The notes under the pieces were generated by a model. It worked only from the letters and a program-made list of their open reading frames with translations. It did not search any database and was not told where the DNA came from. Of a DNA stretch of 64,000 nucleotides, positions 1 through 64,000 are shown in pieces. Numbering within the stretch: the first letter of the stretch is position 1; the number at the start of each line of letters is the position of its first letter. The stretch spans positions 62,001-126,000 of the IMG/VR virus record IMGVR_UViG_3300044712_001937, one strand, 5' to 3'. The translations under genes were made by a program, and so were the position numbers.

Positions 1-2
1 GG

Positions 3-1478
3 GGTGATTCTGAAAATTTTGAAATTGGTATAACTCGACAGGATTTTAAAATTAGAGCTATTTTAATTAATACATTTACTGTTTTTGGCACATCATTTAC
101 TGATAATAATTCTACTCAATGGGGGCAACAGTTTGGTAGTCACGATTATGGTGGAACTTTAGCTGAATTACATTACGTTATTGATTCTCCAAATCAAGCA
201 AATAATATTGATATTAATCAAAAAAGAATCGGAAAAATTACCGAGACAATATATTATTTACCTGAAGATGTTTCAGACGCAACAATTCAGGATTATATCA
301 GTAATAATAAAGATTTAGGAACTTTATATAAAGTACTTGACCCAACAGAATATGCTATATATAAAAATAACGGTGATTTTGTATTTATAATACCTTGTAA
401 TCGTGGTAGAATTTATACTAATGAATTAGGTGTTGAAACTAAAGTATTATCTAATGAAAAAATTGGAGTTTTTGGAGAATTTAAAGGTTTTATTACTTTT
501 GAAATTACTGATGAAGATGTTCCATTTTCACATATAGAAAAAGACCTTGATGAAGGAAGTGGTCAAGCAGATAGTTATTATTGGTATAGAGCAACAAGAT
601 GTAAATTTAAATTTCCACAACATGCTAATAGAGGACAATCATTTATGTATGATGAACCCGGTGGAACTCAAGATTCAGGTGCAATTAAATGGCGTAATGA
701 ACATTTTACTTTTATTGGAAGTAATATATATAGTGTAGCTAAATTTAACCCAACAGTACATAATGGAACAAACCCTTATTATAGTGGAAATCAATTAAAC
801 AATGGATTTTTAAATTCAGATGTTATTAATGAAGTTACTAACTTTGAAAGTTCATTTAGAAGTATAGGTTTATTGTTAAGTAATGATAGTAATATTTTTC
901 CATCTAATATGACACGTAATGATGGTGGTAATATTACAAATGGATATTTTGGTGCAAATTGGATTAATTTTGCAATATACTTTCCACAACCAAGTACATA
1001 TAGAGGTGGTAATTCTCCAGTTTTAGGCGCATATCCTAATTTAGGGACTCCTTATTTAATATATACTCCTTCATTTTTAGCTCAACAATTCTACGGAAAT
1101 TATAATAATAAAACATATAATCCTGTTTATTGTTGGTTTGGTCAATCAAATAATAAACAGTTAATTGGTGCTGATAAAAAAAATACATTTGGATTTGCAC
1201 GTTCAGATTTACATTGGACTGATTTTATTTTAGTACCAACTTCTGATATTAATAAAATTGCAAATTATCAAAGTAAAGGATTTACTGATTCTAATGTTGC
1301 TGGTTTAACTAAAAGTAATTATAAAAATGGTGGAAATTTAAATTCATGCCCAATTACAAGTTATGCAAGATTAAATAATATAAGTACTAATAATCCAGAT
1401 ACTAAATATTATTTTTATAAAGGATTAGGTTTATCAGATTGTTTTAAATATTTGATTTCATTAAACTTATTAAAATAA
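3..1478 (+). CDS. 5'-truncated putative virion structural protein (Asn/Tyr/Gly-rich); the frame is open from base 3, so it is longer than the 645..1478 track ORF
   Basis: Manual translation from base 3 (GDSENFEIGITRQDF...) has no stop before 1478 and runs in frame into the track ORF; followed by a terminator. Confidence 0.65.
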   Translation, partial: GDSENFEIGITRQDFKIRAILINTFTVFGTSFTDNNSTQWGQQFGSHDYGGTLAELHYVIDSPNQANNIDINQKRIGKITETIYYLPEDVSDATIQDYISNNKDLGTLYKVLDPTEYAIYKNNGDFVFIIPCNRGRIYTNELGVETKVLSNEKIGVFGEFKGFITFEITDEDVPFSHIEKDLDEGSGQADSYYWYRATRCKFKFPQHANRGQSFMYDEPGGTQDSGAIKWRNEHFTFIGSNIYSVAKFNPTVHNGTNPYYSGNQLNNGFLNSDVINEVTNFESSFRSIGLLLSNDSNIFPSNMTRNDGGNITNGYFGANWINFAIYFPQPSTYRGGNSPVLGAYPNLGTPYLIYTPSFLAQQFYGNYNNKTYNPVYCWFGQSNNKQLIGADKKNTFGFARSDLHWTDFILVPTSDINKIANYQSKGFTDSNVAGLTKSNYKNGGNLNSCPITSYARLNNISTNNPDTKYYFYKGLGLSDCFKYLISLNLLK

Positions 1479-1507
1479 AAAAATCCGGTTAAATAACCGG
1501 ATTTTTT
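1477..1507. terminator. Bidirectional intrinsic terminator between convergent genes
   Basis: A7-TCCGGTT AAAT AACCGGA-T6 hairpin. Confidence 0.85.
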
Positions 1508-1523
1508 ATTGTTGCTTTTATCT

Positions 1524-2021
1524 TTATACCTTCTTCAGCGTATATACCGCATTGGCAAGTAATTCCCATCCACCTTGACCACTTGTAGCTGTTACTTTGA
1601 ATATAAGTGTTTTTGTTGCGGAATTGTAACTTTGTACCTGAAATTTAAGTCCATTTTCAATCTCAATTAAATTCTTAGCAGTGTTATATGTGAATTGGAT
1701 TCCCACAAGAGTAACTTCACCACTACAATTATTTGTCCAACCACATCCATTATAATTTGGCGAATAATCAAAATCAAATTTGAATGACATGTTAATGTCA
1801 GATAACCCATCATTACTCAAAGTACCACACTCATAGTAAGTTTTCCCATTTACTGCAACACTTTGGAAATTCCAACTACCTTCTAAAACAGTCTGACTGA
1901 TTATTGGTTTTACGGTTGGCTCATCTGGAGTAGCAACTTCGTCTTTATCCCCACCACAAGAAGAAAAACTTACCATTGCTATTGCGAAAATCGCTACTAA
2001 ATAAAATAATTTTGTTTTCAT
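1524..2021 (-). CDS. Bacteroidota-type lipoprotein, possible lipocalin-like beta-barrel
   Basis: Signal peptide ending FSSC-GGDKDE (lipobox with acidic tail); LEGSW motif; upstream TGTAAC-N16-CGTA promoter. Confidence 0.7.
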   Translation of the reverse strand: MKTKLFYLVAIFAIAMVSFSSCGGDKDEVATPDEPTVKPIISQTVLEGSWNFQSVAVNGKTYYECGTLSNDGLSDINMSFKFDFDYSPNYNGCGWTNNCSGEVTLVGIQFTYNTAKNLIEIENGLKFQVQSYNSATKTLIFKVTATSGQGGWELLANAVYTLKKV

Positions 2022-2143
2022 AATTTTTAAAAGTTTTTAAGTTATATCTGTATATACGATTGTTTTAAATAATTGTTACAAATTTTTATTATAAATTTTA
2101 AAGAATTATATAATAAAGTATTTATACGTAAAGTATTCATATA

Positions 2144-3304
2144 ATGGAAATATTGTTGAACAGTAGAAAAAATGTTAAATCGATAAATAGTAGCATAACT
2201 AATAAAATAGAGTTTAATAATAGAATAGCTCCTATGTTAGAATATGAAGTACATAATTTATTGAGTGCTACTGATATTTTTGATAATGAAAGAGAAGAAA
2301 ATGTTATTTATCGAATTTATGGTAAAATAAATTATCTATCAATTTTAAATGGAATTAAAAATGCTAATTTATATACTGAAGATTATTTTAAAAAAAATAC
2401 TGATTCTACAATACCTACAAAATCATTATTAAATACTTTTGAATTTTACATATTACGACCACATCATTATGAAAAATTTATAGATAGTAATATTAAATAT
2501 GTAAGATATTTTGAAGTAATTGCAATTCCAAATGATTTTGAATTATTACCTGCTGCATTCTCAACAAATATTTTTGGAGAACAAATATTTGCGTTTAATT
2601 GTACTAAAGATTTTAATGTTACAAATTATTATGATTCTTTTGGATTTCCAGTAACTGAATTATTTTTATATGCAAGATATAAACCGCAAATTATAAATTA
2701 TTCTTCCAGACCTGCAAAAAATGAAGAATTATATAATACAATATGGAAACTAACTGATGATAATTTTTCAAATATAAGTGTGTTGACGACACCAAGTTCA
2801 AATTCATTGTCAATAGGTGATGTTGTATATGGTGATGTTATTGAATATGGTAAAACAGAATTTTTGATTGAAAATTTAATAGAACAAACATACTATATAA
2901 AAACTCCGTATTCACCTAATACAAATGATAATGTAAGATGGAAATATAATCCTTTTATCCCATTGAGATTAAGATATTTTGGAAGTGAAGTATATACTGA
3001 AAATATTAATTCTACTATTTATGATGTGAAAAATACAATACCTAATTACGCAACATCGATAGATAGTTCTGGAAATTATGTTTGGAGAAGGATTTTACCT
3101 CAAGGATATACCGACCCAATAAGTAATGAAGGTGTTGATTATCCTTTTATTAATAAAAGAAGATATTTATTTGCAAATATAGAATTATCAGTTTCAACGG
3201 ATTTAACAGCTAATTCTATTATGACTAATTTACAATTTGCACCACCAACACCAATTGACTCAACTCCATTAACTGAATTAAATAGTTTTAATAAGCCATG
3301 TTAA
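2144..3304 (+). CDS. Putative virion (tail/baseplate) protein
   Basis: 386-aa ORF with GTATTTATA motif at 2118-2126; composition like neighbouring structural genes. Confidence 0.5.
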   Translation: MEILLNSRKNVKSINSSITNKIEFNNRIAPMLEYEVHNLLSATDIFDNEREENVIYRIYGKINYLSILNGIKNANLYTEDYFKKNTDSTIPTKSLLNTFEFYILRPHHYEKFIDSNIKYVRYFEVIAIPNDFELLPAAFSTNIFGEQIFAFNCTKDFNVTNYYDSFGFPVTELFLYARYKPQIINYSSRPAKNEELYNTIWKLTDDNFSNISVLTTPSSNSLSIGDVVYGDVIEYGKTEFLIENLIEQTYYIKTPYSPNTNDNVRWKYNPFIPLRLRYFGSEVYTENINSTIYDVKNTIPNYATSIDSSGNYVWRRILPQGYTDPISNEGVDYPFINKRRYLFANIELSVSTDLTANSIMTNLQFAPPTPIDSTPLTELNSFNKPC

Positions 3305-4128
3305 TTAAAGAACAAATAAAATTAAATTATAACGATATGAATTTAAAGTTTAACTTAAATTCAAATACTGACTTAACTGGATATCAACAAGAAATTGATA
3401 AATATACGACTACTAAAAGTGATAATTTAATTAATCCTATTAATGATTTAGAAATTAAAAGATTTAAGCTAAGTAAATATACTGAAATTTTTTTCTATTT
3501 TAACAATAATGGTTCATATGGGAATAATTATATTAATGCTGGTTTTTCTCAAACTGAAATAAATAGTAATGCATCAACGATTTTAAATAGTTTTTACATA
3601 TTAGATGTTTATGATTCATATAATCAATATAATCAAAATAAATTAGGTGTAATATACATGACTAAAATTTATCAAAATATAAATAATGGTATCGTTACTT
3701 ACACAACATTGCCCACTTATTATATTAATGATGGGTCAAGTCAATTTTATTATTTAAACTTACCTAAATATTATTTAAATCAGTTTACAGGTAATACAAT
3801 TTCAATATATGGTAAATTTAGTTTTTTTCAAGCTAAAGATGGTGTATTAAAACCATTTTATAATGATTTTAATAAAAATATACCAATGAATCCTATTTTT
3901 GAGTATGTTAAAATCGATGTTGATTTAGTTAATAAAACTTGGAATTTTAATGATTATACCAATAATAAAGGTAACTTATTAACTTTTTATGAAATTGCTA
4001 CATCAACAAGCAATAATAATTATGTAGATAAAATTAATAGTGATATTGAAACAATTGACGATGTTAAACCTGTATATCCTATAGAAAATAATTTTGATTA
4101 TACTACTGGTGATTATAAAACAGTATAA
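3298..4128 (+). CDS. Putative virion protein
   Basis: 276-aa ORF overlapping the previous stop (translational coupling). Confidence 0.45.
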   Translation: MLIKEQIKLNYNDMNLKFNLNSNTDLTGYQQEIDKYTTTKSDNLINPINDLEIKRFKLSKYTEIFFYFNNNGSYGNNYINAGFSQTEINSNASTILNSFYILDVYDSYNQYNQNKLGVIYMTKIYQNINNGIVTYTTLPTYYINDGSSQFYYLNLPKYYLNQFTGNTISIYGKFSFFQAKDGVLKPFYNDFNKNIPMNPIFEYVKIDVDLVNKTWNFNDYTNNKGNLLTFYEIATSTSNNNYVDKINSDIETIDDVKPVYPIENNFDYTTGDYKTV

Positions 4129-4877
4129 CCGAATTTTGGTTTTCTTGTAGTTTTAACTATTTCAAATTCTTTTTCATCTTGAATAAAAGCAAGTGCTTTA
4201 AGCGTATATTTTGAAACAAAAAATCTATCTCCATCAATATTTTCAATTGGATTAGATTCATTTAAACCTTCAAGAAGTAATGGAATCGGATTGCCTTTAA
4301 TAAATAAATATTCTTGTCGTGATGCAAAATTAGTTACAATTTGTTCATCATATAAATTCACATCTTCTCTATATTTTGTAAATAATGATACTTCATATGT
4401 TAAATCAACATTCACAGGTTCAGGCATTCTAAATTGTAAATATATTGTTTGTCCATTATCTAAAATTGGTACATTTAAATATCTAAATTTTCTACCTTGA
4501 GCAACTCGCCATTTACCACCTAATCTTGTTCCAGCTTCTTTATTTGTTCGTCTTACTGTAATATATGGAGTTGGAACATTATTATCGTTATCTGTAAATC
4601 TCCACGTTTTTGAAAATTCTCCCCATCTATCATTTTCTAAATAAAATGTAGGTACTAAATTATTATCAATTACTAATTTCATACCATCAAGATTCACATA
4701 ATCAAACACTGATTGGTCAATATCTTCAAATAATATAGTTCTTGGTAGATATTTAGTTTTAACGTCAGTTTGACGCATTAATTCTTCAATTCTATCCATT
4801 CCATATTCTAAGAAATTAGTTCCAACAGCAGGTGGATTAATATCCAAAGTTATTTTAGATTTTTTAGGAAGTGCCAT
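4113..4877 (-). CDS. Tail completion/sheath-stabilizer-like protein (T4 gp15-like)
   Basis: RTILFEDIDQSVFDYV and PEPVNVDLTYEVSLFTKY segments resemble jumbo-myophage tail terminator proteins; late motif at 4899-4907. Confidence 0.55.
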   Translation of the reverse strand: MALPKKSKITLDINPPAVGTNFLEYGMDRIEELMRQTDVKTKYLPRTILFEDIDQSVFDYVNLDGMKLVIDNNLVPTFYLENDRWGEFSKTWRFTDNDNNVPTPYITVRRTNKEAGTRLGGKWRVAQGRKFRYLNVPILDNGQTIYLQFRMPEPVNVDLTYEVSLFTKYREDVNLYDEQIVTNFASRQEYLFIKGNPIPLLLEGLNESNPIENIDGDRFFVSKYTLKALAFIQDEKEFEIVKTTRKPKFGYTVL

Positions 4878-4908
4878 TTATATTTTTTATGTATTTTATA
4901 TAAATACC

Positions 4909-4940
4909 TTTGACTTTAATATTTTTATTATATATATTTG
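4909..4940 (+). promoter_or_regulatory. Bacteroidota sigma-A promoter for the early operon starting at 4962
   Basis: TTTG (4909-4912), 20 nt, TATATTTG (4933-4940). Confidence 0.7.
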
Positions 4941-4961
4941 CTTACTTAATATTTTATCTAA

Positions 4962-5321
4962 ATGCTTGTAGAACGTAAAGAATATAAAGAAGAAGATGGG
5001 TCAATTGGATATATAGAATCAATATTTAAATCAGATAACGTTCTTAAATCAACATATTTTCCAAAAATGCAAAGATTATATATTGCATTTGGTAGAGGTG
5101 ATACTTATTCTTATGGAAATGTAACTCCAGAAATGTATGATGAATTTGAAAAGATTGATTCACAAGGTAAATATTTTTATAAAAATCTAAATAAAAATAT
5201 TAAATATCCATCACGTAAAGAATTTACATTATATCCAAATGAAGTGAAAGACTTGAAAGAAGTTGTTGAAGAATATAAAAATAATATTGAAGAAAATTAT
5301 GATGAAGATGGAGACGAATAA
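4962..5321 (+). CDS. KTSC-domain protein
   Basis: SDNVLKSTY...LYIAFGRGDTYSYGNVTPEMYDEFEKIDSQGKYFYKNL fits the KTSC pattern. Confidence 0.75.
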   Translation: MLVERKEYKEEDGSIGYIESIFKSDNVLKSTYFPKMQRLYIAFGRGDTYSYGNVTPEMYDEFEKIDSQGKYFYKNLNKNIKYPSRKEFTLYPNEVKDLKEVVEEYKNNIEENYDEDGDE

Positions 5322-5583
5322 TATTATTAATATTCTTAAACAAGCATTGAAATTTTATGCAAATGAAAATAATTATTCAGATGGTGGTGATGTTGCTTCT
5401 ATTGATTTAGATAAAGGTAATCATGCAAGATTTGCATTAGAACAAGCAAAAAAAATTGAAGATATTATGGATAATGCTGAAGATGAATTTGTGAAAAATA
5501 TTTCGAATGATATTGAAATGAATGTTGATAGTGACAAAATAATAAATTTAATCGAAAAATATAAAAATGATAACGGAATTTGA
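5263..5583 (+). CDS. Hypothetical protein
   Basis: ORF packed within the operon; true start may be a later Met. Confidence 0.55.
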   Translation: MLKNIKIILKKIMMKMETNNIINILKQALKFYANENNYSDGGDVASIDLDKGNHARFALEQAKKIEDIMDNAEDEFVKNISNDIEMNVDSDKIINLIEKYKNDNGI

Positions 5584-5941
5584 TGAATATCAAAAAGAAG
5601 CTATCTCAATGAGAGTTTCTTTAGAAAGATTTAAAGAAAATAATCCGGATTTACCTGAAAATGTGTTAAAAATAATGGCACTTACTTATGATGGATTAGG
5701 TTTAGGTGAGGCTGGTGAAGTTCAAGGTAAAATTAAGAAAATTATCAGAGATAATGGTGGAATAATTTCTGAAGATAATGTAAATGAATTAGTTGGCGAG
5801 ATGGGAGATACTCTATGGTATTTGGCATCTATGTGTGATATTCTTGGAATAACACTAAGCGAAGTTGCTGATTATAATATTGAAAAATTAAGGTCAAGAA
5901 TCCGTAGAGGAACTATGCATGGAAGCGGAGATAATCGATAA
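5567..5941 (+). CDS. MazG-like nucleoside triphosphate pyrophosphohydrolase
   Basis: GLGEAGEVQGKIKK...ELVGEMGDTLWY...NIEKLRSR motifs. Confidence 0.85.
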   Translation: MITEFDEYQKEAISMRVSLERFKENNPDLPENVLKIMALTYDGLGLGEAGEVQGKIKKIIRDNGGIISEDNVNELVGEMGDTLWYLASMCDILGITLSEVADYNIEKLRSRIRRGTMHGSGDNR

Positions 5942-6013
5942 ATTATGAAAATAGTATTGTGTTTATTGATTTTTTCAATCGTACCGAGTATTTATATAAA
6001 AAATATAAATATT

Positions 6014-6655
6014 ATGGTATTAAAGAATTGTTTAAATTGTAATAAAGAATTTTCAGTCGTTGATAGTAGAATTAATTCTGCTAAATATTGCTCAAAAGAA
6101 TGTGAAGGAAATTTTAAAAAAGGCGAAAATAATACAATATGTACAGAATGTGGTAAATCTTTTCATTTAAAAGAGTCACAAAAAAAACGTCATAAAAGAA
6201 CTCATGGATATTTTTGTTCTACTACTTGTGTTGCCAATTTTAGAAAAAAAGCATATTTGGGTGATAATAATCCTAATTTTAGGAATGCCGAAAGAGACGA
6301 TGGATATTTATTAGATAGATTACCTAAATTTGGTAGAATTAAATTACATCATAAAGTTGTTTTTGAACTTTTAGATATCGATAAAATACCTAAAAAATAT
6401 TGTATACATCATCGAGATTGTGAAATTGATAATAATGATAAAGAAAATTTAGTATTAATTTCATTAAGTGACCATAGATGGTTACATAAAAATTTTGGAA
6501 ATGCTACACTATGGGCATATAATAATAATAAAGTATCTTTAGAAGAATTATGTACATGGTGCAAAAATCCAGAAAAAGCACGTAGTTTATTACCATTAAA
6601 TATTATTAAACAAAAAGAAGATAAGTCTTATGAAAATTTTTATCAAGTATCATAA
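6014..6655 (+). CDS. HNH homing endonuclease with N-terminal Cys zinc-binding repeats (start revised from 5945)
   Basis: CxxC repeats; IHHRDCEIDNNDKENL...HRWLH; GTATTTATA at 5988-5996 lies 17 nt before ATG 6014. Confidence 0.8.
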   Translation: MVLKNCLNCNKEFSVVDSRINSAKYCSKECEGNFKKGENNTICTECGKSFHLKESQKKRHKRTHGYFCSTTCVANFRKKAYLGDNNPNFRNAERDDGYLLDRLPKFGRIKLHHKVVFELLDIDKIPKKYCIHHRDCEIDNNDKENLVLISLSDHRWLHKNFGNATLWAYNNNKVSLEELCTWCKNPEKARSLLPLNIIKQKEDKSYENFYQVS

Positions 6656-7103
6656 TCCAATTTGTAAATTAGAATCCTTCGGTAATTGGATTGATTTAAA
6701 GTCTGCTGAAAATGTTGAAATTAAACAATTTGAAAATAAATTAATTTCATTAGGTGTTTCAATGAAACTTCCAAAATATTTTCAAGGAAATATTGTTCCA
6801 AGAAGTGGAACTTATAATAAATATTTTGTAATTCAAGGTAATCATTATGGAGTTGTGGATGGGGGTGATGATAAATCTGATGGTTATTCTGGAAATAATG
6901 ATATTTGGAAATTTAATGCAATTGCAATTAAAAATACTAAAATATCTGAAGGTGATAGAATATGCCAATTTGAAATAAAACCTATAATGAAAGCTCCTTG
7001 GTATGTTAAATTAAAATGGATATTTACTTCTAAAATAGATTTTATTGAAGTAGATGATTTAAAATGTAATGATAGAGGTGGTTTCGGACATTCCGGAAAA
7101 TAA
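6630..7103 (+). CDS. dut: dUTPase (trimeric type)
   Basis: IVPRSG, GVVD, EGDRICQF and C-terminal RGGFGHSG motifs. Confidence 0.9.
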   Translation: MKIFIKYHNPICKLESFGNWIDLKSAENVEIKQFENKLISLGVSMKLPKYFQGNIVPRSGTYNKYFVIQGNHYGVVDGGDDKSDGYSGNNDIWKFNAIAIKNTKISEGDRICQFEIKPIMKAPWYVKLKWIFTSKIDFIEVDDLKCNDRGGFGHSGK

Positions 7104-7128
7104 TTAAATTATAAAAAATAAATATAAT

Positions 7129-7389
7129 ATGTTAGATGATAAATTAATAACATGGAAACATATGGATGTTAAAGCTATTGAAAATGCTTATGATAAAATA
7201 CATCCATTAATTTCAGGAGATTATCCTGATTCTAAAACCAGAAATAAATTAATAAAATTATTAGAAGCATTTCTTCCTGATTATAATTTTAAATGTGATG
7301 AAGAAAATAATCCCCCTAATGTTGTTAATTCAGGAAATATTGTGGTTAATGTGAGTAAAAATAATGAATATATTAATATAATTTTTTAA
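7129..7389 (+). CDS. Hypothetical protein
   Basis: 86-aa ORF in operon. Confidence 0.55.
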   Translation: MLDDKLITWKHMDVKAIENAYDKIHPLISGDYPDSKTRNKLIKLLEAFLPDYNFKCDEENNPPNVVNSGNIVVNVSKNNEYINIIF

Positions 7390-7391
7390 AT

Positions 7392-8111
7392 ATGAATATT
7401 ATTGAATTAAATAGATATCAATTTGAAGAAATATATTTTAGATTAACGGATTATGTTAATCCTATGTGGTCGAATATTTCTTATGATGAATGTGCAGAAT
7501 CCGCTTTAAAATATATTGAAGATAATTCATTATTAAATAATATTTCTGAAATGAATAAATTGGATGATGGGTATAAATTAATTAAATATTTAAATAATTT
7601 AAACGCATTTCATTCAATATATATAACACCCAATAAAAAAAGAATATTTTATGAAGGAGTTATGCCTTATAGATTTATTAATGAAATAAAGTTTCCTGAT
7701 AATTTTAATTTATCTGAAATTGATATTCAATTTTTATGTAAAAAATATAATTTAACTACATCTAAAGTAGATTTTGACTTATTTAAAATCTCTATTGGAG
7801 TTATTGCTGAAACAACTGAAGATTTTCAAAATTATGTTGATTCATTAGTTGGTGATAATTATAATAGAAAAACATCAAGATATGGGAAGTATACTAATAC
7901 TGATAAATTTACATATCATTGTATTTCAAAAGCAATACATTTATGTGGAATAACAGTTAAAGATGTACTTATAACTGAAAATGCTTATAAAAATAAAGAA
8001 ATAAATAAAATTATTGAAATAATAAAACCAACAATGTATCCATTGTCACCTGAAAAAGCAAAAGAAATTAAAGAAAATTTTGAAACATTAATTAATAAAC
8101 ATAAACAATGA
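7392..8111 (+). CDS. Hypothetical protein
   Basis: 239-aa ORF; stop overlaps thyA start. Confidence 0.6.
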   Translation: MNIIELNRYQFEEIYFRLTDYVNPMWSNISYDECAESALKYIEDNSLLNNISEMNKLDDGYKLIKYLNNLNAFHSIYITPNKKRIFYEGVMPYRFINEIKFPDNFNLSEIDIQFLCKKYNLTTSKVDFDLFKISIGVIAETTEDFQNYVDSLVGDNYNRKTSRYGKYTNTDKFTYHCISKAIHLCGITVKDVLITENAYKNKEINKIIEIIKPTMYPLSPEKAKEIKENFETLINKHKQ

Positions 8112-9271
8112 AACAATATTTAGATTTATTACAAAACATCATAGATAATGGTGTTGAAAAAGAATCCGGAAGAGCTAACATGGCAAATACTATTGGAATT
8201 TCTAATGGTATAATACGAATGAATTTACAAGATGGATTTCCATTGCTTACTACAAAGAAAATGTATTTAAAAGGCGTTATTCATGAATTATTATGGTTTC
8301 TTCGTGGTGACACTAACATTAAATATCTTGTAGATAATAATGTTAATATCTGGAATGATGATGCATATCGTTGGTATTTAACTTTATTAAATAAAAGGCA
8401 AAAAGAATTAGAAGGTTCATCAATTGAATTGGTTAAATTAACACAAGATGAATTTATAAATTGTGTTAAAAATTTTGATTCTATTTATGAAGATAAAATA
8501 AAATATATGATTTATTCTCATCACCCTGATGAGTTTCAACCTGTATTATCTATGCTATCTCATTTATTCGAATATGAATATCGTTTGGGTGACCTTGGGA
8601 AAGTTTATGGATATCAATGGAGAAATCAAAATGGTGTTGACCAAGTTAAAGAAGTACTTGACAATTTAAAAAATAATCCATATAGTCGTTATCATATTAT
8701 TGATGGTTGGAATAAAGCTGATTTTAATGAAATGGCATTACCTCCTTGTCATTTATTATATCAATTTATAGTTAGACCGTTAAGTTTTAAAGAAAGAAGA
8801 GATTTAGCACATAAATATGCTATTGATAATAATTTATTTCCATTAGCTATTGATGCTTTTGGAAATAAAGGAATTCCTGAATATATGAATACTATTGATG
8901 AAACAGGATGGAATATTCCTAAATTCTATCTTGATTTAAATATGTATCAACGTAGCTGTGATACTGCACTTGGTGTTCCGTTTAATATAGCATCTATGTC
9001 GTTATTACTTATGTTATTTGCTAAAGTAAATAATATGATTCCGGGGGTTTCTACATGGATTGGTGGTGATACTCATTTATATGTAAATCATATTGAAAAT
9101 ATTAAAGAACAAATAAACAGAGAACCATTTAAATTACCAAGTTTGAATATAAATAAAGAAATTAAAAATCTTGAAGATATTCTTAATTTAACTATCAATG
9201 ATTTCGAATTAGTAGGGTATGAATCGCATCCTGCAATTAAATTTGAACTATTTACTGGTTTAAAAAAATAA
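8108..9271 (+). CDS. thyA: Thymidylate synthase with insertions
   Basis: FPLLTTKK, ELLWFLRGDTN, GKVYGYQWR, ALPPCH, YQRSCD, GVPFNIAS, GDTHLY. Confidence 0.97.
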   Translation: MKQYLDLLQNIIDNGVEKESGRANMANTIGISNGIIRMNLQDGFPLLTTKKMYLKGVIHELLWFLRGDTNIKYLVDNNVNIWNDDAYRWYLTLLNKRQKELEGSSIELVKLTQDEFINCVKNFDSIYEDKIKYMIYSHHPDEFQPVLSMLSHLFEYEYRLGDLGKVYGYQWRNQNGVDQVKEVLDNLKNNPYSRYHIIDGWNKADFNEMALPPCHLLYQFIVRPLSFKERRDLAHKYAIDNNLFPLAIDAFGNKGIPEYMNTIDETGWNIPKFYLDLNMYQRSCDTALGVPFNIASMSLLLMLFAKVNNMIPGVSTWIGGDTHLYVNHIENIKEQINREPFKLPSLNINKEIKNLEDILNLTINDFELVGYESHPAIKFELFTGLKK

Positions 9272-9279
9272 AAACTTGA

Positions 9280-9513
9280 ATGATAATATTATATATAGTC
9301 ATAATAGTATTATTAATTGTAATAATTCTTTTTCTTTCTTTAGCGTTATATCACTTTATAAAAAAAAGTATATATCTATCAAAGAAAGAAAAGGAATATA
9401 TTTTATTTGTAATTGACATATTTAAGGAGTATGGGGATGATTTAGGAATTCAATCTAAAGACCAACATAAAATTTTATGTGATGAACTTGATAAAATAAA
9501 AAATAAATTATGA
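9280..9513 (+). CDS. Small membrane-anchored protein
   Basis: N-terminal hydrophobic stretch of about 25 aa. Confidence 0.55.
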   Translation: MIILYIVIIVLLIVIILFLSLALYHFIKKSIYLSKKEKEYILFVIDIFKEYGDDLGIQSKDQHKILCDELDKIKNKL

Positions 9514-9812
9514 GCTGGGGAATTACTTTTAAAACAGAAATTGAACTATTAAGAATGAGTTTTAATAGTATTGAAGAAGTTAAAGATAAAGTTAAAGAAA
9601 ATGATTCTTTAATTAATAGTCTTGAAATAGAAATTAAAATGTTTACATCATCAAATCCAAAAGATATAATTCCTAATGATTGGAATGAACAACCTATTGA
9701 TTGGATTAATAATCAAATTACTGAAAAGTTAAATTTACTACATGAATATATAATTGAGAATTTTAAATTATCCTGTTATATTGAATATTTAGAAGAACAA
9801 ACAATAATTTAA
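9510..9812 (+). CDS. Hypothetical protein
   Basis: 100-aa ORF coupled to the previous stop. Confidence 0.55.
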   Translation: MSWGITFKTEIELLRMSFNSIEEVKDKVKENDSLINSLEIEIKMFTSSNPKDIIPNDWNEQPIDWINNQITEKLNLLHEYIIENFKLSCYIEYLEEQTII

Positions 9813-9836
9813 ATCTATAAGATATTTTAAATAAAA

Positions 9837-9857
9837 AAAGGGAGTTTAACTCCCTTT
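9837..9857. terminator. Bidirectional terminator
   Basis: AAAGGGAGT-TTA-ACTCCCTTT between convergent genes. Confidence 0.75.
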
Positions 9858-10518
9858 ATAATGTAAAAATACTTTGGTCTTTATTCCAATTATCAAAATT
9901 AAACGGGTCAATACCCATTCTTTGTAATGTTTTTGTTGTTAGAACTTTAACTATCCTTGGTTCGATTTGCATATCTTTAATATCATTAAAGAAATAATAA
10001 AGTTTGTCAAGTTTTAAATCTTCAGGGTCTATTCCACGAAAATCCCAACCATTTACTATTTTATTATCTCTTTTTAACACTGCAAAATGTGTATATTTTG
10101 GGTTAACTCCAGTACTTTTTACTTCACTTATAGGTGAATCTATATTTAATTCATTAACAATAAAATTTTGTTGTTCATCACTTAACCACCAATTAATTAA
10201 TTCTTCATTTGAATTAAAATCACCATAATCTAATCCTAAAAAATAATTTTGAAATTTTTTTATTAATTCAGCTTTTTCATTAGGATTTTCATTTCCTTTA
10301 ACAAAATTTAATACAGATTGATACCAATTATATTCTGGAGAATTAATAGAATTAACTAATTTTGCATGACCGGGAAATTTGCTCATTATTATATTAAATG
10401 ATTCACTATTTTGAATTGGTTGTTGTTCTATATAATTTTCATTCAATTTTGATTTAAAATTTTCATTAACTTTTCCCATGACTTCAAAAAGTCTTTGTTT
10501 TGTATTTTGTTTATTCAT
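9856..10518 (-). CDS. Putative internal head protein with KQRLFEVMG leader
   Basis: N-terminus MNKQNTKQRLFEVMGKVNENFKSKLNE shared with 43262 and 43785 ORFs; late motif 10533-10541. Confidence 0.55.
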   Translation of the reverse strand: MNKQNTKQRLFEVMGKVNENFKSKLNENYIEQQPIQNSESFNIIMSKFPGHAKLVNSINSPEYNWYQSVLNFVKGNENPNEKAELIKKFQNYFLGLDYGDFNSNEELINWWLSDEQQNFIVNELNIDSPISEVKSTGVNPKYTHFAVLKRDNKIVNGWDFRGIDPEDLKLDKLYYFFNDIKDMQIEPRIVKVLTTKTLQRMGIDPFNFDNWNKDQSIFTL

Positions 10519-10544
10519 TGATTTAAATTTTATATAAATACTAA

Positions 10545-11096
10545 TTAATTTCCTTTTGTTTCATTTAAAAATGGAACAACATCTTCTTTTACAGGTACTC
10601 CTGTTATTTTTCGCCAGTAAGGTTTAAAACCTCCAATTGATTGTTTTGTTGTATCAGTAATCATATTAGCATTTTCGACTTCATAAAATCTTCTTTTTTC
10701 ACCCGAAAAATTATATTCGATAATATCACCACGATTAATTTCTAAATTTTTTTCTTCTAATTCTTTAAGATAAACTCCAAATGTAATATTTCCAGTATCA
10801 TCACGAGTTATACCACCTCTATTTTCGCCATAGTATAATTGTTTGCTTTCATCAACATTTACCATAACACTAATTTTCACAGGTGGCATAAATTTTTTGT
10901 CTTTAGATTTAGTTTGACCATATAAACTATGGGATTTAGTCTCAATAATATTAATCTTATGTATAGTAACTTCTTGAGCATTATCTGTATCAAGAAAATT
11001 TCTACCATACATTACATCAAGATTAAAAGAATTATCAGTCATAAATAAACCGTATCTATTATCTTCAAGATTTTCAACTTGTTTTTTCTTTCTCAT
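10545..11096 (-). CDS. Neck/head-closure protein (T4 gp14-like)
   Basis: Size, position next to the gp13-like gene, FMPPVKI...INRGDIIEY...FYEV pattern. Confidence 0.55.
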   Translation of the reverse strand: MRKKKQVENLEDNRYGLFMTDNSFNLDVMYGRNFLDTDNAQEVTIHKINIIETKSHSLYGQTKSKDKKFMPPVKISVMVNVDESKQLYYGENRGGITRDDTGNITFGVYLKELEEKNLEINRGDIIEYNFSGEKRRFYEVENANMITDTTKQSIGGFKPYWRKITGVPVKEDVVPFLNETKGN

Positions 11097-11098
11097 TG

Positions 11099-12217
11099 TT
11101 AAATACTAATTATAGGGAACATTGGTGGTTGATAACCACGTTCTTTATTTACATTTTCAGCAATCTTAGCACGTTCTTCAGTTAAGTTAACCTGACTTAA
11201 TTTAGTTAACTGGTCTAATATAATTTTTTCAGTATCTTCTTTTAATTTAGTTCCTTCTTCAAGTAAATGTCGATAATCCATAGTTAATTGCTTTTCAGCA
11301 ACACCAAGTTCACCAGTATAAAAACCACGAATTCCACCGATTACCATTTTTACTTTCGCAATAAGTAAATTACGTATTTGTTGACGAGCAACATCATTTA
11401 ATTTATCCCATTTCAATATTGTTGTTGGAGGGTCTGAAGGAAGTTTAATGATATCATCATTTTCTTCCATACATTTATCTCTTCCAGTATTATTAGTATC
11501 ATAATACCAATACCATACCTTTCTTCCATTATAATGTTTTCCCCATCCATCATTAATTTCATTTCGACTACCGGGTATAGGATATAAATGCAATAATTTT
11601 TCTCCTGATGCTAATCCAGTTATACGATATGTTAATGTAGATTGCATTACTCTTTGTTTTGTTCCTCTATCTTGTGCAGATAATAGTGCTGAATATGTGG
11701 GTTGAACATATGAAGCTGGACGACCAAGATAAGACCATCCTAACATTCCAGCAGACCAACCAACTGTTGTATATGGGTCAACTAACCCTCCACCTATTTC
11801 TGGTGGAGTTTCCCATAATACTTCATTAACTTCACGATTTGCAGGAATTAAATAATGTTGAGTGTTTGCAGAACATACTATATAATCACGTTTAAGTTCC
11901 CAACCAGTAGCTGCTGGAGCATTTGTGCCTAAACCAACTTGTTTAGAATAAGCATATGTAAAAGATTCCATATATTTATTTGATTTAGTAGTAAATGCAG
12001 ATAAAAAATCAGCGTTTCCACTACTTAAACCTTCTAATCCAATCCATTGTTGTTGAATTAACCAATTATTTATAATTGATGAATAATCTTCAAGTACCAT
12101 TTCATAATACGAATCCATCATTTCATCTTTTAACTCAAAAGGACGTAATGGATAACCTAATTCATGTTTTACATGAAGGTATAATTTATTTCTATCTACT
12201 GTTGTTATTAACGCCAT
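11099..12217 (-). CDS. Neck/head-tail adaptor protein (T4 gp13-like); start revised to MALITT
   Basis: KLYLHVKHELGYP...ELKDEMMD...VLEDYS start typical of gp13-like neck proteins; late motif 12243-12251. Confidence 0.6.
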   Translation of the reverse strand: MALITTVDRNKLYLHVKHELGYPLRPFELKDEMMDSYYEMVLEDYSSIINNWLIQQQWIGLEGLSSGNADFLSAFTTKSNKYMESFTYAYSKQVGLGTNAPAATGWELKRDYIVCSANTQHYLIPANREVNEVLWETPPEIGGGLVDPYTTVGWSAGMLGWSYLGRPASYVQPTYSALLSAQDRGTKQRVMQSTLTYRITGLASGEKLLHLYPIPGSRNEINDGWGKHYNGRKVWYWYYDTNNTGRDKCMEENDDIIKLPSDPPTTILKWDKLNDVARQQIRNLLIAKVKMVIGGIRGFYTGELGVAEKQLTMDYRHLLEEGTKLKEDTEKIILDQLTKLSQVNLTEERAKIAENVNKERGYQPPMFPIISI

Positions 12218-12267
12218 AATTTTATTATATTTGTATTTCAATAATAAATACTTTAAGATATTATATT

Positions 12268-12729
12268 ATGTCAAAAATTGAATATGAAATAGCTTTAAAT
12301 GAATCAGGAAGACCTTGTATTGAATTAGGTACAGATTATAAAGAAACTGCTGCTGATAAATTTTTTTGTATTGAAATAACGAGATATTTATTACAAGGAA
12401 TGTATAGTCGTAGAAGAGATGATTTAGACCAAAATACTGTAGAACAATTATTAAACTCTATCAATTTTCTTGGTCAAATTAGCGATGAAACCGCAGCATT
12501 AATTTGGAAAGGAATGAGAGAAGTAGGTGATATTGCATTTTTAACTAATAATAACTACCATATAATTGTTGAAACTCTTGAAGATTTAAATAAACTTGAC
12601 CAAAATTTAATTCTTTTTGGTGAAAAAATATTTAAAAGAAAAGAAGGATTAAAAGTGTTAGTTACTAAAGAGATGCAAATATATGAATTAGTTGGTGGTA
12701 TTGAAAATCAAAATTGGAGTAAATTATAA
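12268..12729 (+). CDS. Hypothetical protein
   Basis: 153-aa ORF coupled to the helicase. Confidence 0.55.
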   Translation: MSKIEYEIALNESGRPCIELGTDYKETAADKFFCIEITRYLLQGMYSRRRDDLDQNTVEQLLNSINFLGQISDETAALIWKGMREVGDIAFLTNNNYHIIVETLEDLNKLDQNLILFGEKIFKRKEGLKVLVTKEMQIYELVGGIENQNWSKL

Positions 12730-15227
12730 TGAAACCTACTTCAGAACAAGAACGAATATTTACATTCGTACAAAAACGTCCTGAAAATATTTTAATTAAG
12801 GCATTTGCTGGTTGTGGTAAATGCCTTGGTATCGATACATCTATTTTAATGTATGATGGTACAATAAAAAAAGTTCAAGAAATTAAAATAGGTGATTTTT
12901 TAATGGGCGATGATTCAACTCCAAGAAAAGTATTATCAATTAATTGTGGATATGGTGATTTATTTAACATAATACCTCAAAAGGGTAATTCTTGGATATG
13001 TAATGATATTCATGTAATGTCATTATATCATGAATATAAAAATAAAATAATTGATATTCCTCTTAATGAAATTAATTATCCTAAATATCCTAATGGTAAT
13101 TATAGATATGGACGTATAGTAAGAACTGGTGTAGAATTTAATTCACAAAATATAACAATCGACCCATATTTATTAGGATTATGGTTAGGTGATGGTACTA
13201 AAGAAAAAGGTTCACCTATAATACATGTACATGTAAACGAAAAACCTATTATCAATTATTTGTTAAATATTAAATATGAAAACATTACTCCGAAATTTAA
13301 TAAATATAAAAAAAATTTATATAGTGTTAGTTTAACCACAGAAAATTTTCATGGTCGAACTGTAAATAATATATTAAGAGATGAGTTTAAAAAATGTTTA
13401 AATGTTGATGGTAGTTTTTCAATACCAAAAAATTATTTAATTAATTCAACTGAAAATAGATTAAAATTATTAGCAGGTATTATCGATACTGATGGTCATA
13501 ATCATCATAAATATTTTGAAATTATAACTAAATATAAATCATTTGCAAATGATTTACTATTTCTTTCTCGTAGTTTAGGCTTTGCTGCTTATGTAAGTGA
13601 AAAAATTGGAACAATAAAAAAAATAAATTTTAGTGGCAAATATTGGAGAGTTATAATAAGTGGTTCTTTTGAGAATCTACCTTGTTTGCTTGATAGGAAA
13701 AGATGTAAGCCAAGAATACAAACTAAATCTGTTTTAAGAACTGGATTTAAAAAAGAATATGCTGGAAAGGGAAATTATTTTGGGTTTACTTTAGATGGTA
13801 ATGGAAGATTTTTATTGGAAGATTTTACTATAACCCATAATACTTCAACTATTGTTGAAGCTGTTAAAATGTTACCGAAAGATAAATCTATAATGTTTTT
13901 AGCTTTCAATAAACATATTCAAGAAGAATTAAAAACTAAATTGCCAGAACATGTTCGTTGTTACACTACATATGGATTAGGAAATGCAGCTATTAAAAGA
14001 AAATATGGTGATAAAATTAAATTTGATGAATTTAAAATAGATAAAATCATCAATAAAAAGGTTAAAAATTGGGATTTAGAATCTGAATTTAATGATGAAA
14101 ATGAAATTGCTATATATTTAAACAACATCAAAAAACTTGTTAATCTTTGTAGATTAACTATGACAATTAAACCTGAATATGTACCATATGTTGCAGATAG
14201 ATATGATGTAAATATCAATAAATCAAAAGATATTAAACGTGTACTTAAAGTTTTAGATGAAGCCACTACAGATAGAACATTGTACGATTATACCGATATG
14301 ATATTTTTACCTGCTATTGATAATGGAATATGGATGTTTCCACAGGATTATGTTTTTGTTGATGAAGTTCAAGATTTAAATCGTTGTCAAATAAAAATAA
14401 TTGAAAAAGTTTTAAAAAGAGATAAGACAAGTGGAAAATTTACTGGTAGATTAATTGCTGTTGGTGATTTTTTTCAAGGAATATATGGATTTAATGCTGC
14501 AGATGAAAAATCATTTGAATGGTTTGAAAAATTTGCAAACACTAAAATTTTACCGTTATCAGTTTCATTTAGATGTTCAAAAAACGTTATAATTGAAGCA
14601 CAAAAAATAGTTCCAGATATTAAAGCTTTAGATAATGCACCTGATGGTTTAGTTAGAGAAGGTGATGTTTTAAATGAAGCAGGTGATGGTGATTTTATTA
14701 TTTGTCGCACAACAATGCCATTAGTTAAGTTATTTTTTGAATTCCTTACACAACATAAAAAAGCTATTATTAAAGGTTCTGATATTGGAGTTCATTTAAT
14801 TGAATTAATTGGAAAAATAAATTCATTAGAAAATTTAGTTAATTTTTGGGAACGTGAACTACAAACATATAGAAAAGATTTAAAAGCGGAAGGTATTTTA
14901 AACCCAAATGAGCATTCGGGATATTCAAATCTTCAAGATAAAGTAACCACATTATTATTTTTAGCAAAAATAGCTGATAATGTTGAAGATTTGAAAAATA
15001 AAATAAAATTAATATTTACTGATGAAATTAAAGGTATTGTATTAAGTACTGTACATAAAGTAAAAGGTTTGGAAGCTAATCGTGTGTTTATTGTTCGTCC
15101 AGATTTATTACCAATGGCAAATGTTCAAGGTTGGCAATATATTCAAGAAAAAAATTTACATTATGTTGCTATTACAAGAGCTAAACATGAGTTAATTTAT
15201 GATAGAAATTGGAGTGATGAAAATTAA
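12729..15227 (+). CDS. UvrD/Rep-like SF1 helicase interrupted by an intein
   Basis: Walker A AFAGCGK/T split by the intein; VFVDEVQD, VGDFFQGIYGF, LSVSFRC, STVHKVKGLE, YVAITRA. Confidence 0.9.
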   Translation: MKPTSEQERIFTFVQKRPENILIKAFAGCGKCLGIDTSILMYDGTIKKVQEIKIGDFLMGDDSTPRKVLSINCGYGDLFNIIPQKGNSWICNDIHVMSLYHEYKNKIIDIPLNEINYPKYPNGNYRYGRIVRTGVEFNSQNITIDPYLLGLWLGDGTKEKGSPIIHVHVNEKPIINYLLNIKYENITPKFNKYKKNLYSVSLTTENFHGRTVNNILRDEFKKCLNVDGSFSIPKNYLINSTENRLKLLAGIIDTDGHNHHKYFEIITKYKSFANDLLFLSRSLGFAAYVSEKIGTIKKINFSGKYWRVIISGSFENLPCLLDRKRCKPRIQTKSVLRTGFKKEYAGKGNYFGFTLDGNGRFLLEDFTITHNTSTIVEAVKMLPKDKSIMFLAFNKHIQEELKTKLPEHVRCYTTYGLGNAAIKRKYGDKIKFDEFKIDKIINKKVKNWDLESEFNDENEIAIYLNNIKKLVNLCRLTMTIKPEYVPYVADRYDVNINKSKDIKRVLKVLDEATTDRTLYDYTDMIFLPAIDNGIWMFPQDYVFVDEVQDLNRCQIKIIEKVLKRDKTSGKFTGRLIAVGDFFQGIYGFNAADEKSFEWFEKFANTKILPLSVSFRCSKNVIIEAQKIVPDIKALDNAPDGLVREGDVLNEAGDGDFIICRTTMPLVKLFFEFLTQHKKAIIKGSDIGVHLIELIGKINSLENLVNFWERELQTYRKDLKAEGILNPNEHSGYSNLQDKVTTLLFLAKIADNVEDLKNKIKLIFTDEIKGIVLSTVHKVKGLEANRVFIVRPDLLPMANVQGWQYIQEKNLHYVAITRAKHELIYDRNWSDEN
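12822..13841 (+). mobile_element. Intein (340 aa) with LAGLIDADG-type endonuclease
   Basis: Starts CLGIDT, ends DFTITHN followed by Thr; contains LLGLWLGDG and LAGIIDTDG blocks. Confidence 0.92.
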
Positions 15228-15327
15228 ATTGTCATTATTTTGTAAATTTATGTCATTATTTGTAATTTTTTTATAAATTTGCATATTTATATCTTTATAA
15301 TAATAATAATTTAATTAATTTTACACA

Positions 15328-15447
15328 ATGAAAAAACTATTTTTTATTTCGATTATTTTCTGTGCTCTTTTAGCATCATGTACAAGTAATTCTTCATGCA
15401 ACAAAACCACAGACAGTACAGCAGTTGATACAACAGTTGTAAAATAA
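15328..15447 (+). CDS. 39-aa lipoprotein missed by the ORF track
   Basis: MKKLFFISIIFCALLASC-TSNSSCNKTTDSTAVDTTVVK; lipobox LASC; TAAATTTG promoter element upstream; hairpin downstream. Confidence 0.7.
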   Translation: MKKLFFISIIFCALLASCTSNSSCNKTTDSTAVDTTVVK

Positions 15448-15454
15448 TTTTGAC

Positions 15455-15482
15455 GTTCCATATCGCTTCGGTGATATGGAAC
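15455..15482 (+). terminator. Stable TTCG hairpin after the small lipoprotein gene
   Basis: GTTCCATATCGC-TTCG-GTGATATGGAAC; only a weak U-tract. Confidence 0.55.
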
Positions 15483-15501
15483 AATTTATTTTAATTAAAT
15501 T

Positions 15502-15780
15502 ATGAGGTGGATAGTAAGAATAACTAATGAATTAAACAAAAGAATCAATGTTTCCTTTGACCCTTTAAATGAAATCATTTATTTTCGTGGAGAATATAAA
15601 CCTAAAAATGTTGAATGGATTGTATTTAGTGAAATTATAAGTCCAATTAATATCGATTTAGATATTATCGAAACAAAATTATTTGAAGCTTATGAACTTT
15701 TAACAAAAAGAGTTGATATATATTTGAACCTTTCACAAGGTTTTGAATTTATTAAAGAAATTGAAATTAAAAAAGATTAA
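15502..15780 (+). CDS. Hypothetical protein
   Basis: 92-aa ORF. Confidence 0.55.
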   Translation: MRWIVRITNELNKRINVSFDPLNEIIYFRGEYKPKNVEWIVFSEIISPINIDLDIIETKLFEAYELLTKRVDIYLNLSQGFEFIKEIEIKKD

Positions 15781-16172
15781 AGTAATTCAGCTATTAATTT
15801 AATAGAATCACTTTCACTATAAGGATAATAATATTTAGTGTTAATAAATCCAAATGAACCCTTACCAACATTTGAATTATTCACCGGAACGTTTTTTTTT
15901 GACTCATTTAAAACATTTATTGATGTGTTCAAAGACCCAATAGATGTATTTATTTTTCCTAATTCATCATAAAACAATCTATTTTGTTCTTTTTGGTCAT
16001 TATACATTAATTGATAATGTTCTTCCATTTTATCTACTTTAGGAACTACAACTAATTGATAGAACCCATAAAATAAACCCAGCATTGATGTTATTAATAC
16101 AATAAAACTTCTTATTGAAAATATAATCTGAGTATTTGCATCAATTTTTGTATCAGTACCCTTTTTCACCAT
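15777..16172 (-). CDS. Single-pass membrane protein with coiled coil (holin/spanin-like candidate)
   Basis: One TM segment (FIVLITSMLGLFYGFYQLVVV) followed by a heptad-like region. Confidence 0.45.
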   Translation of the reverse strand: MVKKGTDTKIDANTQIIFSIRSFIVLITSMLGLFYGFYQLVVVPKVDKMEEHYQLMYNDQKEQNRLFYDELGKINTSIGSLNTSINVLNESKKNVPVNNSNVGKGSFGFINTKYYYPYSESDSIKLIAELL

Positions 16173-16193
16173 CTTAATTTCCTTTTTAATATA

Positions 16194-16661
16194 TTAATTT
16201 TTATTAAAATTAGAACTTTCCCACATAATTTTAATATCAATTCTATTATTATCAGTTTCGTACCAGTAAATCAAAGTATCATCTGTATTAATTAATGCAG
16301 TGAAACCTTTTGGAAATTGTTGAAACGTCATCTCAATGCCATTTATATAAATTTTAGCATTAAATATCCAAGTCTTTACTGATGTGTTATTTAATTTTGA
16401 ACCGCTAATTAAGTATAATTCATACCTATATTTAGGTAATGAAGCAACTGTTTTTCGCTTTTGCTCATAATTAGGACAACTTAAAATCCTTTGTACTGTT
16501 GCAAATGATGATATAGATAACATTTCTGATTTGGAAATTTCATAAGACCAATTACCATAATCAGCATATAATTTTTTTTCTCCATAAGTTTGACCATTAA
16601 TCGAGAAAAATGAAATTATTATTAGTATTCCGGATACTAAAGTTTTCAACTTCATTTGCAA
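16194..16661 (-). CDS. Secreted/periplasmic protein
   Basis: Signal peptide ending INGQ; late motif 16674-16682. Confidence 0.5.
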   Translation of the reverse strand: MQMKLKTLVSGILIIISFFSINGQTYGEKKLYADYGNWSYEISKSEMLSISSFATVQRILSCPNYEQKRKTVASLPKYRYELYLISGSKLNNTSVKTWIFNAKIYINGIEMTFQQFPKGFTALINTDDTLIYWYETDNNRIDIKIMWESSNFNKN

Positions 16662-16740
16662 TTTTATTACAGATATAAATACAATAAAATTTTACATTAT
16701 ATTATCAAAAATCATAAAAAATCTCATTTTTATATAAAAA

Positions 16741-16767
16741 AAAAGGGTTGATAATCTCAACCCTTTT
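16741..16767 (-). terminator. Terminator of the capsid operon
   Basis: AAAAGGGTTGA-TAATC-TCAACCCTTTT with a long A-run that forms the U-tract on the minus strand. Confidence 0.8.
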
Positions 16768-16785
16768 ATTCTATTGTATTATAGA

Positions 16786-18468
16786 TTATTGTAAATCACC
16801 AATACCCCAAGTTTGTAAACCATCACATAAGATTTTACCATAATAACGGTTAAGCACCATCTTTTTAGCGTAACGTGTCATGATACCACGAATAGGAGTG
16901 AAATCGAATGGATTGTACATTACAGGAGTTAACTGCATTGGTACATAAGGAGCATAAATATATCCAGTTTCAAGAATTGAAGTACCTTTGTGACCAATTA
17001 ATATTGTATTAGCTGGTGCATATGGGTCTCTGTAAACTTGATAACGACCTGATAAGATACCGATTTTTTCAATACCCATATTATATTTATCTTGTTCAGG
17101 GTCAGCATTACTAACGTGGAAATATTCAAGGTCATCGAATACTGCAGAAACTTCAGGAGAAACTACTACCCAAGAAGCACCACCACGTAATGTTGATTTA
17201 TGAATTTGAGCTGAAATTTGGTTAACTTTAGTGATTAAAGTTTGATTCCAGTCTTTTTGAGTTCCGTAATATGCATTAGTTTGTTTACGTAAACCATTGT
17301 AATCCCAACGAGCAACCCATGCAGCACCTCTACGTAAATCACGAAGAATTTCACGGTCAATTTCTGCAGCCATTTGTTCTGATAATAAAGCAGTTAATTC
17401 AGCTTCAGCATCAATATTATGGAAAGCACTAACGTCTTGAGCTAATTCAGGAGTCCACATAGCACGCATTTTACGTGATTCTACAGATACTGTTACTTGG
17501 TCAAGTACGAATGTAACTTCAGCCATTTTTGAATCTTCTTCCATATCACTATAAGTGTTATATGTTACAGTAAATGAAGGAGTTGTTGCAGCACTCAATG
17601 CTTGATAACCATTTGTACCTGCATATGAAATGTCAGCTACAAGAACAATTTGACCAGCACTATTAACAATTGCTTGTCCGTATTTTTGAACTTTTACATT
17701 AAAAGGAATTGAATTTCCAGCAGTAATAGTTTCAGATGCATAAGGAGCAGGAGCAGTTAAATTAACTGAAGCAGTTATTTTTAATGAAGCTAAGAAAGAT
17801 TCTGTATCCATTGGAACACCAGCAGGACCTATTAATTTTCCTTGGTCAGTTGTTGAAAAACCACCAGCAGTAATAGTAATATACTTATCAGTACCAAGTG
17901 TATAAGAAGCAACACTTGTAGTTGCTGTAATAGTTAATATTTCGCCTCTTGAACGGTCGAATAGTGAAGTACCTTCATCACCATAAGAAGTAGCATAGAA
18001 AGAATCATATAATGATTTAGTTTCAAACTGAGTTCTTTCAATGTTTGCTTTATCTGCAGCATTACCATATGCACCATTAGGTGAAGTATGTTCATTACCT
18101 GAAGTAGTTGTATGAGTATTATCTAATACACGTGTACTTGTTTTAGGGTTGATGTAATATAATTTACCAATAGGTAAATTTAATGCCTGTACAGATACGA
18201 TATCATTAGCTAATAATTTAGCAAATACCCTACGAATAACAGGGAATGCAACTGTTTCAAACTGACCACTTGAAGTAGCATCAGTAGATTCGTTAATCAT
18301 GTATGATAATTGGTTTTCGAATAATTGCGCACAATTTTCTTTAACATTACCATCTAATCCTTCTAACAAACCAATTTTTTCCCAACGGTTTGTAGTAATT
18401 TCTCTTTGTTCACGAAGTTGTTTTAATCCAATATTACCAACTTCAGCACTTTCTGTTAAAAATCCCAT
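16786..18468 (-). CDS. gp23: Major capsid protein (T4 gp23-like)
   Basis: FPVIRRVF, VSVQAL, ESRKMRAMWTPELAQD, AEAELTALLSEQMAAEIDREI, YIYAPYVP, GIMTRY. Confidence 0.97.
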   Translation of the reverse strand: MGFLTESAEVGNIGLKQLREQREITTNRWEKIGLLEGLDGNVKENCAQLFENQLSYMINESTDATSSGQFETVAFPVIRRVFAKLLANDIVSVQALNLPIGKLYYINPKTSTRVLDNTHTTTSGNEHTSPNGAYGNAADKANIERTQFETKSLYDSFYATSYGDEGTSLFDRSRGEILTITATTSVASYTLGTDKYITITAGGFSTTDQGKLIGPAGVPMDTESFLASLKITASVNLTAPAPYASETITAGNSIPFNVKVQKYGQAIVNSAGQIVLVADISYAGTNGYQALSAATTPSFTVTYNTYSDMEEDSKMAEVTFVLDQVTVSVESRKMRAMWTPELAQDVSAFHNIDAEAELTALLSEQMAAEIDREILRDLRRGAAWVARWDYNGLRKQTNAYYGTQKDWNQTLITKVNQISAQIHKSTLRGGASWVVVSPEVSAVFDDLEYFHVSNADPEQDKYNMGIEKIGILSGRYQVYRDPYAPANTILIGHKGTSILETGYIYAPYVPMQLTPVMYNPFDFTPIRGIMTRYAKKMVLNRYYGKILCDGLQTWGIGDLQ

Positions 18469-18494
18469 TTTTAATATTTTTAATTTTTATTTAT

Positions 18495-20174
18495 TTATTT
18501 TTTACCTCTTGTTTCCACGTAATTGATAAGTTTTCTCATTTTATTAATATGAGCATCATTTGCGTAGGCTGTTTTTTCTACTACTTCATCAAGTTTTTGC
18601 TTTGAACTTGGTTGTATTGAGGTAGATACCTTTTTTTCAAAGCTTTCAGTTATAGTTTTTTTACCAACTTTCATTTCTGAAAGAATAGTTTTATATTTAT
18701 TCTGTGATTCAGTAATACTATTAACTTGTTTAAATTCGTTAATAATTTTTATTTTATCTTCTTGTGTTAATGCTAATTCTTCATTCACTAAAATATTATT
18801 TACATGAGCTAAATTAGTATTGAACACAGCCATTTCTTTTAATTGTGAACGATATTTCTCAAGAGCGTTTTTATAGCTTTCGATTAAAGTACTTGCAGAT
18901 TTTTTATATTTAATACTTTCATTTAATTTTTTAGTCAATTTCTTGTTTTCATCAATTAAACCTCCTAATTTTTTACTAACATTTTCATTTGTATTGTTTA
19001 CACTACCCAAACGTTTATGTCTACCTTGTGCAAAATCAGGAGCTGGTAAATGGTCACCTGCAACTTGTTTACTTGCACTATGAGCAATACCCATAGCTTC
19101 GTCAACAGGAGCATTTCCATCACCTAAAGTATTTGTAATATCTTCTTCTGTAATAGAAGTTTCATCGGTTACAGCAGGAGCAACTTGTTGTGATAATTGT
19201 TCTAATTCTTCGTCACTCATACCTTCTAAATTTGCAGTAATGCCTTGAATTAAAGCAGAACGGTCTATTTCAGCAATTTCTTCAGGTTCTTCTTGACTTT
19301 CTTCACCACCAAATTCACCAATAAGACCTTGTAATATTTCAACCATGTCTTTTAGTTTTTCAACAGTAGAATCTTCATTACCTTCTTCACCACCTTCAAT
19401 ATTTTCCATTCCTTCAATACCTTCATCATTATCTTCACCACCTTCACCATTTTCATTACCTTTCATACCTTCTTCACCACTTCCAGCATTGTCAAGTTCA
19501 CCACTTAAATTATCCATATTTGATATTTCATCATCAATTTCATCAATAGTGATAACTTCATCGCTGCCATCCATTTCATCTAAAGCTGTGTTAATTTCAT
19601 TCATGTCAAGACCTGTCATATCAAGTTCTTCACTAACATTAGTCATTGGTTTTCCTGAAGTTGGAGCTACAATTTTATTGTCAAATCTTTTTCCGTTATT
19701 ACTATCGGCACTATTACCAAAATTAGGAGTATCAGATTCTTTATCAGCTATAAAACTTTTTTCACGTTCTTCAAAAATTCCAGTATTTTTTGCTTTTTCA
19801 GTAAATGTGCTATCATCACGTGTATCTGTGATTTTAACATCTTCTGAAACTTTAGCAACATTCTTAGCACCTTTAGTAAAAGGTTCACCTTTGTTTACAA
19901 CCGAATTGGTTTCTTTAATTTGTTCTTTCATAACAGGTTCTTCATTATTTGTATTTGTATTATCTACTTCAGTAGATTCTTCGCTTTCGTCCAATTTTTT
20001 ATAGGACTCTTTTTTAGATTTATTTTTAGTAATTTCTTCTTTCAATAAATTATTAAACTTATCTGGAAATTCATCTACTAACTTTTTCTTTGCATTAGCT
20101 TCTGCTGTTTCCAAAATTGCGTTATAGTCGCTTAAAGCTTCTTTTATTATTGATGTTTTTTTATCGTCTTTCAT
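18495..20174 (-). CDS. Prohead core/scaffold protein (gp22-like)
   Basis: Acidic coiled-coil protein between protease and MCP genes; many (I/L/V)xE sites. Confidence 0.75.
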   Translation of the reverse strand: MKDDKKTSIIKEALSDYNAILETAEANAKKKLVDEFPDKFNNLLKEEITKNKSKKESYKKLDESEESTEVDNTNTNNEEPVMKEQIKETNSVVNKGEPFTKGAKNVAKVSEDVKITDTRDDSTFTEKAKNTGIFEEREKSFIADKESDTPNFGNSADSNNGKRFDNKIVAPTSGKPMTNVSEELDMTGLDMNEINTALDEMDGSDEVITIDEIDDEISNMDNLSGELDNAGSGEEGMKGNENGEGGEDNDEGIEGMENIEGGEEGNEDSTVEKLKDMVEILQGLIGEFGGEESQEEPEEIAEIDRSALIQGITANLEGMSDEELEQLSQQVAPAVTDETSITEEDITNTLGDGNAPVDEAMGIAHSASKQVAGDHLPAPDFAQGRHKRLGSVNNTNENVSKKLGGLIDENKKLTKKLNESIKYKKSASTLIESYKNALEKYRSQLKEMAVFNTNLAHVNNILVNEELALTQEDKIKIINEFKQVNSITESQNKYKTILSEMKVGKKTITESFEKKVSTSIQPSSKQKLDEVVEKTAYANDAHINKMRKLINYVETRGKK

Positions 20175-20277
20175 ATTATTAAATTATCAGTCAATACCAT
20201 AATTTTTATATAAATACATTCTTTTTATGGAAAAGTATTATTTTTAATAATTTTCTTGTTTTTTTAAAAAAATTTGA

Positions 20278-20997
20278 TTATAACAAAAACTTGTCAATAG
20301 CTGTAATAATCTTATTTTCATCTTCTTTTAAATAAATTCCATTTTTATTTACATAATTTTCACCGAAACTATTATTAGTACCAGTTTGACTAATTGGAAA
20401 TAAAAATGCACCGGGTGTACTTGGTGTTGCAACTAAGTCAAAACCAATTAATTCGAAATCATTCTGTACTAAATTTTCACCATTAATTTCCTTTAATGTA
20501 CCGACACCACGGGAACTAATACCTAATTTTATTTTATTTTGTAGATATAAAACGATTTTATCACCTATAACTGAACAAACACCATATTTAATATATCCCG
20601 GACTTACAATTAATTTTAATTGTCCATATAACACATTTTCCTCATCTCCCTTACCCCACCACATTTTAGTAATTAAATGTGAAATGTTTTGTAAGGAAAT
20701 GATGCTTGAATCCGGATGGTCAGCTTCTGAAACTGCACTATTATTATCAACTAATTGTTGATACATTTGTGCTTGTGGTACTAATACGTCTTTAGGATAT
20801 ATCCTACCATTTTTATTTTTAACACCCCATTTTTGTAATACACAGTTAACTAATACTGGTTCATTTGGTTTTAATACAAATCCTTCAGTTATTATTGTAG
20901 GATTCAATTCAGAGCTTAAAAAACCTGCGTCATGCTCAATAAGAATCATTTTTTCGTTGAAACGATTTTCGCAATATGTGTTAATATATTTAATCAT
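20278..20997 (-). CDS. gp21: Prohead protease (T4 gp21-like, S77)
   Basis: KNKNGRIYPKDVL, SEADHP, LGISSRGVG, FDLVATPSTPGA. Confidence 0.95.
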   Translation of the reverse strand: MIKYINTYCENRFNEKMILIEHDAGFLSSELNPTIITEGFVLKPNEPVLVNCVLQKWGVKNKNGRIYPKDVLVPQAQMYQQLVDNNSAVSEADHPDSSIISLQNISHLITKMWWGKGDEENVLYGQLKLIVSPGYIKYGVCSVIGDKIVLYLQNKIKLGISSRGVGTLKEINGENLVQNDFELIGFDLVATPSTPGAFLFPISQTGTNNSFGENYVNKNGIYLKEDENKIITAIDKFLL

Positions 20998-21011
20998 TTT
21001 TATTATTCAAT

Positions 21012-21689
21012 TTATTCCGCATATTTCCAAATATATCCACCTGCGGTTTTTTTTCTTCCGTTACAAACATCTGAAATTGTGCAACGATTTATTTTTAATT
21101 CTTTAGATGCTGTTATTACTCCTAACCATATTTTAATTTTGTTATAATTTAAATCAAATTGTATAATAGTTTTATATTTTTTTGATGATTCAGGTCTTAA
21201 CTTACCATACATAGGATTATTTTCACCAGTTCGATGAATTGATAAACTTTTTCTACCTTCTTCACTAATTTTTCTATTTTTAGCACCAATTCTCATTCTT
21301 TCAATAGTTTCACTACTGTAAATTCTATTTTTTAATGCATTAGAAATTTTTTTATTTACAATAAATCCTTGATTACCGCCACGACCACCACTTGCAATAT
21401 TGGTTAAATTAAATCCCCATGATTTAATTAAATCAATCCAATATATTTCCCAAAATCCCCAATTATCTATTGGAACAGAATCGAGAATATTAAGAATAGG
21501 TTTTAAATTTTTATTTAGTAGCGATAATATCCAATTATTTTTATGAGTATTGCTATATTTACATTTTCTCACATGTTCAATTAATCTAAATTTTGGATTA
21601 TCTGACTTACCCAAATACCTAATTTCATCGGTATTTGGGTAAGTTAATGAATATATGTAAGTTTGCCCTGCTTTTAATATTTCACTCAT
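21012..21689 (-). CDS. GIY-YIG homing endonuclease with NUMOD3/NUMOD1-like repeats
   Basis: YIYSL...YLGKSDNPKFRLIEH; GENNPMYGK; C-terminal CNGRKKTAGGYIWKY. Confidence 0.88.
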   Translation of the reverse strand: MSEILKAGQTYIYSLTYPNTDEIRYLGKSDNPKFRLIEHVRKCKYSNTHKNNWILSLLNKNLKPILNILDSVPIDNWGFWEIYWIDLIKSWGFNLTNIASGGRGGNQGFIVNKKISNALKNRIYSSETIERMRIGAKNRKISEEGRKSLSIHRTGENNPMYGKLRPESSKKYKTIIQFDLNYNKIKIWLGVITASKELKINRCTISDVCNGRKKTAGGYIWKYAE

Positions 21690-21815
21690 ATTAAATATCT
21701 TTTATATAAATAGTTTAATTATCAATTTTCTTTTTATAAATAGTTTAAAGAATTCAATAAGAAGTAAATATTTAAGAAATATTATCGTATGTATTTATAG
21801 AAAATTAATTAGTAT

Positions 21816-24800
21816 ATGAGTAATAAAGTTGATTTAATTGACCCTAATGGAATTAACACAATTTCTGAATTTGGCGATAAGGGAATTCCACAATACCAAG
21901 ATATGTATATTTTTGTTGAATTAGCTGCTATTAGTAGAGGTAGAACTGTATTAACAACATCAGGTGGTTTTAATGACCCTTCAGTTATAGTTAATTTAAT
22001 TGGAGTTAATCAAATAGATGCTGAAAATAATTCTAATAATGGAAATTTTACAACAAATTATTATGATGGAAGTACTGGAGAATATATAAATTATGAAAGT
22101 TTTGGTATTGAAAGTATTAAAATTAAAATTGATTCATCATATGTACCACAAATAAATATTAGATTCGTTGATATTAGAGGTGTATCATTTTTTAATCAAA
22201 ATAATTCTCCATATAGAATTATGTTTGATTTTCCACCACCTATTTTTCAATTAAAAGTAAAAGGTTATTATGGGCATCCATTGAAATATCAAATGCATAT
22301 GGTTAAATATAACACAGATTTTCAAGCAAATACTGGTAATTTTTATATTGATGCTCAATTTATTGCATTAACATATGCGCCATTAACCGATGTATTATTT
22401 AGATATATAGTTAATTTTCCATTAATGGATGAAATTCCAACAAACTCAGATACTACACTTCCACCTAATAATACTTATGAGTTGTATCAAAAAGTAAAGA
22501 ATTTATATAGTGTTGGTGCTGATAAAATAAAAGCTGATGTTAATAATAAAAAAATTGAAGAAATTACGACAACTATAAATGCTAAAATCGCAGCCATTAA
22601 TTATATTAATGATATTAAAAATAATTCTTATTTAACTGATGAAACTGTTTCAGCAGTCAGTCCACCTAATTTAGTTGTTTATGAAAATCCGGGAGATGGT
22701 AGTTTTTATAATTATACTATTGTTAATAACACATCTCAATATGATGAAATGCTTAAAGCAGCTAAAGATGGTAAGAAAAATAGCACATTTGGTTTATATT
22801 TAAATATGTATACTACTAATACAAGCCAAACAAGTATAGCATATGAAGCCATGAAAAAATGGAGTATTGGTCTTGCAATTGCAGGTACTGATATTTCAGG
22901 TTCTGAAGCTTTTTTTGATAATTTTGATACAACTTGGAACATTAAAACAGGAAAAAGAGATGATATTAAACATCATTACGTTAATATTGATTTAACTAAA
23001 TATTATAAATTAGTTACAGAATCAATTGAAAATGATAAATTAAATAAAAAAAATTCTTTAAATGAATTAGATGTTAAAATTAATGAAACTGTTATAGGTA
23101 CACTTGGAATGATGCCTACTGTTTATAATGTATTTAAAATTATTTTAGATGATGTTGATAAATTTTTTAGTAAATTAGCATATACATCTCGTGAATCGCA
23201 AAATCATCATTCTGATAGTGCAAATAGAGCATTAATAACTGACCCTAATTTATTTAGAGATAATAGTAGAGATAAAGAATTATATGCATTTCCATTATGT
23301 GTTAAGGAAAAAGTACTTAATTGTGTAAAAACCGAAAGTAGAGTAGCACCTATTGAACTTAGCCAAAAATGTTCAACTAAATTTCCAGAATTAAAATTAA
23401 TAGATGAATTCATTAAAACATTTCAAAAACAAAAGAAAATTAATGAATTTACAAATAAGAAAAATGAAACTACTGATGATGGTAATAGTGTGTGGATACC
23501 AGTATCACCATATGATGCAAGTTTAGGTACTATATATAATGATGCTAATGATGCATCTACGCCATATTTAAACGTACATAATATTGAAGAATTATATGAA
23601 ATATTATTACAAAGATTTTACATATTATCTCAATCTGCATTAAGTAAAACGTTTTATGATGAATCAAGTTCATCTATACGAGATTTTTATGCTAAAGCAG
23701 AAGCTCGTAATTTAATTACTTCATTAGACCAAAATTTAATCCAATCATTACAAACTAATGTAGAAAATGTTATTAAGAAAAATGCAAGTAATTTTTACAA
23801 CTTTATTGAAAAATCTACCAATGTTAATTTAAAAAACACATATATTAGTAATGATAATGAAACAATTCCTTTAGCTAAATCAACAAATTCAGCTCAAATT
23901 TACAAAAGAGCTAATAGTAATTATAGTGGAGTTTTTATATCTGCTGAAGATAAAATTGATGAATTAACACCAGATAAAGATTCAACTAATTTAGTTGTAA
24001 AAAAACTTGCTGAATTAGTTGAACAACCATCATGGCTTTCAAGTTGGTTTGGAGCTAAGAACGAATTTGCAGATATGTTTGGAATTACAACTAAAAATTT
24101 ATTTTCAGTAAATGATATTATTGATTCAGGAAGTGATAATGCTAAAGCAACCGCACGTGATGATAGATATAATGCAGGTGTTGCTGGAAAATTTAGTGTT
24201 CTTGATGTTGAATATTGGAATTGTACAAGATATATTATTGCTACAACAAGAGTAACTGAAGATGACATTGATGAAACATATTATATTGACTATGCAAAAA
24301 CTAATGGAAATTTCAGTTTACTTAATAAAACTCCTTCAGACCCTGAAGTTAATAATGTATTTGAATCATTATGTTTTGTTTTTGAAGAATATGGATGGGA
24401 TATTCATAGAATTTTAAATTCAAGTAATGTGAGTTATGAATTAAAAAAATTATTAATTCTATCTAATTTTGGAAATACTTTATCTTTTTTCGCTAAATAT
24501 CCAAAAGATTTGAATTTTATGCTCACACTTCCTGCAATATTACAAATACCAGCATTTTTAATTGGGTATTATGCAATGTTGCTTGAAGATAATATGAAAC
24601 CGGGTGAAAAATTATATATTGAATTCGATAATTTAATAAATAATAAAGCTTTAGATAGTAATGGAAATAATATAGTATTATCCGATAAATTTTGCCATTA
24701 CGGTATACATATATTTGCAGATATACATGATATTTTAAAATTATCTGAAAACGATAAATCATATATTAAAGAGTTCGCTAACAGTCTTGATTATTTTAAT

Positions 24801-27017
24801 TCTACTGAAATAAATAAATATATCAAAGGTTTTATAGATTTAATTAATGATTGTCTTAAAGATGGTAAAACATTAGTTTCATCTAATAAAGATATTGATA
24901 ATGATAAACTTAAAGTTGCTTTTGGTATGCAAACATTAGAAGGTGAAGGTCAATCACCTAAAGTTACTTGGAATCCAGCACCCAGATTTGCACAAGTTCA
25001 AGATTTTTATTATAAAATTCTCACTAAATTTAATTTTGTCAACTATAATAATAGTTTAGATATTAATGATACTATAGATACTAAATATATATCATTAAAA
25101 ACTACAAATTTAGATTCTACTCTGAAAAAACCGATAAACGATACATTTTTCACTGCATTTTTTAATGAACTAACACCTAACATTCCAAAAAAAGCTGATG
25201 AATTAAAAAAAGAAAATAAAGATATTGAAAAAATGTCTGTCGATGAAGATATTATAACTCAAACATATTATTCGTTTAAAAATATTAATGACAAATGGCT
25301 CACAAATCTTCCTAAAGATGATGAAGATTGTAAATTTGATGACCCAAAAAATTCATTATGTAAAGGTTATCCATTTAATGAACCGGGTAAAGCATTGATA
25401 GATTCATTTGTATTTGTTGATAGAGCTATGAACCCTATTGGCGATACTATGCTTAACACACAAATTCTTTTAGATATATATGAAGACCCTAATATAAGCG
25501 TTTATTCTGTATTATCACAATTATTATCATTAAATGGATTCGAATTTTTTCCGTTACAAAATTTCATGAATTTTTCGACAGAAAAATGGAAAGAATCTTT
25601 TTTAATTAATACTGGTGAACCTGTAAAAACAAATCCAACTTTTGTATGTATGTATATTGGAGGTACTTCAAGTTATCCAACAAGAGGTCTTAATTTAACA
25701 AATAATGGGTTTGAAGATGATTGTATCGTAGATTTAAAAAATGCTACAGCTACTGATTTTGCATATGATGAAAAATGTATAGAAGATAATGGTGCAACAA
25801 ATGATGATACCGATAAACAAGAAACTGATGAAAGAAACAAAACAGTTAAGGCGTTTAAAGTTAGATTTGGTGAACAAAACCAATCAATGTTTACAGATAT
25901 TAAAATTGATAGTAAAGATTATCCTGAAACAAACGAATCAATTCAAATTTTGTCACAATTAGCTGGAGATAATAAACCTGCTGCACCTACACCTAAAGGT
26001 CAAAATTTATTTAGTTTATATGAAAATAGGTCATATAAAGCAACTATTACTGGTTTAGGCAATGTTATGATTCAACCAACACAATATTTTCAATTAGAAA
26101 ATATACCGATGTATAATGGAGCGTATATTATTCTTAGTGTTGAGCATAATATTAGTGCAAATAAAATGATGACATCATTTTCAGGAATGAAGATATTAAA
26201 ATATCCAATTCCAAGAGTAACTGATGCTTCTGCATTATTTGGTGTTGATGGTGGCGATTCTGATGAAACTGGTAATTATAGTGCAAGCAATATATATGCT
26301 GGTACTCAAGCTGAAACTATATCTCAAGCAAAATTAGATAAATTAAATTCTGTATTTGGTATTGATGTATCGTATGCTCAAGGAAATATTAATTGGAATA
26401 AAATAACAATTCCTAAAGGTGATGGATATCATAAACCTGATTGGGTTATAATAAAAACAACTCAAGGTACTACCATAATAGATAAAAAAGCTGTTAGAAA
26501 TGCTACAGGTGTAAAAAATGCAGGAATTAAAGCAACATATTATCATTTTGCACAACCATATACTGGCAATAACATTATAGATAATGCGAAAGAACAGGCA
26601 AAATATTTTTTAACTCAAGTTAAAGCTCTTAGTGGTATAAAAAAACCTGATTTCCCTCTTGTTGTTGATTTTGAACATATTGATTCAAAAGGAATTTTTT
26701 GGAGTAATAACAAAACTAATAATGATTTATGGTTAAAAACATTTATAGCAGAATTAAAAACTGCTGGTTATGATACTATTATTTATGGCGGTGGCGGTGC
26801 ATTAAAAGATTGTACGAGTGCAAATTTCAGTCCAACGCCATTATGGTTATCACAATATATTGAACCTGAATTAAATAATCCAAATCCTCCAAAGGGTTGG
26901 GATTGGACTATTTGGCAATTTAGTAGTATGGGTAAAGTAAATGGAATTACTGAAAATACTGTAGATATAAATGCTATGAAAAAAACTTATTTTGATAAAT
27001 ATCCATTAATATCATAA
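21816..27017 (+). CDS. Large tail/baseplate hub protein with C-terminal GH25 muramidase
   Basis: C-terminal GIDVSYAQG, IIKTTQG, YYHFAQP, VVDFE, WTIWQFS...VDIN motifs of GH25; late motif 21791-21799. Confidence 0.8.
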   Translation: MSNKVDLIDPNGINTISEFGDKGIPQYQDMYIFVELAAISRGRTVLTTSGGFNDPSVIVNLIGVNQIDAENNSNNGNFTTNYYDGSTGEYINYESFGIESIKIKIDSSYVPQINIRFVDIRGVSFFNQNNSPYRIMFDFPPPIFQLKVKGYYGHPLKYQMHMVKYNTDFQANTGNFYIDAQFIALTYAPLTDVLFRYIVNFPLMDEIPTNSDTTLPPNNTYELYQKVKNLYSVGADKIKADVNNKKIEEITTTINAKIAAINYINDIKNNSYLTDETVSAVSPPNLVVYENPGDGSFYNYTIVNNTSQYDEMLKAAKDGKKNSTFGLYLNMYTTNTSQTSIAYEAMKKWSIGLAIAGTDISGSEAFFDNFDTTWNIKTGKRDDIKHHYVNIDLTKYYKLVTESIENDKLNKKNSLNELDVKINETVIGTLGMMPTVYNVFKIILDDVDKFFSKLAYTSRESQNHHSDSANRALITDPNLFRDNSRDKELYAFPLCVKEKVLNCVKTESRVAPIELSQKCSTKFPELKLIDEFIKTFQKQKKINEFTNKKNETTDDGNSVWIPVSPYDASLGTIYNDANDASTPYLNVHNIEELYEILLQRFYILSQSALSKTFYDESSSSIRDFYAKAEARNLITSLDQNLIQSLQTNVENVIKKNASNFYNFIEKSTNVNLKNTYISNDNETIPLAKSTNSAQIYKRANSNYSGVFISAEDKIDELTPDKDSTNLVVKKLAELVEQPSWLSSWFGAKNEFADMFGITTKNLFSVNDIIDSGSDNAKATARDDRYNAGVAGKFSVLDVEYWNCTRYIIATTRVTEDDIDETYYIDYAKTNGNFSLLNKTPSDPEVNNVFESLCFVFEEYGWDIHRILNSSNVSYELKKLLILSNFGNTLSFFAKYPKDLNFMLTLPAILQIPAFLIGYYAMLLEDNMKPGEKLYIEFDNLINNKALDSNGNNIVLSDKFCHYGIHIFADIHDILKLSENDKSYIKEFANSLDYFNSTEINKYIKGFIDLINDCLKDGKTLVSSNKDIDNDKLKVAFGMQTLEGEGQSPKVTWNPAPRFAQVQDFYYKILTKFNFVNYNNSLDINDTIDTKYISLKTTNLDSTLKKPINDTFFTAFFNELTPNIPKKADELKKENKDIEKMSVDEDIITQTYYSFKNINDKWLTNLPKDDEDCKFDDPKNSLCKGYPFNEPGKALIDSFVFVDRAMNPIGDTMLNTQILLDIYEDPNISVYSVLSQLLSLNGFEFFPLQNFMNFSTEKWKESFLINTGEPVKTNPTFVCMYIGGTSSYPTRGLNLTNNGFEDDCIVDLKNATATDFAYDEKCIEDNGATNDDTDKQETDERNKTVKAFKVRFGEQNQSMFTDIKIDSKDYPETNESIQILSQLAGDNKPAAPTPKGQNLFSLYENRSYKATITGLGNVMIQPTQYFQLENIPMYNGAYIILSVEHNISANKMMTSFSGMKILKYPIPRVTDASALFGVDGGDSDETGNYSASNIYAGTQAETISQAKLDKLNSVFGIDVSYAQGNINWNKITIPKGDGYHKPDWVIIKTTQGTTIIDKKAVRNATGVKNAGIKATYYHFAQPYTGNNIIDNAKEQAKYFLTQVKALSGIKKPDFPLVVDFEHIDSKGIFWSNNKTNNDLWLKTFIAELKTAGYDTIIYGGGGALKDCTSANFSPTPLWLSQYIEPELNNPNPPKGWDWTIWQFSSMGKVNGITENTVDINAMKKTYFDKYPLIS

Positions 27018-27046
27018 AAAAAGGGACTTAAATAAGTCCCTTTTTT
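27017..27046. terminator. Bidirectional terminator
   Basis: A6-GGGACTTA AA TAAGTCCC-T6. Confidence 0.85.
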
Positions 27047-27810
27047 AATTCGTGTAAACTAATTATATCATCATCCACAGTTTCGGGATTATATTTCATT
27101 TCATTAATTTTATTTATTGCTTTATTAATACTTTCAATATTTGCATTAGCTTTAGCATTTTCTAATAACATAATATTATTAGTTTTATAATCTTTTAACA
27201 TTGATTCTTTTTGTTTTTTCGTTGATTTTATCAATTGCAATAATAATGTTTTATCGTCTTCATTTAATCCTTCATATTTTTCATTAAATTTATCAATAGC
27301 AATTTCAATTACAGCTTCATCCACGTGCTCAACAGTTTCTACCAATTCAACTAAATTCTTTTTGGGCGATTTTATATGATTTAAAACTACAGTAAATGAT
27401 TCATGAATTTTATCAACATCAACTTTATCGTAATCATTTAATGATTCTCTAATTAAACAATTAATAGCATTATATAATTCAACTTTTTCTTCATCAATAG
27501 ATGTTGTGTTTTCATTAATAAATGAATTTAATTTAGCATGTTCATTATCAATTTCATCAATAGTGTAAATTTCAAATTGTTTTATATTATTATCAATATA
27601 ACGAGTTGCCATCATATCGTTATCAATATGTTTATTTTCGATGTTGTTATAAATTTTAAACTCCAATTGTAATATTGGTGAATTTTTCACAACATCAAAA
27701 AATTTTGAAGTAAGTTTCTTTGATTCTTCATTTAAAGTTTTACTGAAATAAGAATCCTTTAATTTATTTGAAATTAATAGATTAACAACACCTATGTTAA
27801 TATTTTTCAT
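27028..27810 (-). CDS. Conserved head-module hypothetical protein
   Basis: 260-aa helical ORF downstream of the portal gene; late motif 27830-27838. Confidence 0.55.
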   Translation of the reverse strand: MKNINIGVVNLLISNKLKDSYFSKTLNEESKKLTSKFFDVVKNSPILQLEFKIYNNIENKHIDNDMMATRYIDNNIKQFEIYTIDEIDNEHAKLNSFINENTTSIDEEKVELYNAINCLIRESLNDYDKVDVDKIHESFTVVLNHIKSPKKNLVELVETVEHVDEAVIEIAIDKFNEKYEGLNEDDKTLLLQLIKSTKKQKESMLKDYKTNNIMLLENAKANANIESINKAINKINEMKYNPETVDDDIISLHELKKGLI

Positions 27811-27891
27811 ATAGTTAAATTAGATTTTCTATAAATACTGTAATTATTTAATAATGTTAGCATAATACTATTAATAAATTTTAATATTAAA

Positions 27892-29883
27892 CTATTCATT
27901 TAAATCGATGTTTTCAATATCTTCAATTTCAATATCTTCTACAATAATATTTTTTTGTTCAGTATTAATACTTTCGCCTTTTTTTAATAATTCATCAATT
28001 TGATTTATCATTAACTCAGCATTTTTATTTAAATTTTCATTAATTTTATTATTTTCAAATATAATTCTTTTATTTATTTGAGTATTTCTTTTTTCAGTTT
28101 CAGAATGACTACCAAAAATCATTTCTTCAACATGTTTATTATAATTAAAAGTTTCTTTATTTTCAGCCATTGGTGGAGTTCCACCCATTTCACCACCTGC
28201 TGGTGGCATACCGCCTCCTACTGGTGCTGGTGCACCACCCATTGGTGCTGGTGGCATACCGCCCATTTCACCACCTGCTGGTGGTATACCACCTCCTACT
28301 GGTGCTGGTGGCATACCACCTGTAGCACCCGACATATTCATTGCATCTTCTGGAACTCCAAATCTTGCATCAATATCTTTAAATAAACCAGATTTTTTAA
28401 TTGAAATTGGAGAATCTGCAAGTTCTTGCATCACAACTTTTTCCATTTTTTGTTGTTTCAAATCTTCAACAATTTCTCTATCACTCATATTGAATAATAT
28501 TCGTTTAGCATTAGTATGAGACATTGCAGCAATACCACCTTCACCACGAGTTAATTCAGTATATGTTTGTGCTTTTTCACGGAATAATTCAGCTTTTAAT
28601 TGTTCTGCTTGTGTTGAAGGATTTGTTAATGTAAGAGTAAAACTATTTAAATCTTCACCACTATAACCCAATAAATATAAATGAATCATTGCCATTTTAT
28701 TGAGTTCTTGAATAATTGCTTGTTGGATACGATTAATTTTCTTAGCAAAACGAATATCATATTGAGCTAAATTTTTTCCACCACCTGCTGCGTCTTGAAA
28801 ACTTAAAAACGGTTTTGGAATTCCTAATCCAATAAATAAATTATCTCTTAGATATTCAATATCTTGAATTTGGTCAAGATTAGATGCACCCGGAAGTGTA
28901 TCAACTCCAGTTGCAGTATTTGCATTACGAACAGGTATGAAATAATCTTCATCATTACCTAATATATTAAATCTATAATCGATTTGACCATCATTAGGTG
29001 ATACTTGTGCAACTTTTTTAAATTTAGTTGCTACTTTATAGATATAATCTTCAATATCATCTTCATCAATATTACCTACATCAATTTTAAATACCTTTTT
29101 TTCCCCAGCACGTATAATACGATAAGTTAACATGGCATCTTCAGCCATAACTAATTGCCTAAATACTCTACGTACTTTATTTAACACAGATGAACCATAT
29201 GGTAAATATTTATCATCACCAAGTAGCCTAAAATGCGCAATTTCAAAAACGTTAAATTCATCACCAGTCATTCTTTCTTTAAATTTTATAATTGGTTTAC
29301 CGTTTTGAACTCTTTCAATTCTTTCTATTTCATAATTAACTAATTGCTTAACATGACTAATACCTTTTTTACGTTCTCCATATAGTAAAACAAAATTATC
29401 GCCATACTTTACAGTATTTCTTACCCAAAAAGGTAAATTAACGTTAATATCGATAGTATTATAGAAAAAATCTTCTAATAATAGTTTTATTCTTTCTTTA
29501 TTAGAATTTATATTTAACATTTTACCATTTAATCCAATAGTAGTACATTCTTCCATAAATAAATCCAATGCACTTGAAATAATTGGATAATATTCCATAC
29601 CTTCATAATCAATATAAGCTGGAAGTCTGGCTGCTTCATATTGTAATGCTTTTTGAAAACCTCTATCTGTTGTTCTGAAAAATTTATTTTGAAGTTCTCT
29701 TTTTTGTTCTAATTCTAAACCTTTACGATGTATTTCTTCAGGACTATTACCTTTAATAATAATTTTGCTTGTATTATTTGTAGGAATAATTTGAGCTTGA
29801 TTAGTTTGATTTTGAAAACCATCAAGATTAAGCATTTTATTTAGGTTTTGATATATAGTTCCCTTTTTATCTTGTTCAGCCAT
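27892..29883 (-). CDS. gp20: Portal protein (T4 gp20-like)
   Basis: YEGMEYYPIISSALD, KYLPYGSSVL, EDAMLTYRIIRAGEKKVFKIDVGN, EDYFIP, LPGASNL. Confidence 0.95.
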   Translation of the reverse strand: MAEQDKKGTIYQNLNKMLNLDGFQNQTNQAQIIPTNNTSKIIIKGNSPEEIHRKGLELEQKRELQNKFFRTTDRGFQKALQYEAARLPAYIDYEGMEYYPIISSALDLFMEECTTIGLNGKMLNINSNKERIKLLLEDFFYNTIDINVNLPFWVRNTVKYGDNFVLLYGERKKGISHVKQLVNYEIERIERVQNGKPIIKFKERMTGDEFNVFEIAHFRLLGDDKYLPYGSSVLNKVRRVFRQLVMAEDAMLTYRIIRAGEKKVFKIDVGNIDEDDIEDYIYKVATKFKKVAQVSPNDGQIDYRFNILGNDEDYFIPVRNANTATGVDTLPGASNLDQIQDIEYLRDNLFIGLGIPKPFLSFQDAAGGGKNLAQYDIRFAKKINRIQQAIIQELNKMAMIHLYLLGYSGEDLNSFTLTLTNPSTQAEQLKAELFREKAQTYTELTRGEGGIAAMSHTNAKRILFNMSDREIVEDLKQQKMEKVVMQELADSPISIKKSGLFKDIDARFGVPEDAMNMSGATGGMPPAPVGGGIPPAGGEMGGMPPAPMGGAPAPVGGGMPPAGGEMGGTPPMAENKETFNYNKHVEEMIFGSHSETEKRNTQINKRIIFENNKINENLNKNAELMINQIDELLKKGESINTEQKNIIVEDIEIEDIENIDLNE

Positions 29884-29954
29884 TTTTATAATTTTTTATA
29901 TTTTTTTATAAATACTAAATGTTTTTTGAAAAGACATTTGTATATAAATACATT

Positions 29955-32033
29955 TTATTTTTTAATTAATCCATCAAATAACCAAGAATTTACACCATAT
30001 GGATTCATAGGCGATGAACTGGATGGCGATATAATAGGTTTATTTTTTAATTGTTGTTTAGAACCTATTGTTTTCACATCATTTAAATTCATAATAGCTG
30101 TTAACATTTTTTCAGTAATTCCTTTACTTTGTTTAAACCTAACCATATCAAAATTAAGAACGTATAATCCTATTGATAAACCCATTATTGAATCATCATG
30201 GAATGAACGTTTATGGTCAGCAACACGATTTCCGGGAATTGTTACAAATGTTTTTAATTCACTAAGTAATCTTGTAGACCTTATCAACACATCTTCTAAA
30301 TGAATAGCTCGTTGCATTTCAAGTAATACTGAAGCTCTATTGTTACCGATGAAAAAACCCGGTATTAAATCAACAGTAATTACAGAACCATCGGACATAG
30401 TTTTTTGACCTTTTTTAATATATCCTTGTAATCTATCTCTGGAAGGTTTATGTGAAACTTCTGCATAATGAATACTTTCTTCAGGATAACCATATTCAAT
30501 TAATTTTTCAACAGTTTGAACTCCATAACCACCAGTTATATCAACAACACAATACGCATTATTATATCTTTTTCCGTATTGATATGCAACTTCAGCAAGT
30601 TGTTGTGGTGATATTTTACCATAATATTCTGCAACTTGCTCAACTTTATGCCTTTTTATTTTAACTTTTTTAATTTTATCACCTTTAGTTATAATTTTTT
30701 CTTCAATAATTTCAATAGTTTTTAACATATTTAATGTTGAATTATCTTCGCCATGTCCGGGAGATGCATCTAATGCCATTATATAATTTTCACCGGGTAA
30801 TGGGTCTTCGAAAATCCACATATTTAAATCAACATATTCTTGACGAAGTATAGGTCTAATTTCATTTTCTTGTATTCTTTTTAGATATTCTTCAGCAATA
30901 AAATTATCTCCTGAACCTAAAAATGAACATAATAATTCTTGCGCAATTTTGCGCATATCTCCGTTAGCTCCTTTAATTTGTTCTTCAAACCAAGGAGATG
31001 TGGCTTCCCAGCCATCATCAACCATTTTATTTCTTTGTGATTTACTCCACTTTTCGTCTGGAATTTTTATTTCATCTTCTTTATTCTTGTTCTTAACCCA
31101 ACTTAACCCAACATTATATCTTGGGTCATTAAACCACCACAATTCGACTGCTTTAAAACCATTATCACTTAAACCAGTTTCTTTATTGATTTTACGAGCA
31201 CCATCAAAATGTTTATAAAATACAGCATCTAAACCTGATGGTGTACTAACCATAATAGCTCTACCACCTGTACCAAGTGTTGGTTTAGCTGCAGTCCAAA
31301 ATTTATCACCCATATCAGTCCATGCAGTTTCATCCCAAAATATTAAAGTAGGTGTCATACCACGTAAACCACCTTTAGCTGAAAATGCACCTAATTTAGA
31401 ATCATTATCATATATTTTTAATTTTTGAGTGTCTTTATATTTTCCACCAAGACTTTCCCTACCAGTTTTTGGTCTTAACCAAGCAGGACAACCTTCAATA
31501 AATAATACAACGTCACTCATAATTTCATCACGAGCAGTTTCAAGTTTATTTGCAATGATTGCAACCTGTCTATTTGAATTGAACATAATGTACCAAGCAA
31601 TATATGCACAAGTAGTTGTAGAAATACCTGCCTGTCGATATTTATTAGCAACAACTAATCGATTATCTCTATATGTTTGAATTAATTCTTTTTGAAAATC
31701 AAATAATTTAAAAGGCACTATTAGACCAGCTAAACCTTGTGTTTGGTCGAAAATAGTTAAATATGTCTCAATAAAATAAATTGGATTAGTACCACAACGA
31801 ACAATTTCTTTTTCTTGCTCATATAATGTTAATTCGCTTGCTTTTTTAGCAATTCCAGCTTCAGTAACGATAATCGGTTCAATTTTTCCCGATTTTTTTC
31901 GCATTTCTTCCGCTAATTTCCTAATTTGTTCCTTTTCTTTTTCTTTATTATAATCTAACGGAATTATAGGTATATGTTCTGGATATTGTGACTCTTCTTT
32001 ATCTAATTTATCTAATTCGTCTTTAGTACTCAT
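29955..32033 (-). CDS. gp17: Terminase large subunit (T4 gp17-like)
   Basis: NKYRQAGIST, LIFWDETAW, VSTPSG, QELLCSFLGSG, ALDASPG, HDDSIM. Confidence 0.95.
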   Translation of the reverse strand: MSTKDELDKLDKEESQYPEHIPIIPLDYNKEKEKEQIRKLAEEMRKKSGKIEPIIVTEAGIAKKASELTLYEQEKEIVRCGTNPIYFIETYLTIFDQTQGLAGLIVPFKLFDFQKELIQTYRDNRLVVANKYRQAGISTTTCAYIAWYIMFNSNRQVAIIANKLETARDEIMSDVVLFIEGCPAWLRPKTGRESLGGKYKDTQKLKIYDNDSKLGAFSAKGGLRGMTPTLIFWDETAWTDMGDKFWTAAKPTLGTGGRAIMVSTPSGLDAVFYKHFDGARKINKETGLSDNGFKAVELWWFNDPRYNVGLSWVKNKNKEDEIKIPDEKWSKSQRNKMVDDGWEATSPWFEEQIKGANGDMRKIAQELLCSFLGSGDNFIAEEYLKRIQENEIRPILRQEYVDLNMWIFEDPLPGENYIMALDASPGHGEDNSTLNMLKTIEIIEEKIITKGDKIKKVKIKRHKVEQVAEYYGKISPQQLAEVAYQYGKRYNNAYCVVDITGGYGVQTVEKLIEYGYPEESIHYAEVSHKPSRDRLQGYIKKGQKTMSDGSVITVDLIPGFFIGNNRASVLLEMQRAIHLEDVLIRSTRLLSELKTFVTIPGNRVADHKRSFHDDSIMGLSIGLYVLNFDMVRFKQSKGITEKMLTAIMNLNDVKTIGSKQQLKNKPIISPSSSSPMNPYGVNSWLFDGLIKK

Positions 32034-32078
32034 TTATAAATTTTTATAATAAATACTTAAAAAATAGTATTTATTGAT

Positions 32079-32654
32079 ATGGTAAAATGTGGTATATATA
32101 AAATAGTATCAAAAAACACAAATAGAATTTATATTGGTAGTTCATCTAACATAGTTAAAAGATGGAATACACATATTAATAATTTATTAAATAATAAACA
32201 TCATTCAATAAAATTACAACGACATTTTAACAAATATGGTATTGATGATTTATTATTTTCAATAATTGAAGAATGTTCAATAGAATCTTTGTTAAATAAA
32301 GAACAATATTATTTAGATAATAATTATTGTTATTTTAATATATGTAAAAATGCAAGAAATTGTTCAGGTAGAATACCTTGGAATAAAGGTATGAAAATGT
32401 CTAAAGAATTTTCAACAAAAATGAGTATTATTGGTATTGGTAATAAAAATCGTATTGGTAAAACCCATAGTATTGAAACTATTAATAAAATACGAAATAG
32501 TTCAAAAAATAGAATTTTTAAAACTAAATTAAGTGATATTGAAATTAATGAAATTAAATTAAAATATATACCTAAAAAATATAATTCATTAAAATTAGCA
32601 AAAGAATATAATGTAAGTAAAAGTACAATTTTAAAAATAATACATAAAGTGTAA
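32079..32654 (+). CDS. GIY-YIG homing endonuclease, antisense to the packaging module
   Basis: CGIYKI...IYIGSS...RW..H...L.NNKHHS..LQ..FNKYG; C-terminal HTH-like segment. Confidence 0.88.
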   Translation: MVKCGIYKIVSKNTNRIYIGSSSNIVKRWNTHINNLLNNKHHSIKLQRHFNKYGIDDLLFSIIEECSIESLLNKEQYYLDNNYCYFNICKNARNCSGRIPWNKGMKMSKEFSTKMSIIGIGNKNRIGKTHSIETINKIRNSSKNRIFKTKLSDIEINEIKLKYIPKKYNSLKLAKEYNVSKSTILKIIHKV

Positions 32655-32659
32655 AATAA

Positions 32660-32894
32660 TTAAAATTGTACTAACCGCAAAAAATGGTAAATATCTTGAT
32701 TTATCATTTTTCGAAACACATATGCCCTAACATGGTGCTATGTGCAAATTAATATGCAAAATACGTAGTTGACTAATTGTTTCAACGTGACTTACGACTT
32801 TAGTTTTAATGGAGATTCACCAGCTCGAACAATTACCGTTTCCATGTCACTCTACGAATTTCGATTTCCTTCCTCCGAATGGTAGGATGAACTC
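32660..32894 (-). ncRNA. Putative structured noncoding RNA upstream of the terminase gene
   Basis: GC-richer gap with no plausible ORF; several complementary helices on the minus strand; preceded by CTATTTATA (32908-32900). Confidence 0.6.
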
Positions 32895-32912
32895 AAAAAT
32901 ATAAATAGTTAT

Positions 32913-33395
32913 TTATTGAAATTTTATCGAAGAAGTTTCAATAAATTCATTATTTTTTAATATAATTTTTCTCGCTGATAACATATCTTTAACTTTAGCT
33001 AAAGTCATACCGTAGTGAAATACTAATAATGGTAAATCATCATTATCTTGTTCAAACATACTTTCATAATCACTAATCATATTACCATTTTCATCTTGTT
33101 TATCTACTTCATACGCTAACGCATGGATTGTATAATAACCATGCATATATGGTCTATCTACAGCTTCATGTAAACAACACAAATCAAATGTTTTTGTTTT
33201 AAGATTGATAGTTTCATTGATATAATCCTCAGTTGGTGGTTCAGCATTATCACAAGCAGGTGATAAATCCCAACGCCAAGCTTCTATATCAATTTTTGAA
33301 TCATCATGGGAAAAGATAAATTCGTATAATCCTTCATCTTTAGAGTTATATCCAATTTTTAATACGAATATTAGTTTTAACTTATTTTCATCCAT
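32913..33395 (-). CDS. Hypothetical protein
   Basis: 160-aa ORF with late motif 33407-33415. Confidence 0.6.
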   Translation of the reverse strand: MDENKLKLIFVLKIGYNSKDEGLYEFIFSHDDSKIDIEAWRWDLSPACDNAEPPTEDYINETINLKTKTFDLCCLHEAVDRPYMHGYYTIHALAYEVDKQDENGNMISDYESMFEQDNDDLPLLVFHYGMTLAKVKDMLSARKIILKNNEFIETSSIKFQ

Positions 33396-33430
33396 AGTAT
33401 TTTTTTTATAAATACGATATGGATTAGAAT

Positions 33431-33841
33431 TTATTGATATAGAGTGCCTAAATTATCAAAATTCACATTAACATTTGTGTTATATTTTTCATTGATAAAA
33501 TCATTAAGAGCTGTAATTTCAAAAGAATATATTTTTTTAATTAATTTCCACTTTTTCAATAATATAAAATAACTTATTATTGTAATTATTAATAATATTA
33601 TAAATAATTTAAATGAAAAAAATAAGATTATTAATAATAATAATATTGGTATTATATTCTTTATAAGATATATGTAACTATGTAGAACATGTAAAAATTC
33701 TTCACAATATGAAATAGTAATATCTTTCATTTTAAAATATTCTTCTTTCTTAAGAAGTTCTTCATATTCGTTTTTATTATAATTAGTTTTACGAATAAAT
33801 TTTAATGATTTATATTTCCTATTTATTGTTCTTAGTTCCAT
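33431..33841 (-). CDS. Membrane protein (start revised to MELRTINRKY)
   Basis: Two adjacent hydrophobic segments; TGTAAC-N16-CGTA promoter at 33888-33863. Confidence 0.55.
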   Translation of the reverse strand: MELRTINRKYKSLKFIRKTNYNKNEYEELLKKEEYFKMKDITISYCEEFLHVLHSYIYLIKNIIPILLLLIILFFSFKLFIILLIITIISYFILLKKWKLIKKIYSFEITALNDFINEKYNTNVNVNFDNLGTLYQ

Positions 33842-33950
33842 ATGATTTATTTTTTTGATATATACGGTAAGTAGATTCAATTGTTACATATAAAACAAAA
33901 AAGCCAGTATTTTATTACTGACTTTTTGTTTTTATTTAATTTTAAATCAA

Positions 33951-36668
33951 TTATACACCACCCATTGAAGTTTTACCTCCAGTACCACCAGATGCAAAAG
34001 GATTTTCAGTTCTTAAAGGTGTGTATATGTAATTACCACCTTGTAAACCAAAACTTGGATTTTTTAATTTATCCATTTCATAACCTTGTTGCATTAGTGC
34101 ATATTTTTGTTCAGTACTCATTTTCATTGCTGCTTGTTTTCTTGCTCCAGCCATCAATGATTGTGAAAATATTTTATTAAAAGCATCGTTAATTGAATTT
34201 GGGTCAGCTTGATTTATTTTTTCAAATTTACTTGCATTACTTGAAAATGTATCCAAAAAACCTTCATCAATATTTCCTTTAAAATTTTTGAATTGTTCAT
34301 CAATAACAATATCAAGTTTTTTCAATGCTTCAGGTTTACTACTTTCATTTAAAGTAGATTTTCTTAAACCAGCTTTTTCTTCAATACGATTACGAATATA
34401 TCGTCTAAGTTTAACTTCAGATTCACTCATAATTGGTTTATCAGTTTCAGCACCTTCACGTTTTACATTTTTCCACATTGCTGCAGCAGCTACAGCTTTA
34501 GGGTCTTTAGCACCACTTGCTTTTGCTTTTGCTTCAACATCCTTAAATCCTTTACCCGGTTTACCGATATCTTTACCTGCTTTTGCTTGTTTTACAACTT
34601 CAGATTTTTTTTCTTTTGATAATCCAGCACTTGGTTTTTCAGTTTCTTTAATCACACCCATATTGGTAGCTGATTTAGCTTTAAACTTTTCTTGTGATGG
34701 AACACCATCAGTAGTTGTTTTAAATTTTTGATTTGCAGGAGCATTAAATGCAACTCCATTATCAATACCAGTTGCAATTTTACCTTGTGGTGCAACACCT
34801 TTTTGTTTTGGGTTTAATATAGCTTCTTTAATACCTTTTTTTACAGGTTTATTAAATGCCACACCATTAGCCATTCCAGTTTTTTTACCACCTTGTGGTG
34901 CAACACCTTTTTGTTTTTTATTTAATATAGCTTCAGATACAACACCAAGAGATTGTGCAGGAGGTGCAAAACCAACATTAGGTTGAGTTTCAACTCCATC
35001 AACATCTTCTTCAACAGTTTTAATTCCAGCACCTGCGCTTGTTCCAGCAATATTTGCTTGACCACCACGAGTAAGTTGATTAGTAATACCTTGAATAACT
35101 TTAGTAGTATCAATAGGTGTTTGTCCAGCTTTTTGAAGTCTTTGATTTATAGCATTAATTTGTTGTGCAAATTGATTAGCTAAATCATTAGCTTTTTTCA
35201 TTTCACCAGCAACTTCGCCACTATGATATGTTTGTTTAACTGCAGTTGCAGCATTTCCAATACCTTGTGCAACATTTTGTCCAGCTTGTTTTACATTTTG
35301 AACTGCTTGACCCACTTTTTCAGCACCTGCCTGATAAGCATTTTTAGCAACATTTTTAGCAGCATTACCAACAGCTTGTCCACCTTTAGCAATTCCACCA
35401 ACAGCAGCTTTACCTAAATTAGATAATCCACCCCATAATTCATCAATTTGACCAGAAATATCATCACCTTCATTCATTTGACCAGCATAAGGTGTCAAAT
35501 TATCTGCATATTCTTCATGTCCATAATCATTTTTCAATGAATTAATTATTTCAGGATTTGAAAGTAATGCTACTAATTTAAAATCAGGTTTATTTTCTCC
35601 GTCATTATAACCATTTGCAAATCTACTAATAACATTAGTTTTTTCTTCATCACCACATTCCATTAAAGATTCTTTAGTATAACCTAATGATTCTGCAAAT
35701 TTACCAAAACCTTGACATTCCAAACATTCACCTTCACCAATTTCAGCAGCTTTTTCTTCAGGTTCAACATCAAGATTTGCAATTTCTTCATCAGGTACTA
35801 CTTTAAGTATAATATCGGCAAGACCTTTTCTATCACTAATATCCATTTCTTTAAAATCATCTTTGAAAGGAGCTAAAAAAGTTTTAACATAACCTTGAAC
35901 TTGTTGAGGTTCTAATTCTGTTTTTCTTAATAAATTAGTTAATTTACCTAATTTAGATTCAATATCTTGTACAGTTAAACTTTTTTGGTCATCTGGAGTC
36001 ATAGCATCACCAGTTTCATCACCTTCAGGTTCAGGTGTTTCTTCACCACCATCTAATTCACCTTCAGGTTCAGGTGCTACTTCAGGTTCGGGAGTTTCTT
36101 CACCACCATCTAATTCACCTTCAGGTTCAGGTGCTACTTCAGGTTCGGGAGTTTCTTCACCACCACCATCTAAACCAGTTTCAGGTTCAGGTGTTGGAGC
36201 TGGTTCAGGTGCTACTTCAGGTGCAGTTGCAGCAGCTTGTGCATCGTTTAACCCTTTTTCAGCAGCATTAATTTCTTCTTCAGCACCTTCTTCAACACTT
36301 TCACCAAGTAATCTTTTTTTACCACCATTTGGATTTGCTTTATATTTAGTTGTTTCATTAATAGTATGGAACAACATATTTCTTTGTTTTTCAGCTTCAC
36401 TTAATGAGTGAAATTGATAATTAGTAACATTTGACAACCCACCAATATATGCAAAATCAGCAACATTAGGGTCTTGTTTAAGACCAGCTTTTTTTATGTA
36501 GTAATTATGATTTTCTTTAATAATACCATAAGCAACTCCATCAGATGCTCTTTTATAGTCGATTAAACTACCTAAATTACGTGTAGATTCTTTTATAGAA
36601 ACTTTTTTTACTTCAGCTAATGTATTTAGTCTTTGGAAAAACGCTTCTTTTGAATTATTCTTTTTCAT
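33951..36668 (-). CDS. Large acidic prohead core/internal protein with repeats
   Basis: 905 aa, low complexity, many (I/L/V/M)xE sites; late motif 36712-36720. Confidence 0.6.
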   Translation of the reverse strand: MKKNNSKEAFFQRLNTLAEVKKVSIKESTRNLGSLIDYKRASDGVAYGIIKENHNYYIKKAGLKQDPNVADFAYIGGLSNVTNYQFHSLSEAEKQRNMLFHTINETTKYKANPNGGKKRLLGESVEEGAEEEINAAEKGLNDAQAAATAPEVAPEPAPTPEPETGLDGGGEETPEPEVAPEPEGELDGGEETPEPEVAPEPEGELDGGEETPEPEGDETGDAMTPDDQKSLTVQDIESKLGKLTNLLRKTELEPQQVQGYVKTFLAPFKDDFKEMDISDRKGLADIILKVVPDEEIANLDVEPEEKAAEIGEGECLECQGFGKFAESLGYTKESLMECGDEEKTNVISRFANGYNDGENKPDFKLVALLSNPEIINSLKNDYGHEEYADNLTPYAGQMNEGDDISGQIDELWGGLSNLGKAAVGGIAKGGQAVGNAAKNVAKNAYQAGAEKVGQAVQNVKQAGQNVAQGIGNAATAVKQTYHSGEVAGEMKKANDLANQFAQQINAINQRLQKAGQTPIDTTKVIQGITNQLTRGGQANIAGTSAGAGIKTVEEDVDGVETQPNVGFAPPAQSLGVVSEAILNKKQKGVAPQGGKKTGMANGVAFNKPVKKGIKEAILNPKQKGVAPQGKIATGIDNGVAFNAPANQKFKTTTDGVPSQEKFKAKSATNMGVIKETEKPSAGLSKEKKSEVVKQAKAGKDIGKPGKGFKDVEAKAKASGAKDPKAVAAAAMWKNVKREGAETDKPIMSESEVKLRRYIRNRIEEKAGLRKSTLNESSKPEALKKLDIVIDEQFKNFKGNIDEGFLDTFSSNASKFEKINQADPNSINDAFNKIFSQSLMAGARKQAAMKMSTEQKYALMQQGYEMDKLKNPSFGLQGGNYIYTPLRTENPFASGGTGGKTSMGGV
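36037..36165. repeat. Perfect 57-bp tandem repeat (about 2.3 copies) encoding EPEVAPEPEGELDGGEETP
   Basis: Unit at 36037 and 36094, partial copy at 36151. Confidence 0.9.
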
Positions 36669-36747
36669 TTGTATTTTTTTATTATTGCTAATTATTTACT
36701 TTACATTTTTTTATAAATACTTTATTTAAAGCAAAAAAATGTAGTTA

Positions 36748-36996
36748 TTATATTATTTCGTATTTTTCATTTGTGATTTTATACTTGATTAACATTTCAT
36801 AAACTTTAGGTGTTATTAATTTTTTTCGCTTATAATTATTAATAACAGTTTGATTTGCATTTTTTAATGAAACATTTTCGTTTAAATATTTCATATTATT
36901 ATGTAAAGATTCTAATATTGAATTGAATGTTTTTTCAGCTTTTTTGACTTCAACATACTCATTTAATTGTTTCTTTGTCACATAAATTCTTTTCAT
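36748..36996 (-). CDS. Small head-associated hypothetical protein
   Basis: MKRIYVTKKQLNEYVE start with LNE motif. Confidence 0.5.
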   Translation of the reverse strand: MKRIYVTKKQLNEYVEVKKAEKTFNSILESLHNNMKYLNENVSLKNANQTVINNYKRKKLITPKVYEMLIKYKITNEKYEII

Positions 36997-37817
36997 TATA
37001 ATTCAGGATTTAAAAATTCATCAAGACTTAACTCTTGAGTTAAATATTGGTTATTTAATTCATATAATTTTTCAAGATATCCTGTATTCCTTATAACTTT
37101 AAATACAAGATTTTCTGTTGAAAATTCACCTCCTTTTTCAAGTCCGGATTGTCTATATTTTTTTATCTTATCTCGTAAATCATTATATTTTTTAGTAAAA
37201 TCTTCTGAATCTAAATTTGACTCTAAATCATCAATAGCATTCATTAAATCTGATGCTTTTAGTTGTACATCACCAGTATCAACATTAATAATTTTTTTAG
37301 TAGGTTTTCTAATCCATAAATTTTTAATTAAAGAATATGCTCCTGAAGAATATCTTGTTACTTCATTGTTTTCGTAATACATTTCAACATCATGACCTTT
37401 AACTTGAATTGGAAGTCTTTCATTCCATAAAGTCTTTTTTAATTTAAGGTAATCACCAACAAATTCTTCATTATCAGAAATTTGTTTAAAATCAAGAATT
37501 ATATGAATGTCTAAATCTGAATTTTCACTATAATTATAATTAGCCATACTACCAATAAGTAAAACATCGTTGAAATTAAGATTTTCCATATCGGAATATT
37601 CAATAAATCTTTTAGCATTCAATAATAATGCTTTTCTTACATCAGGTTTAATATTTTCATTTTCATCCCAAATTAGAGGATTTAATGTTTCATGCATTTG
37701 AATTGATGTAACATCAACTTCATCAGGTTGTACAACTTCTTTCAACACTTCAGAAATATTATTCTTTTTCCAAAATCTACCTGACCATGAACGTGGATTT
37801 TTATTTATATCAACCAT
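36996..37817 (-). CDS. DNA polymerase beta-superfamily nucleotidyltransferase
   Basis: LIGSMANYNYSENSDLDIHII (GS...DxD) and HDVEMY third carboxylate. Confidence 0.8.
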   Translation of the reverse strand: MVDINKNPRSWSGRFWKKNNISEVLKEVVQPDEVDVTSIQMHETLNPLIWDENENIKPDVRKALLLNAKRFIEYSDMENLNFNDVLLIGSMANYNYSENSDLDIHIILDFKQISDNEEFVGDYLKLKKTLWNERLPIQVKGHDVEMYYENNEVTRYSSGAYSLIKNLWIRKPTKKIINVDTGDVQLKASDLMNAIDDLESNLDSEDFTKKYNDLRDKIKKYRQSGLEKGGEFSTENLVFKVIRNTGYLEKLYELNNQYLTQELSLDEFLNPEL

Positions 37818-37819
37818 AA

Positions 37820-38131
37820 TTACAATTCTAATAATGAATTAATTAATTTTTGTTGGTTTTCAGATAATGCAGGTGTTGACTGTGATTTAAATGCTTTTGC
37901 TTTTTTTTCAACTAATAATGAATATAATACATCAATAACCTCATATTCATTTTCTTGTAGTAATCTATCAATAGCATTTTTAATATTTCCAACTTTAACT
38001 AAATATGCTCTATCATATTCTGCAGTTTCGGGATTATCAATAGTCCAATTTTTAAACGCTTCATGAATTTTTAATTCAGGGTTTAATTTTACCATATTTT
38101 CGAATAGTAGTTTTTTACTATCTTTTTTCAT
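37820..38131 (-). CDS. Putative internal head protein with KLLFENM leader (start revised)
   Basis: MKKDSKKLLFENMVKLNPELKIHE; late motif 38148-38156. Confidence 0.55.
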   Translation of the reverse strand: MKKDSKKLLFENMVKLNPELKIHEAFKNWTIDNPETAEYDRAYLVKVGNIKNAIDRLLQENEYEVIDVLYSLLVEKKAKAFKSQSTPALSENQQKLINSLLEL

Positions 38132-38206
38132 AAAAAATATATTTTTATATAAATACATTATTATTAATTAAAGTGTTATTGTATTTATATAAAATTCTCA
38201 TACGAA

Positions 38207-40087
38207 ATGAATTTAGAATGTTTAAATACTATAATTACCGATAATTTAGCAATTCATATTGATTTAACTAATCTTAAATCTTGGAATTTAAATACCGGAT
38301 TTACTTCATTTAGTTTAACTAAATGGAAGAAAGCATTTTCTGATAATATCAATCTAATTGATTTAGGTTTAACTGGTTTTGATAATGGAAAAACTAATAT
38401 TATGCATAGTGGAATTACTCTTACACCTAAAGATAATTTATTTTCTATGTATAGAATTGGTTATAATGATATTTACAACCCAACAAGTAATAATACAAGT
38501 GGATATACTGCAATAACAAGATATGATATATATCCTATGTACGGTGTTACTACAGGTCAAAGTGGAAATTATTTTGATTTAAATGGAGGATATTTACAAG
38601 GATTTTTTAAATTGAATGGTTATAATTATGAATTATTACCAGCCAGATATGGAAAAGGTATTACTATTGAAACATTGGTTAATTTATATCCTAATTCATA
38701 TGGTATTTTTTATACAATGGGTTTACGAGCCGAAGACAAATTTAACACATATTTTTCAGGAGAAACAATAGTTAAAAATAATGAAGTTACTGGTGTTACA
38801 ACAAGTTTTAATAATTATTTAGATAGCTTAAAAGAAAATATTACAATAAAAAAAGCGTTTAGTTCATACGAAGATAATAAAACAGTTGTTTATTCACAAA
38901 TACCACAACTTGATAATATTGAAAATAATATAATTGCTTTTGAAATTACTCAAGATAAATATTTGGCTTATAAATATATTGATAGTAATGGGATTGTTAT
39001 TGAAGATAAATCTTTAAAAACTATTAATAATTCAGGTTTTACCCTTATTTCAATAACATATACTCCTAATGAAAATATTGTTGACCCAGATATTTTAGAA
39101 TGTGCTGAAAGAAGGACTGGAAAATTAACATTTTATATCAATGGTCGTTCTGTATGGACAATTAAAGAATATCCTGAATTTTATTTTCACTCAATTATTA
39201 ATGATAAAGAAAAGCAAATTGGTGTTCCATATTCAATTAGTTGGGGTGGTGGTAGTTTTGGTTTAAAACATTCTTGGCATTATGATATACAATCATATTC
39301 AATATACACAGGTCAAAATAATACATATATTAATAATAATATTTTTGTACAAGGTTATCCATTACCTACAGAGTGTATTCCAATTCCAGATGAAAGTTAT
39401 TTAAATGGATTATCAATAAGTGCAAATAGTAATACGTTTTATTCTGTTGATGAATGTAATCCATTAATAACACATCCCATAACTGTAATGTCTATAAATT
39501 ATACTGGACAAACAGGCACTACTTCCGGAAACACATTCTTAATTAAATTTAATCACCCAATTTCAATATTATCAAATCGAGATTATGATGTAAAATTATC
39601 TATATTCGATAAAGATTTTTTTAAAAGAAATTTAAATATTGTAAATAAAGCATCCATTTTAATATATAGTGATGAAACTGATGTTAATATTATTGAAGAT
39701 AATGAATATACATATCCATCTTCTGGAAATTCTAATGTTTGGGTTGATTTAAAATCAAAGTTCAACATACCCGATAATTCTGGAAAGAAAAATGTTTATA
39801 TAGGTTTATTACTTGAAACTAATGATAGTTTTAATTTAAATCAACCATTTTATGTGAAAGATTTCATATACACCGGAGCAGATATTTTAACTCAAGATAA
39901 TAGAAAAAGAAATTTAACTATTGAGCAAAATTTTGATTCTGGATTTATTGGTGGAATTCAAAAACTTAGAGTTTATGATAATGCTTTAACATCGCAAGAA
40001 ATTTTACATAATGCATTTATTGAAGCTAATAATTATCCAGATTTGAATTTTATAGTTAGTAAAGGTGGTAGAATAATTTATAGATAA
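38207..40087 (+). CDS. LamG/concanavalin A-like virion protein
   Basis: FTLISITY...KLTFYINGR and GFIGGIQKLRVYDNALTSQEILHN are typical LamG motifs; late motif 38181-38189. Confidence 0.7.
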   Translation: MNLECLNTIITDNLAIHIDLTNLKSWNLNTGFTSFSLTKWKKAFSDNINLIDLGLTGFDNGKTNIMHSGITLTPKDNLFSMYRIGYNDIYNPTSNNTSGYTAITRYDIYPMYGVTTGQSGNYFDLNGGYLQGFFKLNGYNYELLPARYGKGITIETLVNLYPNSYGIFYTMGLRAEDKFNTYFSGETIVKNNEVTGVTTSFNNYLDSLKENITIKKAFSSYEDNKTVVYSQIPQLDNIENNIIAFEITQDKYLAYKYIDSNGIVIEDKSLKTINNSGFTLISITYTPNENIVDPDILECAERRTGKLTFYINGRSVWTIKEYPEFYFHSIINDKEKQIGVPYSISWGGGSFGLKHSWHYDIQSYSIYTGQNNTYINNNIFVQGYPLPTECIPIPDESYLNGLSISANSNTFYSVDECNPLITHPITVMSINYTGQTGTTSGNTFLIKFNHPISILSNRDYDVKLSIFDKDFFKRNLNIVNKASILIYSDETDVNIIEDNEYTYPSSGNSNVWVDLKSKFNIPDNSGKKNVYIGLLLETNDSFNLNQPFYVKDFIYTGADILTQDNRKRNLTIEQNFDSGFIGGIQKLRVYDNALTSQEILHNAFIEANNYPDLNFIVSKGGRIIYR

Positions 40088-40134
40088 TTCAAAAAAAATT
40101 TAAATACATCGTATTTAACTATAAATTATATACT

Positions 40135-40344
40135 ATGGGCAAACTTGATGAAATTTATGAAGGTTGGAAAAATTATATATTTCCAAGTCCTACAGTTGAA
40201 AAAGAAGCAAAACGAAGAATTGAAATTTGTGTTAAAAATGAATGTAAAAAATTTAAAAATAATAATACATGTGGATTGTGCGGTTGTTATATGCCAGCTA
40301 AAGTAAGAAGTATCAAATCACATTGTGTTATGGGTAAATGGTGA
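40135..40344 (+). CDS. Small Cys-rich (zinc-binding) protein
   Basis: RRIEIC...C...CGLCGCYMPAKVR...CVMGKW. Confidence 0.65.
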   Translation: MGKLDEIYEGWKNYIFPSPTVEKEAKRRIEICVKNECKKFKNNNTCGLCGCYMPAKVRSIKSHCVMGKW

Positions 40345-40902
40345 TTATGCACCATTTAACCTATCAACAATAATATCTCCAATGAAAGTATCAAAGAATT
40401 TTTCTTTTAATCTCAAATCCTTTTCATTATTATAAGCTTTAAATTCTATAATATCATTATCTGAACTAAGTAGTTTAACTGTAACATTTTCCCAAGAAAT
40501 ATCATAATTACCAACACTACTGTTGACAGAATTATCAGTATATTGACCTACTTTATTTACAATAATATTATCTTCGCCATTATTTCCAAAATCCAATCCA
40601 ATTAAAATAGGTTCTTTCATTGGGTCATATTTATATTCAAACTTCACATAATAATCTATTGTAATATATACTGAATCGTCAGTATTACCTTCCCAATTTC
40701 CACCTATATTTAATGGTTCTTGCTCAATTATTTTAAATTTTTCCTTAAATTTCCATATCGAATCAATTATTAATTGTTTTTGAAAATCAACATTTTGTAA
40801 TAATTTAATCTCATCTTGTAAATTTATCTCTTTATCATTATTTAAAAAATCAAAACTTGAAAATTCTTCATTTATAATATTTATAATATTTTTATTTTCC
40901 AT
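40345..40902 (-). CDS. Putative internal head protein (IINEE leader)
   Basis: MENKNIINIINEEF; late motif 40920-40928. Confidence 0.5.
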   Translation of the reverse strand: MENKNIINIINEEFSSFDFLNNDKEINLQDEIKLLQNVDFQKQLIIDSIWKFKEKFKIIEQEPLNIGGNWEGNTDDSVYITIDYYVKFEYKYDPMKEPILIGLDFGNNGEDNIIVNKVGQYTDNSVNSSVGNYDISWENVTVKLLSSDNDIIEFKAYNNEKDLRLKEKFFDTFIGDIIVDRLNGA

Positions 40903-40984
40903 CGTATTAGAAATTTTATAATAAATACTGACTCAATAATATAAATCTTGAAACATTTTCTAAATGTTGACGTATTTATAAATG

Positions 40985-41135
40985 AAAAGTCATTGCTTAA
41001 TTATTAATTAAGTTAGGTCTGATAAAAGTCAGGAATGATTTTTAAATTTTATTGCCAGTTAGTGGTTATGTAAAATTTAAAAGACTTGACTATTGATAAT
41101 TGCATCAAAATTTAATTTCGATGCAATTATTTTTT
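40985..41135 (+). ncRNA. Putative small structured RNA with its own promoter and terminator
   Basis: TGAAAC-N16-CGTA at 40949-40974; three-way junction plus long hairpin; terminator ATAATTGCATC...GATGCAATTAT-T run. Confidence 0.55.
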
Positions 41136-41143
41136 AAAATAAA

Positions 41144-41174
41144 TTTGTATTTATAAAAAAAATAATTACATTTG
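41144..41174 (+). promoter_or_regulatory. Bacteroidota sigma-A promoter of tRNA cluster 1
   Basis: TTTG 41144-41147, 19 nt, TACATTTG 41167-41174. Confidence 0.75.
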
Positions 41175-41206
41175 TACCGAATAAGTATAACATAATAAAT
41201 ATTCAA

Positions 41207-41281
41207 ATGAAAAATTTAATACATATCCACCCCCAACCACAACAACATCCACAAATGTTGAATGGGGATAATATGGCTTAA
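41207..41281 (+). CDS. Attenuator leader peptide 1, MKNLIHIHPQPQQHPQMLNGDNMA (His/Pro/Gln-rich)
   Basis: Manual translation; lies between promoter and terminator; contains antiterminator segment TTGAATGGG. Confidence 0.8.
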   Translation: MKNLIHIHPQPQQHPQMLNGDNMA

Positions 41282-41313
41282 ATTTTTTAAAAAAGTTTTT
41301 AAGTTTAACATAT

Positions 41314-41348
41314 AAAAACCCATTCAGAGAAATTTGAATGGGTTTTTT
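41314..41348 (+). terminator. Conditional terminator of attenuator 1
   Basis: AAAAACCCATTCA-GAGAAATT-TGAATGGGTTTTTT. Confidence 0.85.
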
Positions 41349-41375
41349 ATTTTCAGGGATTGGGCGAGTTTAATA

Positions 41376-41386
41376 TGTTCTTTGAA
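41376..41386 (+). promoter_or_regulatory. boxA-like antitermination site
   Basis: TGTTCTTTGAA shortly after the terminator. Confidence 0.55.
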
Positions 41387-41464
41387 TTATCGAAATTGAG
41401 GTTATTTTTTTTATGTTAACTTAATTAATTTCGACATTAATTGTATTTATAATGAAAAATATAT

Positions 41465-42103
41465 ATGAATATTGAAAATTTAAAATTAATAATTGAAAAC
41501 AGTACTTCATTAAGTGAAGTTTGTAAGAAAATGAATATAAATAATAATGGTAACTCATTTAAAAAAATAAAAAAATTTATAAATGATGAAAGTATATCAA
41601 TATCTCATTTTAAGCGAAAATCAAAAAATATTTATAATGTTGATAAATTAAAATTATTAGTAAAAAATTCTACAACATATTCTGAAATATGTAGAGGGTT
41701 TAATATTAAAGAAACTGGTGGAAATATTAAAACAATTAAACAAAAAATTAATGAATCTAATATAGATATATCACATTTTAATGGTAAAGGTTGGAATAAA
41801 GGGAAAAGATATATTAATAATTTTAAAAAAAGTGAATTAAACAAAATATTAGTTGAAAATTCAACATATATTAATACGCATAAACTTAAATTAAGATTAA
41901 TTAAAGAAGGCTTACTTGAGCATAAATGCTATGGAGATAACTGTTGTATTATCAATATGTGGAATAATAAATTAATATCATTACAATTAGACCATATTAA
42001 TGGAAATAGAAGAGATAATAGAATTGAAAATCTTAGATTATTATGTCCTAATTGTCATTCACAAACTGAAACATATGGAGGTAAAAATAACGTAAAAAAA
42101 TAA
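41465..42103 (+). CDS. HNH homing endonuclease inserted ahead of tRNA cluster 1
   Basis: LQLDHINGNRRDNRIENLRLLCPNCHSQTETY; duplicated N-terminal repeat; late motif 41443-41451. Confidence 0.9.
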   Translation: MNIENLKLIIENSTSLSEVCKKMNINNNGNSFKKIKKFINDESISISHFKRKSKNIYNVDKLKLLVKNSTTYSEICRGFNIKETGGNIKTIKQKINESNIDISHFNGKGWNKGKRYINNFKKSELNKILVENSTYINTHKLKLRLIKEGLLEHKCYGDNCCIINMWNNKLISLQLDHINGNRRDNRIENLRLLCPNCHSQTETYGGKNNVKK

Positions 42104-42110
42104 TATATTT

Positions 42111-42185
42111 CTGGGTGTTCCACAGATGGATATATGGGCGTGCCTTGGAAGCACGTGTTCGTGAGTTCGAATCTCACCACTCAGA
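42111..42185 (+). tRNA. tRNA-Pro(UGG)
   Basis: Acceptor CTGGGTG/CACTCAG; CGTGC-CTTGGAA-GCACG; TTCGAAT T-loop. Confidence 0.85.
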
Positions 42186-42200
42186 CTAAATTGTTTTAAT

Positions 42201-42273
42201 GGTGTTTGAAGCATTAAGGTGATGTGCTTGACTGTGAATCAAGAGAAAACGGGTCAGTACCGTTCTTACACCC
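42201..42273 (+). tRNA. tRNA-His(GUG), atypical T-loop
   Basis: CTTGA-CTGTGAA-TCAAG; acceptor has mismatches; T-loop GTCAGTA. Confidence 0.7.
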
Positions 42274-42332
42274 AAATTATCGGTTAATTAACCTATAAAA
42301 TATATTTATAGGCATTTTAAAAGATAAAATTA

Positions 42333-42407
42333 CGGAATGTTGAGGAATTGGTTTCCCTCGCCTACCTTGGACGTAGGAGCATGTCGGTTCGAGTCCGGTC
42401 ATTCCGA
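42333..42407 (+). tRNA. tRNA-Pro(UGG)
   Basis: CGGAATG/CATTCCG; CCTAC-CTTGGAC-GTAGG. Confidence 0.88.
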
Positions 42408-42416
42408 CTATTAAAT

Positions 42417-42492
42417 CGAGTAATTGGGGAGTTGGTCACCCCGCCACATTTGGGATGTGGAGAACTCGCAGGTTCGAATCCTGCTTACTCGA
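42417..42492 (+). tRNA. tRNA-Pro(UGG)
   Basis: CGAGTAA/TTACTCG; CCACA-TTTGGGA-TGTGG. Confidence 0.88.
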
Positions 42493-42494
42493 CT

Positions 42495-42567
42495 GTATTA
42501 GTGGACTGTTGGTAGTCCGTCAAGATTGTGGCTCTTGCTGACGGGGGTTCGATTCCCCTCTAATACC
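42495..42567 (+). tRNA. tRNA-His(GUG)
   Basis: GTATTAG/CTAATAC, C discriminator; CAAGA-TTGTGGC-TCTTG. Confidence 0.85.
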
Positions 42568-42573
42568 CTAAAT

Positions 42574-42657
42574 TGTCCTTTGGTGGAATTGGTTTAAACA
42601 CAACTGTCTTTGAAGCAGTAACCTTCGGGTTTGCAGGTTCGAGTCCTGCAAGGACAA
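42574..42657 (+). tRNA. tRNA with Gln(UUG) anticodon and long variable arm
   Basis: TGTCCTT/AAGGACA; ACTGT-CTTTGAA-GCAGT; variable arm ACC-TTCG-GGT. Confidence 0.85.
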
Positions 42658-42664
42658 CTAAAAT

Positions 42665-42736
42665 TACTCAATAGTGTAATGGCTACCACACAACACTTTG
42701 ACTGTTGTAATTCTGGTTCGAGTCCAGATTGAGTAA
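42665..42736 (+). tRNA. tRNA-Gln(UUG)
   Basis: TACTCAA/TTGAGTA; CAACA-CTTTGAC-TGTTG. Confidence 0.88.
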
Positions 42737-42776
42737 CAATTTAAATAAAATTGCGTATATTACTAAAAAAACAATT

Positions 42777-43198
42777 ATGAATTATAATCTTTTCCTTGAT
42801 GATGTAAGAGAACCTGATGAAGTATTTGGATATACTAATAATCAGCTATATTTAATAGGTTGGAAAATAGTTCGAAATTATGATGAATTCATTAAATGTA
42901 TTTCTGAAAATGGAATTCCTAATGCTATTAGTTTTGACCATGATTTAGGACATGAACATTATAAAATACAAACCAATATTAGCTATAATCAATTTAAAGA
43001 AAAAACTGGTTTTCATTGCGCAAAATGGTTGATTGATTATTGTATTGTATTGATAATAAATTAGAACTTCCAAACACTATTTTAATACATTCATGGAATA
43101 AAGTGGGTAGTGCAAACATTAAGTCGTTATTTGATACATATAATAAAGTAAAAAATATTAACACTCCTAACAATTATCCACCAATACCTTATTCTTAA
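42777..43198 (+). pseudogene. Cyclic-phosphate-processing receiver-like protein, frameshifted by a TATTG x3 tract
   Basis: LFLDDVREP...ISFDHDLG...TGFHCAKWL; removing one TATTG unit (43038-43052) restores IDNKLELPNTILIHSWNKVGSANIKSLF. Confidence 0.7.
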
Positions 43199-43261
43199 GA
43201 ATAGAATAAATTCATATCGGATTTTTATAATATTTATTGTATTTATTATAAATTTCTGATT

Positions 43262-43756
43262 ATGGAATATAAAAATAATAAACAAAAACTTTTTGAAGTT
43301 ATCGCAAGACTTGATAAAACATTCAAACCTAAATTGAATGAAAGTAATGATAAATCAAACAAAAAGGGATTCCATACCAATATTGAAGAAGATACTATTA
43401 ATAATAATAACTTTAGAAAAGTATTATATACTGGTCAAAATTTACAATTAGTTTTAATGGCTTTAAAACCCGGTGAAGAAATTGGTGAAGAAACTCATCC
43501 AAATATTGACCAATTTTTTAGAATTGATGCTGGTAATGGTAAATGTATTATTAATGATAATGAATATAATTTAAAAAATGGTGATTGTATTATAGTTCCC
43601 GCAGGTTCTAAACATAATATAATTAATAATGGTAAGAAAGAATTAAAATTATATACCATATATTCACCTCCACATCATAAAGATGGTATTATCTTTAAAA
43701 CCAAAGACGAAGCTGAAAATAGTAAAGAAAAATTTAATGGTAAAACAACAGAATAA
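43262..43756 (+). CDS. Cupin-domain protein with KQKLFEV leader
   Basis: LKPGEEIGEETHPNIDQFFRIDAG...IVPAGSKHNIIN...LYTIYSPPHH; late motif 43239-43247. Confidence 0.85.
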   Translation: MEYKNNKQKLFEVIARLDKTFKPKLNESNDKSNKKGFHTNIEEDTINNNNFRKVLYTGQNLQLVLMALKPGEEIGEETHPNIDQFFRIDAGNGKCIINDNEYNLKNGDCIIVPAGSKHNIINNGKKELKLYTIYSPPHHKDGIIFKTKDEAENSKEKFNGKTTE

Positions 43757-43784
43757 ATAATATTAAAAATAATAAATTAGCAAT

Positions 43785-44057
43785 ATGAAAGACAGTAAAC
43801 AAAGATTATTTGAAGTAATGGGAAGACTTGATAAAACTTTTAAACCCAAAAATGTTCTTAATGAATGGAATTTCGATAAGAAAAAAGATGATGATTCTGA
43901 AGAAGAAAAAAAAGAAGGTGAAGAAACTCAAGAACATGAAGAATCTGAAACACCTGCTGAAGAAAAAAAAGAACATAAAGAAGATAAAGAATTAGACGAA
44001 GCTGATGAAGTAAAACCTAAAATCCCTGTAAATGCTATTGCAAAGGTGGGTAAATAA
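43785..44057 (+). CDS. Small acidic protein with KQRLFEVMG leader
   Basis: MKDSKQRLFEVMGRLDKTFKPKNVLNE followed by an E/K/D-rich tail. Confidence 0.65.
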   Translation: MKDSKQRLFEVMGRLDKTFKPKNVLNEWNFDKKKDDDSEEEKKEGEETQEHEESETPAEEKKEHKEDKELDEADEVKPKIPVNAIAKVGK

Positions 44058-44085
44058 ATTTTTTTTAAAAAAAAGTTAAAAATAA

Positions 44086-44123
44086 TTTGTTTTTAATTGA
44101 AACTTTTTTACCTTTGTATCGTA
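44086..44123 (+). promoter_or_regulatory. Overlapping sigma-A and ECF-type promoters of tRNA cluster 2
   Basis: TTTG 44086-44089 + TACCTTTG 44109-44116; TGAAAC 44098-44103 + N16 + CGTA 44120-44123. Confidence 0.75.
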
Positions 44124-44159
44124 TTTAGTTTAAAACGCTATAACAATTAAAAAATAGAA

Positions 44160-44252
44160 ATGATGAAAAAAGTACTCGACATATTAGTAGCAGAAACATT
44201 AGTTGCCTTATTATGGGCAGTTGATGAAGATATGCTATGTTCAGTCGGGTAA
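44160..44252 (+). CDS. Attenuator leader peptide 2, MMKKVLDILVAETLVALLWAVDEDMLCSVG (V/L/A/D/E/W-rich)
   Basis: Manual translation; 3' end GTTCAGTCGGGT is a perfect 12-nt complement of the terminator 5' arm. Confidence 0.82.
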   Translation: MMKKVLDILVAETLVALLWAVDEDMLCSVG

Positions 44253-44280
44253 GTTTTATTACGATATAAAACAAGTTTTT

Positions 44281-44318
44281 AAAAAAACCCGACTGAACTA
44301 AAATCAGTCGGGTTTTTT
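44281..44318 (+). terminator. Conditional terminator of attenuator 2
   Basis: A7-CCCGACTGA-ACTAAAA-TCAGTCGGG-T6. Confidence 0.9.
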
Positions 44319-44325
44319 GTTTTTA

Positions 44326-44338
44326 TGTTCTTTGACAT
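44326..44338 (+). promoter_or_regulatory. boxA-like antitermination site
   Basis: TGTTCTTTGACAT between the terminator and the first tRNA. Confidence 0.65.
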
Positions 44339-44349
44339 GCTGGAATTTT

Positions 44350-44422
44350 CGAGGTCGTGGTGTAATGGTCTGCATAACACACTGTCACTGTGTCGGTTGG
44401 GGTTCGAGTCCCCCGGTCTCGG
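44350..44422 (+). tRNA. tRNA-Asp(GUC)
   Basis: CGAGGTC/GGTCTCG; ACACA-CTGTCAC-TGTGT; G discriminator. Confidence 0.85.
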
Positions 44423-44486
44423 CAATATCCTATCGGAAGGTAGGAGAAACTAAATTATTTAAATCCGGAATAGAATAATTTAGAAA

Positions 44487-44561
44487 GGACGTATAGTTTA
44501 TATGGGTGTGAATGCCACCGAGATGGGGTGGTGGTTGCTGGTTCAAATCCAGTTACGTCTG
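44487..44561 (+). tRNA. Atypical tRNA, nominal Ile(GAU), noncanonical anticodon loop
   Basis: GGACGTA/TACGTCT; CCACC-GAGATGG-GGTGG (no U33). Confidence 0.55.
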
Positions 44562-44567
44562 CAAAAT

Positions 44568-44643
44568 ATCACCATAGGGGAGTCTGGTCGTCCCTGCTTG
44601 CCTGTCACGCAAGAGAACACGGGTTCAAATCCCGTTGGTGGTG
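44568..44643 (+). tRNA. tRNA-Asp(GUC)
   Basis: ATCACCA/TGGTGGT; CTTGC-CTGTCAC-GCAAG. Confidence 0.85.
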
Positions 44644-44790
44644 CTAATACTTTACTGTCGAATTATATTAAGTTGATATAATTTATGAAGATAAGCGGAT
44701 TGGTGTAATAAACACATCTACCTTAAATAAGTAGAAACCTGTAACATGTGAAAGTTATCATCCGCAACAAGAAAGTAAAGTATTTATTAT

Positions 44791-44874
44791 CGTGCATTAT
44801 GCAAGCGGTCAAAGCGGCAAGTCCTTCAAACTTGTATCGAAAGATTTCGAGGGGTTCGAATCCCCCATGCATGA
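44791..44874 (+). tRNA. tRNA with Glu(UUC) anticodon and long variable arm
   Basis: CGTGCAT/ATGCATG; CAAGT-CCTTCAA-ACTTG (C33); variable arm ATC-GAAA-GAT. Confidence 0.75.
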
Positions 44875-45141
44875 CTTTAGTTATTTTCATTCAAAAGTGT
44901 AATACAATGCACTTTTGAATGAAAACACAATCATTAGTATCATATATGAGACTTTCAACAATAAATGTTGAATATTTCTATAAAATTTTAAGTTATTGTG
45001 GAAAATATACAACAAATTGAATAAAAGTTATTTATTTTCTACAATATATAATGTATGAAATAACCAACATTAGTAAAACGATGAAATTATATTCTAAACT
45101 AATAACCACTTAGCTTATAAGCATATTTTAAAAATTACGTA

Positions 45142-45426
45142 ATGTGTGAAATAACAAACATTATTTATATGGAAAACGAAATTTTAAAAAAAGAAATCCT
45201 TAAACTCCGGGAAGAAAATGAAGACCTTAAAAGTAAATTAATTGATTTAACTTTTGAACAAAATTATAGCATTGAAAAAGAATTAGCTGAAATTGTTCGA
45301 GAATTATATTCTGGTGTTTGTGAAGAATTAAAAAATAAAAAAAGTGAACTTACTAAAAAACAAATTTTAGAAAATATTAGAAATAATCTACAAGAATTTG
45401 CAAAAAACTATAAGTTTAAATTATAA
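45142..45426 (+). CDS. Hypothetical coiled-coil protein
   Basis: 94-aa ORF; probable start at MENEIL. Confidence 0.55.
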   Translation: MCEITNIIYMENEILKKEILKLREENEDLKSKLIDLTFEQNYSIEKELAEIVRELYSGVCEELKNKKSELTKKQILENIRNNLQEFAKNYKFKL

Positions 45427-45430
45427 AAAT

Positions 45431-45502
45431 GCTCGGTTGGTAAAGTGGCTAATACGTCTGACTTTCTATCAGGAGTCACGGGTTCGATTCCCGTACCGAG
45501 TA
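45431..45502 (+). tRNA. tRNA-Glu(UUC)
   Basis: GCTCGGT/ACCGAGT; TCTGA-CTTTCTA-TCAGG. Confidence 0.85.
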
Positions 45503-45576
45503 CAATTAGGTGTCTAAAGCATTAAAGACTTAAATTCGGTAAAAAGTTAAATAATTAAGCCATGCCTAATTAAATC

Positions 45577-45648
45577 AGTCTCTTAGCGTAGCGGAAGCGC
45601 ATCTGCCTTACATGCAGAGGGTCATAGGTTCGAATCCTATAGGGACTA
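45577..45648 (+). tRNA. tRNA-Val(UAC)
   Basis: AGTCTCT/AGGGACT; TCTGC-CTTACAT-GCAGA. Confidence 0.88.
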
Positions 45649-45766
45649 CAAATGTCTATCATAGCTGGGTAAAATCCCTTAAAGGAATACTGGAGTAACG
45701 ATAACCTAAGTGAAGTGGTATTATGCGAGATAGTTATAATGAAAAGTTGGTCACTCAGTAATTATA

Positions 45767-45841
45767 GGGTGAAAATGGTGTAAGTATGGGAGCACATCTG
45801 CATGAAAGCAGCAGGACGAAGTTCGAATCTTTAACACTCCA
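45767..45841 (+). pseudogene. Degenerate tRNA-like element
   Basis: D-like and TTCGAAT arms present, but 6-nt anticodon loop (ATGAAA) and poor acceptor pairing. Confidence 0.5.
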
Positions 45842-45846
45842 CAAAT

Positions 45847-45931
45847 TGGAAAATGGTGTAATGGCTAAACATCCCACTCTTACAAAGTGGAGACGAGAAG
45901 TATAATCCGAGTTCGAATCTCGGTTTTCCAA
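45847..45931 (+). tRNA. tRNA with Val(UAC) anticodon and long variable region
   Basis: TGGAAAA/TTTTCCA; CCACT-CTTACAA-AGTGG; 16-nt variable region. Confidence 0.8.
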
Positions 45932-45939
45932 CATAAAAT

Positions 45940-46020
45940 GTCCTCTTGGTGGAACGGTAGACACGATAGTTTTAGAAACTATTGCTGAAAGGTGTGAGAG
46001 TTCAAGTCTCTCAGAGGATA
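45940..46020 (+). tRNA. tRNA-Leu(UAG)
   Basis: GTCCTCT/AGAGGAT; ATAGT-TTTAGAA-ACTAT; class II arm. Confidence 0.88.
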
Positions 46021-46066
46021 CTAATATTTTATAATAATTAAAATAAACTTAATTCTTGCAAAAACA

Positions 46067-46732
46067 CTATTTATTTTTTATTATGTTAACAATAACGTTT
46101 AAATATTTTTTTGATGTTTGTTCTTTGAAATATTTTTGTTGTGATGTGTCAATAATGCATAATTCAATCCCTTGTTCTAAACAAGCTTGAAATTTTCTAT
46201 TATCATTATTTTGAATTTGTTGAAGTTTATTTTCGCCAAATATTGGTTCATAATGAAATAAACCATTTAACTCAAAAGCAAGTTTAAGTGAAGGAATATA
46301 AATATCTAATTCAGAATTTATTATATCTTTATTATTAAATAATATTTCTAAATCAGGATATAATAATTTTAATTGTCCTTCAAGATAAATTTCAAGTTTA
46401 GACCTACGATTACCTTTTGTTTTATGTGTATTATTATAAATTGCAGCACATGATTGTGAACAAAAATGATTGTTTGATTTTTTTATTTCACTATTAGGTT
46501 TTATAATTTCAATACCACAATTAATACAAGTAAAAATTGTACTATTATTGAAATATAGTGAACGACATTTTTTTGTACAAAAATTACCACGATTATATTT
46601 ATTTTCTTTTATATAATGTTTTATTCTCTTTTTTTGACATTGGAAAATATTATCACAATAGTGACATTTTAAATTCAAAAAATCATTTGATTTAGCTGTA
46701 TTAAATTCTTCTTTGGTAAATAATGGAATCAT
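46067..46732 (-). CDS. Zinc-finger plus PD-(D/E)XK/Vsr-like endonuclease inserted antisense in tRNA cluster 2 (start revised to MIPLFT)
   Basis: CxxC repeats; ELDIYIPSLKLAFELNGLFHY; late motif on the minus strand at 46755-46747. Confidence 0.75.
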   Translation of the reverse strand: MIPLFTKEEFNTAKSNDFLNLKCHYCDNIFQCQKKRIKHYIKENKYNRGNFCTKKCRSLYFNNSTIFTCINCGIEIIKPNSEIKKSNNHFCSQSCAAIYNNTHKTKGNRRSKLEIYLEGQLKLLYPDLEILFNNKDIINSELDIYIPSLKLAFELNGLFHYEPIFGENKLQQIQNNDNRKFQACLEQGIELCIIDTSQQKYFKEQTSKKYLNVIVNIIKNK

Positions 46733-46820
46733 AAGACTTAATTTATAATAAATACTATAAATTTTCATTTTCGATATAGTTTTTCGGGACAAAGTAAAAG
46801 AATTAATTAATAATATATAT

Positions 46821-46907
46821 GGCTTTGTGGCGAAATTGGCAGTACGCAACAGACTTAAAATCTGTGGTTCAGTAATGGACGTGTCGGTTCAAGTCCGACC
46901 AGAGCTA
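46821..46907 (+). tRNA. tRNA-Leu(UAA)
   Basis: GGCTTTG/CAGAGCT; ACAGA-CTTAAAA-TCTGT. Confidence 0.9.
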
Positions 46908-46975
46908 CGCTATTGAGTTTTACACTTTTAGATTTCCGTGAAGTTAGTTAATAACTGAGAAAGAAAAAGTGATAT

Positions 46976-47051
46976 GGGGTATGGGACTGCTAGGGTTGGT
47001 CATCTCGCTTGCACCGAGAAAATCAGGACGATTCGAATTCGTCATGCTCCA
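46976..47051 (+). tRNA. tRNA-Ala(UGC)
   Basis: GGGGTAT/ATGCTCC with G3:U70; TCTCG-CTTGCAC-CGAGA. Confidence 0.88.
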
Positions 47052-47112
47052 CTGAGACAGACTGTTAGAATTTTATAGAACCTGTTGCTGGGTAGCGTAA
47101 AAATTCGAATAT

Positions 47113-47187
47113 GGTTCTGTAGCCCAATTGGTAGAGGCATCAGATTTAAATTCTGTATAGGTGTGGGTTCGACTCCCACCATCCCTA
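47113..47187 (+). pseudogene. tRNA-like gene, nominal Leu(UAA), mismatched acceptor stem
   Basis: Good D and T arms, CAGA-TTTAAAT-TCTG; GGTTCTG does not pair well with CATCCCT. Confidence 0.55.
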
Positions 47188-47194
47188 CTAACAT

Positions 47195-47265
47195 ACATCT
47201 GTCGTCTAATGGTAAGATATCGGTTTCCAACTCCGAGGATAAGGTTTCGATTACTTTCAGGTGTG
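47195..47265 (+). tRNA. tRNA-Trp(CCA)
   Basis: ACATCTG/CAGGTGT, G discriminator; loop TTCCAAC. Confidence 0.75.
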
Positions 47266-47283
47266 CTAATTAATTATAAATAT

Positions 47284-47550
47284 ATGAGTAGTGAAGATGG
47301 TAGGTATCATATAACTGATATCAAAACAGGTAGAAAATTTTTAGTTGAACCAATTGGTAATCCCCATGTTAATTGGGGTGATGTAAACCCTGCAACAAAA
47401 AAATTAGAAGGGGATTATGGTGATAAATATCGAGGTTCAATCGATGAAAAAAATTCAATAATTACTGAACAAAATGGATTTAAAAATATTATTGTAGGAG
47501 AAATTGGTGAATCTCCAGTAGATTTGATGAATAAAATTTTAAATTCTTAA
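47284..47550 (+). CDS. Conserved phage hypothetical protein (start revised to MSSEDG)
   Basis: The upstream part of the track ORF overlaps tRNAs; ATG at 47284. Confidence 0.65.
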   Translation: MSSEDGRYHITDIKTGRKFLVEPIGNPHVNWGDVNPATKKLEGDYGDKYRGSIDEKNSIITEQNGFKNIIVGEIGESPVDLMNKILNS

Positions 47551-47652
47551 ATTGCCGAATATTACCGGATATTGCCGGAATAAAATAAATTAATACTGAA
47601 TATCAAGTATTTATATTTTTATTTTATTACCGGATATTACCGGAATAAAATA
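47551..47652. repeat. Five 10-bp ATTRCCG(G/A)A(T/A) repeats in two blocks
   Basis: Units at 47551, 47561, 47571, 47626, 47636; each block ends TAAAATA. Confidence 0.8.
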
Positions 47653-47730
47653 TTGCTTATTTTGGGTTGACGATAGTAAGTTCCAAACATTTAGGAATGA
47701 TATGAGGGTTCATTCATAAGCGCATCTAAT

Positions 47731-47813
47731 ACGTCCGTGACCGAGTGGTTAAAGGTGATAGTCTCCAAAACTATTTGCGAAAGCATACGTGGGTTCAAAT
47801 CCTACCGGGCGTG
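47731..47813 (+). tRNA. tRNA with Trp(CCA) anticodon and long variable arm
   Basis: ACGTCCG/CGGGCGT; ATAGT-CTCCAAA-ACTAT; arm TGC-GAAA-GCA. Confidence 0.85.
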
Positions 47814-47875
47814 CTTTAATTTATTAAAAATCAATAACTTATGAAAACGCAAAAAGCAATGAGCACCCTATTAGG

Positions 47876-48335
47876 GTGCAATTAACAAGACAAGAACGAA
47901 GAAGAAATAAACATAGTGATGAATTTAATTTAATTTTCAAAATTTTTTTTTCAATCATATCGTTATAAAATACTTGATTTTTCAGGTGTTGACATTAAAA
48001 CTTTATTATCTTTAAATCATGAAGATTCTAAAGTTTGTTTTAAAAAATTTGATAATGGAGAATATTCGAAGGATGAAATATATTTTCAAGGTATTCCAAC
48101 CAGACATCCAAATATTCTTAAATCAATAATTATATCAAAAAAATCTTGGGGTTTACATGTTAAAATGTGGAGTGATGGTATTTATGAAGGTTGTTTCACT
48201 AAAAAAGAAATTTTAGAACAATTTTATGATAAAAATATTATTATACCTAATAGTTTTTTATTAGATTTAGATAATCAAATTATAAAAAAATTTAAGAATT
48301 ATGGCATCACAAAACAAATTAAAAAAGATGATTAA
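47876..48335 (+). pseudogene. Hypothetical ORF broken at a T9 homopolymer
   Basis: GTG-QLTRQERRR frame joins the QSYRYKILDFSG...KKDD frame if one T is removed at 47943-47951. Confidence 0.45.
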
Positions 48336-48486
48336 TAGTTATTGTTGGAGTAGTTTAAAAAATACTGTACAAGAAATGAAATTAAAACGTGTACTTTTTT
48401 ATACTGCAAATGATAGAAAAATGAATAAAAAGGTAGATTGTAACAACATTGATTAAAATTCGTATTTATAAACAAAACTTATATTT

Positions 48487-48921
48487 ATGAAAAAAACTAT
48501 TTTAAGTATTATTTTATCGTTAATATCTATTCTTGGATATACACAAGAAGTATCAGGTCAATTTACTAAATTGAATGAATCGTATTATCAAAATAATTTC
48601 GCAAATCAGATTAAAGGAAAAACTGAAGTTATTTTAGATGATAAAGCTCGTGTAGATATTGTTACGGATACTTTTGCAATTGAAGTTGATTTTGCTGAAA
48701 AATGGGCAGAATCTATAGGACAATCTCAATATTATGCGAGAAAATTAAATAAAAAAGCTGGTATATTATTAGTTATAAATCCTGCAACTGATGATAAATA
48801 TTTAAAACGTCTAATCATTACTACAATTTATGAAAATGTAACTGTTTGGTTATGGGATTATACAACAGATAAATGGTGTAAAGTTCAAACTAAAATTGAA
48901 TATTCATATAAATTTCAATAA
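48487..48921 (+). CDS. Signal-peptide-bearing PD-(D/E)XK-like protein
   Basis: Signal peptide; ARVDIVTDTFAIEVDFAEKWAESIGQSQYY. Confidence 0.6.
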   Translation: MKKTILSIILSLISILGYTQEVSGQFTKLNESYYQNNFANQIKGKTEVILDDKARVDIVTDTFAIEVDFAEKWAESIGQSQYYARKLNKKAGILLVINPATDDKYLKRLIITTIYENVTVWLWDYTTDKWCKVQTKIEYSYKFQ

Positions 48922-48959
48922 TTCTTGATAATTTCAATTTTAAAATATAAATTTGCCTA

Positions 48960-49697
48960 ATGTTAATATTGACAAGAAAAAAAGATTATTATGATGGTGT
49001 TGCTGGTTCAACTGGCATTGATAAAACCATTGTATATGAACGAGAAGAAAAGGAACTTACAAATAAAGAAGTTCCAATGTTTTTCGTACATGGAAGTCAT
49101 TCTTGGCAAAAAAATAGAGATTCTGCTTTTATTAATTTCAGATATCATAATTTAAAAAAAGAATTTCAGAAAAAATATCCATTAATGAATTATTTTATTA
49201 TTGGATTTTGTGGGAAACTTTATGTGGGTTGGAAACTTTACTATGAAATTCCACAAGGTTTCTCAATTCCTAATAAATTAATTACTGAAATTACATTTGA
49301 TGAAAGTTATATTACATCAATGATTGACGATAAAAGCGGATGGCGTGGTAAGTTTTCAGATAATTTAAATGAGATTAAAAATTACGATGCTTTAGATATA
49401 TTTAGAAAATATCACACTCCAATATTTGTATTTGATTCGGATTACGATGTTACATACATTTCAAATAATGGAAAATATAGAAACATGAATTCCAAATTCT
49501 TCATAAATCCAACTCTAAATAAATATGAATTTTATAAAATATTTGATTCATTTCAAGCATTTCAAGAAATTCAAATGTTTATGAGTGGTGTGTTAGGTTC
49601 TAATGAAAAAAATATTGTTGAAGTTGAAGATAAATACAAGATTACACAATATGGATTTGATAAATGGAGCTTTAGAAAAGAACCAAGTAAAAAATAA
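48960..49697 (+). CDS. Conserved phage hypothetical protein
   Basis: KKDYYD...FYKIFDSFQAFQEIQMFMSGVL...KITQYGFDKWSFRK; TAAATTTG promoter element upstream. Confidence 0.65.
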   Translation: MLILTRKKDYYDGVAGSTGIDKTIVYEREEKELTNKEVPMFFVHGSHSWQKNRDSAFINFRYHNLKKEFQKKYPLMNYFIIGFCGKLYVGWKLYYEIPQGFSIPNKLITEITFDESYITSMIDDKSGWRGKFSDNLNEIKNYDALDIFRKYHTPIFVFDSDYDVTYISNNGKYRNMNSKFFINPTLNKYEFYKIFDSFQAFQEIQMFMSGVLGSNEKNIVEVEDKYKITQYGFDKWSFRKEPSKK

Positions 49698-49700
49698 ATA

Positions 49701-49976
49701 ATGAATATGGAAGTTAAAAAAATATTAATAATACCTGCCAGATTTGTTGAAAAAACTGAAGAAGGTAAATATATTATTGATGTTTTATTACAAAATAAGC
49801 ATAAATCTATAACTGAAAGGAGATTGTTTGATGAATATTCTCTTAAAGGTATTGATAATCCTAATTTATTATTTATTGGTATTTTAACTGGAGTTGGTGT
49901 TATGCAATGTAATTTCATGGATGCTAATGACTATGAAGATTTATTTAAGAAAAAATGGAATGTATTATTAAAATAA
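49701..49976 (+). CDS. Hypothetical protein
   Basis: 91-aa ORF. Confidence 0.55.
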   Translation: MNMEVKKILIIPARFVEKTEEGKYIIDVLLQNKHKSITERRLFDEYSLKGIDNPNLLFIGILTGVGVMQCNFMDANDYEDLFKKKWNVLLK

Positions 49977-49991
49977 GTTCTTTAACATAAT

Positions 49992-50350
49992 GGGGGTGAC
50001 TGGCTTTGATTTCAGGTAGGGCGGTAACGTAAGCAAGTAGTAGTTGAATCGGACTACTCTAAAAAGGTTCAAAACAATAAATGCAGAAGACATTATGTCT
50101 ATTCCAACTTCCTTGACAAAAGGAAAAAGCGTATTCGCACAGAGTGCTGAACTTGCAATAGCAGCTTAAGGAAACAATAAACGGCAAAAGCATGTAAACA
50201 TGTGAGGTTTGAGATACCTTTAAATAATCACTCTGGTTTTTTTGTTTTCCATAATAACTTAATATTTTGTTGATTTAGAAAAATCAAATAAACTTGTAGA
50301 AAGCTTATTAAACACAGGAAAGACGAGGGGTTCGATACCCTCCACCTCCA
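49992..50350 (+). ncRNA. ssrA: tmRNA with tag (A)AEDIMSIPTSLTKGKSVFAQSAELAIAA
   Basis: 5' GGGGGTGACTGG pairs with 3' CACCTCCA; T-arm GGTTCGATACCC; internal ORF 50083-50169 ending LAIAA-stop. Confidence 0.93.
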
Positions 50351-50396
50351 CAAACTTTTTTCTATCTCCATAGTATTTATATGAAAATGTAATACT

Positions 50397-50951
50397 ATGG
50401 GAGATTGGAAAAAAAATAGGAAAACAGTAGCCACAATATGTAAAACGTGTAGTAAAACTTTTGAAAAAATAAAAACTGAATATAATAGAACAGAAAAATT
50501 AGGTAAAAATCATTATTGTAGTAGAAATTGTTGTGGAAAAGACAATATAAAAAAAACTATGGGTGAATGGTTTGGAAATGGTAATACATCTCATTTAAAA
50601 AATATTATAAGAAGTGATGAATTTACTGGATTTAGAGAATTTCTTAGGAGAGCAAGAAATAGAGATAAATTAGGTGATTTAACTTTAGAAGATATTAAAG
50701 AAACGTGGAATAATCAAAATGGTATTTGTCCATATACTGGAATTAAATTAACATTACCTACATATAGTAGAAATAAAAAAAATGTTTTTCAAGAATTAGC
50801 ATCATTGGATAGAATTGATTCTAACAAACCTTATGAAAAAGGAAATATTGTGTTTGTATGTGCATCAATTAATTTAATGAAAAATTCAATGACTGAAGAA
50901 GAAACTATTGCATTTTGTAAAAAAATTGCTTTATTTTGGTATAATAAATAA
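50397..50951 (+). CDS. HNH-like homing endonuclease immediately after tmRNA
   Basis: CPYTG...LASLDRIDSNKPYEKGNIVFVCASINLMK; late motif 50373-50381. Confidence 0.75.
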   Translation: MGDWKKNRKTVATICKTCSKTFEKIKTEYNRTEKLGKNHYCSRNCCGKDNIKKTMGEWFGNGNTSHLKNIIRSDEFTGFREFLRRARNRDKLGDLTLEDIKETWNNQNGICPYTGIKLTLPTYSRNKKNVFQELASLDRIDSNKPYEKGNIVFVCASINLMKNSMTEEETIAFCKKIALFWYNK

Positions 50952-51399
50952 TCAATCGATTATGGATATTGAAAAATTTAAAAAACATTTGGATGAATGG
51001 ATTGAATCTCCAAGTGGTAAAGCTTATATTGAAAAAGAACGAAAGGAATATGAACTAAAAATTCAAAGATATAATAGTTTTACTGATTGGCTTAAAACAA
51101 ATAGTTTTGATAATTTATTGTATCGTTTAATTATTAAACACGATGAAGAATATAGAGCTAAATGTTATGAAAATGGTTATGAACCATATCCAAATCATGT
51201 TTTACAATTTATTATTGATTATGCTTTTACTTTCGGCAAAAAAGTGAATAAAAAAATCATTAAAAAAAATAAACTCGATTCAGATTTTCCATATGATATT
51301 ACAGAATTTGAAGGTTTTTATTTTCAAATTATATATGGACAGGGTAGTATTGTTAGAATTTATAATCGAGATGATACAAGATTATTGTTGCAAATATAA
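50908..51399 (+). CDS. Hypothetical protein
   Basis: ORF in operon; probable start MDIEKF. Confidence 0.55.
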   Translation: MHFVKKLLYFGIINNQSIMDIEKFKKHLDEWIESPSGKAYIEKERKEYELKIQRYNSFTDWLKTNSFDNLLYRLIIKHDEEYRAKCYENGYEPYPNHVLQFIIDYAFTFGKKVNKKIIKKNKLDSDFPYDITEFEGFYFQIIYGQGSIVRIYNRDDTRLLLQI

Positions 51400-51635
51400 T
51401 GTCAAATAAAAAAAGAAATAAAGCTATTCGTGCAAAATACGAATTAGAAAAAGAAAAAAAAGAACATCCTGACTGGTGTTATTGTGATGAACCAGATTAT
51501 GATTTTAATTCTCCAATTGGAAAAACTGAACCAATTGATGGTTTTCCGTATTGGAATTCTGAAAATTATACTCAGGATATTTTTTTATGTAAAAAGTGTT
51601 TAAAAAAACATGTAATAAAAATAGTATTTGCATAA
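51399..51635 (+). CDS. Small Cys-containing protein
   Basis: CYC and CKKC motifs. Confidence 0.5.
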   Translation: MSNKKRNKAIRAKYELEKEKKEHPDWCYCDEPDYDFNSPIGKTEPIDGFPYWNSENYTQDIFLCKKCLKKHVIKIVFA

Positions 51636-51638
51636 TTT

Positions 51639-51724
51639 GGCGAAGTGATGGAACTGGTAGACATGCAGGACTTAAAATCCTGTGGTCAGTAATGACCGTG
51701 TGGGTTCGACTCCCATCTTCGCTA
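51639..51724 (+). tRNA. tRNA-Leu(UAA)
   Basis: GGCGAAG/CTTCGCT; CAGGA-CTTAAAA-TCCTG. Confidence 0.92.
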
Positions 51725-52021
51725 CAAATAAAATTTTAATAGTATTTATGAAAAATAAATTATCTGAACCACCAAAACCTCCTTTATGTAGGATAATAAG
51801 AGAAGGATGTACTCATTTTTGTAATAAATGTCATTCATCGACACCAAGAAGATGGGTTTTGATTGGTAAAAGATATTGTTTAAATCCTGATTGTCAAAAT
51901 TCATATGGCTATAAAGAAAAAGAGTAATAATGATTGTGGATGTGGTAAACCAGTTAAAGTTACTGACTCAAGTAATAAAAAAAGTAATTTTAAAAAAATT
52001 ATACCAAAAAAATGAAAAAAT

Positions 52022-52102
52022 GTTCTCGTGATGGAATGGTAGACTTGGCAGTTTCAAAAATTGTTGCTGAAAAGCGTGTGGGTTCGAGTCCCACCGGGAA
52101 TA
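52022..52102 (+). tRNA. tRNA-Leu(CAA)
   Basis: GTTCTCG/CGGGAAT; loop TTCAAAA; class II arm. Confidence 0.82.
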
Positions 52103-52185
52103 CAAAAATAAAATTTATTATTCTCAGTAAAGAAGAAGTTGAGAATGATAGAAGTAAAGCTTATAAATATTTAATTTAAATTTTT

Positions 52186-52428
52186 ATGAAAATTCACTAT
52201 AATCCATACGTTAATAATGATGAAGAAGATTATCCTGAATTTGCTTTATGTGGAACATTAATGCCTCAAGATGGTGGAAATGAAACTAATGATGAAAAAT
52301 TTGTGACATGTAAAAAATGTTTAAAATCAATAAAAAAAATTAATAATTGGAGAGATGAAACTGAAAAATATATATTAAATGATATGCAAGGTTTCGTTGA
52401 TTTTCAAAATAAAAATAATTTAATATGA
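52186..52428 (+). CDS. Small zinc-binding protein
   Basis: ALCG...VTCKKC. Confidence 0.55.
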   Translation: MKIHYNPYVNNDEEDYPEFALCGTLMPQDGGNETNDEKFVTCKKCLKSIKKINNWRDETEKYILNDMQGFVDFQNKNNLI

Positions 52429-52477
52429 AAAAAATCTTTGAATTCTTGTAGGTACGCTCTAATGCGACCACAAGAAT

Positions 52478-52780
52478 ATGGGTGGATTAAAAGAAATTGT
52501 AAAATCAACCACAAATCGTGGTGAGTTCAATCGTGCATATAAAATGCATTTAGAACATTCCGGAAAAATTCATTGTTCCAGATGTGGTTATCATCGTGGT
52601 GAAAACGAAGATAATAATTATTATGGAGGTTATAAAAAAACTAATGGTCATTGGAGTATAACATACCCAAATTGGAAATTAGTATCTAAACAACCAAAAC
52701 AATGGATGAAAAAACCAATCAATATTGTGTATGAAACAAGACACAATCGTGAATATGTTGAGATTAAATTCTCAACATAA
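52478..52780 (+). CDS. Hypothetical protein
   Basis: 100-aa ORF with CSRC motif. Confidence 0.55.
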   Translation: MGGLKEIVKSTTNRGEFNRAYKMHLEHSGKIHCSRCGYHRGENEDNNYYGGYKKTNGHWSITYPNWKLVSKQPKQWMKKPINIVYETRHNREYVEIKFST

Positions 52781-52784
52781 ACAT

Positions 52785-52855
52785 TGCGATATCGTCTAAT
52801 GGTAGGACACCTCTCTCATAAGGAGTGAATTGCAGTTCGATTCTGCATATCGCAA
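52785..52855 (+). tRNA. tRNA-Met/Ile2(CAU)
   Basis: TGCGATA/TATCGCA; loop CTCATAA. Confidence 0.82.
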
Positions 52856-52879
52856 CAACATTCCAGCATGTTAAAACAA

Positions 52880-52905
52880 AAAAACCCGGATGATACCGGG
52901 TTTTT
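52880..52905. terminator. Bidirectional terminator
   Basis: AAAAACCCGG-ATGATA-CCGGGTTTTT. Confidence 0.85.
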
Positions 52906-53338
52906 AAAATTTAACGTTACATGTTTTTTCTTTAAAATCGAATTCTAATTCGGAGATATATAACGAACTACCTTTAACTAATGTTGGATTAGCAAGTATA
53001 AATTTCCATTCAAAATCATTTATATTTTTTTGTATATTTTCTTGTACAATTTCATCAGTTTGTTTATCTGTATAATTAACATAAAAAATTCCTTCAACTT
53101 TTTCAACATCAACAATAAAATTTTCAATACCCATTTGGTTAAGCCAAAAGCTTACTTTCCAAGTAACATTAATATCACTACCTACAATATCTGAATCATA
53201 TTGAGAAGAGAAACTACTAAAGCCATAAAAATATGAATTTTGTAATTTTTCTGTAAATGTGAATCTATCATCAGTTAAGGCATAACTTTCATTTAGATAA
53301 TTTTGAATTTCTTCTTTAATAATATGTTGTAAACTCAT
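52904..53338 (-). CDS. Putative internal head protein (IIKEE...LNE leader)
   Basis: MSLQHIIKEEIQNYLNES; late motif 53355-53363. Confidence 0.55.
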   Translation of the reverse strand: MSLQHIIKEEIQNYLNESYALTDDRFTFTEKLQNSYFYGFSSFSSQYDSDIVGSDINVTWKVSFWLNQMGIENFIVDVEKVEGIFYVNYTDKQTDEIVQENIQKNINDFEWKFILANPTLVKGSSLYISELEFDFKEKTCNVKF

Positions 53339-53414
53339 TATATTAATTTTTAAATATAAATACTTTGATTATTATTAAAATTAATTTAATATATTTGTCG
53401 ATATTAATAACATT

Positions 53415-53714
53415 ATGACAAAATTTGCGTATAAGTTATTCAGGAAGAAAAAATGTGGTGATATTACGTCATTATTTATCAATAATACAAGAGTCTTACC
53501 ATTAAATACTTGGATTGAAGCTAAAGGATACCCAACGCCCGGTTTTAAATTTAGACCATTTTGGCATTGTACAGAGCAACCAATTGCACCACATTTAAGT
53601 ATGAAAGGTAGAGTTTGGTTAAAAGTAGAAATGGAAGATTTTGAAGAATTAATAAGACCTGAAAATCAAGGTGGAAAATGGTTTTTAGCTAAAAAAATAA
53701 AAATACTAATATGA
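53415..53714 (+). CDS. Hypothetical protein
   Basis: 99-aa ORF after a TATATTTG promoter element at 53390-53397. Confidence 0.6.
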   Translation: MTKFAYKLFRKKKCGDITSLFINNTRVLPLNTWIEAKGYPTPGFKFRPFWHCTEQPIAPHLSMKGRVWLKVEMEDFEELIRPENQGGKWFLAKKIKILI

Positions 53715-54730
53715 TTAAGAAAGAAGAAATTACAGTAAACAAGTCGCATTGGGAAAATATGAATAGTGATGAATTGGAAATATTTGCAAATAAAATATTT
53801 CAATACTATCGTGAAAATGGTTTTCCATATTTTCCTACTGACATTGAAAGTAGGATGAAAGATTTTAACACATTAAAGAAATTTGATTTTTCAAATATTA
53901 TTCAAGATGATGTTGTTAATCAAACAATGCATGGTTTAGGTCTGGCTTGGTCATATTTTCCACATGCTTTTGAAGTGAAATGTGGTAATAAAATGACTCC
54001 TTATGAAGCATTTATAGATGATGAAATATTTATGAGAGTAATACGGAGAAGATTAAAAATGGGTACATATATTAGTGATTCTGGAATTAGAAAAATGTTG
54101 AAATTATTTAGTAATGTTCAAAGTGTTTCCAATTTTAGACCTACTGCAGCAGCAGCTATATATAACACTTTTGCAAAAAACGGTGTGGTTTGGGATATGT
54201 CTGGTGGTTGGGGTGGTAGATTACTTGGTGCAATTGTAAGTAATGTTGGAAAATATATTGCAACTGAACCATCTACTAAAACATACGAAGGATTAAGAAA
54301 ATTAGGTGAAGATTTTGGAAAAGAAAATAAATGGGAAATATATCCTGTTGGTAGTGAAGATTTTTTACCAATTGCAAATTCTTTAGATTTGTGTTTTACA
54401 TCTCCACCATATTTTAACCAAGAAAAATATGCAGATGAGCCAACTCAAAGTTATATTAAATATCCTACTCGTGAAGAATGGATTGAAGGATTTTTAATTA
54501 AAACATTTGAGAATTGTCATTGGGGATTAAAGGATGATGGTTTGATGATTATTAATATTGCTGATGTAATAGGTAGAAATAGTATAAAATTAGAAGAAGA
54601 TACTATCAAATCTGCTGAAAAAGCAGGATTTAAATTAAGGAAAAAATTCTATCTTGCATTATCGAATGTTAATATGAGAAATAAAGAAAATAAACATAAA
54701 TTTGAACCGATGTTCTTATTTACTAAATAA
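53711..54730 (+). CDS. SAM-dependent DNA amino-methyltransferase-like protein
   Basis: WDMSGGWGGRLLGA (motif I) and FTSPPYF (motif IV). Confidence 0.82.
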   Translation: MIKKEEITVNKSHWENMNSDELEIFANKIFQYYRENGFPYFPTDIESRMKDFNTLKKFDFSNIIQDDVVNQTMHGLGLAWSYFPHAFEVKCGNKMTPYEAFIDDEIFMRVIRRRLKMGTYISDSGIRKMLKLFSNVQSVSNFRPTAAAAIYNTFAKNGVVWDMSGGWGGRLLGAIVSNVGKYIATEPSTKTYEGLRKLGEDFGKENKWEIYPVGSEDFLPIANSLDLCFTSPPYFNQEKYADEPTQSYIKYPTREEWIEGFLIKTFENCHWGLKDDGLMIINIADVIGRNSIKLEEDTIKSAEKAGFKLRKKFYLALSNVNMRNKENKHKFEPMFLFTK

Positions 54731-54788
54731 ATTATGAAAATTTTGGGGTAATTTTACATTACTTGGTATTTATAATAAAATATTGATT

Positions 54789-55559
54789 ATGAGTATTGGT
54801 ATATATAAAATTACAAATCCTAAAGGAAAAATTTATATTGGACAAAGTATAAATCTTGAAAAAAGAATTAATGATTATAAATATTTGAATTATTCAAAAA
54901 ATCAATATAAATTATATAATTCATTTCAAAAATATGGTATTGATTCACATATTTTTGAAATAATAGAAATTTGTGAAATTCATAATTTAAACAATAGAGA
55001 AAGATATTGGCAGGATTTTTATGATGTTTTACATAATGGTCTTAATTTAATATTAACGACCAATGATAATTGTTTACCAATTGTTTCTAAAGAAACTAAA
55101 GAAAAAATAAAAAAAAGTCTTAATAATTATTTTATTAAATTAGGTACTTTAAAAAGAAATGAAATTTATGGAAAAAGCAGTCGTAAACGAAAAGGATGTA
55201 TAGGATTAAAAGGACGTGTTATTTCTGATGAAACTAAAAGAAAAATAAGTATTGCAAAAAAAGGACATATAGTTTCTGACGATACTAAACTAAAAATTAA
55301 AAACAAAATGATTGGTAGAGAAATTTCATGGAGTAAAAAAATTGGTGATAGTAATCGTGGAAAAAGTAAAAATAAAGGAAAACACTGTAAACCAATAATT
55401 CAATTAAATAAAAATGGAGAAATTTTAAATAAATGGAAAAGTATTTCTCAAGCATCAATTGAAACAAAAATTCCATTTAATTCAATATCTAATTGTTTAA
55501 CTGGTTATTGTAAAACATCAAGAGGTTTTATTTGGAAATATGATAATAATATAGAATAA
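54789..55559 (+). CDS. GIY-YIG homing endonuclease with NUMOD repeats
   Basis: MSIGIYKITNPKGKIYIGQS; NUMOD3-like SDETKRKIS; GFIWKY; late motif 54766-54774. Confidence 0.9.
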   Translation: MSIGIYKITNPKGKIYIGQSINLEKRINDYKYLNYSKNQYKLYNSFQKYGIDSHIFEIIEICEIHNLNNRERYWQDFYDVLHNGLNLILTTNDNCLPIVSKETKEKIKKSLNNYFIKLGTLKRNEIYGKSSRKRKGCIGLKGRVISDETKRKISIAKKGHIVSDDTKLKIKNKMIGREISWSKKIGDSNRGKSKNKGKHCKPIIQLNKNGEILNKWKSISQASIETKIPFNSISNCLTGYCKTSRGFIWKYDNNIE

Positions 55560-56608
55560 TGAATAAAGAATTAAATATATTGCATGAACAAGGTTTATTG
55601 CAAAAACAAGTTCATCCTAATTATAAATTAATTATTTGGAATTATACTCCAAAAGTTAGTTATGAAAAATTATGGAAAACTAATGATTTATTATTAAAAT
55701 GTCGAGGTTTAGTGACTGATTTTCAAGGAAATATAATTGCTAATTGTATTCCTAAATTCTTTAACTATGAAGAATTAAATTATAATGATATTCCTAACGA
55801 ACCTTTTGAATTTACAGATAAAATGGATGGTTCTTATATTAATTTTTTTAATTATAATGGTAATTGGATTTTTTCCTCACGAGGTTCATTTTCATCAGAA
55901 CAAGCTATATTAGCTAATAAAATATTTAATGAAAAATATTTTAATAAAGTAATATTAAATCCAGAATATAATTATATTATGGAATTAATAGGAATTGATA
56001 ACAGAATTGTTATTTATTACCCTAATAATGATTTAGTTTTATTAACTTGTTTTTCAAAAGAAAATAAAGAAATTAATATATATTCTGAAGAATTTAATGG
56101 GTTTAATAAGGTTAAAAAATATGATGGAATAATTGATTATAAAAAAATAAAAGCATTAATTTCTGACGATACTGAAGGATATGTTATTCGTTTTAAAAAT
56201 GGATTTAGAATGAAAATTAAAGGAGATGAATATTGTAGATTACATTCGATAATAACTAATGTTTCGAATATTGTAATTTGGAAACATATGAAAGATGGTT
56301 TACCTTTTGAAGAATTGCTTGATAGAGTTCCGGATGAATTTTATAATTGGGTACTTAAAACTAAAAATGAATTAGAAGATAATTATTATGCCATTGAATG
56401 TCCATTATTAAAAGAATTTGTAGAAATATATTATTTTAATGGTAGTTATAATCGCACAAAATTTGCTAAAGCAGTTTTAGAATCTAAATCTAAACATAAA
56501 TCTATATTATTCTCCTTATTTGATAATAAAAAATATAATCAAGTAATTTGGAAAGCAATTAGACCTACATTTAGTAAGCCATTTCGAGATGGTTATGATA
56601 CGGATTAA
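55559..56608 (+). CDS. T4 Rnl1-family RNA ligase
   Basis: CRGLV...IPKFFNY, KMDGS (motif I), ELIG, EGYVIRF, MKIKGDEY. Confidence 0.85.
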   Translation: MNKELNILHEQGLLQKQVHPNYKLIIWNYTPKVSYEKLWKTNDLLLKCRGLVTDFQGNIIANCIPKFFNYEELNYNDIPNEPFEFTDKMDGSYINFFNYNGNWIFSSRGSFSSEQAILANKIFNEKYFNKVILNPEYNYIMELIGIDNRIVIYYPNNDLVLLTCFSKENKEINIYSEEFNGFNKVKKYDGIIDYKKIKALISDDTEGYVIRFKNGFRMKIKGDEYCRLHSIITNVSNIVIWKHMKDGLPFEELLDRVPDEFYNWVLKTKNELEDNYYAIECPLLKEFVEIYYFNGSYNRTKFAKAVLESKSKHKSILFSLFDNKKYNQVIWKAIRPTFSKPFRDGYDTD

Positions 56609-56613
56609 TTGAT

Positions 56614-56642
56614 AAAAGCGAAGGTTTCTTCGCTTTTTTTTT
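56614..56642 (+). terminator. Intrinsic terminator
   Basis: AAAAGCGAAG-GTTT-CTTCGC-T run. Confidence 0.85.
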
Positions 56643-56667
56643 GTATTTATAATAAAACAATATAGAT

Positions 56668-57474
56668 ATGAAAATAATTAAATTTTTGAAGAAAATTTTT
56701 CCGTTCTTCTTTAAGAAGAAAAAAATAATTAATGTAAAATTTGGATGGAAAAAAGATGATTATGACCCAAGAGATTTTAAATTTAAAATTACAACTCCCC
56801 ATGAATTACCTCCAATGGTTGACCTTAGAAACTTATGTCCACCAGTGTATAATCAAGGAAGTGTTGGAAGTTGTACAGCTAATGCACTTGGTGCTGCATT
56901 TCAATTCGAACAAATAAAACAAAAAAAAGAAGATTTTATTCCTTCAAGATTATTCATTTATTATAATGAAAGAGCTATGGAAGGTACTATTAATGAAGAT
57001 GCTGGTGCAATGATTCGTGATGGTATTAAAACAATGGTTAAAGATGGTGTATGTCCTGAAACTATGTGGGAATACATTGAAAATAGATTTAGAACTAAAC
57101 CAAGTGATAATTGTTATAAAGCTGCACTTGATAATCAAGTATTAGAATATTTAAGAATATCACCGTCTTTATATGAAATTAAACATTGTTTAAATGAAGG
57201 TTACCCAATATCTTTCGGATTTTTAATATATCCTTCTTTTATGGATGGTGATGTTGCTCGTACTGGTATAGCTAATATGCCAAAAAATAATGAGAATTAT
57301 ATTGGTGGTCATGCAGTATTAGCTGTCGGATATGATGATAGTAAAGAAGCATTAATTGTTAGGAATAGCTGGGGTGAAAATTGGGGAATTAATGGATATT
57401 TTTATTTACCTTATGGTTATATTACAACTCCCGAATTATCAAATGATTTCTGGACAATTAGATTGGTGGAATAA
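56668..57474 (+). CDS. Papain-like (C1) cysteine peptidase
   Basis: NQGSVGSCTANA, GGHAVLAVGYDD, VRNSWG; late motif 56643-56651. Confidence 0.92.
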   Translation: MKIIKFLKKIFPFFFKKKKIINVKFGWKKDDYDPRDFKFKITTPHELPPMVDLRNLCPPVYNQGSVGSCTANALGAAFQFEQIKQKKEDFIPSRLFIYYNERAMEGTINEDAGAMIRDGIKTMVKDGVCPETMWEYIENRFRTKPSDNCYKAALDNQVLEYLRISPSLYEIKHCLNEGYPISFGFLIYPSFMDGDVARTGIANMPKNNENYIGGHAVLAVGYDDSKEALIVRNSWGENWGINGYFYLPYGYITTPELSNDFWTIRLVE

Positions 57475-57490
57475 AATAAATTAAAAATAT

Positions 57491-57533
57491 TGTAACTTTT
57501 TTTTGGAAGTCTCGTATTTATATCATATATTTG
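57491..57533 (+). promoter_or_regulatory. Overlapping ECF-type and sigma-A promoters of tRNA cluster 3
   Basis: TGTAAC 57491-57496 + N16 + CGTA 57513-57516; TTTG 57502-57505 + TATATTTG 57526-57533. Confidence 0.75.
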
Positions 57534-57619
57534 CAGAGTGAATTTAATGAATTCTGTATTTGACTGTTTTGAATGGCGAGGGTCATTAAATTTAATAACA
57601 AAATAAACAATATAAAGAA

Positions 57620-57709
57620 ATGAGAACATTTGGTACATATTATTACGGTAAAAAATCCTATAAACACCTTATAGGATTCGGGAATTCTATGTCCAAAATG
57701 CAAAGATAA
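57620..57709 (+). CDS. Attenuator leader peptide 3, MRTFGTYYYGKKSYKHLIGFGNSMSKMQR (Tyr/Lys-rich)
   Basis: Manual translation; contains GGATTCGGG complementary to the terminator 5' arm and an 8-bp protector hairpin. Confidence 0.8.
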   Translation: MRTFGTYYYGKKSYKHLIGFGNSMSKMQR

Positions 57710-57736
57710 CAGCAATGATTTTTGCGTAATGAACTG

Positions 57737-57766
57737 AAACCCGAATTCGAAAGATTCGGGTTTTTT
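57737..57766 (+). terminator. Conditional terminator of attenuator 3
   Basis: AAACCCGAAT-TCGAAAG-ATTCGGG-T6. Confidence 0.88.
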
Positions 57767-57780
57767 GTTTTTATATAAAT

Positions 57781-57863
57781 TGTGTAGATGGTAAATTGGC
57801 TAAATCAGAGGCTTGTAACACCTTCGTCATTCGACTATGTAGGTTCGATTCCTACCTGCACAA
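57781..57863 (+). tRNA. tRNA-Tyr(GUA)
   Basis: TGTGTAG/CTGCACA; loop TTGTAAC; class II arm. Confidence 0.8.
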
Positions 57864-57870
57864 CAAATTT

Positions 57871-57943
57871 GACTTCGTGGCGCAATTGGTAGCGCAATAG
57901 GCTTTTAACCTATGGGTTGGGGATTCGACTTCCCCCGGAGTCA
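57871..57943 (+). tRNA. tRNA-Lys(UUU)
   Basis: GACTTCG/CGGAGTC; ATAGG-CTTTTAA-CCTAT. Confidence 0.88.
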
Positions 57944-58003
57944 CGGTAGGAAGACTGTTATAATTTCATAGTTCCAAGTAATGGAAAGCATAGAAATTAA
58001 ATT

Positions 58004-58087
58004 GGGAGTGCGCTAACGCTGGAGAGTTAGGTTTGTCTGTAAAACAAATGTCTTTCGGCTGAGTGGGTTCGAATCCCACTACTCCCA
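58004..58087 (+). tRNA. tRNA-Tyr(GUA)
   Basis: GGGAGTG/TACTCCC; TTTGT-CTGTAAA-ACAAA. Confidence 0.88.
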
Positions 58088-58153
58088 CAAATTTAATATT
58101 AAAATAGGTGTATTATACCTATGTTTAATAGTATTTATATTAAATTTAATATT

Positions 58154-58549
58154 ATGTTTGAAAATTGTAAAAATTCAAAAAAACAAGGTGATTTAGGATT
58201 AGGAAAAGCAATTGGATGGTTAACAGAATGTGGTTATACTGTTTCTATACCATTAACTGATTCACAAGATTATGATTTGATTGTTGATATGGATAATAAA
58301 TTAAATAAAGTTCAAGTTAAAACAACCAGATATAAAAATAAAAATGGAATTTTTTGTGTTAATTTATCAGTTAAAGGAGGCAATCAAAGTAGTAATACAA
58401 TAAAAAAATTTGATGCTAATTTTACTGATTATGTTTATGTTTATACATCGAATAATGAAATGTATTTTATTCCGTCATGTGAAATAAAAACAAAAAATAA
58501 TTTAAATATTGGTAAATTATTTTCAAAATATAAAATAATGACTTCGTAA
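58154..58549 (+). CDS. PD-(D/E)XK homing-endonuclease-like protein within tRNA cluster 3 (start revised)
   Basis: KKQGDLG...PLTDSQDYDLIVD...KVQVKT; GTATTTATA at 58131-58139. Confidence 0.82.
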   Translation: MFENCKNSKKQGDLGLGKAIGWLTECGYTVSIPLTDSQDYDLIVDMDNKLNKVQVKTTRYKNKNGIFCVNLSVKGGNQSSNTIKKFDANFTDYVYVYTSNNEMYFIPSCEIKTKNNLNIGKLFSKYKIMTS

Positions 58550-58612
58550 CTTAATTGGTAGAGTACCACTCTCTTAAAGTGGGAGTTGTGGGTTCAAATC
58601 CCACCGAAGTCA
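58540..58612 (+). tRNA. tRNA-Lys(CUU)
   Basis: GACTTCG/CGAAGTC; CCACT-CTCTTAA-AGTGG. Confidence 0.9.
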
Positions 58613-58696
58613 CTAACTGAACTTAGCAAATGGAGTTCTGTCAACCATCAAGCATGATTAAATCGTAGGAGGGGGAGAGTTTAAAATTTGCAATAT

Positions 58697-58783
58697 GACC
58701 TTGTAGCTCAACTGGATAGAGCTTCTGGCTTTTAACCAGAAGGGAGCGTAATGCCGTTGTGGGTTCGAGTCCCACCGGGGTCA
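58697..58783 (+). tRNA. tRNA with Lys(UUU) anticodon and long variable arm
   Basis: GACCTTG/CGGGGTC; TCTGG-CTTTTAA-CCAGA; 18-nt variable region. Confidence 0.85.
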
Positions 58784-58790
58784 CAAAATT

Positions 58791-58942
58791 GGATTGTCTT
58801 TCGGTGTGGTGAACCGAGCCGTCCCGATAAGGACGGTGCTCAAAAGGATATGGTTAATAAAGAAGATTTCTCGCCTATGTATGATAGATGCGCATAATAA
58901 CATAGGATGGTGCTTCGCTTGGTTCGAATCCCCTACAGTCCA
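58791..58942 (+). ncRNA. tRNA-Ile-like RNA with about 75-nt insertion in the variable region
   Basis: Acceptor GGATTGT/ACAGTCC, D arm, CGTCC-CGATAA-GGACG, TTCGAAT loop. Confidence 0.55.
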
Positions 58943-58957
58943 CTAATATTTATTTTT

Positions 58958-59194
58958 ATGGAAACAATTAAAGAAATCGTAAAGGGGACTATGGCAAAAT
59001 TAAGCCATATATGCAATTCTAAAGCATATTTTATTATTGACACTGAATACCATCAATATCAATTAGAAATTGATTGTAGTGACAAAGAATGGGAAAATAC
59101 GTATATTTATCCGGAATATAAAAGCATTACTTTAATGCGATGGATAAAAAAAGGTATAGATAAGAATGATGATTCATTTATAATGCTGAAATAA
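58958..59194 (+). CDS. Hypothetical protein (start revised to METIKE)
   Basis: The upstream part of the track ORF overlaps the tRNA-like element. Confidence 0.6.
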   Translation: METIKEIVKGTMAKLSHICNSKAYFIIDTEYHQYQLEIDCSDKEWENTYIYPEYKSITLMRWIKKGIDKNDDSFIMLK

Positions 59195-59319
59195 AATTCA
59201 GCATTTTTTTTGTTAAAATTTTTAAAATTTATTTAGTCTAATTAAAAATAACCTTGCATTTTTCGTATATAATATTTAAATTTGAGAAAAAATAACTTTA
59301 AGCTTAATTAATATGAAAA

Positions 59320-60147
59320 ATGGCTAAAAATGAAAAGAAAAAAGTAACTACAACTACAGTTACAACAACTGTTACAGAAGAAATTCTAACTACTCCTACA
59401 AACGAAAAAACTCACATTATTTGTATTCTTGACCGTTCAGGTTCTATGCATTCTATTATTAATGACTCAATTGGTGGGTTTAATACTTTTTTAAAGAAAC
59501 AAAAAGACCTTCCTGATGAAGCTACAATTACAGTTGTAATATTTGATGACCAATATGAATTAATTTATGATAATATTGATATTAAAAGTGCAGAATTATT
59601 GACTGATAAAATTTGGTCTCCACGTGGCAATACTGCGTTATATGACGCAATTGGAAAAACCATTACAACTGAAAAAGCTAAGTTCAGTAAACTTGGAAAA
59701 GATGCTCCTGCTAAAGTTTTAGTTTGTCTTGTAACTGATGGACAAGAAAATTCAAGTCATGAATATAAATCTGATGCAATCAAAAAAATGATTAAATCAT
59801 GTGAAGACGAAAATTGGAATTTTATTTATTTAGCAGCTAATCAAGACGCATTTGCAGTTGGAAGTAGTTTTGGTATGAGTGTTGGAAATACTTATAATTA
59901 TACAGCTTCAAGTCGTGGTGTTGCAGATATGTCAAATGTTATGTTTAGTGCAACTGCTTCTTATCGTGGTATGGATTCTAAATCTGCAAGTTTTAAAAAA
60001 ATGTCTAAATCATTAGTTGATTTAGATGAAAACGATGATGCTATTAATTTAACTAATAATGGTACTTCGGGTACGTTAAATATTAATGGTAATAATATTA
60101 CAACCAGTACAACATATGTTACTGATACTACAATTCCAAAGAAATAA
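59320..60147 (+). CDS. vWA (MIDAS) domain protein
   Basis: ILDRSGSM, RGNTALYDAIG, VTDGQENSS. Confidence 0.9.
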   Translation: MAKNEKKKVTTTTVTTTVTEEILTTPTNEKTHIICILDRSGSMHSIINDSIGGFNTFLKKQKDLPDEATITVVIFDDQYELIYDNIDIKSAELLTDKIWSPRGNTALYDAIGKTITTEKAKFSKLGKDAPAKVLVCLVTDGQENSSHEYKSDAIKKMIKSCEDENWNFIYLAANQDAFAVGSSFGMSVGNTYNYTASSRGVADMSNVMFSATASYRGMDSKSASFKKMSKSLVDLDENDDAINLTNNGTSGTLNINGNNITTSTTYVTDTTIPKK

Positions 60148-60191
60148 AAATTTTTGTTTTTTTCTGTTTATGTATCTATATTTAGTTTAAC

Positions 60192-60218
60192 AAAAAGGGT
60201 GATTTATTCACCCTTTTT
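60192..60218. terminator. Bidirectional terminator
   Basis: AAAAAGGGTGA-TTTAT-TCACCCTTTTT. Confidence 0.85.
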
Positions 60219-60725
60219 TATTACAATTTCATAATATTGAATTAATTGCTTTTCGTATTCGAAATATCTGATATTAGATTCATCTGGAGTATAATTTACC
60301 ATTTCTCTTCCTTTAATAACTACTCCATCATATCCAAGTTTCTGCATTTCATCTTCAATTGTAGTTTGAGAAAAAAATATTCTCTTATCACCATAACCAC
60401 TTTTATCAAGTAAATTTTTATTTTTTAAATAATTATATATTAGAGAATTGTAACTCCAAATTTCCCAATCATTTAAGGTATTAAATATTTTTGGATTTTT
60501 AGGAATAGCACCTACAACAAAAAATACTTTTCCATATTGTTTTGCTAAATTTTTATTAGATAAAAATGCAGTATATAATCCTCTTCCTAACATTGCTGCA
60601 CCACCATTTTCTTCACCTACTTCTCTAATACCTCTAATAGTAACGTTTTTTCTTTTCCATCTAAGATATTCAGATTGATTAAAATTGTTTATAACTTCAT
60701 TTATTATAGATATTAAATTATTCAT
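60204..60725 (-). CDS. ADP-ribosyltransferase-like protein with IINE leader
   Basis: TIRG...LGRGLYT...LAKQYG...GYDGVVIKGREMVNY resembles small phage ART domains; late motif 60742-60750. Confidence 0.6.
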   Translation of the reverse strand: MNNLISIINEVINNFNQSEYLRWKRKNVTIRGIREVGEENGGAAMLGRGLYTAFLSNKNLAKQYGKVFFVVGAIPKNPKIFNTLNDWEIWSYNSLIYNYLKNKNLLDKSGYGDKRIFFSQTTIEDEMQKLGYDGVVIKGREMVNYTPDESNIRYFEYEKQLIQYYEIVIKKGE

Positions 60726-60930
60726 ATTTTGTTAAATTTAATATAAATACTATAAATATTTACTTATAGTAAATTTATTTAGATGAAACTAAAGGTTAAA
60801 AAGTTATTAGATAAGATATTGAAAAAAAGATAAAATATTTTTATCTAAATTTTATATAAAACTTGAATTTATTGGTATTTAGATTTACCTTTGTAAATAT
60901 ATGAAATAATATAAATCTAAATATAAAAAT

Positions 60931-63315
60931 ATGAATAAAACTATTAATGGTTATAAACTATTATCTGATTTTAAATTTCAATCTAATTATAGTAAATTTA
61001 ATGAAAATTTAAGTAGAAAAGAAAGTTGGAGTGAAAGTGTAGATAGAGTTTTTAATGAAATGCATGAAATTAAATTTAAAAAAATTTTAGAATCCAATCC
61101 TAAATTTAAAGAATATTATGATTTTGCAATAAAAAGATATAAAGATAAAAAAGTTTTAGGTTCTCAAAGAGCACTCCAATTTGGAGGTACGCCAATATTA
61201 AAACATAATGCTAAAATATTTAATTGTACAGTATCTTATTGTGATAGAATTGAATTCTTTCAAGAAGCAATGTATATGTTATTATGTGGATGTGGCGTTG
61301 GATTTAGTGTACAAAATAAACATATTGATAAACTACCTACAATAAAAAAAAGAAGTAATAAATCTAAAGTATTTGAAATAGAAGATTCTATTGAAGGTTG
61401 GAGTGATGCAATCGGAGTATTATTATCAAGTTATTTTGATGGAAATGTACCTTTTTCTAAATATCAAAATTGTCATGTAAATTTTGATTATAGTAATATT
61501 AGACCTAAAGGTTCATATATTAGTGGAGGATTTAAAGCTCCCGGACATGAAGGTTTAAGAAATTCTATTCAAAAAATAGAAGAATTATTGGAAAAGGAAT
61601 TAGATAAACAAAACTTTAATGGGAAAATTGAATCAATAATTGCATATGATATAGTTATGCATATGTCAGATGCTGTTTTATCTGGTGGTGTCAGAAGAAG
61701 TGCAACTATTTGTCTATTTAGCCCTAATGATAATAAAATGTTAAATGCTAAAACAGGTAATTGGTTTATTGAAAATCCTCAAAGAGCAAGAAGTAATAAT
61801 TCAGTTTTATTAAATAAAAATACTTTAACTAAAGAAGAATTTAATCATTTTTTTAAATATACTAAACAATTTGGAGAACCGGGTTTTGGTTTTACTACCA
61901 ATGAAGATATTATATTTAACCCTTGTTTTGAAATTGGAATGTATCCTCAAACTGAGGAAGGAATTTCAGGTTGGGAATGTTGTAACTTAGTTGAAATAAA
62001 TGGAAATTCTTGTATTAATGAAGAAGAATTTTATGATAATTGTAAAGCTGCTGCATTTATTGCTACATTACAAGCAACATATACTGATTTTAAATATTTA
62101 AAACCTGAAAGTAAAAAAATATGTGATAGAGAAGCGTTATTAGGTGTAAGTATTACAGGTTTTATGAACAATCCACAAATATTATTAAATCCAGATATTC
62201 AAAAAAAAGGTGCTAAAATAGTTAAAGAAATAAATAAAGAAGTTGCTGAAATGATTGGTATTAATCAAGCAGCAAGAACTACTTGTGTTAAACCTTCAGG
62301 TAATGCATCTACATTATTAGGTACTGCATCAGGAATTCATGGTGAACATTTTAGAAGATATTTTAGAAACGTTCAAGTTAATAAGGATGATGATATAGGC
62401 ATTTATTTGAAAAAAATAAATCCTAAAATGTTTGAAAATTCAGTTTGGAGTGCAAATAATACCGATTGGGTAATTTCTTTTCCTATTGAAGCTAATGTTA
62501 ATAGTATATTTAAAGATGAATTAGTAGGAACTAAATTATTGGAATATGTTAAATTAACTCAACAAAATTGGGTTGAAGAAGGAACTAATGTTGATTTGTG
62601 TATTGAAAAATCAATTAGACATAATGTAAGTAATACTATTATCGTAGATAATTGGGAAGAAATTGAAAATTACATTTTTGAAAATAAACAATGGTTTTCA
62701 GGAATAAGTTTATTACCAATGACAGGAGATAAAGATTATAATCAAGCACCATTTACTTCAATTTTAACATCAAAAGAATTAGTGAAAAAATATGGAGATA
62801 TTGCAATGTATGCATCAGGATTGATTGTTGATGGTTTAAATGCATTTAATAATAATTTGTGGTTAGCTTGTGATATTCTAAATGGACTCGGTGAAAAAAT
62901 TGAATATAATGAAGAAGATGTAAAAAATGAATTAATGAAATTAACTCCAAGAGAAGCTTGGAGTAATTTAGGTTTTAAAAACGGAACGTTAGATATTCTT
63001 TCAAAAACATTTATTAAACCAGAAGTTGAAGAATATAAAAGATATATGGATTCAACATTAATAGGTAGTGTACATAATTATGCATTAAAAAAAGATTGGA
63101 TTCGTAGAGCTAAACAATTTTCTGAACGATATTTTAAATCAATCAAAGAAATGACTTATTGCTTAAAAGATGTTAATAATTATCATAAATGGATTGAAAT
63201 TAATAGAGAATTGAAAGATGTTGATTGGGAAAATATAGTTGTGAAACCTAAATATACAGATATTGATACTACAGGAGCAGTTGCTTGTAGTGGTGGTGCT
63301 TGTGAATTAACATAA
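60931..63315 (+). CDS. nrdJ: Ribonucleotide reductase, probably class II (B12-dependent, monomeric type)
   Basis: FNC, RRSA, NPCFEI, CCNLVE, TCVKPSGN and C-terminal CSGGACEL; no small-subunit gene adjacent. Confidence 0.85.
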   Translation: MNKTINGYKLLSDFKFQSNYSKFNENLSRKESWSESVDRVFNEMHEIKFKKILESNPKFKEYYDFAIKRYKDKKVLGSQRALQFGGTPILKHNAKIFNCTVSYCDRIEFFQEAMYMLLCGCGVGFSVQNKHIDKLPTIKKRSNKSKVFEIEDSIEGWSDAIGVLLSSYFDGNVPFSKYQNCHVNFDYSNIRPKGSYISGGFKAPGHEGLRNSIQKIEELLEKELDKQNFNGKIESIIAYDIVMHMSDAVLSGGVRRSATICLFSPNDNKMLNAKTGNWFIENPQRARSNNSVLLNKNTLTKEEFNHFFKYTKQFGEPGFGFTTNEDIIFNPCFEIGMYPQTEEGISGWECCNLVEINGNSCINEEEFYDNCKAAAFIATLQATYTDFKYLKPESKKICDREALLGVSITGFMNNPQILLNPDIQKKGAKIVKEINKEVAEMIGINQAARTTCVKPSGNASTLLGTASGIHGEHFRRYFRNVQVNKDDDIGIYLKKINPKMFENSVWSANNTDWVISFPIEANVNSIFKDELVGTKLLEYVKLTQQNWVEEGTNVDLCIEKSIRHNVSNTIIVDNWEEIENYIFENKQWFSGISLLPMTGDKDYNQAPFTSILTSKELVKKYGDIAMYASGLIVDGLNAFNNNLWLACDILNGLGEKIEYNEEDVKNELMKLTPREAWSNLGFKNGTLDILSKTFIKPEVEEYKRYMDSTLIGSVHNYALKKDWIRRAKQFSERYFKSIKEMTYCLKDVNNYHKWIEINRELKDVDWENIVVKPKYTDIDTTGAVACSGGACELT

Positions 63316-63336
63316 ATATAATACTCAAATAGTTAT

Positions 63337-63367
63337 AAAAATCCTCTTAATATTTAAGGGGATTTTT
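63337..63367 (+). terminator. Intrinsic terminator after the RNR gene
   Basis: AAAAATCCTCTTAA-TAT-TTAAGGGGATTTTT. Confidence 0.8.
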
Positions 63368-63469
63368 TATTGTATATTAATTTGAATATATGCAAATAAA
63401 GCTATATTTGATATGTAACAAATTAATAATATCTTCGTACTTTATTTTATAATTAAAATATTAATATTT

Positions 63470-64000
63470 ATGTATCAGAACTGGATAAATTCAAGAGGTT
63501 TACGAACATTAAATTACCAAGAAAATGCAGTAACTAAAGTCAATAATAGTTTAGAGGAACAGGAAATAACTGTTTTAGCTGCATGTCCAAGTGCAGGAAA
63601 AACTATTATGACTATTCTTATTATGGATGAGTATCTTAAACAAAATCCAAATCATAAGGTAATGGTTTTAACACATGGAACAACTGTTTTACGTACTCAA
63701 TTTTATGATGTGCTTAAAGAAGTTAAACCTGATTTTTCTTATAATCTTGTTGAAAAAATTTCACAATATGACCCAAGTGTAGGTGCTAACATTTGTCTTC
63801 CACAAACTATTGCCGGATATAAATTAAATAAAATCGATTTATTGATTGTAGATGAAGCACATCAATTCTATTATGGTGAAAAATTAATTAAAGATATTAT
63901 TAAACAAACTCATCCTAAAAAACAATTATTACTTACAGGTTCACCTTCACCATTTATCGCTAAAAACTTACCAATAATTCCAATTACTTTAAATACCATT
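63470..64000 (+). CDS. SF2 DExH helicase, 3'-truncated by the window end (not in the ORF track)
   Basis: MYQNW...LNYQ...ACPSAGKT...LIVDEAHQ...LLTGSPS; TGTAAC-N16-CGTA promoter 63414-63439. Confidence 0.85.
   Translation, partial: MYQNWINSRGLRTLNYQENAVTKVNNSLEEQEITVLAACPSAGKTIMTILIMDEYLKQNPNHKVMVLTHGTTVLRTQFYDVLKEVKPDFSYNLVEKISQYDPSVGANICLPQTIAGYKLNKIDLLIVDEAHQFYYGEKLIKDIIKQTHPKKQLLLTGSPSPFIAKNLPIIPITLNTI

What the first reader, a model, noticed from the sequence alone, without database searches (positions are those of the whole stretch)
2055..63439. A recurring ECF-sigma-type promoter class, TG(T/A)AAC-N16-CGTA
Eight sites have exactly 16-nt spacing: 2080-2055 (minus), 33888-33863 (minus), 40949-40974, 42732-42757 (AGTAAC variant), 44098-44123, 48439-48464, 57491-57516 and 63414-63439. 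Established: this matches ECF promoter architecture (Bacillus sigmaW is TGAAAC-N16-CGTA). The targets are envelope proteins, a ncRNA, two of the tRNA attenuators, an RNA-repair gene and a helicase. Inference: a host stress ECF sigma or a phage-encoded sigma defines a separate regulon that includes the tRNA response.
Basis: partly seen in the sequence, partly recalled or inferred. Interest (0 to 1): 0.65.

Follow-up and report, generated by a model that had tools for sequence, protein, structure and literature searches.

The report
Phage ECF-sigma promoter class in jumbo phage
The repeated TG(T/A)AAC-N16-CGTA sites are real promoters of a 365-kb bacteriophage, most likely read by an ECF-type sigma factor the phage encodes itself, and they drive about 60 small accessory genes, small RNAs and some of the phage's tRNA operons.

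Summary
The window holds 7 exact TG[TA]AAC-N16-CGTA sites, against 0.10 expected, plus the AGTAAC variant. The window is part of a complete 364,702-bp phage genome with terminal repeats. That genome has 39 exact sites at N16 and 0-3 at every other spacing from 12 to 21. None of the 39 lies within a correctly called gene, and each points at a gene or RNA. An unbiased dyad search ranks this motif first.

The phage encodes two ECF-type sigma factors. Sigma1 (222 aa) has B. subtilis SigW as its best solved relative. It sits at the head of the densest promoter array and carries a near-consensus copy of the motif upstream of its own gene. Sigma1 homologues of 41-86% identity occur on nine other phage contigs, including two complete genomes of 325 and 357 kb. 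All nine carry the same motif in the same arrangement.

No RNA data exist, so transcription starts and the sigma assignment remain inferred. This is a new member of a known kind.

Three side observations came up:
- A second, more abundant promoter class, GTATTTATA, lies mainly before structural genes.
- Four window sites are hybrids of the two classes.
- The tRNA operons behind two of those hybrids carry conserved leader-peptide attenuators matched to the downstream tRNAs.

The parts
2055..2080 (-). ECF-type promoter (TGTAAC-N16-CGTA). The ATG of a 165-aa lipoprotein-like ORF (1524-2021, -) lies 33 nt downstream.
   Evidence: The ORF has a signal peptide with a Cys lipobox and only a weak DUF5004 match.
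33863..33888 (-). ECF-type promoter. The ATG of a 136-aa ORF of unknown function (33431-33841, -) lies 21 nt downstream.
   Evidence: No Pfam or PHROG match.
40949..40974 (+). Hybrid promoter (TGAAAC-N16-CGTATTTATA) before a roughly 150-nt ncRNA (about 40984-41135) that ends in an intrinsic terminator (41100-41135).
   Evidence: The RNA is 87% identical over 128 nt to the 40%-GC relative G003, where only the GTATTTATA element precedes it. No Rfam match.
42732..42757 (+). AGTAAC variant of the promoter, overlapping the 3' end of tRNA-Gln. The ATG of a 95-aa cREC_REC protein (42777-43064) lies 19 nt downstream.
   Evidence: PWM 18.6 bits; PF20274, E=2.5e-16. Seven other AGTAAC-N16-CGTA sites elsewhere in the genome lie wholly or mostly between called genes.
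44098..44123 (+). Hybrid promoter (TGAAAC-N16-CGTATTTAG) driving a leader ORF (44160-44252, 30 aa), then a terminator (44288-44318), then the tRNA cluster Asp, Asp, Glu, Glu, Val, Val, Leu, Leu, Ala, Trp, Trp (44350-47814).
   Evidence: The orthologous promoter, leader, terminator and tRNA units are present in G001 and G003.
48439..48464 (+). Hybrid promoter (TGTAAC-N16-CGTATTTATA). The ATG of a 144-aa secreted protein (48487-48921) lies 22 nt downstream.
   Evidence: Only a weak hit to a PHROG of unknown function.
57491..57516 (+). Hybrid promoter (TGTAAC-N16-CGTATTTATA) driving a leader ORF (57620-57709, 29 aa, rich in Tyr and Lys), then a terminator (57740-57766), then tRNA-Tyr, Lys, Tyr, Lys, Lys (57781-58784).
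   Evidence: An orthologous unit is present in G003.
63414..63439 (+). ECF-type promoter. The ATG of a 678-aa SF2 helicase lies 30 nt downstream (63470 onward, running past the window end).
   Evidence: ResIII, DEAD, Helicase_C.

Best explanation
These sites are promoters of a distinct transcription class in a roughly 365-kb jumbo myovirus. Host core RNA polymerase is redirected to them by a phage-encoded ECF-type (group 4) sigma factor. The most likely factor is 'sigma1' (222 aa, genome 174270-174938, outside the window). Its sigma4 domain would read the -35 element (T)GTAAC(A), and its sigma2 domain would read the -10 element CGTA(T) exactly 16 nt downstream. Transcription probably starts at the conserved T-A step, about 10 nt after CGTA, giving a 20-35-nt leader without a Shine-Dalgarno sequence. 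The class comprises about 60 promoters. Most sit before small accessory genes in a hyperplastic region at 166-290 kb, where each gene is often its own unit, and in a few cases the upstream terminator hairpin is built into the -35 and spacer. A minority are scattered in the structural and replication part of the genome, which includes this window. There they drive a lipoprotein, a secreted protein, a helicase, a cREC_REC protein, a conserved ncRNA and two attenuator-controlled tRNA operons. Shown here: the motif, its statistics, its position and orientation, the sigma genes, and the conservation of the sigma/motif pairing. Inferred: that sigma1 rather than sigma2 is the cognate factor, where transcription starts, and when in infection the class is active.
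For: Motif statistics and the strict N16 spacing come. A de novo dyad search over all upstream regions ranks GTAAC-N16-CGTA first, with 37 observed against 0.10 expected. The same holds in the complete relatives G001 and G003.

Two phage genes have Sigma70_r2 plus r4_2 and match the ECF superfamily model TIGR02937 at 94 and 68 bits. The AlphaFold model of sigma1 shows sigma2 and sigma4 helical domains, no sigma3, and a conserved N-terminal helical hairpin. The best solved homologue is B. subtilis SigW (5WUQ, E=3e-16), whose promoters are TGAAAC and CGTA (PMC5758882).

Sigma1 lies immediately upstream of the densest array, about 30 sites within 48 kb on the same strand. Its own upstream region carries TGTAAC-N16-GGTA about 40 nt before the ATG. 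Orthologues carry a canonical copy in G001 and L028, or near-canonical copies in L023 and L031. This is the autoregulatory signature normally used to assign ECF promoters.

Sigma1 homologues of 41-86% identity occur on L023, L024/25 and L028-L031 and in G001-G003. Every one is followed by arrays carrying the motif at N16 or N17 on the sigma strand. G001-G003 have 49-58 hits each, against 2-8 for the reversed control pattern. The nearest cellular homologue locus, L032, has none.
Against: There is no transcript evidence. Only four DNA metagenome runs hold the phage.

Sigma2 (204 aa) is as well conserved as sigma1 across G000, G001 and G003, and sequence alone cannot exclude it as the cognate factor.

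Some sigma1 orthologues lack the motif upstream (G003, L024), and one (L029) has a host-type TTG-N20-TATATTTG promoter instead. Autoregulation is therefore not universal.

No anti-sigma factor was recognised next to sigma1.

Four of the eight window sites also carry the GTATTTA(T/G) element of the second class. In G003 the orthologue of the 40949 promoter has only that element. At those sites the ECF reading may therefore be secondary.
Confidence: 0.72

Rival explanations
1. The promoters are read by the other phage ECF-type sigma (sigma2, genome 313.2-313.8 kb, co-transcribed with the primase), and sigma1 has a different target.
For: Sigma2 also has r2 plus r4 domains and matches the ECF superfamily model. 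It is conserved in all three complete genomes. It appears to be expressed from a host-type promoter with the primase, so it could be made first.
Against: Neither sigma2 nor the primase has the motif upstream. Sigma1 does, heads the arrays in every relative, and has the SigW-like region 4. There are two conserved sigmas and two conserved phage-specific promoter classes. A one-to-one assignment would place sigma2 with GTATTTATA.
Confidence: 0.12
2. A host envelope-stress ECF sigma reads these promoters, alone or as the trigger that first switches on sigma1. The phage would then be plugging into a host stress response.
For: The consensus is generic for ECF promoters, with AAC and CGT. In several genomes sigma1's own promoter belongs to the same class, so something must start the loop. 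From own knowledge: sigmaW of B. subtilis is induced by phage infection.
Against: The motif co-occurs with a phage sigma in every relative across 26-40% GC, which makes a host factor unnecessary. The host is unknown. The nearest cellular homologue locus shows no such motif.
Confidence: 0.08
3. One sigma reads both phage promoter classes. 'ECF' sites would use a strong -35 with a minimal -10 (CGTAT). GTATTTATA sites would use an extended -10 without a -35. Hybrids would use both.
For: Both classes share a GTAT core at the -10 position. Hybrid promoters with TG(T/A)AAC, a 16- or 17-nt spacer and (C/A)GTATTTA are conserved before tRNA operons in three genomes.
Against: The two classes occupy different genome regions and gene types: small accessory genes versus structural and large genes. 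The base before GTAT is C in the ECF class but A or T in 78 of 95 sites of the other class. Two sigmas are conserved.
Confidence: 0.06
4. The sites are not promoters. They would instead be operators of a DNA-binding regulator, or recombination cassettes that happen to be intergenic.
For: Some copies sit in near-identical cassettes with a TTTTAATTAAAA palindrome or a terminator hairpin, as in the PeSL shuffling cassettes of T4-like phages.
Against: Only the two short blocks are conserved, while the spacer has near-zero information content. The motif is asymmetric, strictly spaced, always oriented toward the downstream gene at promoter distance, and matches the ECF consensus next to an ECF sigma gene.
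Confidence: 0.02

Closest known systems
Bacillus subtilis sigmaW (ECF) promoters, TGAAAC-N16-CGTA
   Same: Same bipartite architecture, with AAC in the -35 and CGTA in the -10 (PMC5758882). The 16-nt spacing of sigmaW promoters is from own knowledge. SigW is the best solved-structure homologue of phage sigma1. SigW models are among the top NCBIfam hits.
   Different: Sigma1 scores far below the SigW equivalog cut-offs: 72-81 bits against 209-243. It has a conserved N-terminal helical hairpin. No RsiW-like anti-sigma is present. It is phage-encoded, and the preferred -35 is TGTAAC. The host signals (no Shine-Dalgarno, TAnnTTTG boxes) point away from Firmicutes.
Phage-encoded alternative sigma factors that reprogram host RNAP (T4 gp55, SPO1 gp28 and gp33/34, phiEco32 gp36; own knowledge) and the ECF-like sigmas annotated in some crAss-like phages
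   Same: The phage supplies its own sigma to create a promoter class separate from host promoters. crAss-like phage sigmas are the nearest annotated phage relatives, at 27-33% identity.
   Different: This is a canonical two-domain ECF sigma with a textbook ECF promoter and a regulon of about 60 promoters, conserved across a clade of 325-365-kb phages. The ECF re-classification paper states that phage ECFs were not captured (PMC7826278). No description of this motif in a phage was found.
PeSL composite terminator/promoter cassettes of T4-like phages (PMC2839356, PMC4122927)
   Same: Arrays of small, variable ORFs in a hyperplastic region, each flanked by a short conserved cassette that combines a stem-loop terminator with a promoter. 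The phage has a T4-like tail sheath.
   Different: PeSLs carry host sigma70 early promoters. Here the promoter is ECF-type and depends on a phage sigma. In the clearest copies the terminator hairpin is embedded in the promoter itself, with the stem including the TGT of the -35 and the U-tract forming the spacer. A role in recombination was not tested.

Membership tests
ECF (group 4) sigma70-family factor with cognate promoter | The protein has only sigma2 and sigma4 domains, with no region 1.1 or region 3. | tested here: met
   Pfam gives Sigma70_r2 plus Sigma70_r4_2 and Sigma70_ECF only. TIGR02937 scores 93.9 bits against a cut-off of 42.9. The AF2 model shows two helical domains joined by a disordered linker.
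ECF (group 4) sigma70-family factor with cognate promoter | The promoter has AAC in the -35 and CGT in the -10, with a short fixed spacer of 14-17 bp. | tested here: met
   GTAAC-N16-CGTA: 39 exact sites, essentially none at other spacings, and N16 or N17 in relatives. Criteria from PMC5758882.
ECF (group 4) sigma70-family factor with cognate promoter | The sigma gene is preceded by its own promoter (autoregulation). | tested here: inconclusive
   Canonical motif upstream of sigma1 in G001 and L028. One-base -10 variants in G000 (GGTA), L023 (AGTA) and L031 (CGTT). Absent in G003 and L024. Host-type promoter in L029.
ECF (group 4) sigma70-family factor with cognate promoter | A co-encoded anti-sigma factor. 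| tested here: not met
   The flanking genes (84 aa downstream, 205 aa divergent) have no anti-sigma domain in Pfam or PHROGs. Many ECF groups lack one, so this does not exclude membership.
ECF (group 4) sigma70-family factor with cognate promoter | The sigma directs transcription initiation from these sites. | not testable with these tools
   No RNA runs hold the phage. This needs TSS mapping or in vitro transcription.
SigW equivalog (NCBIfam TIGR02948 / PRK09641) | Score above the curated equivalog cut-off. | tested here: not met
   72.2 and 80.8 bits against cut-offs of 243.1 and 209. It works like SigW but is not a SigW orthologue.
PeSL promoter/terminator cassettes of T4-like phages | A composite stem-loop terminator plus promoter flanking small ORFs in hyperplastic regions. 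| tested here: met
   By a strict test, a GC hairpin plus T-run is embedded in 5 of 67 sites in G000, 6 of 18 in L023, 12 of 22 in L028 and 7 of 18 in L030. The arrays of small ORFs are shown.
PeSL promoter/terminator cassettes of T4-like phages | The promoter is a host sigma70-type early promoter, and the cassettes mediate recombination. | tested here: not met
   The promoter is ECF-type. Recombination was not tested.

The most novel reading that the evidence does not exclude
The phage may run an autonomous sigma1 circuit, possibly kick-started by a host envelope-stress ECF sigma, whose regulon includes hybrid promoters in front of tRNA operons. Those operons would in turn be gated by leader-peptide attenuators whose codons match the downstream tRNAs. 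The phage would then sense which tRNAs the host cannot supply and transcribe exactly those tRNA clusters. This would be translation-coupled attenuation applied to tRNA genes, wired to a phage ECF sigma.
Probability: 0.3. Interest if true: 0.85.

Novelty: new member of a known kind. Interest (0 to 1): 0.55.

Why it matters
It gives a clean, testable transcription map for an uncultured clade of 325-365-kb soil phages, with three promoter classes: host-type TAnnTTTG, ECF-type, and GTATTTATA. Two phage sigma factors are available to explain the two phage-specific classes.

Phage ECF sigmas are missing from the ECF classification (PMC7826278). A sigma with about 60 well-defined cognate promoters would be a useful orthogonal expression part. 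It would also be a handle for annotating accessory-gene regions in huge phages.

The class also marks the promoters of tRNA operons that carry conserved leader-peptide attenuators. To my knowledge, that kind of control has not been described for tRNA genes.

Tried and rejected
- **RNA evidence.** The only run search returned four rhizosphere DNA runs kept as contigs and no RNA. Read laying was therefore not used, because contigs cannot show starts.
- **Finding relatives.** A single-protein search for relatives in viral contigs found nothing. An alignment-based search did. The genome search on L023, L024 and L028 failed because those records are not held.
- **Other sigma-like hits.** The two weak Sigma70_r4_2 hits at genome 137.7 and 144.5 kb are HNH endonucleases with HTH domains, not sigmas.
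- **Anti-sigma.** None was found beside sigma1.
- **T-box reading.** Rfam gives no T-box or other family for the leaders and ncRNAs. The "attenuators" are therefore not T-boxes but leader-ORF and terminator units.
- **Loose window matches.** The matches at 17311, 17497(-) and 42356(-) were rejected as chance.
- **Genetic code.** An amber-suppressor-like tRNA exists, but no alternative code was applied. Table 11 gives 89% coding, and TAG is used as a stop in 28 of 517 ORFs.
Full report
**What the window is.** The window is bases 62,001-126,000 of a single 364,702-bp contig. IMG/VR classes the contig as a complete virus with direct terminal repeats. It has 26% G+C. It carries 49 tRNA genes and a tmRNA. 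A T4-like tail sheath and virion proteins show that it is a jumbo myovirus. Its nearest database relatives are uncultured "huge phages". It comes from rhizosphere metagenomes.

Genes lack Shine-Dalgarno sequences: 3.7% have one, against 5.0% in background sequence. TTG-N19-21-TAnnTTTG boxes are enriched upstream of genes, for example before the primase gene. From own knowledge, this pattern is typical of Bacteroidota. The host is otherwise unknown.

**The observation.** All seven exact TG[TA]AAC-N16-CGTA sites are at the stated places, 7 observed against 0.10 expected. The AGTAAC variant at 42732 is also there.

Across the genome there are 39 exact sites at N16 and 0-3 at every other spacing from 12 to 21. 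By ORF context none of the 39 lies inside a correctly called gene, in a genome that is 89% coding. Six clip the end of a called ORF, and one falls in an ORF whose start was called too far upstream. A cruder coverage measure gives 36 of 39 mostly intergenic. Each site points at a downstream gene. The ATG is typically 20-38 nt after CGTA, or the target is a tRNA or ncRNA.

Only the two blocks carry information, and the extended consensus is TGTAACA-N15-CGTAT. A T-A step 9-10 nt after CGTA is conserved (27 and 31 of 39 sites) and is the likely -1/+1 position.

A PWM scan finds about 60 sites at 14 bits or more, against 3-4 in shuffled sequence. The extra sites are AGTAAC, GGTAAC, CGTAAC and TGCAAC variants, almost all of them between called genes. 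The finding's own refutation test was equal motif frequency in coding and shuffled sequence. That is clearly not the case.

**The sigma factors.** The genome has two genes with Sigma70_r2 plus r4_2 domains.

- Sigma1 is 222 aa when read from the start that gene callers also use (genome 174270-174938).
- Sigma2 is 204 aa (genome 313189-313803, minus strand).

Both match the ECF superfamily model but no curated subfamily. Two weaker r4_2 hits are HNH endonucleases.

The best solved homologue of sigma1 is B. subtilis SigW, whose promoters are TGAAAC and CGTA (PMC5758882). The predicted structure has sigma2 and sigma4 domains plus a conserved N-terminal helical hairpin.

**Linking sigma1 to the motif.** Four observations point the same way.

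1. Sigma1 sits directly upstream of the densest array. About 30 sites lie between 175 and 222 kb on the same strand, most of them before genes of 54-300 aa.
2. Sigma1's own upstream region has TGTAAC-N16-GGTA about 40 nt before the ATG.
3. Sigma1 homologues of 41-86% identity occur on six metagenomic contigs and three IMG/VR records. Two of those records are complete genomes, 324,744 bp at 27.6% GC and 357,275 bp at 40% GC. Every one is followed by small-gene arrays carrying the same motif at N16 or N17 on the sigma strand. The three IMG/VR records have 49-58 hits each, against 2-8 for a reversed control pattern. De novo dyad searches in the two complete relatives again rank GTAAC-N16-CGTA first.
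4. Sigma1 orthologues in G001 and L028 have the canonical motif upstream, and those in L023 and L031 have one-base variants.

The nearest cellular homologue locus shows no enrichment.

Sigma2 is equally conserved. However, it overlaps the 3' end of the primase gene, which has a host-type TAtaTTTG box upstream and no ECF motif. I therefore assign the class to sigma1, as an inference.

**What the class drives.** Identified targets include:
- DUF932, GP88, GmrSD_N/ParB-like and DUF2227 proteins
- NAMPT
- an AAA_33 kinase-like protein
- a 761-aa HATPase protein
- several secreted proteins or lipoproteins
- many small ORFs of unknown function

These are accessory functions, not structural ones.

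In the window the targets are a lipoprotein (1524-2021), a 136-aa unknown, a conserved ncRNA, a cREC_REC protein, a secreted protein, an SF2 helicase and two tRNA operons.

In a minority of sites in this genome, and more often in some relatives, the upstream gene's terminator hairpin is embedded in the promoter. The stem includes the TGT of the -35 and the U-tract forms the spacer. This resembles the PeSL cassettes of T4-like phages, but with an ECF-type promoter.

**A second promoter class and the hybrids.** The most enriched 8-mer upstream of genes is GTATTTAT. It is seen 80 times against 8.8 expected, and 95 copies lie mostly outside called genes, typically 15-35 nt before the ATG, with no -35 element. 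It precedes the tail sheath, virion proteins and most large ORFs. It dominates 0-165 kb and 290-364 kb, while the ECF class dominates 166-290 kb. It is the top 8-mer, or within the top two, in G001 and G003 as well. It is probably the late class, with sigma2 as the obvious candidate factor. That is inference only.

Four window sites (40949, 44098, 48439, 57491) read CGTATTTA(T/G), so they carry both elements. The orthologue of the 40949 promoter in G003 has only the GTATTTATA element. The tRNA-operon promoters, by contrast, keep the hybrid form in G001 and G003, and another tRNA operon in this genome has it too.

**The tRNA connection.** Behind the 44098 and 57491 promoters lie a short ORF, an intrinsic terminator and then a tRNA cluster. 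The leader peptide is rich in the amino acids of the downstream tRNAs:
- Leu, Val, Asp, Glu, Ala and Trp for the first cluster
- a Tyr-Tyr-Tyr and Lys-Lys stretch for the Tyr/Lys cluster

The same units are conserved in G001 and G003. A third unit precedes the Cys, Asn, Ile, Ser, Phe, Gly, Thr, Arg cluster. A fourth, matched to His, Pro and Gln, lies at window 41208-41282. It is separated from its tRNAs by an inserted HNH endonuclease gene.

In each leader a ..UCGGG.. stretch within the last third of the ORF can pair with the 5' arm of the terminator. In the Asp/Glu/Val/Leu leaders it overlaps the last codons and the stop. The pairing is kept through sequence changes between genomes. For window leader A the alternative hairpin scores -22.8 kcal/mol, against -18.1 for the terminator. 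This looks like classical translation-coupled attenuation applied to tRNA genes.

**Limits.** There are no RNA data. The start sites, the timing and the sigma assignment are therefore inferred. The host is unknown. Gene calls are my own crude ORF selection. Read laying was not used. No alternative genetic code was applied.

**Verdict.** The motif is a genuine, strongly supported promoter class of ECF type. It is conserved together with a phage-encoded ECF sigma across a clade of huge phages. It is a new member of a known kind, namely phage-encoded alternative sigma factors with cognate promoters. It has two notable features: terminator-in-promoter cassettes, and hybrid promoters on attenuator-controlled tRNA operons.

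Noticed in passing
window 44160-44318, 57620-57766 and 41208-41350; also genome 137215-137400 (L011:11215-11400): Each tRNA cluster is preceded by a short leader ORF plus an intrinsic terminator. The leader peptide is rich in exactly the amino acids of the downstream tRNAs. A ..UCGGG.. stretch late in the ORF can pair with the terminator's 5' arm. The units, and that pairing, are conserved in G001 and G003 despite a GC range of 26-40%. This looks like leader-peptide attenuation of tRNA genes.
   Followed up: partly
genome-wide; in the window e.g. 2118(+), 21791(+), 41147(+), 41443(+), 43239(+), 50373(+), 4907(-), 29915(-): A second, more abundant promoter-like class, (A/T)GTATTTATA. It lies typically 15-35 nt before the ATG and has no -35. 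There are 95 copies mostly outside called genes, mainly before structural and large genes, and the element is conserved in G001 and G003. It is probably the late class. Sigma2, which is co-transcribed with the primase, is a candidate factor.
   Followed up: partly
window about 40984-41135: A roughly 150-nt ncRNA with its own terminator. It is 87% identical over 128 nt to the 40%-GC relative G003, whose proteins are only about 45% identical, and the terminator stem shows compensatory changes. No Rfam family matches.
   Followed up: partly
L013:13040-13125 and L014:640-725 (genome 179.0 and 186.6 kb); also L023, L024, L031, L098, L099: A conserved small RNA of roughly 80 nt, with a ..GGTG..GTAATCC.. 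core inside a covarying stem. It always lies directly behind an ECF-type promoter, in two copies per genome. No Rfam match.
   Followed up: partly
window 41465-42103: An HNH homing-endonuclease gene with its own GTATTTATA element. It is inserted between the His/Pro/Gln leader-terminator unit and the tRNA-Pro/His/Gln cluster.
   Followed up: partly
L012:2036-2110 (genome 148036-148110): A tRNA with anticodon CTA, which would read TAG. A TGCAAC-N16-CGTA site lies about 425 nt upstream. TAG ends 28 of 517 called ORFs, so general recoding is not evident.
   Followed up: no
window 42574-42658, 44791-44875, 45847-45932, 47731-47814, 57781-57864, 58697-58784: Many tRNAs occur in pairs: one of normal length (72-77 nt) and one long form (84-88 nt) with the same anticodon (Gln, Glu, Val, Trp, Lys; both Tyr genes are long). 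The long forms may carry introns or extra arms.
   Followed up: no
L035:5649-5706 (genome 205649-205706): A 58-nt truncated tRNA-like element (Rfam tRNA, 43 bits) lies directly behind an ECF-type promoter and is missed by ARAGORN. A second tRNA-like 5' sequence follows the AGTAAC site at genome 165002(-).
   Followed up: no
sigma1 residues 1-45 (L001:1348-1482): A conserved N-terminal helical hairpin (KYNKS..AW....WSD.LK.AWN motif). About 20 unrelated viral contigs match this region alone, without the sigma domains, so it may be an independent module. It matches PHROGs of unknown function.
   Followed up: no
genome 175-184 kb array (L013:9300-17200) and relatives: A TTTTAATTAAAA palindrome recurs either inside the promoter spacer or just upstream of the -35. 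It could be a regulator site, a remnant of the bidirectional terminator, or a recombination cassette.
   Followed up: partly
window 49992-50353: A phage-encoded tmRNA (Rfam 81.9 bits) with a tag peptide ending ..LAIAA.
   Followed up: no

What the first reader, a model, noticed from the sequence alone, without database searches (positions are those of the whole stretch)
9856..44057. Shared N-terminal leader (KQ+LFEV..+L...F+.KLNE) on unrelated late proteins: a probable capsid-targeting tag
9856 (KQRLFEVMGKVNENFKSKLNE), 43262 (KQKLFEVIARLDKTFKPKLNE), 43785 (KQRLFEVMGRLDKTFKPKNVLNE) and, more loosely, 37820 (KKLLFENMVKLNPELKIHE) and 33951 (KEAFFQRLNTLAEVKKVSIKE) share a leader of about 25 aa ending in (L/I)xE, followed by different cargo. 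Established: T4 internal proteins carry a short capsid-targeting sequence that gp21 removes after (I/L)xE. Inference: a modular address tag loads diverse effectors into the head for injection.
Basis: partly seen in the sequence, partly recalled or inferred. Interest (0 to 1): 0.7.

Follow-up and report, generated by a model that had tools for sequence, protein, structure and literature searches.

The report
Probable capsid-targeting leader in jumbo phage
An uncultured 365-kb phage with T4-type head genes puts the same basic leader of about 26 residues, ending in Leu-Asn-Glu, on at least eight unrelated proteins, and its relatives put it on hundreds more; it is most likely a removable address tag that loads cargo proteins into the capsid, which would let packaged or injected phage proteins be listed from sequence alone.

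Summary
The 905-aa protein does not pass any leader profile. Four more carriers lie outside the window in the same 364.7-kb genome.

A profile of the leader finds 474 protein clusters among 1.84 billion representatives, almost all at residue 1. The consensus is MKKDSKQRLFEVMGRLDKTFKPKLNE. Conservation collapses right after the Glu, and the cargos fall into at least 55 unrelated groups with shuffled domains.

The genome has a T4-type head module: Gp23 capsid protein, gp20 portal, scaffold, and a gp21/S77 protease with aligned His/Ser/Asp. All five relatives tested share it and have 5-11 leader genes each. The capsid protein has a conserved I-N-E where T4 gp23 is cut.

Seventeen of 150 hits are polyproteins with a second, internal leader. 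AlphaFold2 puts LNE in a disordered linker. Leader genes share a promoter-like motif with head genes.

Best explanation: a long, two-part analogue of the T4 capsid-targeting sequence, cut by the prohead protease after LNE. Packaging, cleavage and injection are untested. I rate it a new variant of a known kind.

The parts
10438..10518 (-). Leader of protein A (27 aa, MNKQNTKQRLFEVMGKVNENFKSKLNE)
   Evidence: Translation. Leader HMM E = 1e-15 to 5e-16.
9856..10437 (-). Cargo of protein A (193 aa, pI 4.9). It has two domains that occur in other orders and combinations behind the leader in relatives.
   Evidence: No Pfam or PHROG family.
43262..43342 (+). Leader of protein B (27 aa, ends KPKLNE)
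   Evidence: In the AlphaFold2 model residues 6-17 are a helix and residues 21-36 are disordered.
43343..43756 (+). Cargo of protein B: linker plus Cupin_2 domain
   Evidence: Pfam Cupin_2, E = 1.5e-16. Close homologues occur with this leader (28 of 120), with other short N-terminal tags, with lipoprotein signal peptides, or with no extension.
43785..43865 (+). Leader of protein C (27 aa, ends NVLNE)
   Evidence: E = 7e-18.
43866..44057 (+). Cargo of protein C: 63-aa acidic protein (WNFDKKK...IPVNAIAKVG). In relatives it is often the first unit of two-leader polyproteins.
38060..38131 (-). Leader of protein G (24 aa, MKKDSKKLLFENMVKLNPELKIHE), a divergent member
   Evidence: HMM E = 3e-10 and 7e-9. 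Database homologue P0128 starts at this Met.
37820..38059 (-). Cargo of protein G (79 aa, pI 5.0)
   Evidence: No Pfam or PHROG family.
20278..20997 (-). Prohead protease of the T4 gp21 / Peptidase_S77 family, the proposed enzyme that removes the leader
   Evidence: phrog_207, E = 5e-35. PF03420, E = 2e-17. It is 28% identical to T4 gp21 (E = 5e-18), with DHP/NHP, SSRG and the following Asp aligned.
18495..20174 (-). Putative scaffold or core protein (559 aa, acidic centre) lying between the protease and capsid genes. It has conserved KKLNE and IINE sites.
   Evidence: Gene order matches T4 21-22-23. Alignment of six genomes. No family hit.
16786..18468 (-). Major capsid protein (Gp23 family). 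The predicted propeptide is residues 1-60, ending in I-N-E (nt 18289-18468).
   Evidence: Pfam Gp23, E = 1e-73. Aligned with T4 gp23. 'SYMINE' is invariant in six genomes and lies 16 residues before the VIRRVF block, which matches T4 MVRRAI.
27892..29883 (-). Portal protein (T4 gp20 family)
   Evidence: Pfam Portal_T4, E = 5e-61.
27028..27810 (-). 260-aa protein next to the portal, in the position of T4 gp67/gp68. Its N-terminus ...KLKDSYFSKTLNE weakly resembles the second half of the leader.
   Evidence: HMM not significant (E = 6). It is a candidate only.
10533..10541 (-). Promoter-like motif GTATTTATW, 23 nt upstream of gene A
43239..43247 (+). Promoter-like motif GTATTTATW, 23 nt upstream of gene B. 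Gene C follows 28 nt after B.
38148..38156 (-). Promoter-like motif GTATTTATW, 25 nt upstream of the Met at 38131 of gene G
33951..36668 (-). It was examined and is not accepted as a leader carrier.

Best explanation
The leader is a cleavable N-terminal address tag. It is a long, two-part analogue of the T4 capsid-targeting sequence.

Proposed mechanism, all of it inferred:
1. The genes are transcribed together with head genes.
2. The basic, amphipathic helix (KQRLFEVMGRLDKTF, leader pI about 9.5) docks the precursor onto the assembling prohead core. The core contains a scaffold with a strongly acidic centre.
3. The capsid shell closes around the core.
4. The gp21-family prohead protease cuts after the near-invariant L-N-E, and possibly also after the invariant L-F-E. 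This frees the cargo inside the head and lets the leader fragments escape.
5. Polyproteins with an internal leader are cut into separate cargos in the same way.
6. The cargo stays in the virion with the DNA and is probably delivered into the host at infection. Cargos include a cupin, an ImmA/IrrE-like zinc peptidase, a small acidic protein and many orphan domains.

What is shown: the tag itself, its modularity, its sharp boundary, its phage-clade distribution, and its co-occurrence with a T4-type protease and head.
What is inferred: docking, cleavage, packaging and injection.
For: 1. Eight otherwise unrelated proteins of the genome carry the leader at their N-terminus.
2. The leader profile finds 474 clusters (E <= 1e-3) among 1.84e9 representative proteins. 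In 145 of the best 150 the first leader starts within the first 12 residues.
3. Information content is about 4 bits at L-N-E (LNE 143, INE 12 of 162) and at most 1.1 bit from the next residue on.
4. The 154 cargos form 55 BLAST groups, 43 of them singletons, with domain shuffling.
5. The same cupin and M78-like peptidase cores occur without the leader, with other tags, or with bacterial lipoprotein signals.
6. The window holds a T4-type head module, including a gp21-family protease with aligned catalytic residues.
7. All five related jumbo contigs tested (246-349 kb) have this protease, a Gp23 capsid protein and 5-11 leader ORFs each.
8. The published gp21 rule is cleavage after L/I-x-E, and T4 propeptides of 10-19 aa act as capsid-targeting sequences (PMC9026906, PMC5694885).
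9. The capsid protein has an invariant I-N-E60 just before its conserved mature core, near where T4 gp23 is cut. The scaffold has conserved KKLNE and IINE.
10. Seventeen of 150 hits have a second, internal leader without a Met. In about ten it is preceded by (M/L/I)-Y-E-(N/S). One such ORF was verified as a single stop-free frame.
11. AlphaFold2 gives a helix at 6-17 and disorder at 21-36, which includes LNE, before a confident cupin fold.
12. Genes A, B, D and G share GTATTTATW 22-25 nt upstream with the scaffold, portal, terminase and tail-sized genes. Of 109 sites, 69 lie 10-70 nt before a start codon, against 4.7 expected.
13. The leader is absent from 50,697 GenBank phage records. Among 185,579 cellular species genomes it occurs once, on a 353-kb contig.
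Against: - There is no direct evidence of packaging, cleavage or injection. The whole clade is uncultured.
- The leader has no detectable sequence similarity to the T4 CTSs and is about 2.5 times longer.
- Seven of the eight cargos are acidic to near-neutral (pI 4.5-6.5; D is 7.8), unlike the basic T4 internal proteins.
- [LI]NE is not depleted inside the cargos (41 observed, 25 expected). A protease that cut every such site would also cut the cargo.
- A few family members have lost LNE (3 of 165 leaders; cupins P0179, P0214 and P0274).
- The protease-leader complex prediction gave no answer.
- No T4 gp55 homologue was found, so 'late' rests on a shared motif only.
Confidence: 0.65

Rival explanations
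1. The tag does target proteins to the prohead and is cleaved, but the cargos are assembly or core components: size determination, scaffold accessories, charge balance for DNA. They are degraded or retained. They are not effectors injected into the host.
For: - Protein C and its many homologues are small, very acidic, low-complexity proteins. They resemble T4 core proteins and internal peptides more than enzymes.
- The carriers at genome 19535-21676 sit in one operon with a Pro/Gly-rich coiled-coil protein.
- T4 core proteins gp22, gp67 and gp68 are also gp21 substrates (PMC9026906).
Against: Some cargos are enzymes with cellular homologues, namely the cupin and the ImmA/IrrE-like Zn peptidase. 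The cargo repertoire is hypervariable between close relatives. That pattern fits accessory, host-directed proteins better than essential assembly parts.
Confidence: 0.25
2. The leader is a retained N-terminal module that is not cleaved. It would be a basic amphipathic helix that brings diverse proteins to a common partner in the infected cell, such as DNA, the membrane, a replication or assembly site, or a chaperone, without entry into the capsid.
For: The leader is basic and predicted helical. There is no experimental cleavage evidence. [LI]NE is not avoided in the cargos.
Against: - The near-invariant L-N-E sits exactly at the conservation boundary, in a predicted disordered linker.
- The motif matches the gp21 rule and the capsid protein's own I-N-E.
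- Internal copies occur between cargos in polyproteins.
- It is restricted to genomes with a T4-type head and protease.
- It is co-regulated with head genes.
Confidence: 0.12
3. The repeat is a DNA-level element. It could be a shared promoter/5' region, a translational enhancer or a recombination cassette border, with the peptide as a by-product.
For: A conserved promoter-like motif precedes several of the genes. In T-even phages the conserved CTS-coding ends are thought to help swap internal-protein genes (own knowledge).
Against: - Synonymous codon variation occurs at conserved residues.
- Members in operon-internal positions lack the upstream motif (C, E, F, H).
- Internal in-frame copies lack a start codon.
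- Protein-level conservation holds across hundreds of divergent clusters.
Recombination at the leader may still help cassette exchange as a side effect.
Confidence: 0.03
4. It is a secretion or bacteriocin/RiPP-type leader removed by a C39-like or signal peptidase.
For: One related contig carries a Peptidase_C39 gene near a leader gene.
Against: The leader has no hydrophobic core, no lipobox and no double-glycine motif. Cargos reach 586 aa and include folded enzymes. No C39 gene lies near the carriers in this window.
Confidence: 0.02

Closest known systems
T4 capsid-targeting sequences (CTS) of the internal proteins IPI, IPII, IPIII and of Alt, removed by the gp21 prohead protease
   Same: - A short N-terminal tag shared by otherwise unrelated proteins.
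- It ends in (L/I)-x-Glu.
- The genome encodes a gp21-family protease inside a gp20/gp21/gp22/gp23-type head module.
- Cargo genes are hypervariable between relatives.
- Part of the repertoire lies beside a tRNA island, as T4 ipI does.
   Different: - 23-29 aa instead of 10-19 aa.
- No detectable sequence similarity to MKTYQEFIAE, MKTFKEF... or MELITELFDE.
- Two invariant Glu sites (LFE and LNE), usually 15 residues apart.
- P2 is fixed as Asn.
- Internal copies occur in polyproteins.
- Cargos are mostly acidic.
- The scale is far larger: at least 474 clusters.
- No experimental evidence.
N-terminal propeptides of inner-body and ejection proteins of phiKZ-like giant phages (phiKZ gp175, SPN3US gp245 proteases)
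   Same: Jumbo phages in which a diverged gp21 homologue cuts many head proteins after Glu. The propeptides are thought to target proteins into the prohead, and propeptides have several cut sites (PMC5694885, PMC9026906).
   Different: Their motif is (S/A/G)-x-E and the propeptides are often longer than 100 aa. These are similar only between paralogues, not one portable consensus tag. Their head genes are not recognisably Gp23 or Portal_T4 by Pfam, whereas here they are.
Delta (propeptide) domain of the T4-type major capsid protein
   Same: The phage's own capsid propeptide contains LFENQ...MINE, that is an L-F-E followed by I-N-E. This is the same pair of motifs as in the leader (LFEVM...LNE). 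It is also a scaffold-contacting, protease-removed segment in T4.
   Different: The spacing differs: 9 residues between the two Glu in the capsid protein against 15 in the leader. There is no significant alignment. The resemblance may be chance and was not tested further.
Marker motifs of secretion-system effectors (for example MIX for type VI effectors), a conceptual analogue recalled from own knowledge
   Same: A short conserved N-terminal marker on polymorphic cargo that allows effectors to be found from sequence.
   Different: A different machine, with no cleavage logic. It is only an analogy for how the tag could be used.

Membership tests
T4-type CTS / internal-protein system | The same short sequence sits at the extreme N-terminus of otherwise unrelated proteins | tested here: met
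   Eight carriers in the genome with unrelated cargos. In 145 of the best 150 database hits the first leader starts within the first 12 residues.
T4-type CTS / internal-protein system | The tag ends in the gp21 cleavage motif (L/I)-x-Glu | tested here: met
   LNE 143, INE 12, and other (L/I/M)-x-E 7 of 162 leaders. Conservation drops right after the Glu. The rule is taken from PMC9026906.
T4-type CTS / internal-protein system | The genome encodes a gp21-family (Peptidase_S77) prohead protease with catalytic His/Ser/Asp | tested here: met
   Window 20278-20997(-): phrog_207 at 5e-35, PF03420 at 2e-17, and 28% identity to T4 gp21 with the catalytic motifs aligned.
T4-type CTS / internal-protein system | T4-type prohead (gp23 capsid protein, gp20 portal, scaffold core) into which the tag would target | tested here: met
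   Gp23 at 1e-73 and Portal_T4 at 5e-61. A scaffold-sized gene lies between the protease and capsid genes.
T4-type CTS / internal-protein system | Sequence or length like the T4 CTSs (10-19 aa, MKTYQEFIAE type) | tested here: not met
   The leader HMM scores at most 0.1 bit on T4 IPI/II/III, Alt, gp24, gp67 and gp68. The leader is 23-29 aa.
T4-type CTS / internal-protein system | The tag is necessary and sufficient for incorporation into proheads | not testable with these tools
   This needs a cultured phage or a packaging assay. The complex prediction gave no answer.
T4-type CTS / internal-protein system | The tag is removed by the prohead protease, and mature cargo is present in virions and ejected | not testable with these tools
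   No proteome exists. Indirect support only: the disordered LNE linker, the capsid I-N-E and the polyprotein junctions.
phiKZ-like giant-phage propeptides | Cleavage motif (S/A/G)-x-Glu and long propeptides specific to paralogues | tested here: not met
   P3 is Leu or Ile in 160 of 162 leaders. It is one portable consensus of 26 aa.
Sec/Tat/lipoprotein signal peptides | Hydrophobic core of 10 or more residues, a lipobox or a twin-arginine motif | tested here: not met
   The consensus MKKDSKQRLFEVMGRLDKTFKPKLNE has no hydrophobic stretch. True lipoprotein signals are seen on bacterial homologues of the cupin cargo for contrast.
Double-glycine bacteriocin/RiPP leaders | A GG/GA cleavage motif and a dedicated C39 peptidase or transporter | tested here: not met
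   No GG at the boundary. Cargos reach 586 aa.

The most novel reading that the evidence does not exclude
Huge phages with T4-type proteases may use lineage-specific, sequence-searchable 'packaging codes' that all end in (L/I)-N-E. Two were seen here: the 26-aa KQRLFEVM...LNE tag of this clade, and the MKLVREHINEKF..SDPIxDMGIG tag of a 405-kb lineage. Both occur at N-termini and between the units of polyproteins. If so, the prohead protease would release whole sets of cargo inside the head. The packaged and injected proteome of uncultured phages, hundreds of orphan families, could then be read directly from metagenomes.
Probability: 0.3. Interest if true: 0.8.

Novelty: new variant of a known kind. 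Interest (0 to 1): 0.62.

Why it matters
- If the tag works as proposed, it marks which proteins an uncultured jumbo-phage clade carries in its capsid. That gives a list of at least 474 cargo clusters, mostly orphans, that are prime candidates for early host take-over and counter-defence functions.
- It would extend the T4 CTS principle, known from a handful of T-even proteins, to a distant lineage. The tag there is much longer, two-part and extremely conserved, and it appears in polyprotein precursors.
- It offers a portable tag for loading foreign proteins into large capsids.
- It makes a simple, falsifiable prediction for metaproteomics: N-termini that start right after LNE.

Tried and rejected
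- **Complex prediction.** Protease plus residues 1-40 of protein C scored 0.00, verdict 'no answer'. It is not evidence either way.
- **Depletion test.** [LI]NE is not depleted in 154 cargos (41 observed, 25 expected). It is enriched genome-wide too (153 against 102). [LI]xE is slightly low in cargos (z = -2.1) and high genome-wide (z = +5.7). Inconclusive.
- **Leader search in cultured phages.** tblastn of the leader against 50,697 GenBank phage records found nothing, so no published virion proteome can be used.
- **Text search.** The motif appears in no relevant open-access paper or preprint; the single match was an unrelated paper on nuclear export signals.
- **Late sigma factor.** The T4 gp55 late sigma factor was not found in the genome, so the shared upstream motif cannot be called a T4-type late promoter.
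- **905-aa protein.** Rejected as a carrier.
- **p260.** The protein at 27028-27810 is only weakly leader-like and not significant.
- **Cargo annotation.** Pfam and PHROGs on the cargos gave only the cupin, a DUF5661 and weak sub-threshold hits. The ESM Atlas gave an IrrE/M78 lead for protein E but nothing for protein A.
- **T4 similarity.** The leader HMM shows no similarity to the T4 CTSs.
- **Alignment-based locus search.** The search for related loci with the leader alignment failed for lack of a conserved stretch. It was repeated with a single protein.

Full report
**Setting**

The window is bases 62001-126000 of a 364,702-bp virus record with 26% G+C and direct terminal repeats. It holds a T4-type head module on the minus strand:
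- terminase, 29955-32033
- portal, 27892-29883 (Portal_T4, E = 5e-61)
- a 260-aa protein, 27028-27810
- a homing endonuclease, 21012-21689
- prohead protease, 20278-20997
- a 559-aa scaffold-like protein, 18495-20174
- major capsid protein, 16786-18468 (Gp23, E = 1e-73)

The protease matches phrog_207 (E = 5e-35) and Pfam Peptidase_S77 (E = 2e-17). It is 28% identical to T4 gp21, with the His (DHP/NHP), Ser (SSRG) and following Asp motifs aligned.

**The observation**

Translation confirms the leader at the N-termini of four proteins:
- A, 9856-10518(-)
- B, 43262-43756(+)
- C, 43785-44057(+)
- G, 37820-38131(-), in a looser form

An HMM of the leader was run against all 1255 stop-to-stop ORFs of the genome. 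It scores A-C at E = 1e-16 to 1e-18 and G at 3e-10 to 7e-9. It also finds four more carriers outside the window:
- D, genome 138458-138757
- F, E and H, three consecutive genes at genome 19535-21676

The 905-aa protein (33951-36668) is not detected (E = 4.6). In its orthologues conservation runs on past the supposed end of the tag, so I do not accept it.

The eight cargos are unrelated to each other. Synonymous codon differences at conserved residues (21 of 82 codon pairs) show that selection acts on the peptide.

**How widespread the leader is**

A profile of the eight leaders was searched against 1.84 billion representative proteins. It finds 474 clusters at E <= 1e-3. In 145 of the best 150 the first leader starts within the first 12 residues. 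The consensus is MKKDSKQRLFEVMGRLDKTFKPKLNE.

Two glutamates are essentially invariant, in L-F-E and in L-N-E. They are 15 residues apart in 122 of 162 leaders. The terminal tripeptide is LNE in 143 and INE in 12 of 162. Information content falls from about 4 bits at L-N-E to at most 1.1 bit at the next position. One caveat applies: these hits were selected by the profile, so conservation inside it is partly circular. The sharp drop at the boundary is not.

Behind the leader, 154 cargo segments fall into 55 BLAST groups, 43 of them singletons. Small domains recur in different orders.

The cupin core of B has thousands of close homologues. Among the best 120:
- 28 carry this leader.
- Others carry different short N-terminal tags.
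- Others carry Bacteroidota-style lipoprotein signal peptides.
- Others carry nothing.

The same holds for E, an HExxH protein whose homologues JGI names ImmA/M78 peptidase. Of 120 homologues, 34 carry the leader and many start directly at the core. The tag is therefore a portable add-on.

**Distribution**

IMG/VR holds 52 loci with the leader. Several are on 246-349-kb contigs. Within about 6 kb, 37 of 56 loci have two to four leader genes.

Five large relatives each have 5-11 leader ORFs. All five have the same protease (58-83% identity) and a Gp23 capsid protein.

No record among 50,697 GenBank phage genomes has the leader. Among 185,579 cellular species genomes it occurs once, on a 353-kb contig of a MAG that is probably a misbinned phage. 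No relevant open-access paper holds the motif; the single text match was an unrelated paper on nuclear export signals.

**Arguments for cleavage**

- T4 gp21 cuts after L/I-x-E. N-terminal propeptides of 10-19 aa on IPI-III and Alt are capsid-targeting sequences (PMC9026906, PMC3012670, PMC5694885). The T4 sequences themselves were read from the T4 record.
- The capsid protein of this phage and of five relatives has an invariant SYMINE ending at residue 60. That is 16 residues before the block VIRRVF, which aligns with T4 MVRRAI. This is near where gp23 is matured.
- The scaffold has conserved KKLNE and IINE sites, though these lie in a region that is conserved throughout.
- Seventeen of the best 150 hits contain a second leader inside the polypeptide, without a Met. 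In about ten cases it follows (M/L/I)-Y-E-(N/S) by 5-12 residues. One such ORF was confirmed as a single stop-free frame in its contig. These look like polyproteins whose units are separated by cleavable propeptides.
- AlphaFold2 on B with 24 homologues gives a helix at residues 6-17 and a disordered stretch at 21-36 that contains LNE. A confident cupin barrel begins at about residue 41.

**Expression**

GTATTTATW occurs 109 times in the genome. Sixty-nine sites lie 10-70 nt upstream of a same-strand start codon, against 4.7 expected, with a peak at 22-26 nt. The motif precedes A, B (C follows B by 28 nt), D and G. It also precedes the scaffold, portal, terminase, p260, the 1733-aa protein and several tail-sized genes. 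It does not directly precede the helicase, thymidylate synthase or ribonucleotide reductase genes of the window.

This supports co-regulation with structural genes. No gp55 homologue was found, so calling these genes 'late' remains an inference.

**What did not help**

- The complex prediction gave no answer.
- [LI]NE is not depleted in the cargos.
- Most cargos have no family.
- The leader has no detectable similarity to the T4 CTSs.

**Mechanism proposed**

Shown: a portable, protein-level N-terminal module with a sharp end at (L/I)-N-E, restricted to a clade of jumbo phages that all have a gp21-type protease and a T4-type head.

Inferred:
1. The basic amphipathic helix (leader pI 9.2-9.8) binds the prohead core, perhaps the acidic centre of the scaffold.
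2. After shell closure the protease cuts at LNE and perhaps at LFE.
3. The cargo stays in the head and may be ejected with the DNA.

I put 0.65 on targeting plus cleavage. I put less on the further claim that the cargos are injected effectors. A quarter of the probability goes to the reading that they are core or assembly components.

**Comparison and novelty**

Functionally this looks like the T4 CTS/internal-protein system. Four of the defining features that sequence can test are met. The sequence/length criterion is not met, and the two experimental criteria cannot be tested here.

It differs from the T4 system in several ways:
- length
- two-part architecture
- a fixed Asn at P2
- polyprotein forms
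- acidic cargos
- scale

I rate it a new variant of a known kind.

It matters because it turns 'which proteins ride in the capsid' into a sequence search for an uncultured clade. It also gives a directly testable prediction: N-termini that begin right after LNE.

Noticed in passing
L066:417-2466, L067:8905-17206, and L074-L153 (for example IMGVR_UViG_3300027899_000001, 405,016 bp = G006): Another huge-phage lineage has its own repeated leader, MK(L/I)V(R/K)E(H/N)INEKFxE(E/D)SDPIxDMGIG. It sits on many unrelated proteins, at N-termini and inside polyprotein-like ORFs. The pattern matched 106 stretches of IMG/VR DNA, including 14 matches within 13.7 kb of one contig. G006 and G009 carry a Peptidase_S77 domain in a 787-aa ORF. 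In this family conservation continues after I-N-E, so its logic may differ.
   Followed up: partly
window 40345-40902(-), 52904-53338(-), 60204-60725(-); genome 165512-168574(+), 304973-305587(-): Five otherwise unrelated proteins start with M-x(3-7)-I-I-(N/K)-E-(E/V)-(I/F). All have GTATTTATW 13-26 nt upstream. This may be a second, short, T4-CTS-like tag in the same genome. The pattern was chosen post hoc: 6 observed against about 1 expected.
   Followed up: partly
window 21791, 20217, 27838, 29915, 32056, 10541, 38156, 43239 and 101 other sites in the genome: Promoter-like motif GTATTTATAnnAAA. Of 109 copies, 69 lie 10-70 nt upstream of a start codon (4.7 expected), most at 22-26 nt. It precedes head, tail-sized, leader and several homing-endonuclease genes.
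   Followed up: partly
L063:2527-4314 (G002) and L064:4653-6581 (G004): In two relatives the prohead protease ORF is 595-642 aa. The two homologous halves are separated in frame by about 1 kb. This is probably an intein inside the protease gene.
   Followed up: no
window 21816-27017 (+): A 1733-aa ORF sits on the opposite strand inside the head module. Its C-terminus is endolysin-like (phrog_291, E = 1e-32), and the promoter-like motif lies upstream. It may be a virion-associated lysin or ejection protein. It has no leader.
   Followed up: no
window 42111-58784: A tRNA island with 25 tRNA genes, many duplicated, and a tmRNA (49992-50351). Leader genes B and C sit inside it, between tRNA-Gln and tRNA-Asp. 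T4 ipI likewise lies next to the T4 tRNA cluster.
   Followed up: no
genome 20971-21441 (L181:4972-5442, minus strand): Leader cargo E has an HELVHH zinc-peptidase motif. Its look-alikes are named ImmA/IrrE (M78) peptidases. A packaged repressor-cleaving type of peptidase would be an unusual virion cargo.
   Followed up: partly
genome 21664-22392 (L181:5664-6392, minus strand): The 242-aa Pro/Gly-rich protein just upstream of carriers F, E and H begins MEKNDNNLNE. That is a 10-residue N-terminus ending in L-N-E, the length of a T4 CTS.
   Followed up: no
window 21012-21689 (-): A homing endonuclease gene (phrog_314 and an HNH family) sits just upstream of the protease gene on the minus strand, inside the head module. 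T4 similarly has segD beside gene 23.
   Followed up: no
L073 (CAVXME010000002.1, 353,325 bp): The only 'cellular' genome with the leader is a 353-kb contig binned into a Terriglobales MAG. It is probably a misbinned jumbo phage of this clade.
   Followed up: no

Follow-up and report, generated by a model that had tools for sequence, protein, structure and literature searches.

Putative leader-peptide attenuators in front of tRNA gene clusters in giant phages of Bacteroidota

We found that a family of giant phages of Bacteroidota carries, in front of its tRNA gene clusters, a very short ORF rich in the amino acids of the tRNAs that follow, together with an intrinsic terminator. This is the classic layout of a ribosome-sensing attenuator, but here it would control the tRNA genes themselves, for which we found no precedent in the papers we could search. 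Based on sequence and comparison alone, we consider it likely that each cassette is a ribosome-mediated (leader-peptide) transcription attenuator that gates a phage tRNA array.

Three cassettes and their parts

We analyzed a window of 64,000 nucleotides (IMGVR_UViG_3300044712_001937:62001-126000), which is part of a 365-kb phage contig. The original prediction described three cassettes with a Bacteroidota promoter, a 24-30 codon ORF, an intrinsic terminator, and a tRNA cluster, and all these elements were confirmed (41144-42737, 44086-47814, and 57502-58784). The features, all on the + strand, are the following:

41097-41129 (+): hairpin plus T-run upstream of the leader-1 promoter, which probably insulates the cassette from upstream transcription; a homologous hairpin sits at the same place in relatives
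41144-41174 (+): promoter of cassette 1, Bacteroidota type (TTTG, 19 nt, TAcaTTTG)
41207-41281 (+): leader ORF 1, 24 codons plus TAA; control run H6-Q16 (41222-41254), with 10 of 11 residues His, Pro, or Gln
41258-41266 (+): region 2 of leader 1 (TTGAATGGG), which copies the terminator 3' arm and pairs with the 5' arm (antiterminator) or with the CCCC of the control run
41314-41347 (+): intrinsic terminator 1 (15-bp stem, 4-nt loop, T-tract)
41377-41388 (+): boxA-like element after terminator 1
41465-42103 (+): HNH homing-type endonuclease gene inserted between attenuator 1 and its tRNAs
42111-42737 (+): tRNA cluster 1 (Pro, His, Pro, Pro, His, Gln, Gln)
44086-44116 (+): promoter of cassette 2 (TTTG, 19 nt, TAccTTTG)
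44160-44252 (+): leader ORF 2, 30 codons plus TAA; control run V5-D24 (44172-44231); region 1 is GTACTCGAC at 44172-44180
44239-44250 (+): region 2 of leader 2 (GTTCAGTCGGGT), 12/12 complementary to the terminator 5' arm and directly followed by the stop codon
44282-44318 (+): intrinsic terminator 2 (15-bp stem, 7-nt loop, T-tract)
44327-44345 (+): boxA-like element GTTCTTTGACATGCTGGAA
44350-47814 (+): tRNA cluster 2 (Asp, an odd tRNA-like element, Asp, Glu, Glu, Val, Val, Leu, Leu, Ala, a tRNA seen by Rfam only, Trp, Trp), with inserted ORFs
49977-50351 (+): boxA-like element (49977-49988) followed by a phage tmRNA gene (49992-50351), which may lie within the leader-2 transcription unit
51639-52900 (+): tRNAs Leu, Leu, and Met(CAT) without a leader of their own, followed by the first + strand terminator after 44318 (52885-52900)
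57502-57533 (+): promoter of cassette 3 (TTTG, 20 nt, TAtaTTTG)
57620-57709 (+): leader ORF 3, 29 codons plus TAA; control run Y7-K15 (57638-57664), with 7 of 9 residues Tyr or Lys; region 1 is AATCCTATAA at 57654-57663
57669-57683 (+): region 2 of leader 3, where TTATAGGATT pairs with region 1 and GGATTCGGGA pairs with the terminator 5' arm
57736-57764 (+): intrinsic terminator 3 (12-bp stem, 5-nt loop, T-tract)
57781-58784 (+): tRNA cluster 3 (Tyr, Lys, Tyr, Lys, Lys), with a PD-(D/E)XK nuclease gene inserted at 58121-58549

The second His of cluster 1 (42202-42273) was found only by Rfam or relaxed ARAGORN. The region holds 15 terminator-like sites, against 5.7 +/- 2.5 in shuffled sequences. 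In each cassette, a segment near the ORF end repeats the terminator 3' arm: TTGAATGGG at 41258 and 41334, TCAGTCGGGT at 44241 and 44304, and GATTCGGG at 57675 and 57753. For leader 2, 44239-44250 and 44287-44298 present 12 nt of perfect complementarity. The original prediction missed the HNH gene between terminator 1 and its tRNAs; relatives mostly have the first tRNA 9-60 nt after the terminator, and a few carry inserts as the window does. It also called the cassettes unrelated, which is not clearly the case, since leaders 2, 3, and 4 (the fourth found in relatives, see below) share CCCGA...TCGGG terminators.

The full promoter motif (TTTG-N19/20-TAnnTTTG) lies upstream of 37/48 leaders, against 8/581 background tiles of the window. 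Terminator hairpins have energies of -8 to -22 kcal/mol with a T-tract, and the first tRNA is usually only 9-50 nt after the T-tract, which leaves no room for another promoter.

Leader composition and conservation

Each leader is enriched in the amino acids of its own cluster. Leader 1 has 10/23 residues in {P,H,Q} (background 7.7%, binomial P=3.5e-6), leader 2 has 20/29 in {D,E,V,L,A,W} (background 31%, P=3e-5), and leader 3 has 8/28 in {Y,K} (background 14%, P=0.035). Leaders 1 and 2 rank first among the 200 small ORFs of the window and leader 3 is in the top 5.5%, whereas all off-diagonal combinations were non-significant. However, leaders also hold residues with no tRNA in the cluster (I, T, M, and K in leader 2; G, S, T, and F in leader 3). 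Moreover, the codon-anticodon match highlighted in the original prediction (25/38 exact Watson-Crick) is not above what the phage's own codon usage gives (20.8 expected, P=0.11).

The architecture is conserved in relatives at 40-57% protein identity, where nearly every cluster start has the same intact leader and terminator. Leaders are present at 32/36, 46/51, and 33/37 cluster starts, also in relatives whose neighboring protein is only 39-57% identical, and the misses are outgroup loci or failures of our own classifier. Relatives carry a fourth leader (I/S/T/N/G/F/C/R) before the matching tRNAs, so the four leaders cover about 19 amino acids; Met, whose tRNA sits in the fourth cluster, has no control codon in that leader. 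Across 83 distinct leader/cluster pairs, the own cluster scored 0.447 against 0.220 +/- 0.020 for clusters permuted among pairs, and 0 of 5000 permutations reached the observed value.

The variation among relatives presents signs of translation. ATG is invariant in 56/56 aligned leaders, and control codons vary at the third position only; for example, one Pro column reads CCC6/CCA4/CCG3/CCT1. Replacements stay inside the amino-acid set: leader-2 cores have 0 Gly, Pro, or Cys in 754 residues, although GGN is one mutation from GAN, GTN, and GCN. The peptide tail, in contrast, changes frame and amino acid (W to R) while the RNA pairing is kept.

An alternative is that the attenuators are real but sense general translation status –whether ribosomes are coupled to the polymerase at all– with the composition match as a historical or mutational by-product. 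Within-class co-variation of leader and tRNA content is weak (P=0.026, 0.05, and 0.25; at codon level P=0.31, 0.006, and 0.73), and phages with reduced tRNA sets, such as L270 (L numbers are our labels for the phages compared), keep full leaders. The lack of a codon-anticodon match above codon bias and the model below, in which any stall in the first two thirds of the ORF opens the antiterminator, also fit this reading. However, we consider it unlikely, since four different leaders each match their own cluster and not the others, and replacements are confined to the set. Besides, there is one gain event: tRNA-Arg(ACG) occurs in cluster 1 only in L058 and L069, and only these two carry a CGC Arg codon in the leader-1 core (2/2 against 0/12).

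A ribosome-independent mechanism, in which tRNA anticodons pair directly with the codon run of the leader RNA in a T-box-like manner, would also fit tRNA genes regulated by a leader that holds their codons next to a terminator/antiterminator pair. It seems very unlikely: there was no T-box or other Rfam match at E<=1, the start codon is invariant, the stop is placed at region 2 in leaders 1 and 2, variation has three-base periodicity, and one leader would have to bind 3 to 8 different tRNAs.

Alternative pairings and the proposed switch

The antiterminator pairing is supported by energies and compensatory changes. Duplex energy between the ORF tail and the terminator 5' arm is -9 to -18 kcal/mol, with z of -3 to -6 against shuffles. 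In the 3x3 matrix of the window, the diagonal is -13.3, -18.5, and -11.6, and off-diagonal values are -5.3 to -8.6. Among relatives, GAATGG/CCATTC occurs in 21 cases against GAACGG/CCGTTC in 3, with no discordant pair. Further compensatory changes are GTCGAGA/TCTCGAC in L253, GAGACTG or GGACTG with CCCAGTC in L071 and L077, and AAGACTGG with CCGGTCTT in L264.

We modeled ribosome positions on the nascent transcript, and a stall on control codons gave an antiterminator probability of 0.80-0.89. For leader 1 it was 0.24 with no ribosome or with the ribosome at the stop, and for leader 2 it was 0.43 at the stop, although at equilibrium the leader-2 antiterminator also forms without any ribosome (0.81). 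The picture is clean for leaders 1 and 2, where the stop lies 12 nt and 1-2 nt after region 2, respectively, and less so for leaders 3 and 4. In the latter the stop lies between regions 2 and 3, 14-30 nt beyond region 2, and our footprint model still gives 0.7-0.9 antiterminator with the ribosome at the stop; only a ribosome on region 2, or steric hindrance inside the loop, would give termination. At equilibrium the complete transcript always folds into the terminator, so the switch must be kinetic, as in trp.

In the mechanism we favor, host RNA polymerase starts at the Bacteroidota-type promoter and transcribes the short ORF, whose translation, like the stall-dependent read-through, is inferred. 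If the control codons are decoded quickly, the ribosome runs on over, or just past, region 2, the terminator hairpin (regions 3:4) forms, and transcription stops 9-50 nt before the first tRNA. If decoding is slow because the matching aminoacyl-tRNAs are scarce, the ribosome stalls on region 1, region 2 stays free and pairs with the terminator 5' arm (2:3 antiterminator), and the polymerase reads into the tRNA genes. The products would be the scarce tRNAs themselves, so the loop would be a negative-feedback supply controller. Not every tRNA is gated; Leu-Leu-Met and the tmRNA have no leader. What depletes the tRNAs could be phage-driven host shut-off, codon demand, or host anticodon nucleases; the anticodon-nuclease or starvation trigger of the original prediction remains an inference, and making more tRNA would not relieve stalling caused by amino-acid starvation.

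A boxA element after many of the terminators probably loads NusB/NusE, which would let read-through polymerases resist Rho in the long untranslated arrays. The element is 10/12 identical to E. coli rrn boxA (sequence derived from PMC3177189) and identical to the element upstream of 23S rRNA in Bacteroidota. The 19-mer occurs in at least 120 genome contigs, most of them titled as Bacteroidota, and in 6/6 checked it lies 30-110 nt upstream of 23S rRNA. This bears on another possibility, that the ORF plus terminator units are independent small genes (a peptide or a small RNA) and the arrays are expressed from another start, for instance at the GTTCTTTGACAT element. A conserved element does lie between many terminators and the first tRNA, leader 2 looks like a small hydrophobic helix with a charged N-terminus, and terminated leader RNAs act in trans in other bacteria (PMC6614838). 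We find this unlikely. The element is the rRNA-spacer boxA, not a promoter-like site with fixed -33 spacing, and it is absent from many leader-1 and leader-3 cassettes, where the tRNA starts 9-17 nt after the T-tract. Peptide tails are not conserved while RNA pairings are, and the amino-acid match and the region 2 copy of the terminator arm would be left unexplained.

Comparison with known systems

T-box riboswitches also make a terminator/antiterminator decision that depends on the state of a specific tRNA, but they bind uncharged tRNA directly, have no ORF, and occur mainly in Firmicutes. Large phage tRNA arrays are seen as compensation for host tRNA loss or as counter-defense, as may be the case for T4 and T5 tRNAs against anticodon nucleases; another example concerns Septu cleaving tRNA-Tyr and a homing endonuclease amplifying tRNA loci (PMC13096335). 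The arrays here are likewise interspersed with homing endonucleases, with an Rnl1-like RNA ligase nearby, but no demand-sensing control of such arrays has been described in the papers we could search.

With rrn-type boxA and NusB-NusE antitermination (PMC3177189, PMC4807359), many of the phage cassettes share the boxA sequence, which here sits in phage tRNA and tmRNA units, downstream of an attenuator. The pheST (pheM leader) attenuator of E. coli appears close in that a leader peptide senses charged tRNA and controls a component of the translation apparatus for the same amino acid. Its target is a synthetase protein operon and a single amino acid is sensed, whereas here the targets are the tRNAs themselves and sensing would be multiplexed.

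Finally, the leader-peptide attenuators of enterobacterial amino-acid operons (trp, his, leu, pheA, and the multivalent thr –Thr+Ile– and ilvGMEDA –Leu+Val+Ile–) generally present a promoter, a short ORF with a run of control codons, regions 1-4 with alternative 1:2, 2:3, and 3:4 pairings, an intrinsic terminator, and a stop codon near region 2. There is no sequence similarity to the Rfam leader families, none of which matched at E<=1 anywhere in 40000-60000. The phage element differs in that it is in a phage of Bacteroidota, three to eight amino acids would be sensed per leader, and the genes controlled are tRNA genes rather than biosynthetic enzymes, so the product would act directly on the sensor.

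tRNA clusters and their leaders

ARAGORN found 25 tRNA genes and a tmRNA, all on the + strand between 42111 and 58784, and Rfam added three more tRNA-like genes, one of which (42202-42273) is a second tRNA-His. The tRNAs fall into four groups:

42111-42737 (+), Pro, His, Pro, Pro, His, Gln, Gln
44350-47814 (+), Asp, Asp, Glu, Glu, Val, Val, Leu, Leu, Ala, Trp, Trp
51639-52856 (+), Leu, Leu, Met
57781-58784 (+), Tyr, Lys, Tyr, Lys, Lys

The first, second and fourth groups are each preceded by the same three elements:

41144-41174, 44086-44116 and 57502-57533, promoters of the Bacteroidota type, TTTG-N19/20-TAnnTTTG
41207-41281, 44160-44252 and 57620-57709, short ATG ORFs (leaders 1, 2 and 3) ending just upstream of the terminators
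41314-41347, 44282-44318 and 57736-57764, strong intrinsic terminators

The original prediction, that a segment near each ORF end repeats the terminator 3' arm, was confirmed: the repeats are exact, and part of each ORF end is a copy of the 3' arm, so it is complementary to the 5' arm. Besides, a hairpin plus T-run at 41097-41129, just upstream of the leader-1 promoter, is conserved in relatives and probably shields the cassette from upstream transcription.

Other genes and elements lie in or near the arrays:

41465-42103, 54783-55559, 58121-58549 and 46067-46849 (-), HNH, GIY-YIG and PD-(D/E)XK homing-type nuclease genes and a zinc-finger ORF; the GIY-YIG gene sits about 1.9 kb from the nearest tRNA, and the HNH gene separates attenuator 1 from its tRNAs
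55559-56608, an Rnl1-like RNA ligase (phrog_562, E=1e-59)
49992-50351 (+), a phage tmRNA
44487-44561, 47113-47187 and 58791-58943, three tRNA-like genes that ARAGORN rejects or cannot name: one an odd anticodon-loop element between the two Asp tRNAs, also unnamed at the same place in relatives, one seen by Rfam only, and one with an insert of about 56 nt
42574-42658, 44791-44875, 45847-45932, 47731-47814 and 58697-58784 (+), second copies of 84-88 nt for Gln, Glu, Val, Trp and Lys, each of which also has a tRNA of normal length

In the Lys copy (58697-58784), the only one read by eye, the extra bases form a long variable region, which is unusual for these amino acids and is unexplained. No + strand terminator was detected between the leader-2 terminator and 52885 (44318-52900). 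Thus, one unit may run 8.6 kb through tRNAs, ORFs, the tmRNA and Leu-Leu-Met(CAT). Leader-2 cores contain Met and a conserved ATA Ile codon, so the CAT tRNA could be Met or a lysidine Ile tRNA.

The amino-acid match was specific to each leader's own cluster. Leaders 1 and 2 were the most extreme of the 200 small ORFs of the window for their set, and all six off-diagonal combinations were non-significant.

Amino-acid composition of each leader against its own tRNA cluster
Leader 1: 10/23 residues in {P,H,Q}; background 7.7%; binomial P 3.5e-6
Leader 2: 20/29 residues in {D,E,V,L,A,W}; background 31%; binomial P 3e-5
Leader 3: 8/28 residues in {Y,K}, 7 of 9 in the core; background 14%; binomial P 0.035

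However, the claim in the original prediction that codons mostly match the anticodons does not hold as extra evidence. We found an exact Watson-Crick anticodon in the own cluster for 25 of 38 control codons, but the codon usage of the phage alone predicts 20.8 (P=0.11).

Conservation of the leaders in relatives

The window lies on IMG/VR contig 3300044712_001937, of 364,702 bp. Annotated phages (INPHARED) hold no relative of the region beyond tRNA and HNH fragments. Three protein-anchored scans of IMG/VR brought in about 100 loci (designated here by L numbers), many from contigs of 320-365 kb. In relatives whose flanking proteins are 39-57% identical, the same three leader classes recur in front of the same kinds of cluster. 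To avoid ascertainment bias, we counted from the tRNA side: a leader plus terminator of the right class lies upstream of 32/36 Pro/His/Gln cluster starts, 46/51 Asp cluster starts and 33/37 Lys/Tyr cluster starts. The misses are three outgroup loci without any such cassettes (L023, L026, L281), cases that our regular expressions failed to classify, and one unresolved locus (L266). Among the tRNAs of relatives, a CTA (amber suppressor) tRNA follows the Lys tRNAs in L077 (~13980-14100) and another is in L286, whereas tRNA-Leu with the unusual anticodon AAG is common in cluster 2.

Relatives also carry a fourth leader with the invariant core SRNGNGIFC, made almost only of I, S, T, N, G, F, C and R (L003:18950-19125, L004:11181-11380, L005:18619-18788, and L080, L084, L090-L092, L099, L101 and L103). 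A terminator follows it, and then tRNAs Cys, Asn, Ile, Ser, Phe, Gly, Thr, Met and Arg. The four sets do not overlap and together cover about 19 of the 20 amino acids (Met has a tRNA in the fourth cluster but no control codon). By pattern search with a degenerate motif that did find it in relatives, this fourth cassette was not found in the window, in the 3.5 kb beyond it or in the window's own contig.

Several features suggest that the ORFs are read as codons while their ends act as RNA. The ATG is invariant in all aligned leaders (14, 16, 15 and 11 sequences). Control positions vary at the third base only: one Pro column reads CCC6/CCA4/CCG3/CCT1, and Gln columns mix CAA and CAG. Amino-acid replacements stay inside the set, Q/H/P in leader 1 and V/A/L/E/D in leader 2. 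Moreover, in 754 core residues of 33 distinct leader-2 sequences there is no Gly, Pro or Cys, although GGN is one step from GAN, GTN and GCN. We also considered leader 2 as a membrane peptide, but rejected this as the main reading because Asp and Glu sit inside the 'helix', E/V/A interchange freely, and Gly, Phe, Ser and Thr are rare. Downstream of the control run the peptide is not conserved. In leader 3 the reading frame over the conserved RNA segment GAATCGGGA differs between relatives, and in leader 1 the W of EWG becomes R exactly where the paired base of the terminator changes.

When comparing phages, the link between leader and cluster across classes is very strong. A fraction of 0.447 of leader residues have a tRNA in their own cluster, against 0.220 +/- 0.020 when clusters are permuted among the 83 pairs, and 0 of 5000 permutations reach the observed value. 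Since the pairs are phylogenetically related, this mainly says that four classes are each matched. Within classes the link is weak, with P=0.026, 0.05 and 0.25 at the amino-acid level and 0.31, 0.006 and 0.73 at the codon level, where permuting clusters within a class was significant only for leader 2. The clearest event is a gain: tRNA-Arg(ACG) sits in cluster 1 only in L058 and L069, and only those two leaders have an Arg codon (CGC, read by ACG/ICG) inside the P/Q/H core (2/2 against 0/12), although it may be a single event. Losses do not track. The relative L270 (IMGVR_UViG_3300049436_000052) has only six tRNAs in the fetched locus (His, Gln | Leu, Asp, Glu | Lys) but keeps leaders of almost full composition, and only Val is lost from both the leader-2 core and the cluster. 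Leaders keep His, Tyr or Val codons where no such tRNA was detected, but ARAGORN misses some tRNAs and the losses are uncertain.

Alternative pairing, ribosome position and the boxA-like element

In 91 distinct leaders, the best duplex between ORF tail and terminator 5' arm averages -12 to -13 kcal/mol for classes 1-3, similar to the terminator hairpins themselves, and z is -3 to -6 against shuffled tails. In the window, duplex energies between each ORF tail and the three terminator 5' arms are -13.3, -18.5 and -11.6 kcal/mol on the diagonal and -5.3 to -8.6 off it. Compensatory changes were observed in leaders 1-3. Leader 1 has GAATGG with CCATTC in 21 cases and GAACGG with CCGTTC in 3, with none discordant. 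Leader 2 of L253 has GTCGAGA with TCTCGAC instead of GTCGGG with CCCGAC, and leader 2 of L077 has ATGCTGG with CCAGCA. Leader 3 of L071, L077 and L264 has a different terminator (CCCAGTCTTA or CCCGGTCTTA), with GAGACTG, GGACTG or AAGACTGG in the ORF. A 1:2 pairing is also present: CTCGAC in codons 6-7 of leader 2 pairs with GTCGGG, which explains why Leu6 is CTC in 13/17 although TTA is the usual Leu codon, and AATCCTATAA pairs with TTATAGGATT in leader 3.

Equilibrium folding of the complete leader with a masked ribosome footprint always gave the terminator, so the switch must be kinetic, as in trp. Since attenuators act co-transcriptionally, we replaced this test with folding of the transcript as it exists before the 3' arm is made, with a 28-nt footprint masked at each codon.

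Modelled probability that the terminator 5' arm is held by the ORF tail
Leader 1: stall on control codons 0.80; no ribosome 0.24; ribosome at stop 0.24
Leader 2: stall on control codons 0.89; no ribosome 0.81; ribosome at stop 0.43
Leader 3: stall on control codons 0.89; no ribosome 0.61; ribosome at stop 0.73
Leader 4: stall on control codons 0.86; no ribosome 0.90; ribosome at stop 0.91

For leaders 3 and 4 the probability falls to 0.16-0.22 when the ribosome lies on region 2 (the pairing segment of the ORF end). In these two leaders the stop codon lies between regions 2 and 3, and a ribosome there would sit inside the loop that the antiterminator has to close. Our model does not capture that steric effect, so the geometry is unproven for these two classes.

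The full promoter motif lies within 110 nt upstream of 37/48 leaders, against 8/581 window tiles, and the -7 box alone is present in 46/48. The first tRNA usually starts 9-50 nt after the T-tract, so transcription of the arrays must pass the terminator. Cassette 1 of the window is an exception only because the HNH endonuclease gene has been inserted there.

A conserved element, GTTCTTTGACATGYTGGAA, follows many terminators (nearly all of class 2) and also precedes the tmRNA. In the window, the boxA-like element lies after attenuator terminators, inside the array and 4 nt before the tmRNA:

41377-41388, 44327-44345, 46120-46131 and 49977-49988, boxA-like element (TGTTCTTTGACA)

A scan of one genome per species hit at least 120 genome contigs, most of them titled as Bacteroidota, and in all six loci checked the element lies in the 16S-23S spacer, 30-110 nt upstream of 23S rRNA. 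Its core, TGTTCTTTGACA, matches E. coli rrn boxA at 10 of 12 positions, and the G at position 9 is as in Aquifex boxA (sequences derived from PMC3177189). We considered whether GTTCTTTGACAT could be a second promoter. This was rejected, since it has no fixed spacing to a -33 box, it occurs inside arrays and before the tmRNA, and it is the rRNA spacer boxA of Bacteroidota. We infer that it is a boxA that equips read-through polymerases for the long untranslated arrays, and it also points to a Bacteroidota host.

Proposed mechanism and known attenuators

The attenuator reading is supported as far as sequence analysis can go. It builds on what sequence and comparison show, namely the layout, the match of leader to cluster, the conservation as ORFs, the covarying alternative helices, and a host-type promoter and boxA. 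Translation of the ORFs, stall-dependent read-through, negative feedback by the tRNAs produced, Nus factor loading at boxA and the cause of the tRNA shortage are inferences.

The Rnl1-like RNA ligase and the tmRNA lie close to the gated tRNA clusters, suggesting tRNA repair and ribosome rescue functions, and homing-type nucleases lie among the tRNAs. This neighbourhood fits a phage that manages tRNA damage, but it does not show that defence is the trigger. A more far-reaching possibility, which the evidence leaves open but which we consider doubtful, is that the four leaders together form a complete four-channel meter of decoding capacity. With it, a giant phage would detect during infection which host tRNAs are failing, for example after cleavage by host anticodon nucleases, and switch on exactly the matching replacement tRNA array, with an rRNA-type boxA carrying the polymerase through the array. 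That would be an inducible, self-limiting counter-defence built from a classic attenuator.

Leader-peptide attenuation is a textbook mechanism, but its known targets are amino-acid biosynthesis and a few synthetase genes. Here the same logic appears to control tRNA genes, which closes the loop directly, as the sensor reads the product. Full-text searches of an incomplete literature collection, lacking most subscription journals, found no report of leader-peptide control of tRNA genes in phages or in cells. If confirmed, it would be the first demand-sensing control of tRNA supply by a virus, and it would give a rationale for how phages with dozens of tRNA genes avoid making them when they are not needed. 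It would also make testable why large phages carry tRNAs (codon demand, host shut-off, or escape from tRNA-cleaving defences), because the leaders report which shortage the phage expects. Moreover, the cassettes would be compact natural parts for building sensors of decoding capacity for chosen amino acids in Bacteroidota.

In the Rfam search the system matched no described leader family and no T-box. As proposed, it works like the enterobacterial leader-peptide attenuators, including the multivalent thr and ilv leaders, and pheST seems to be the nearest case where a translation component is the target.
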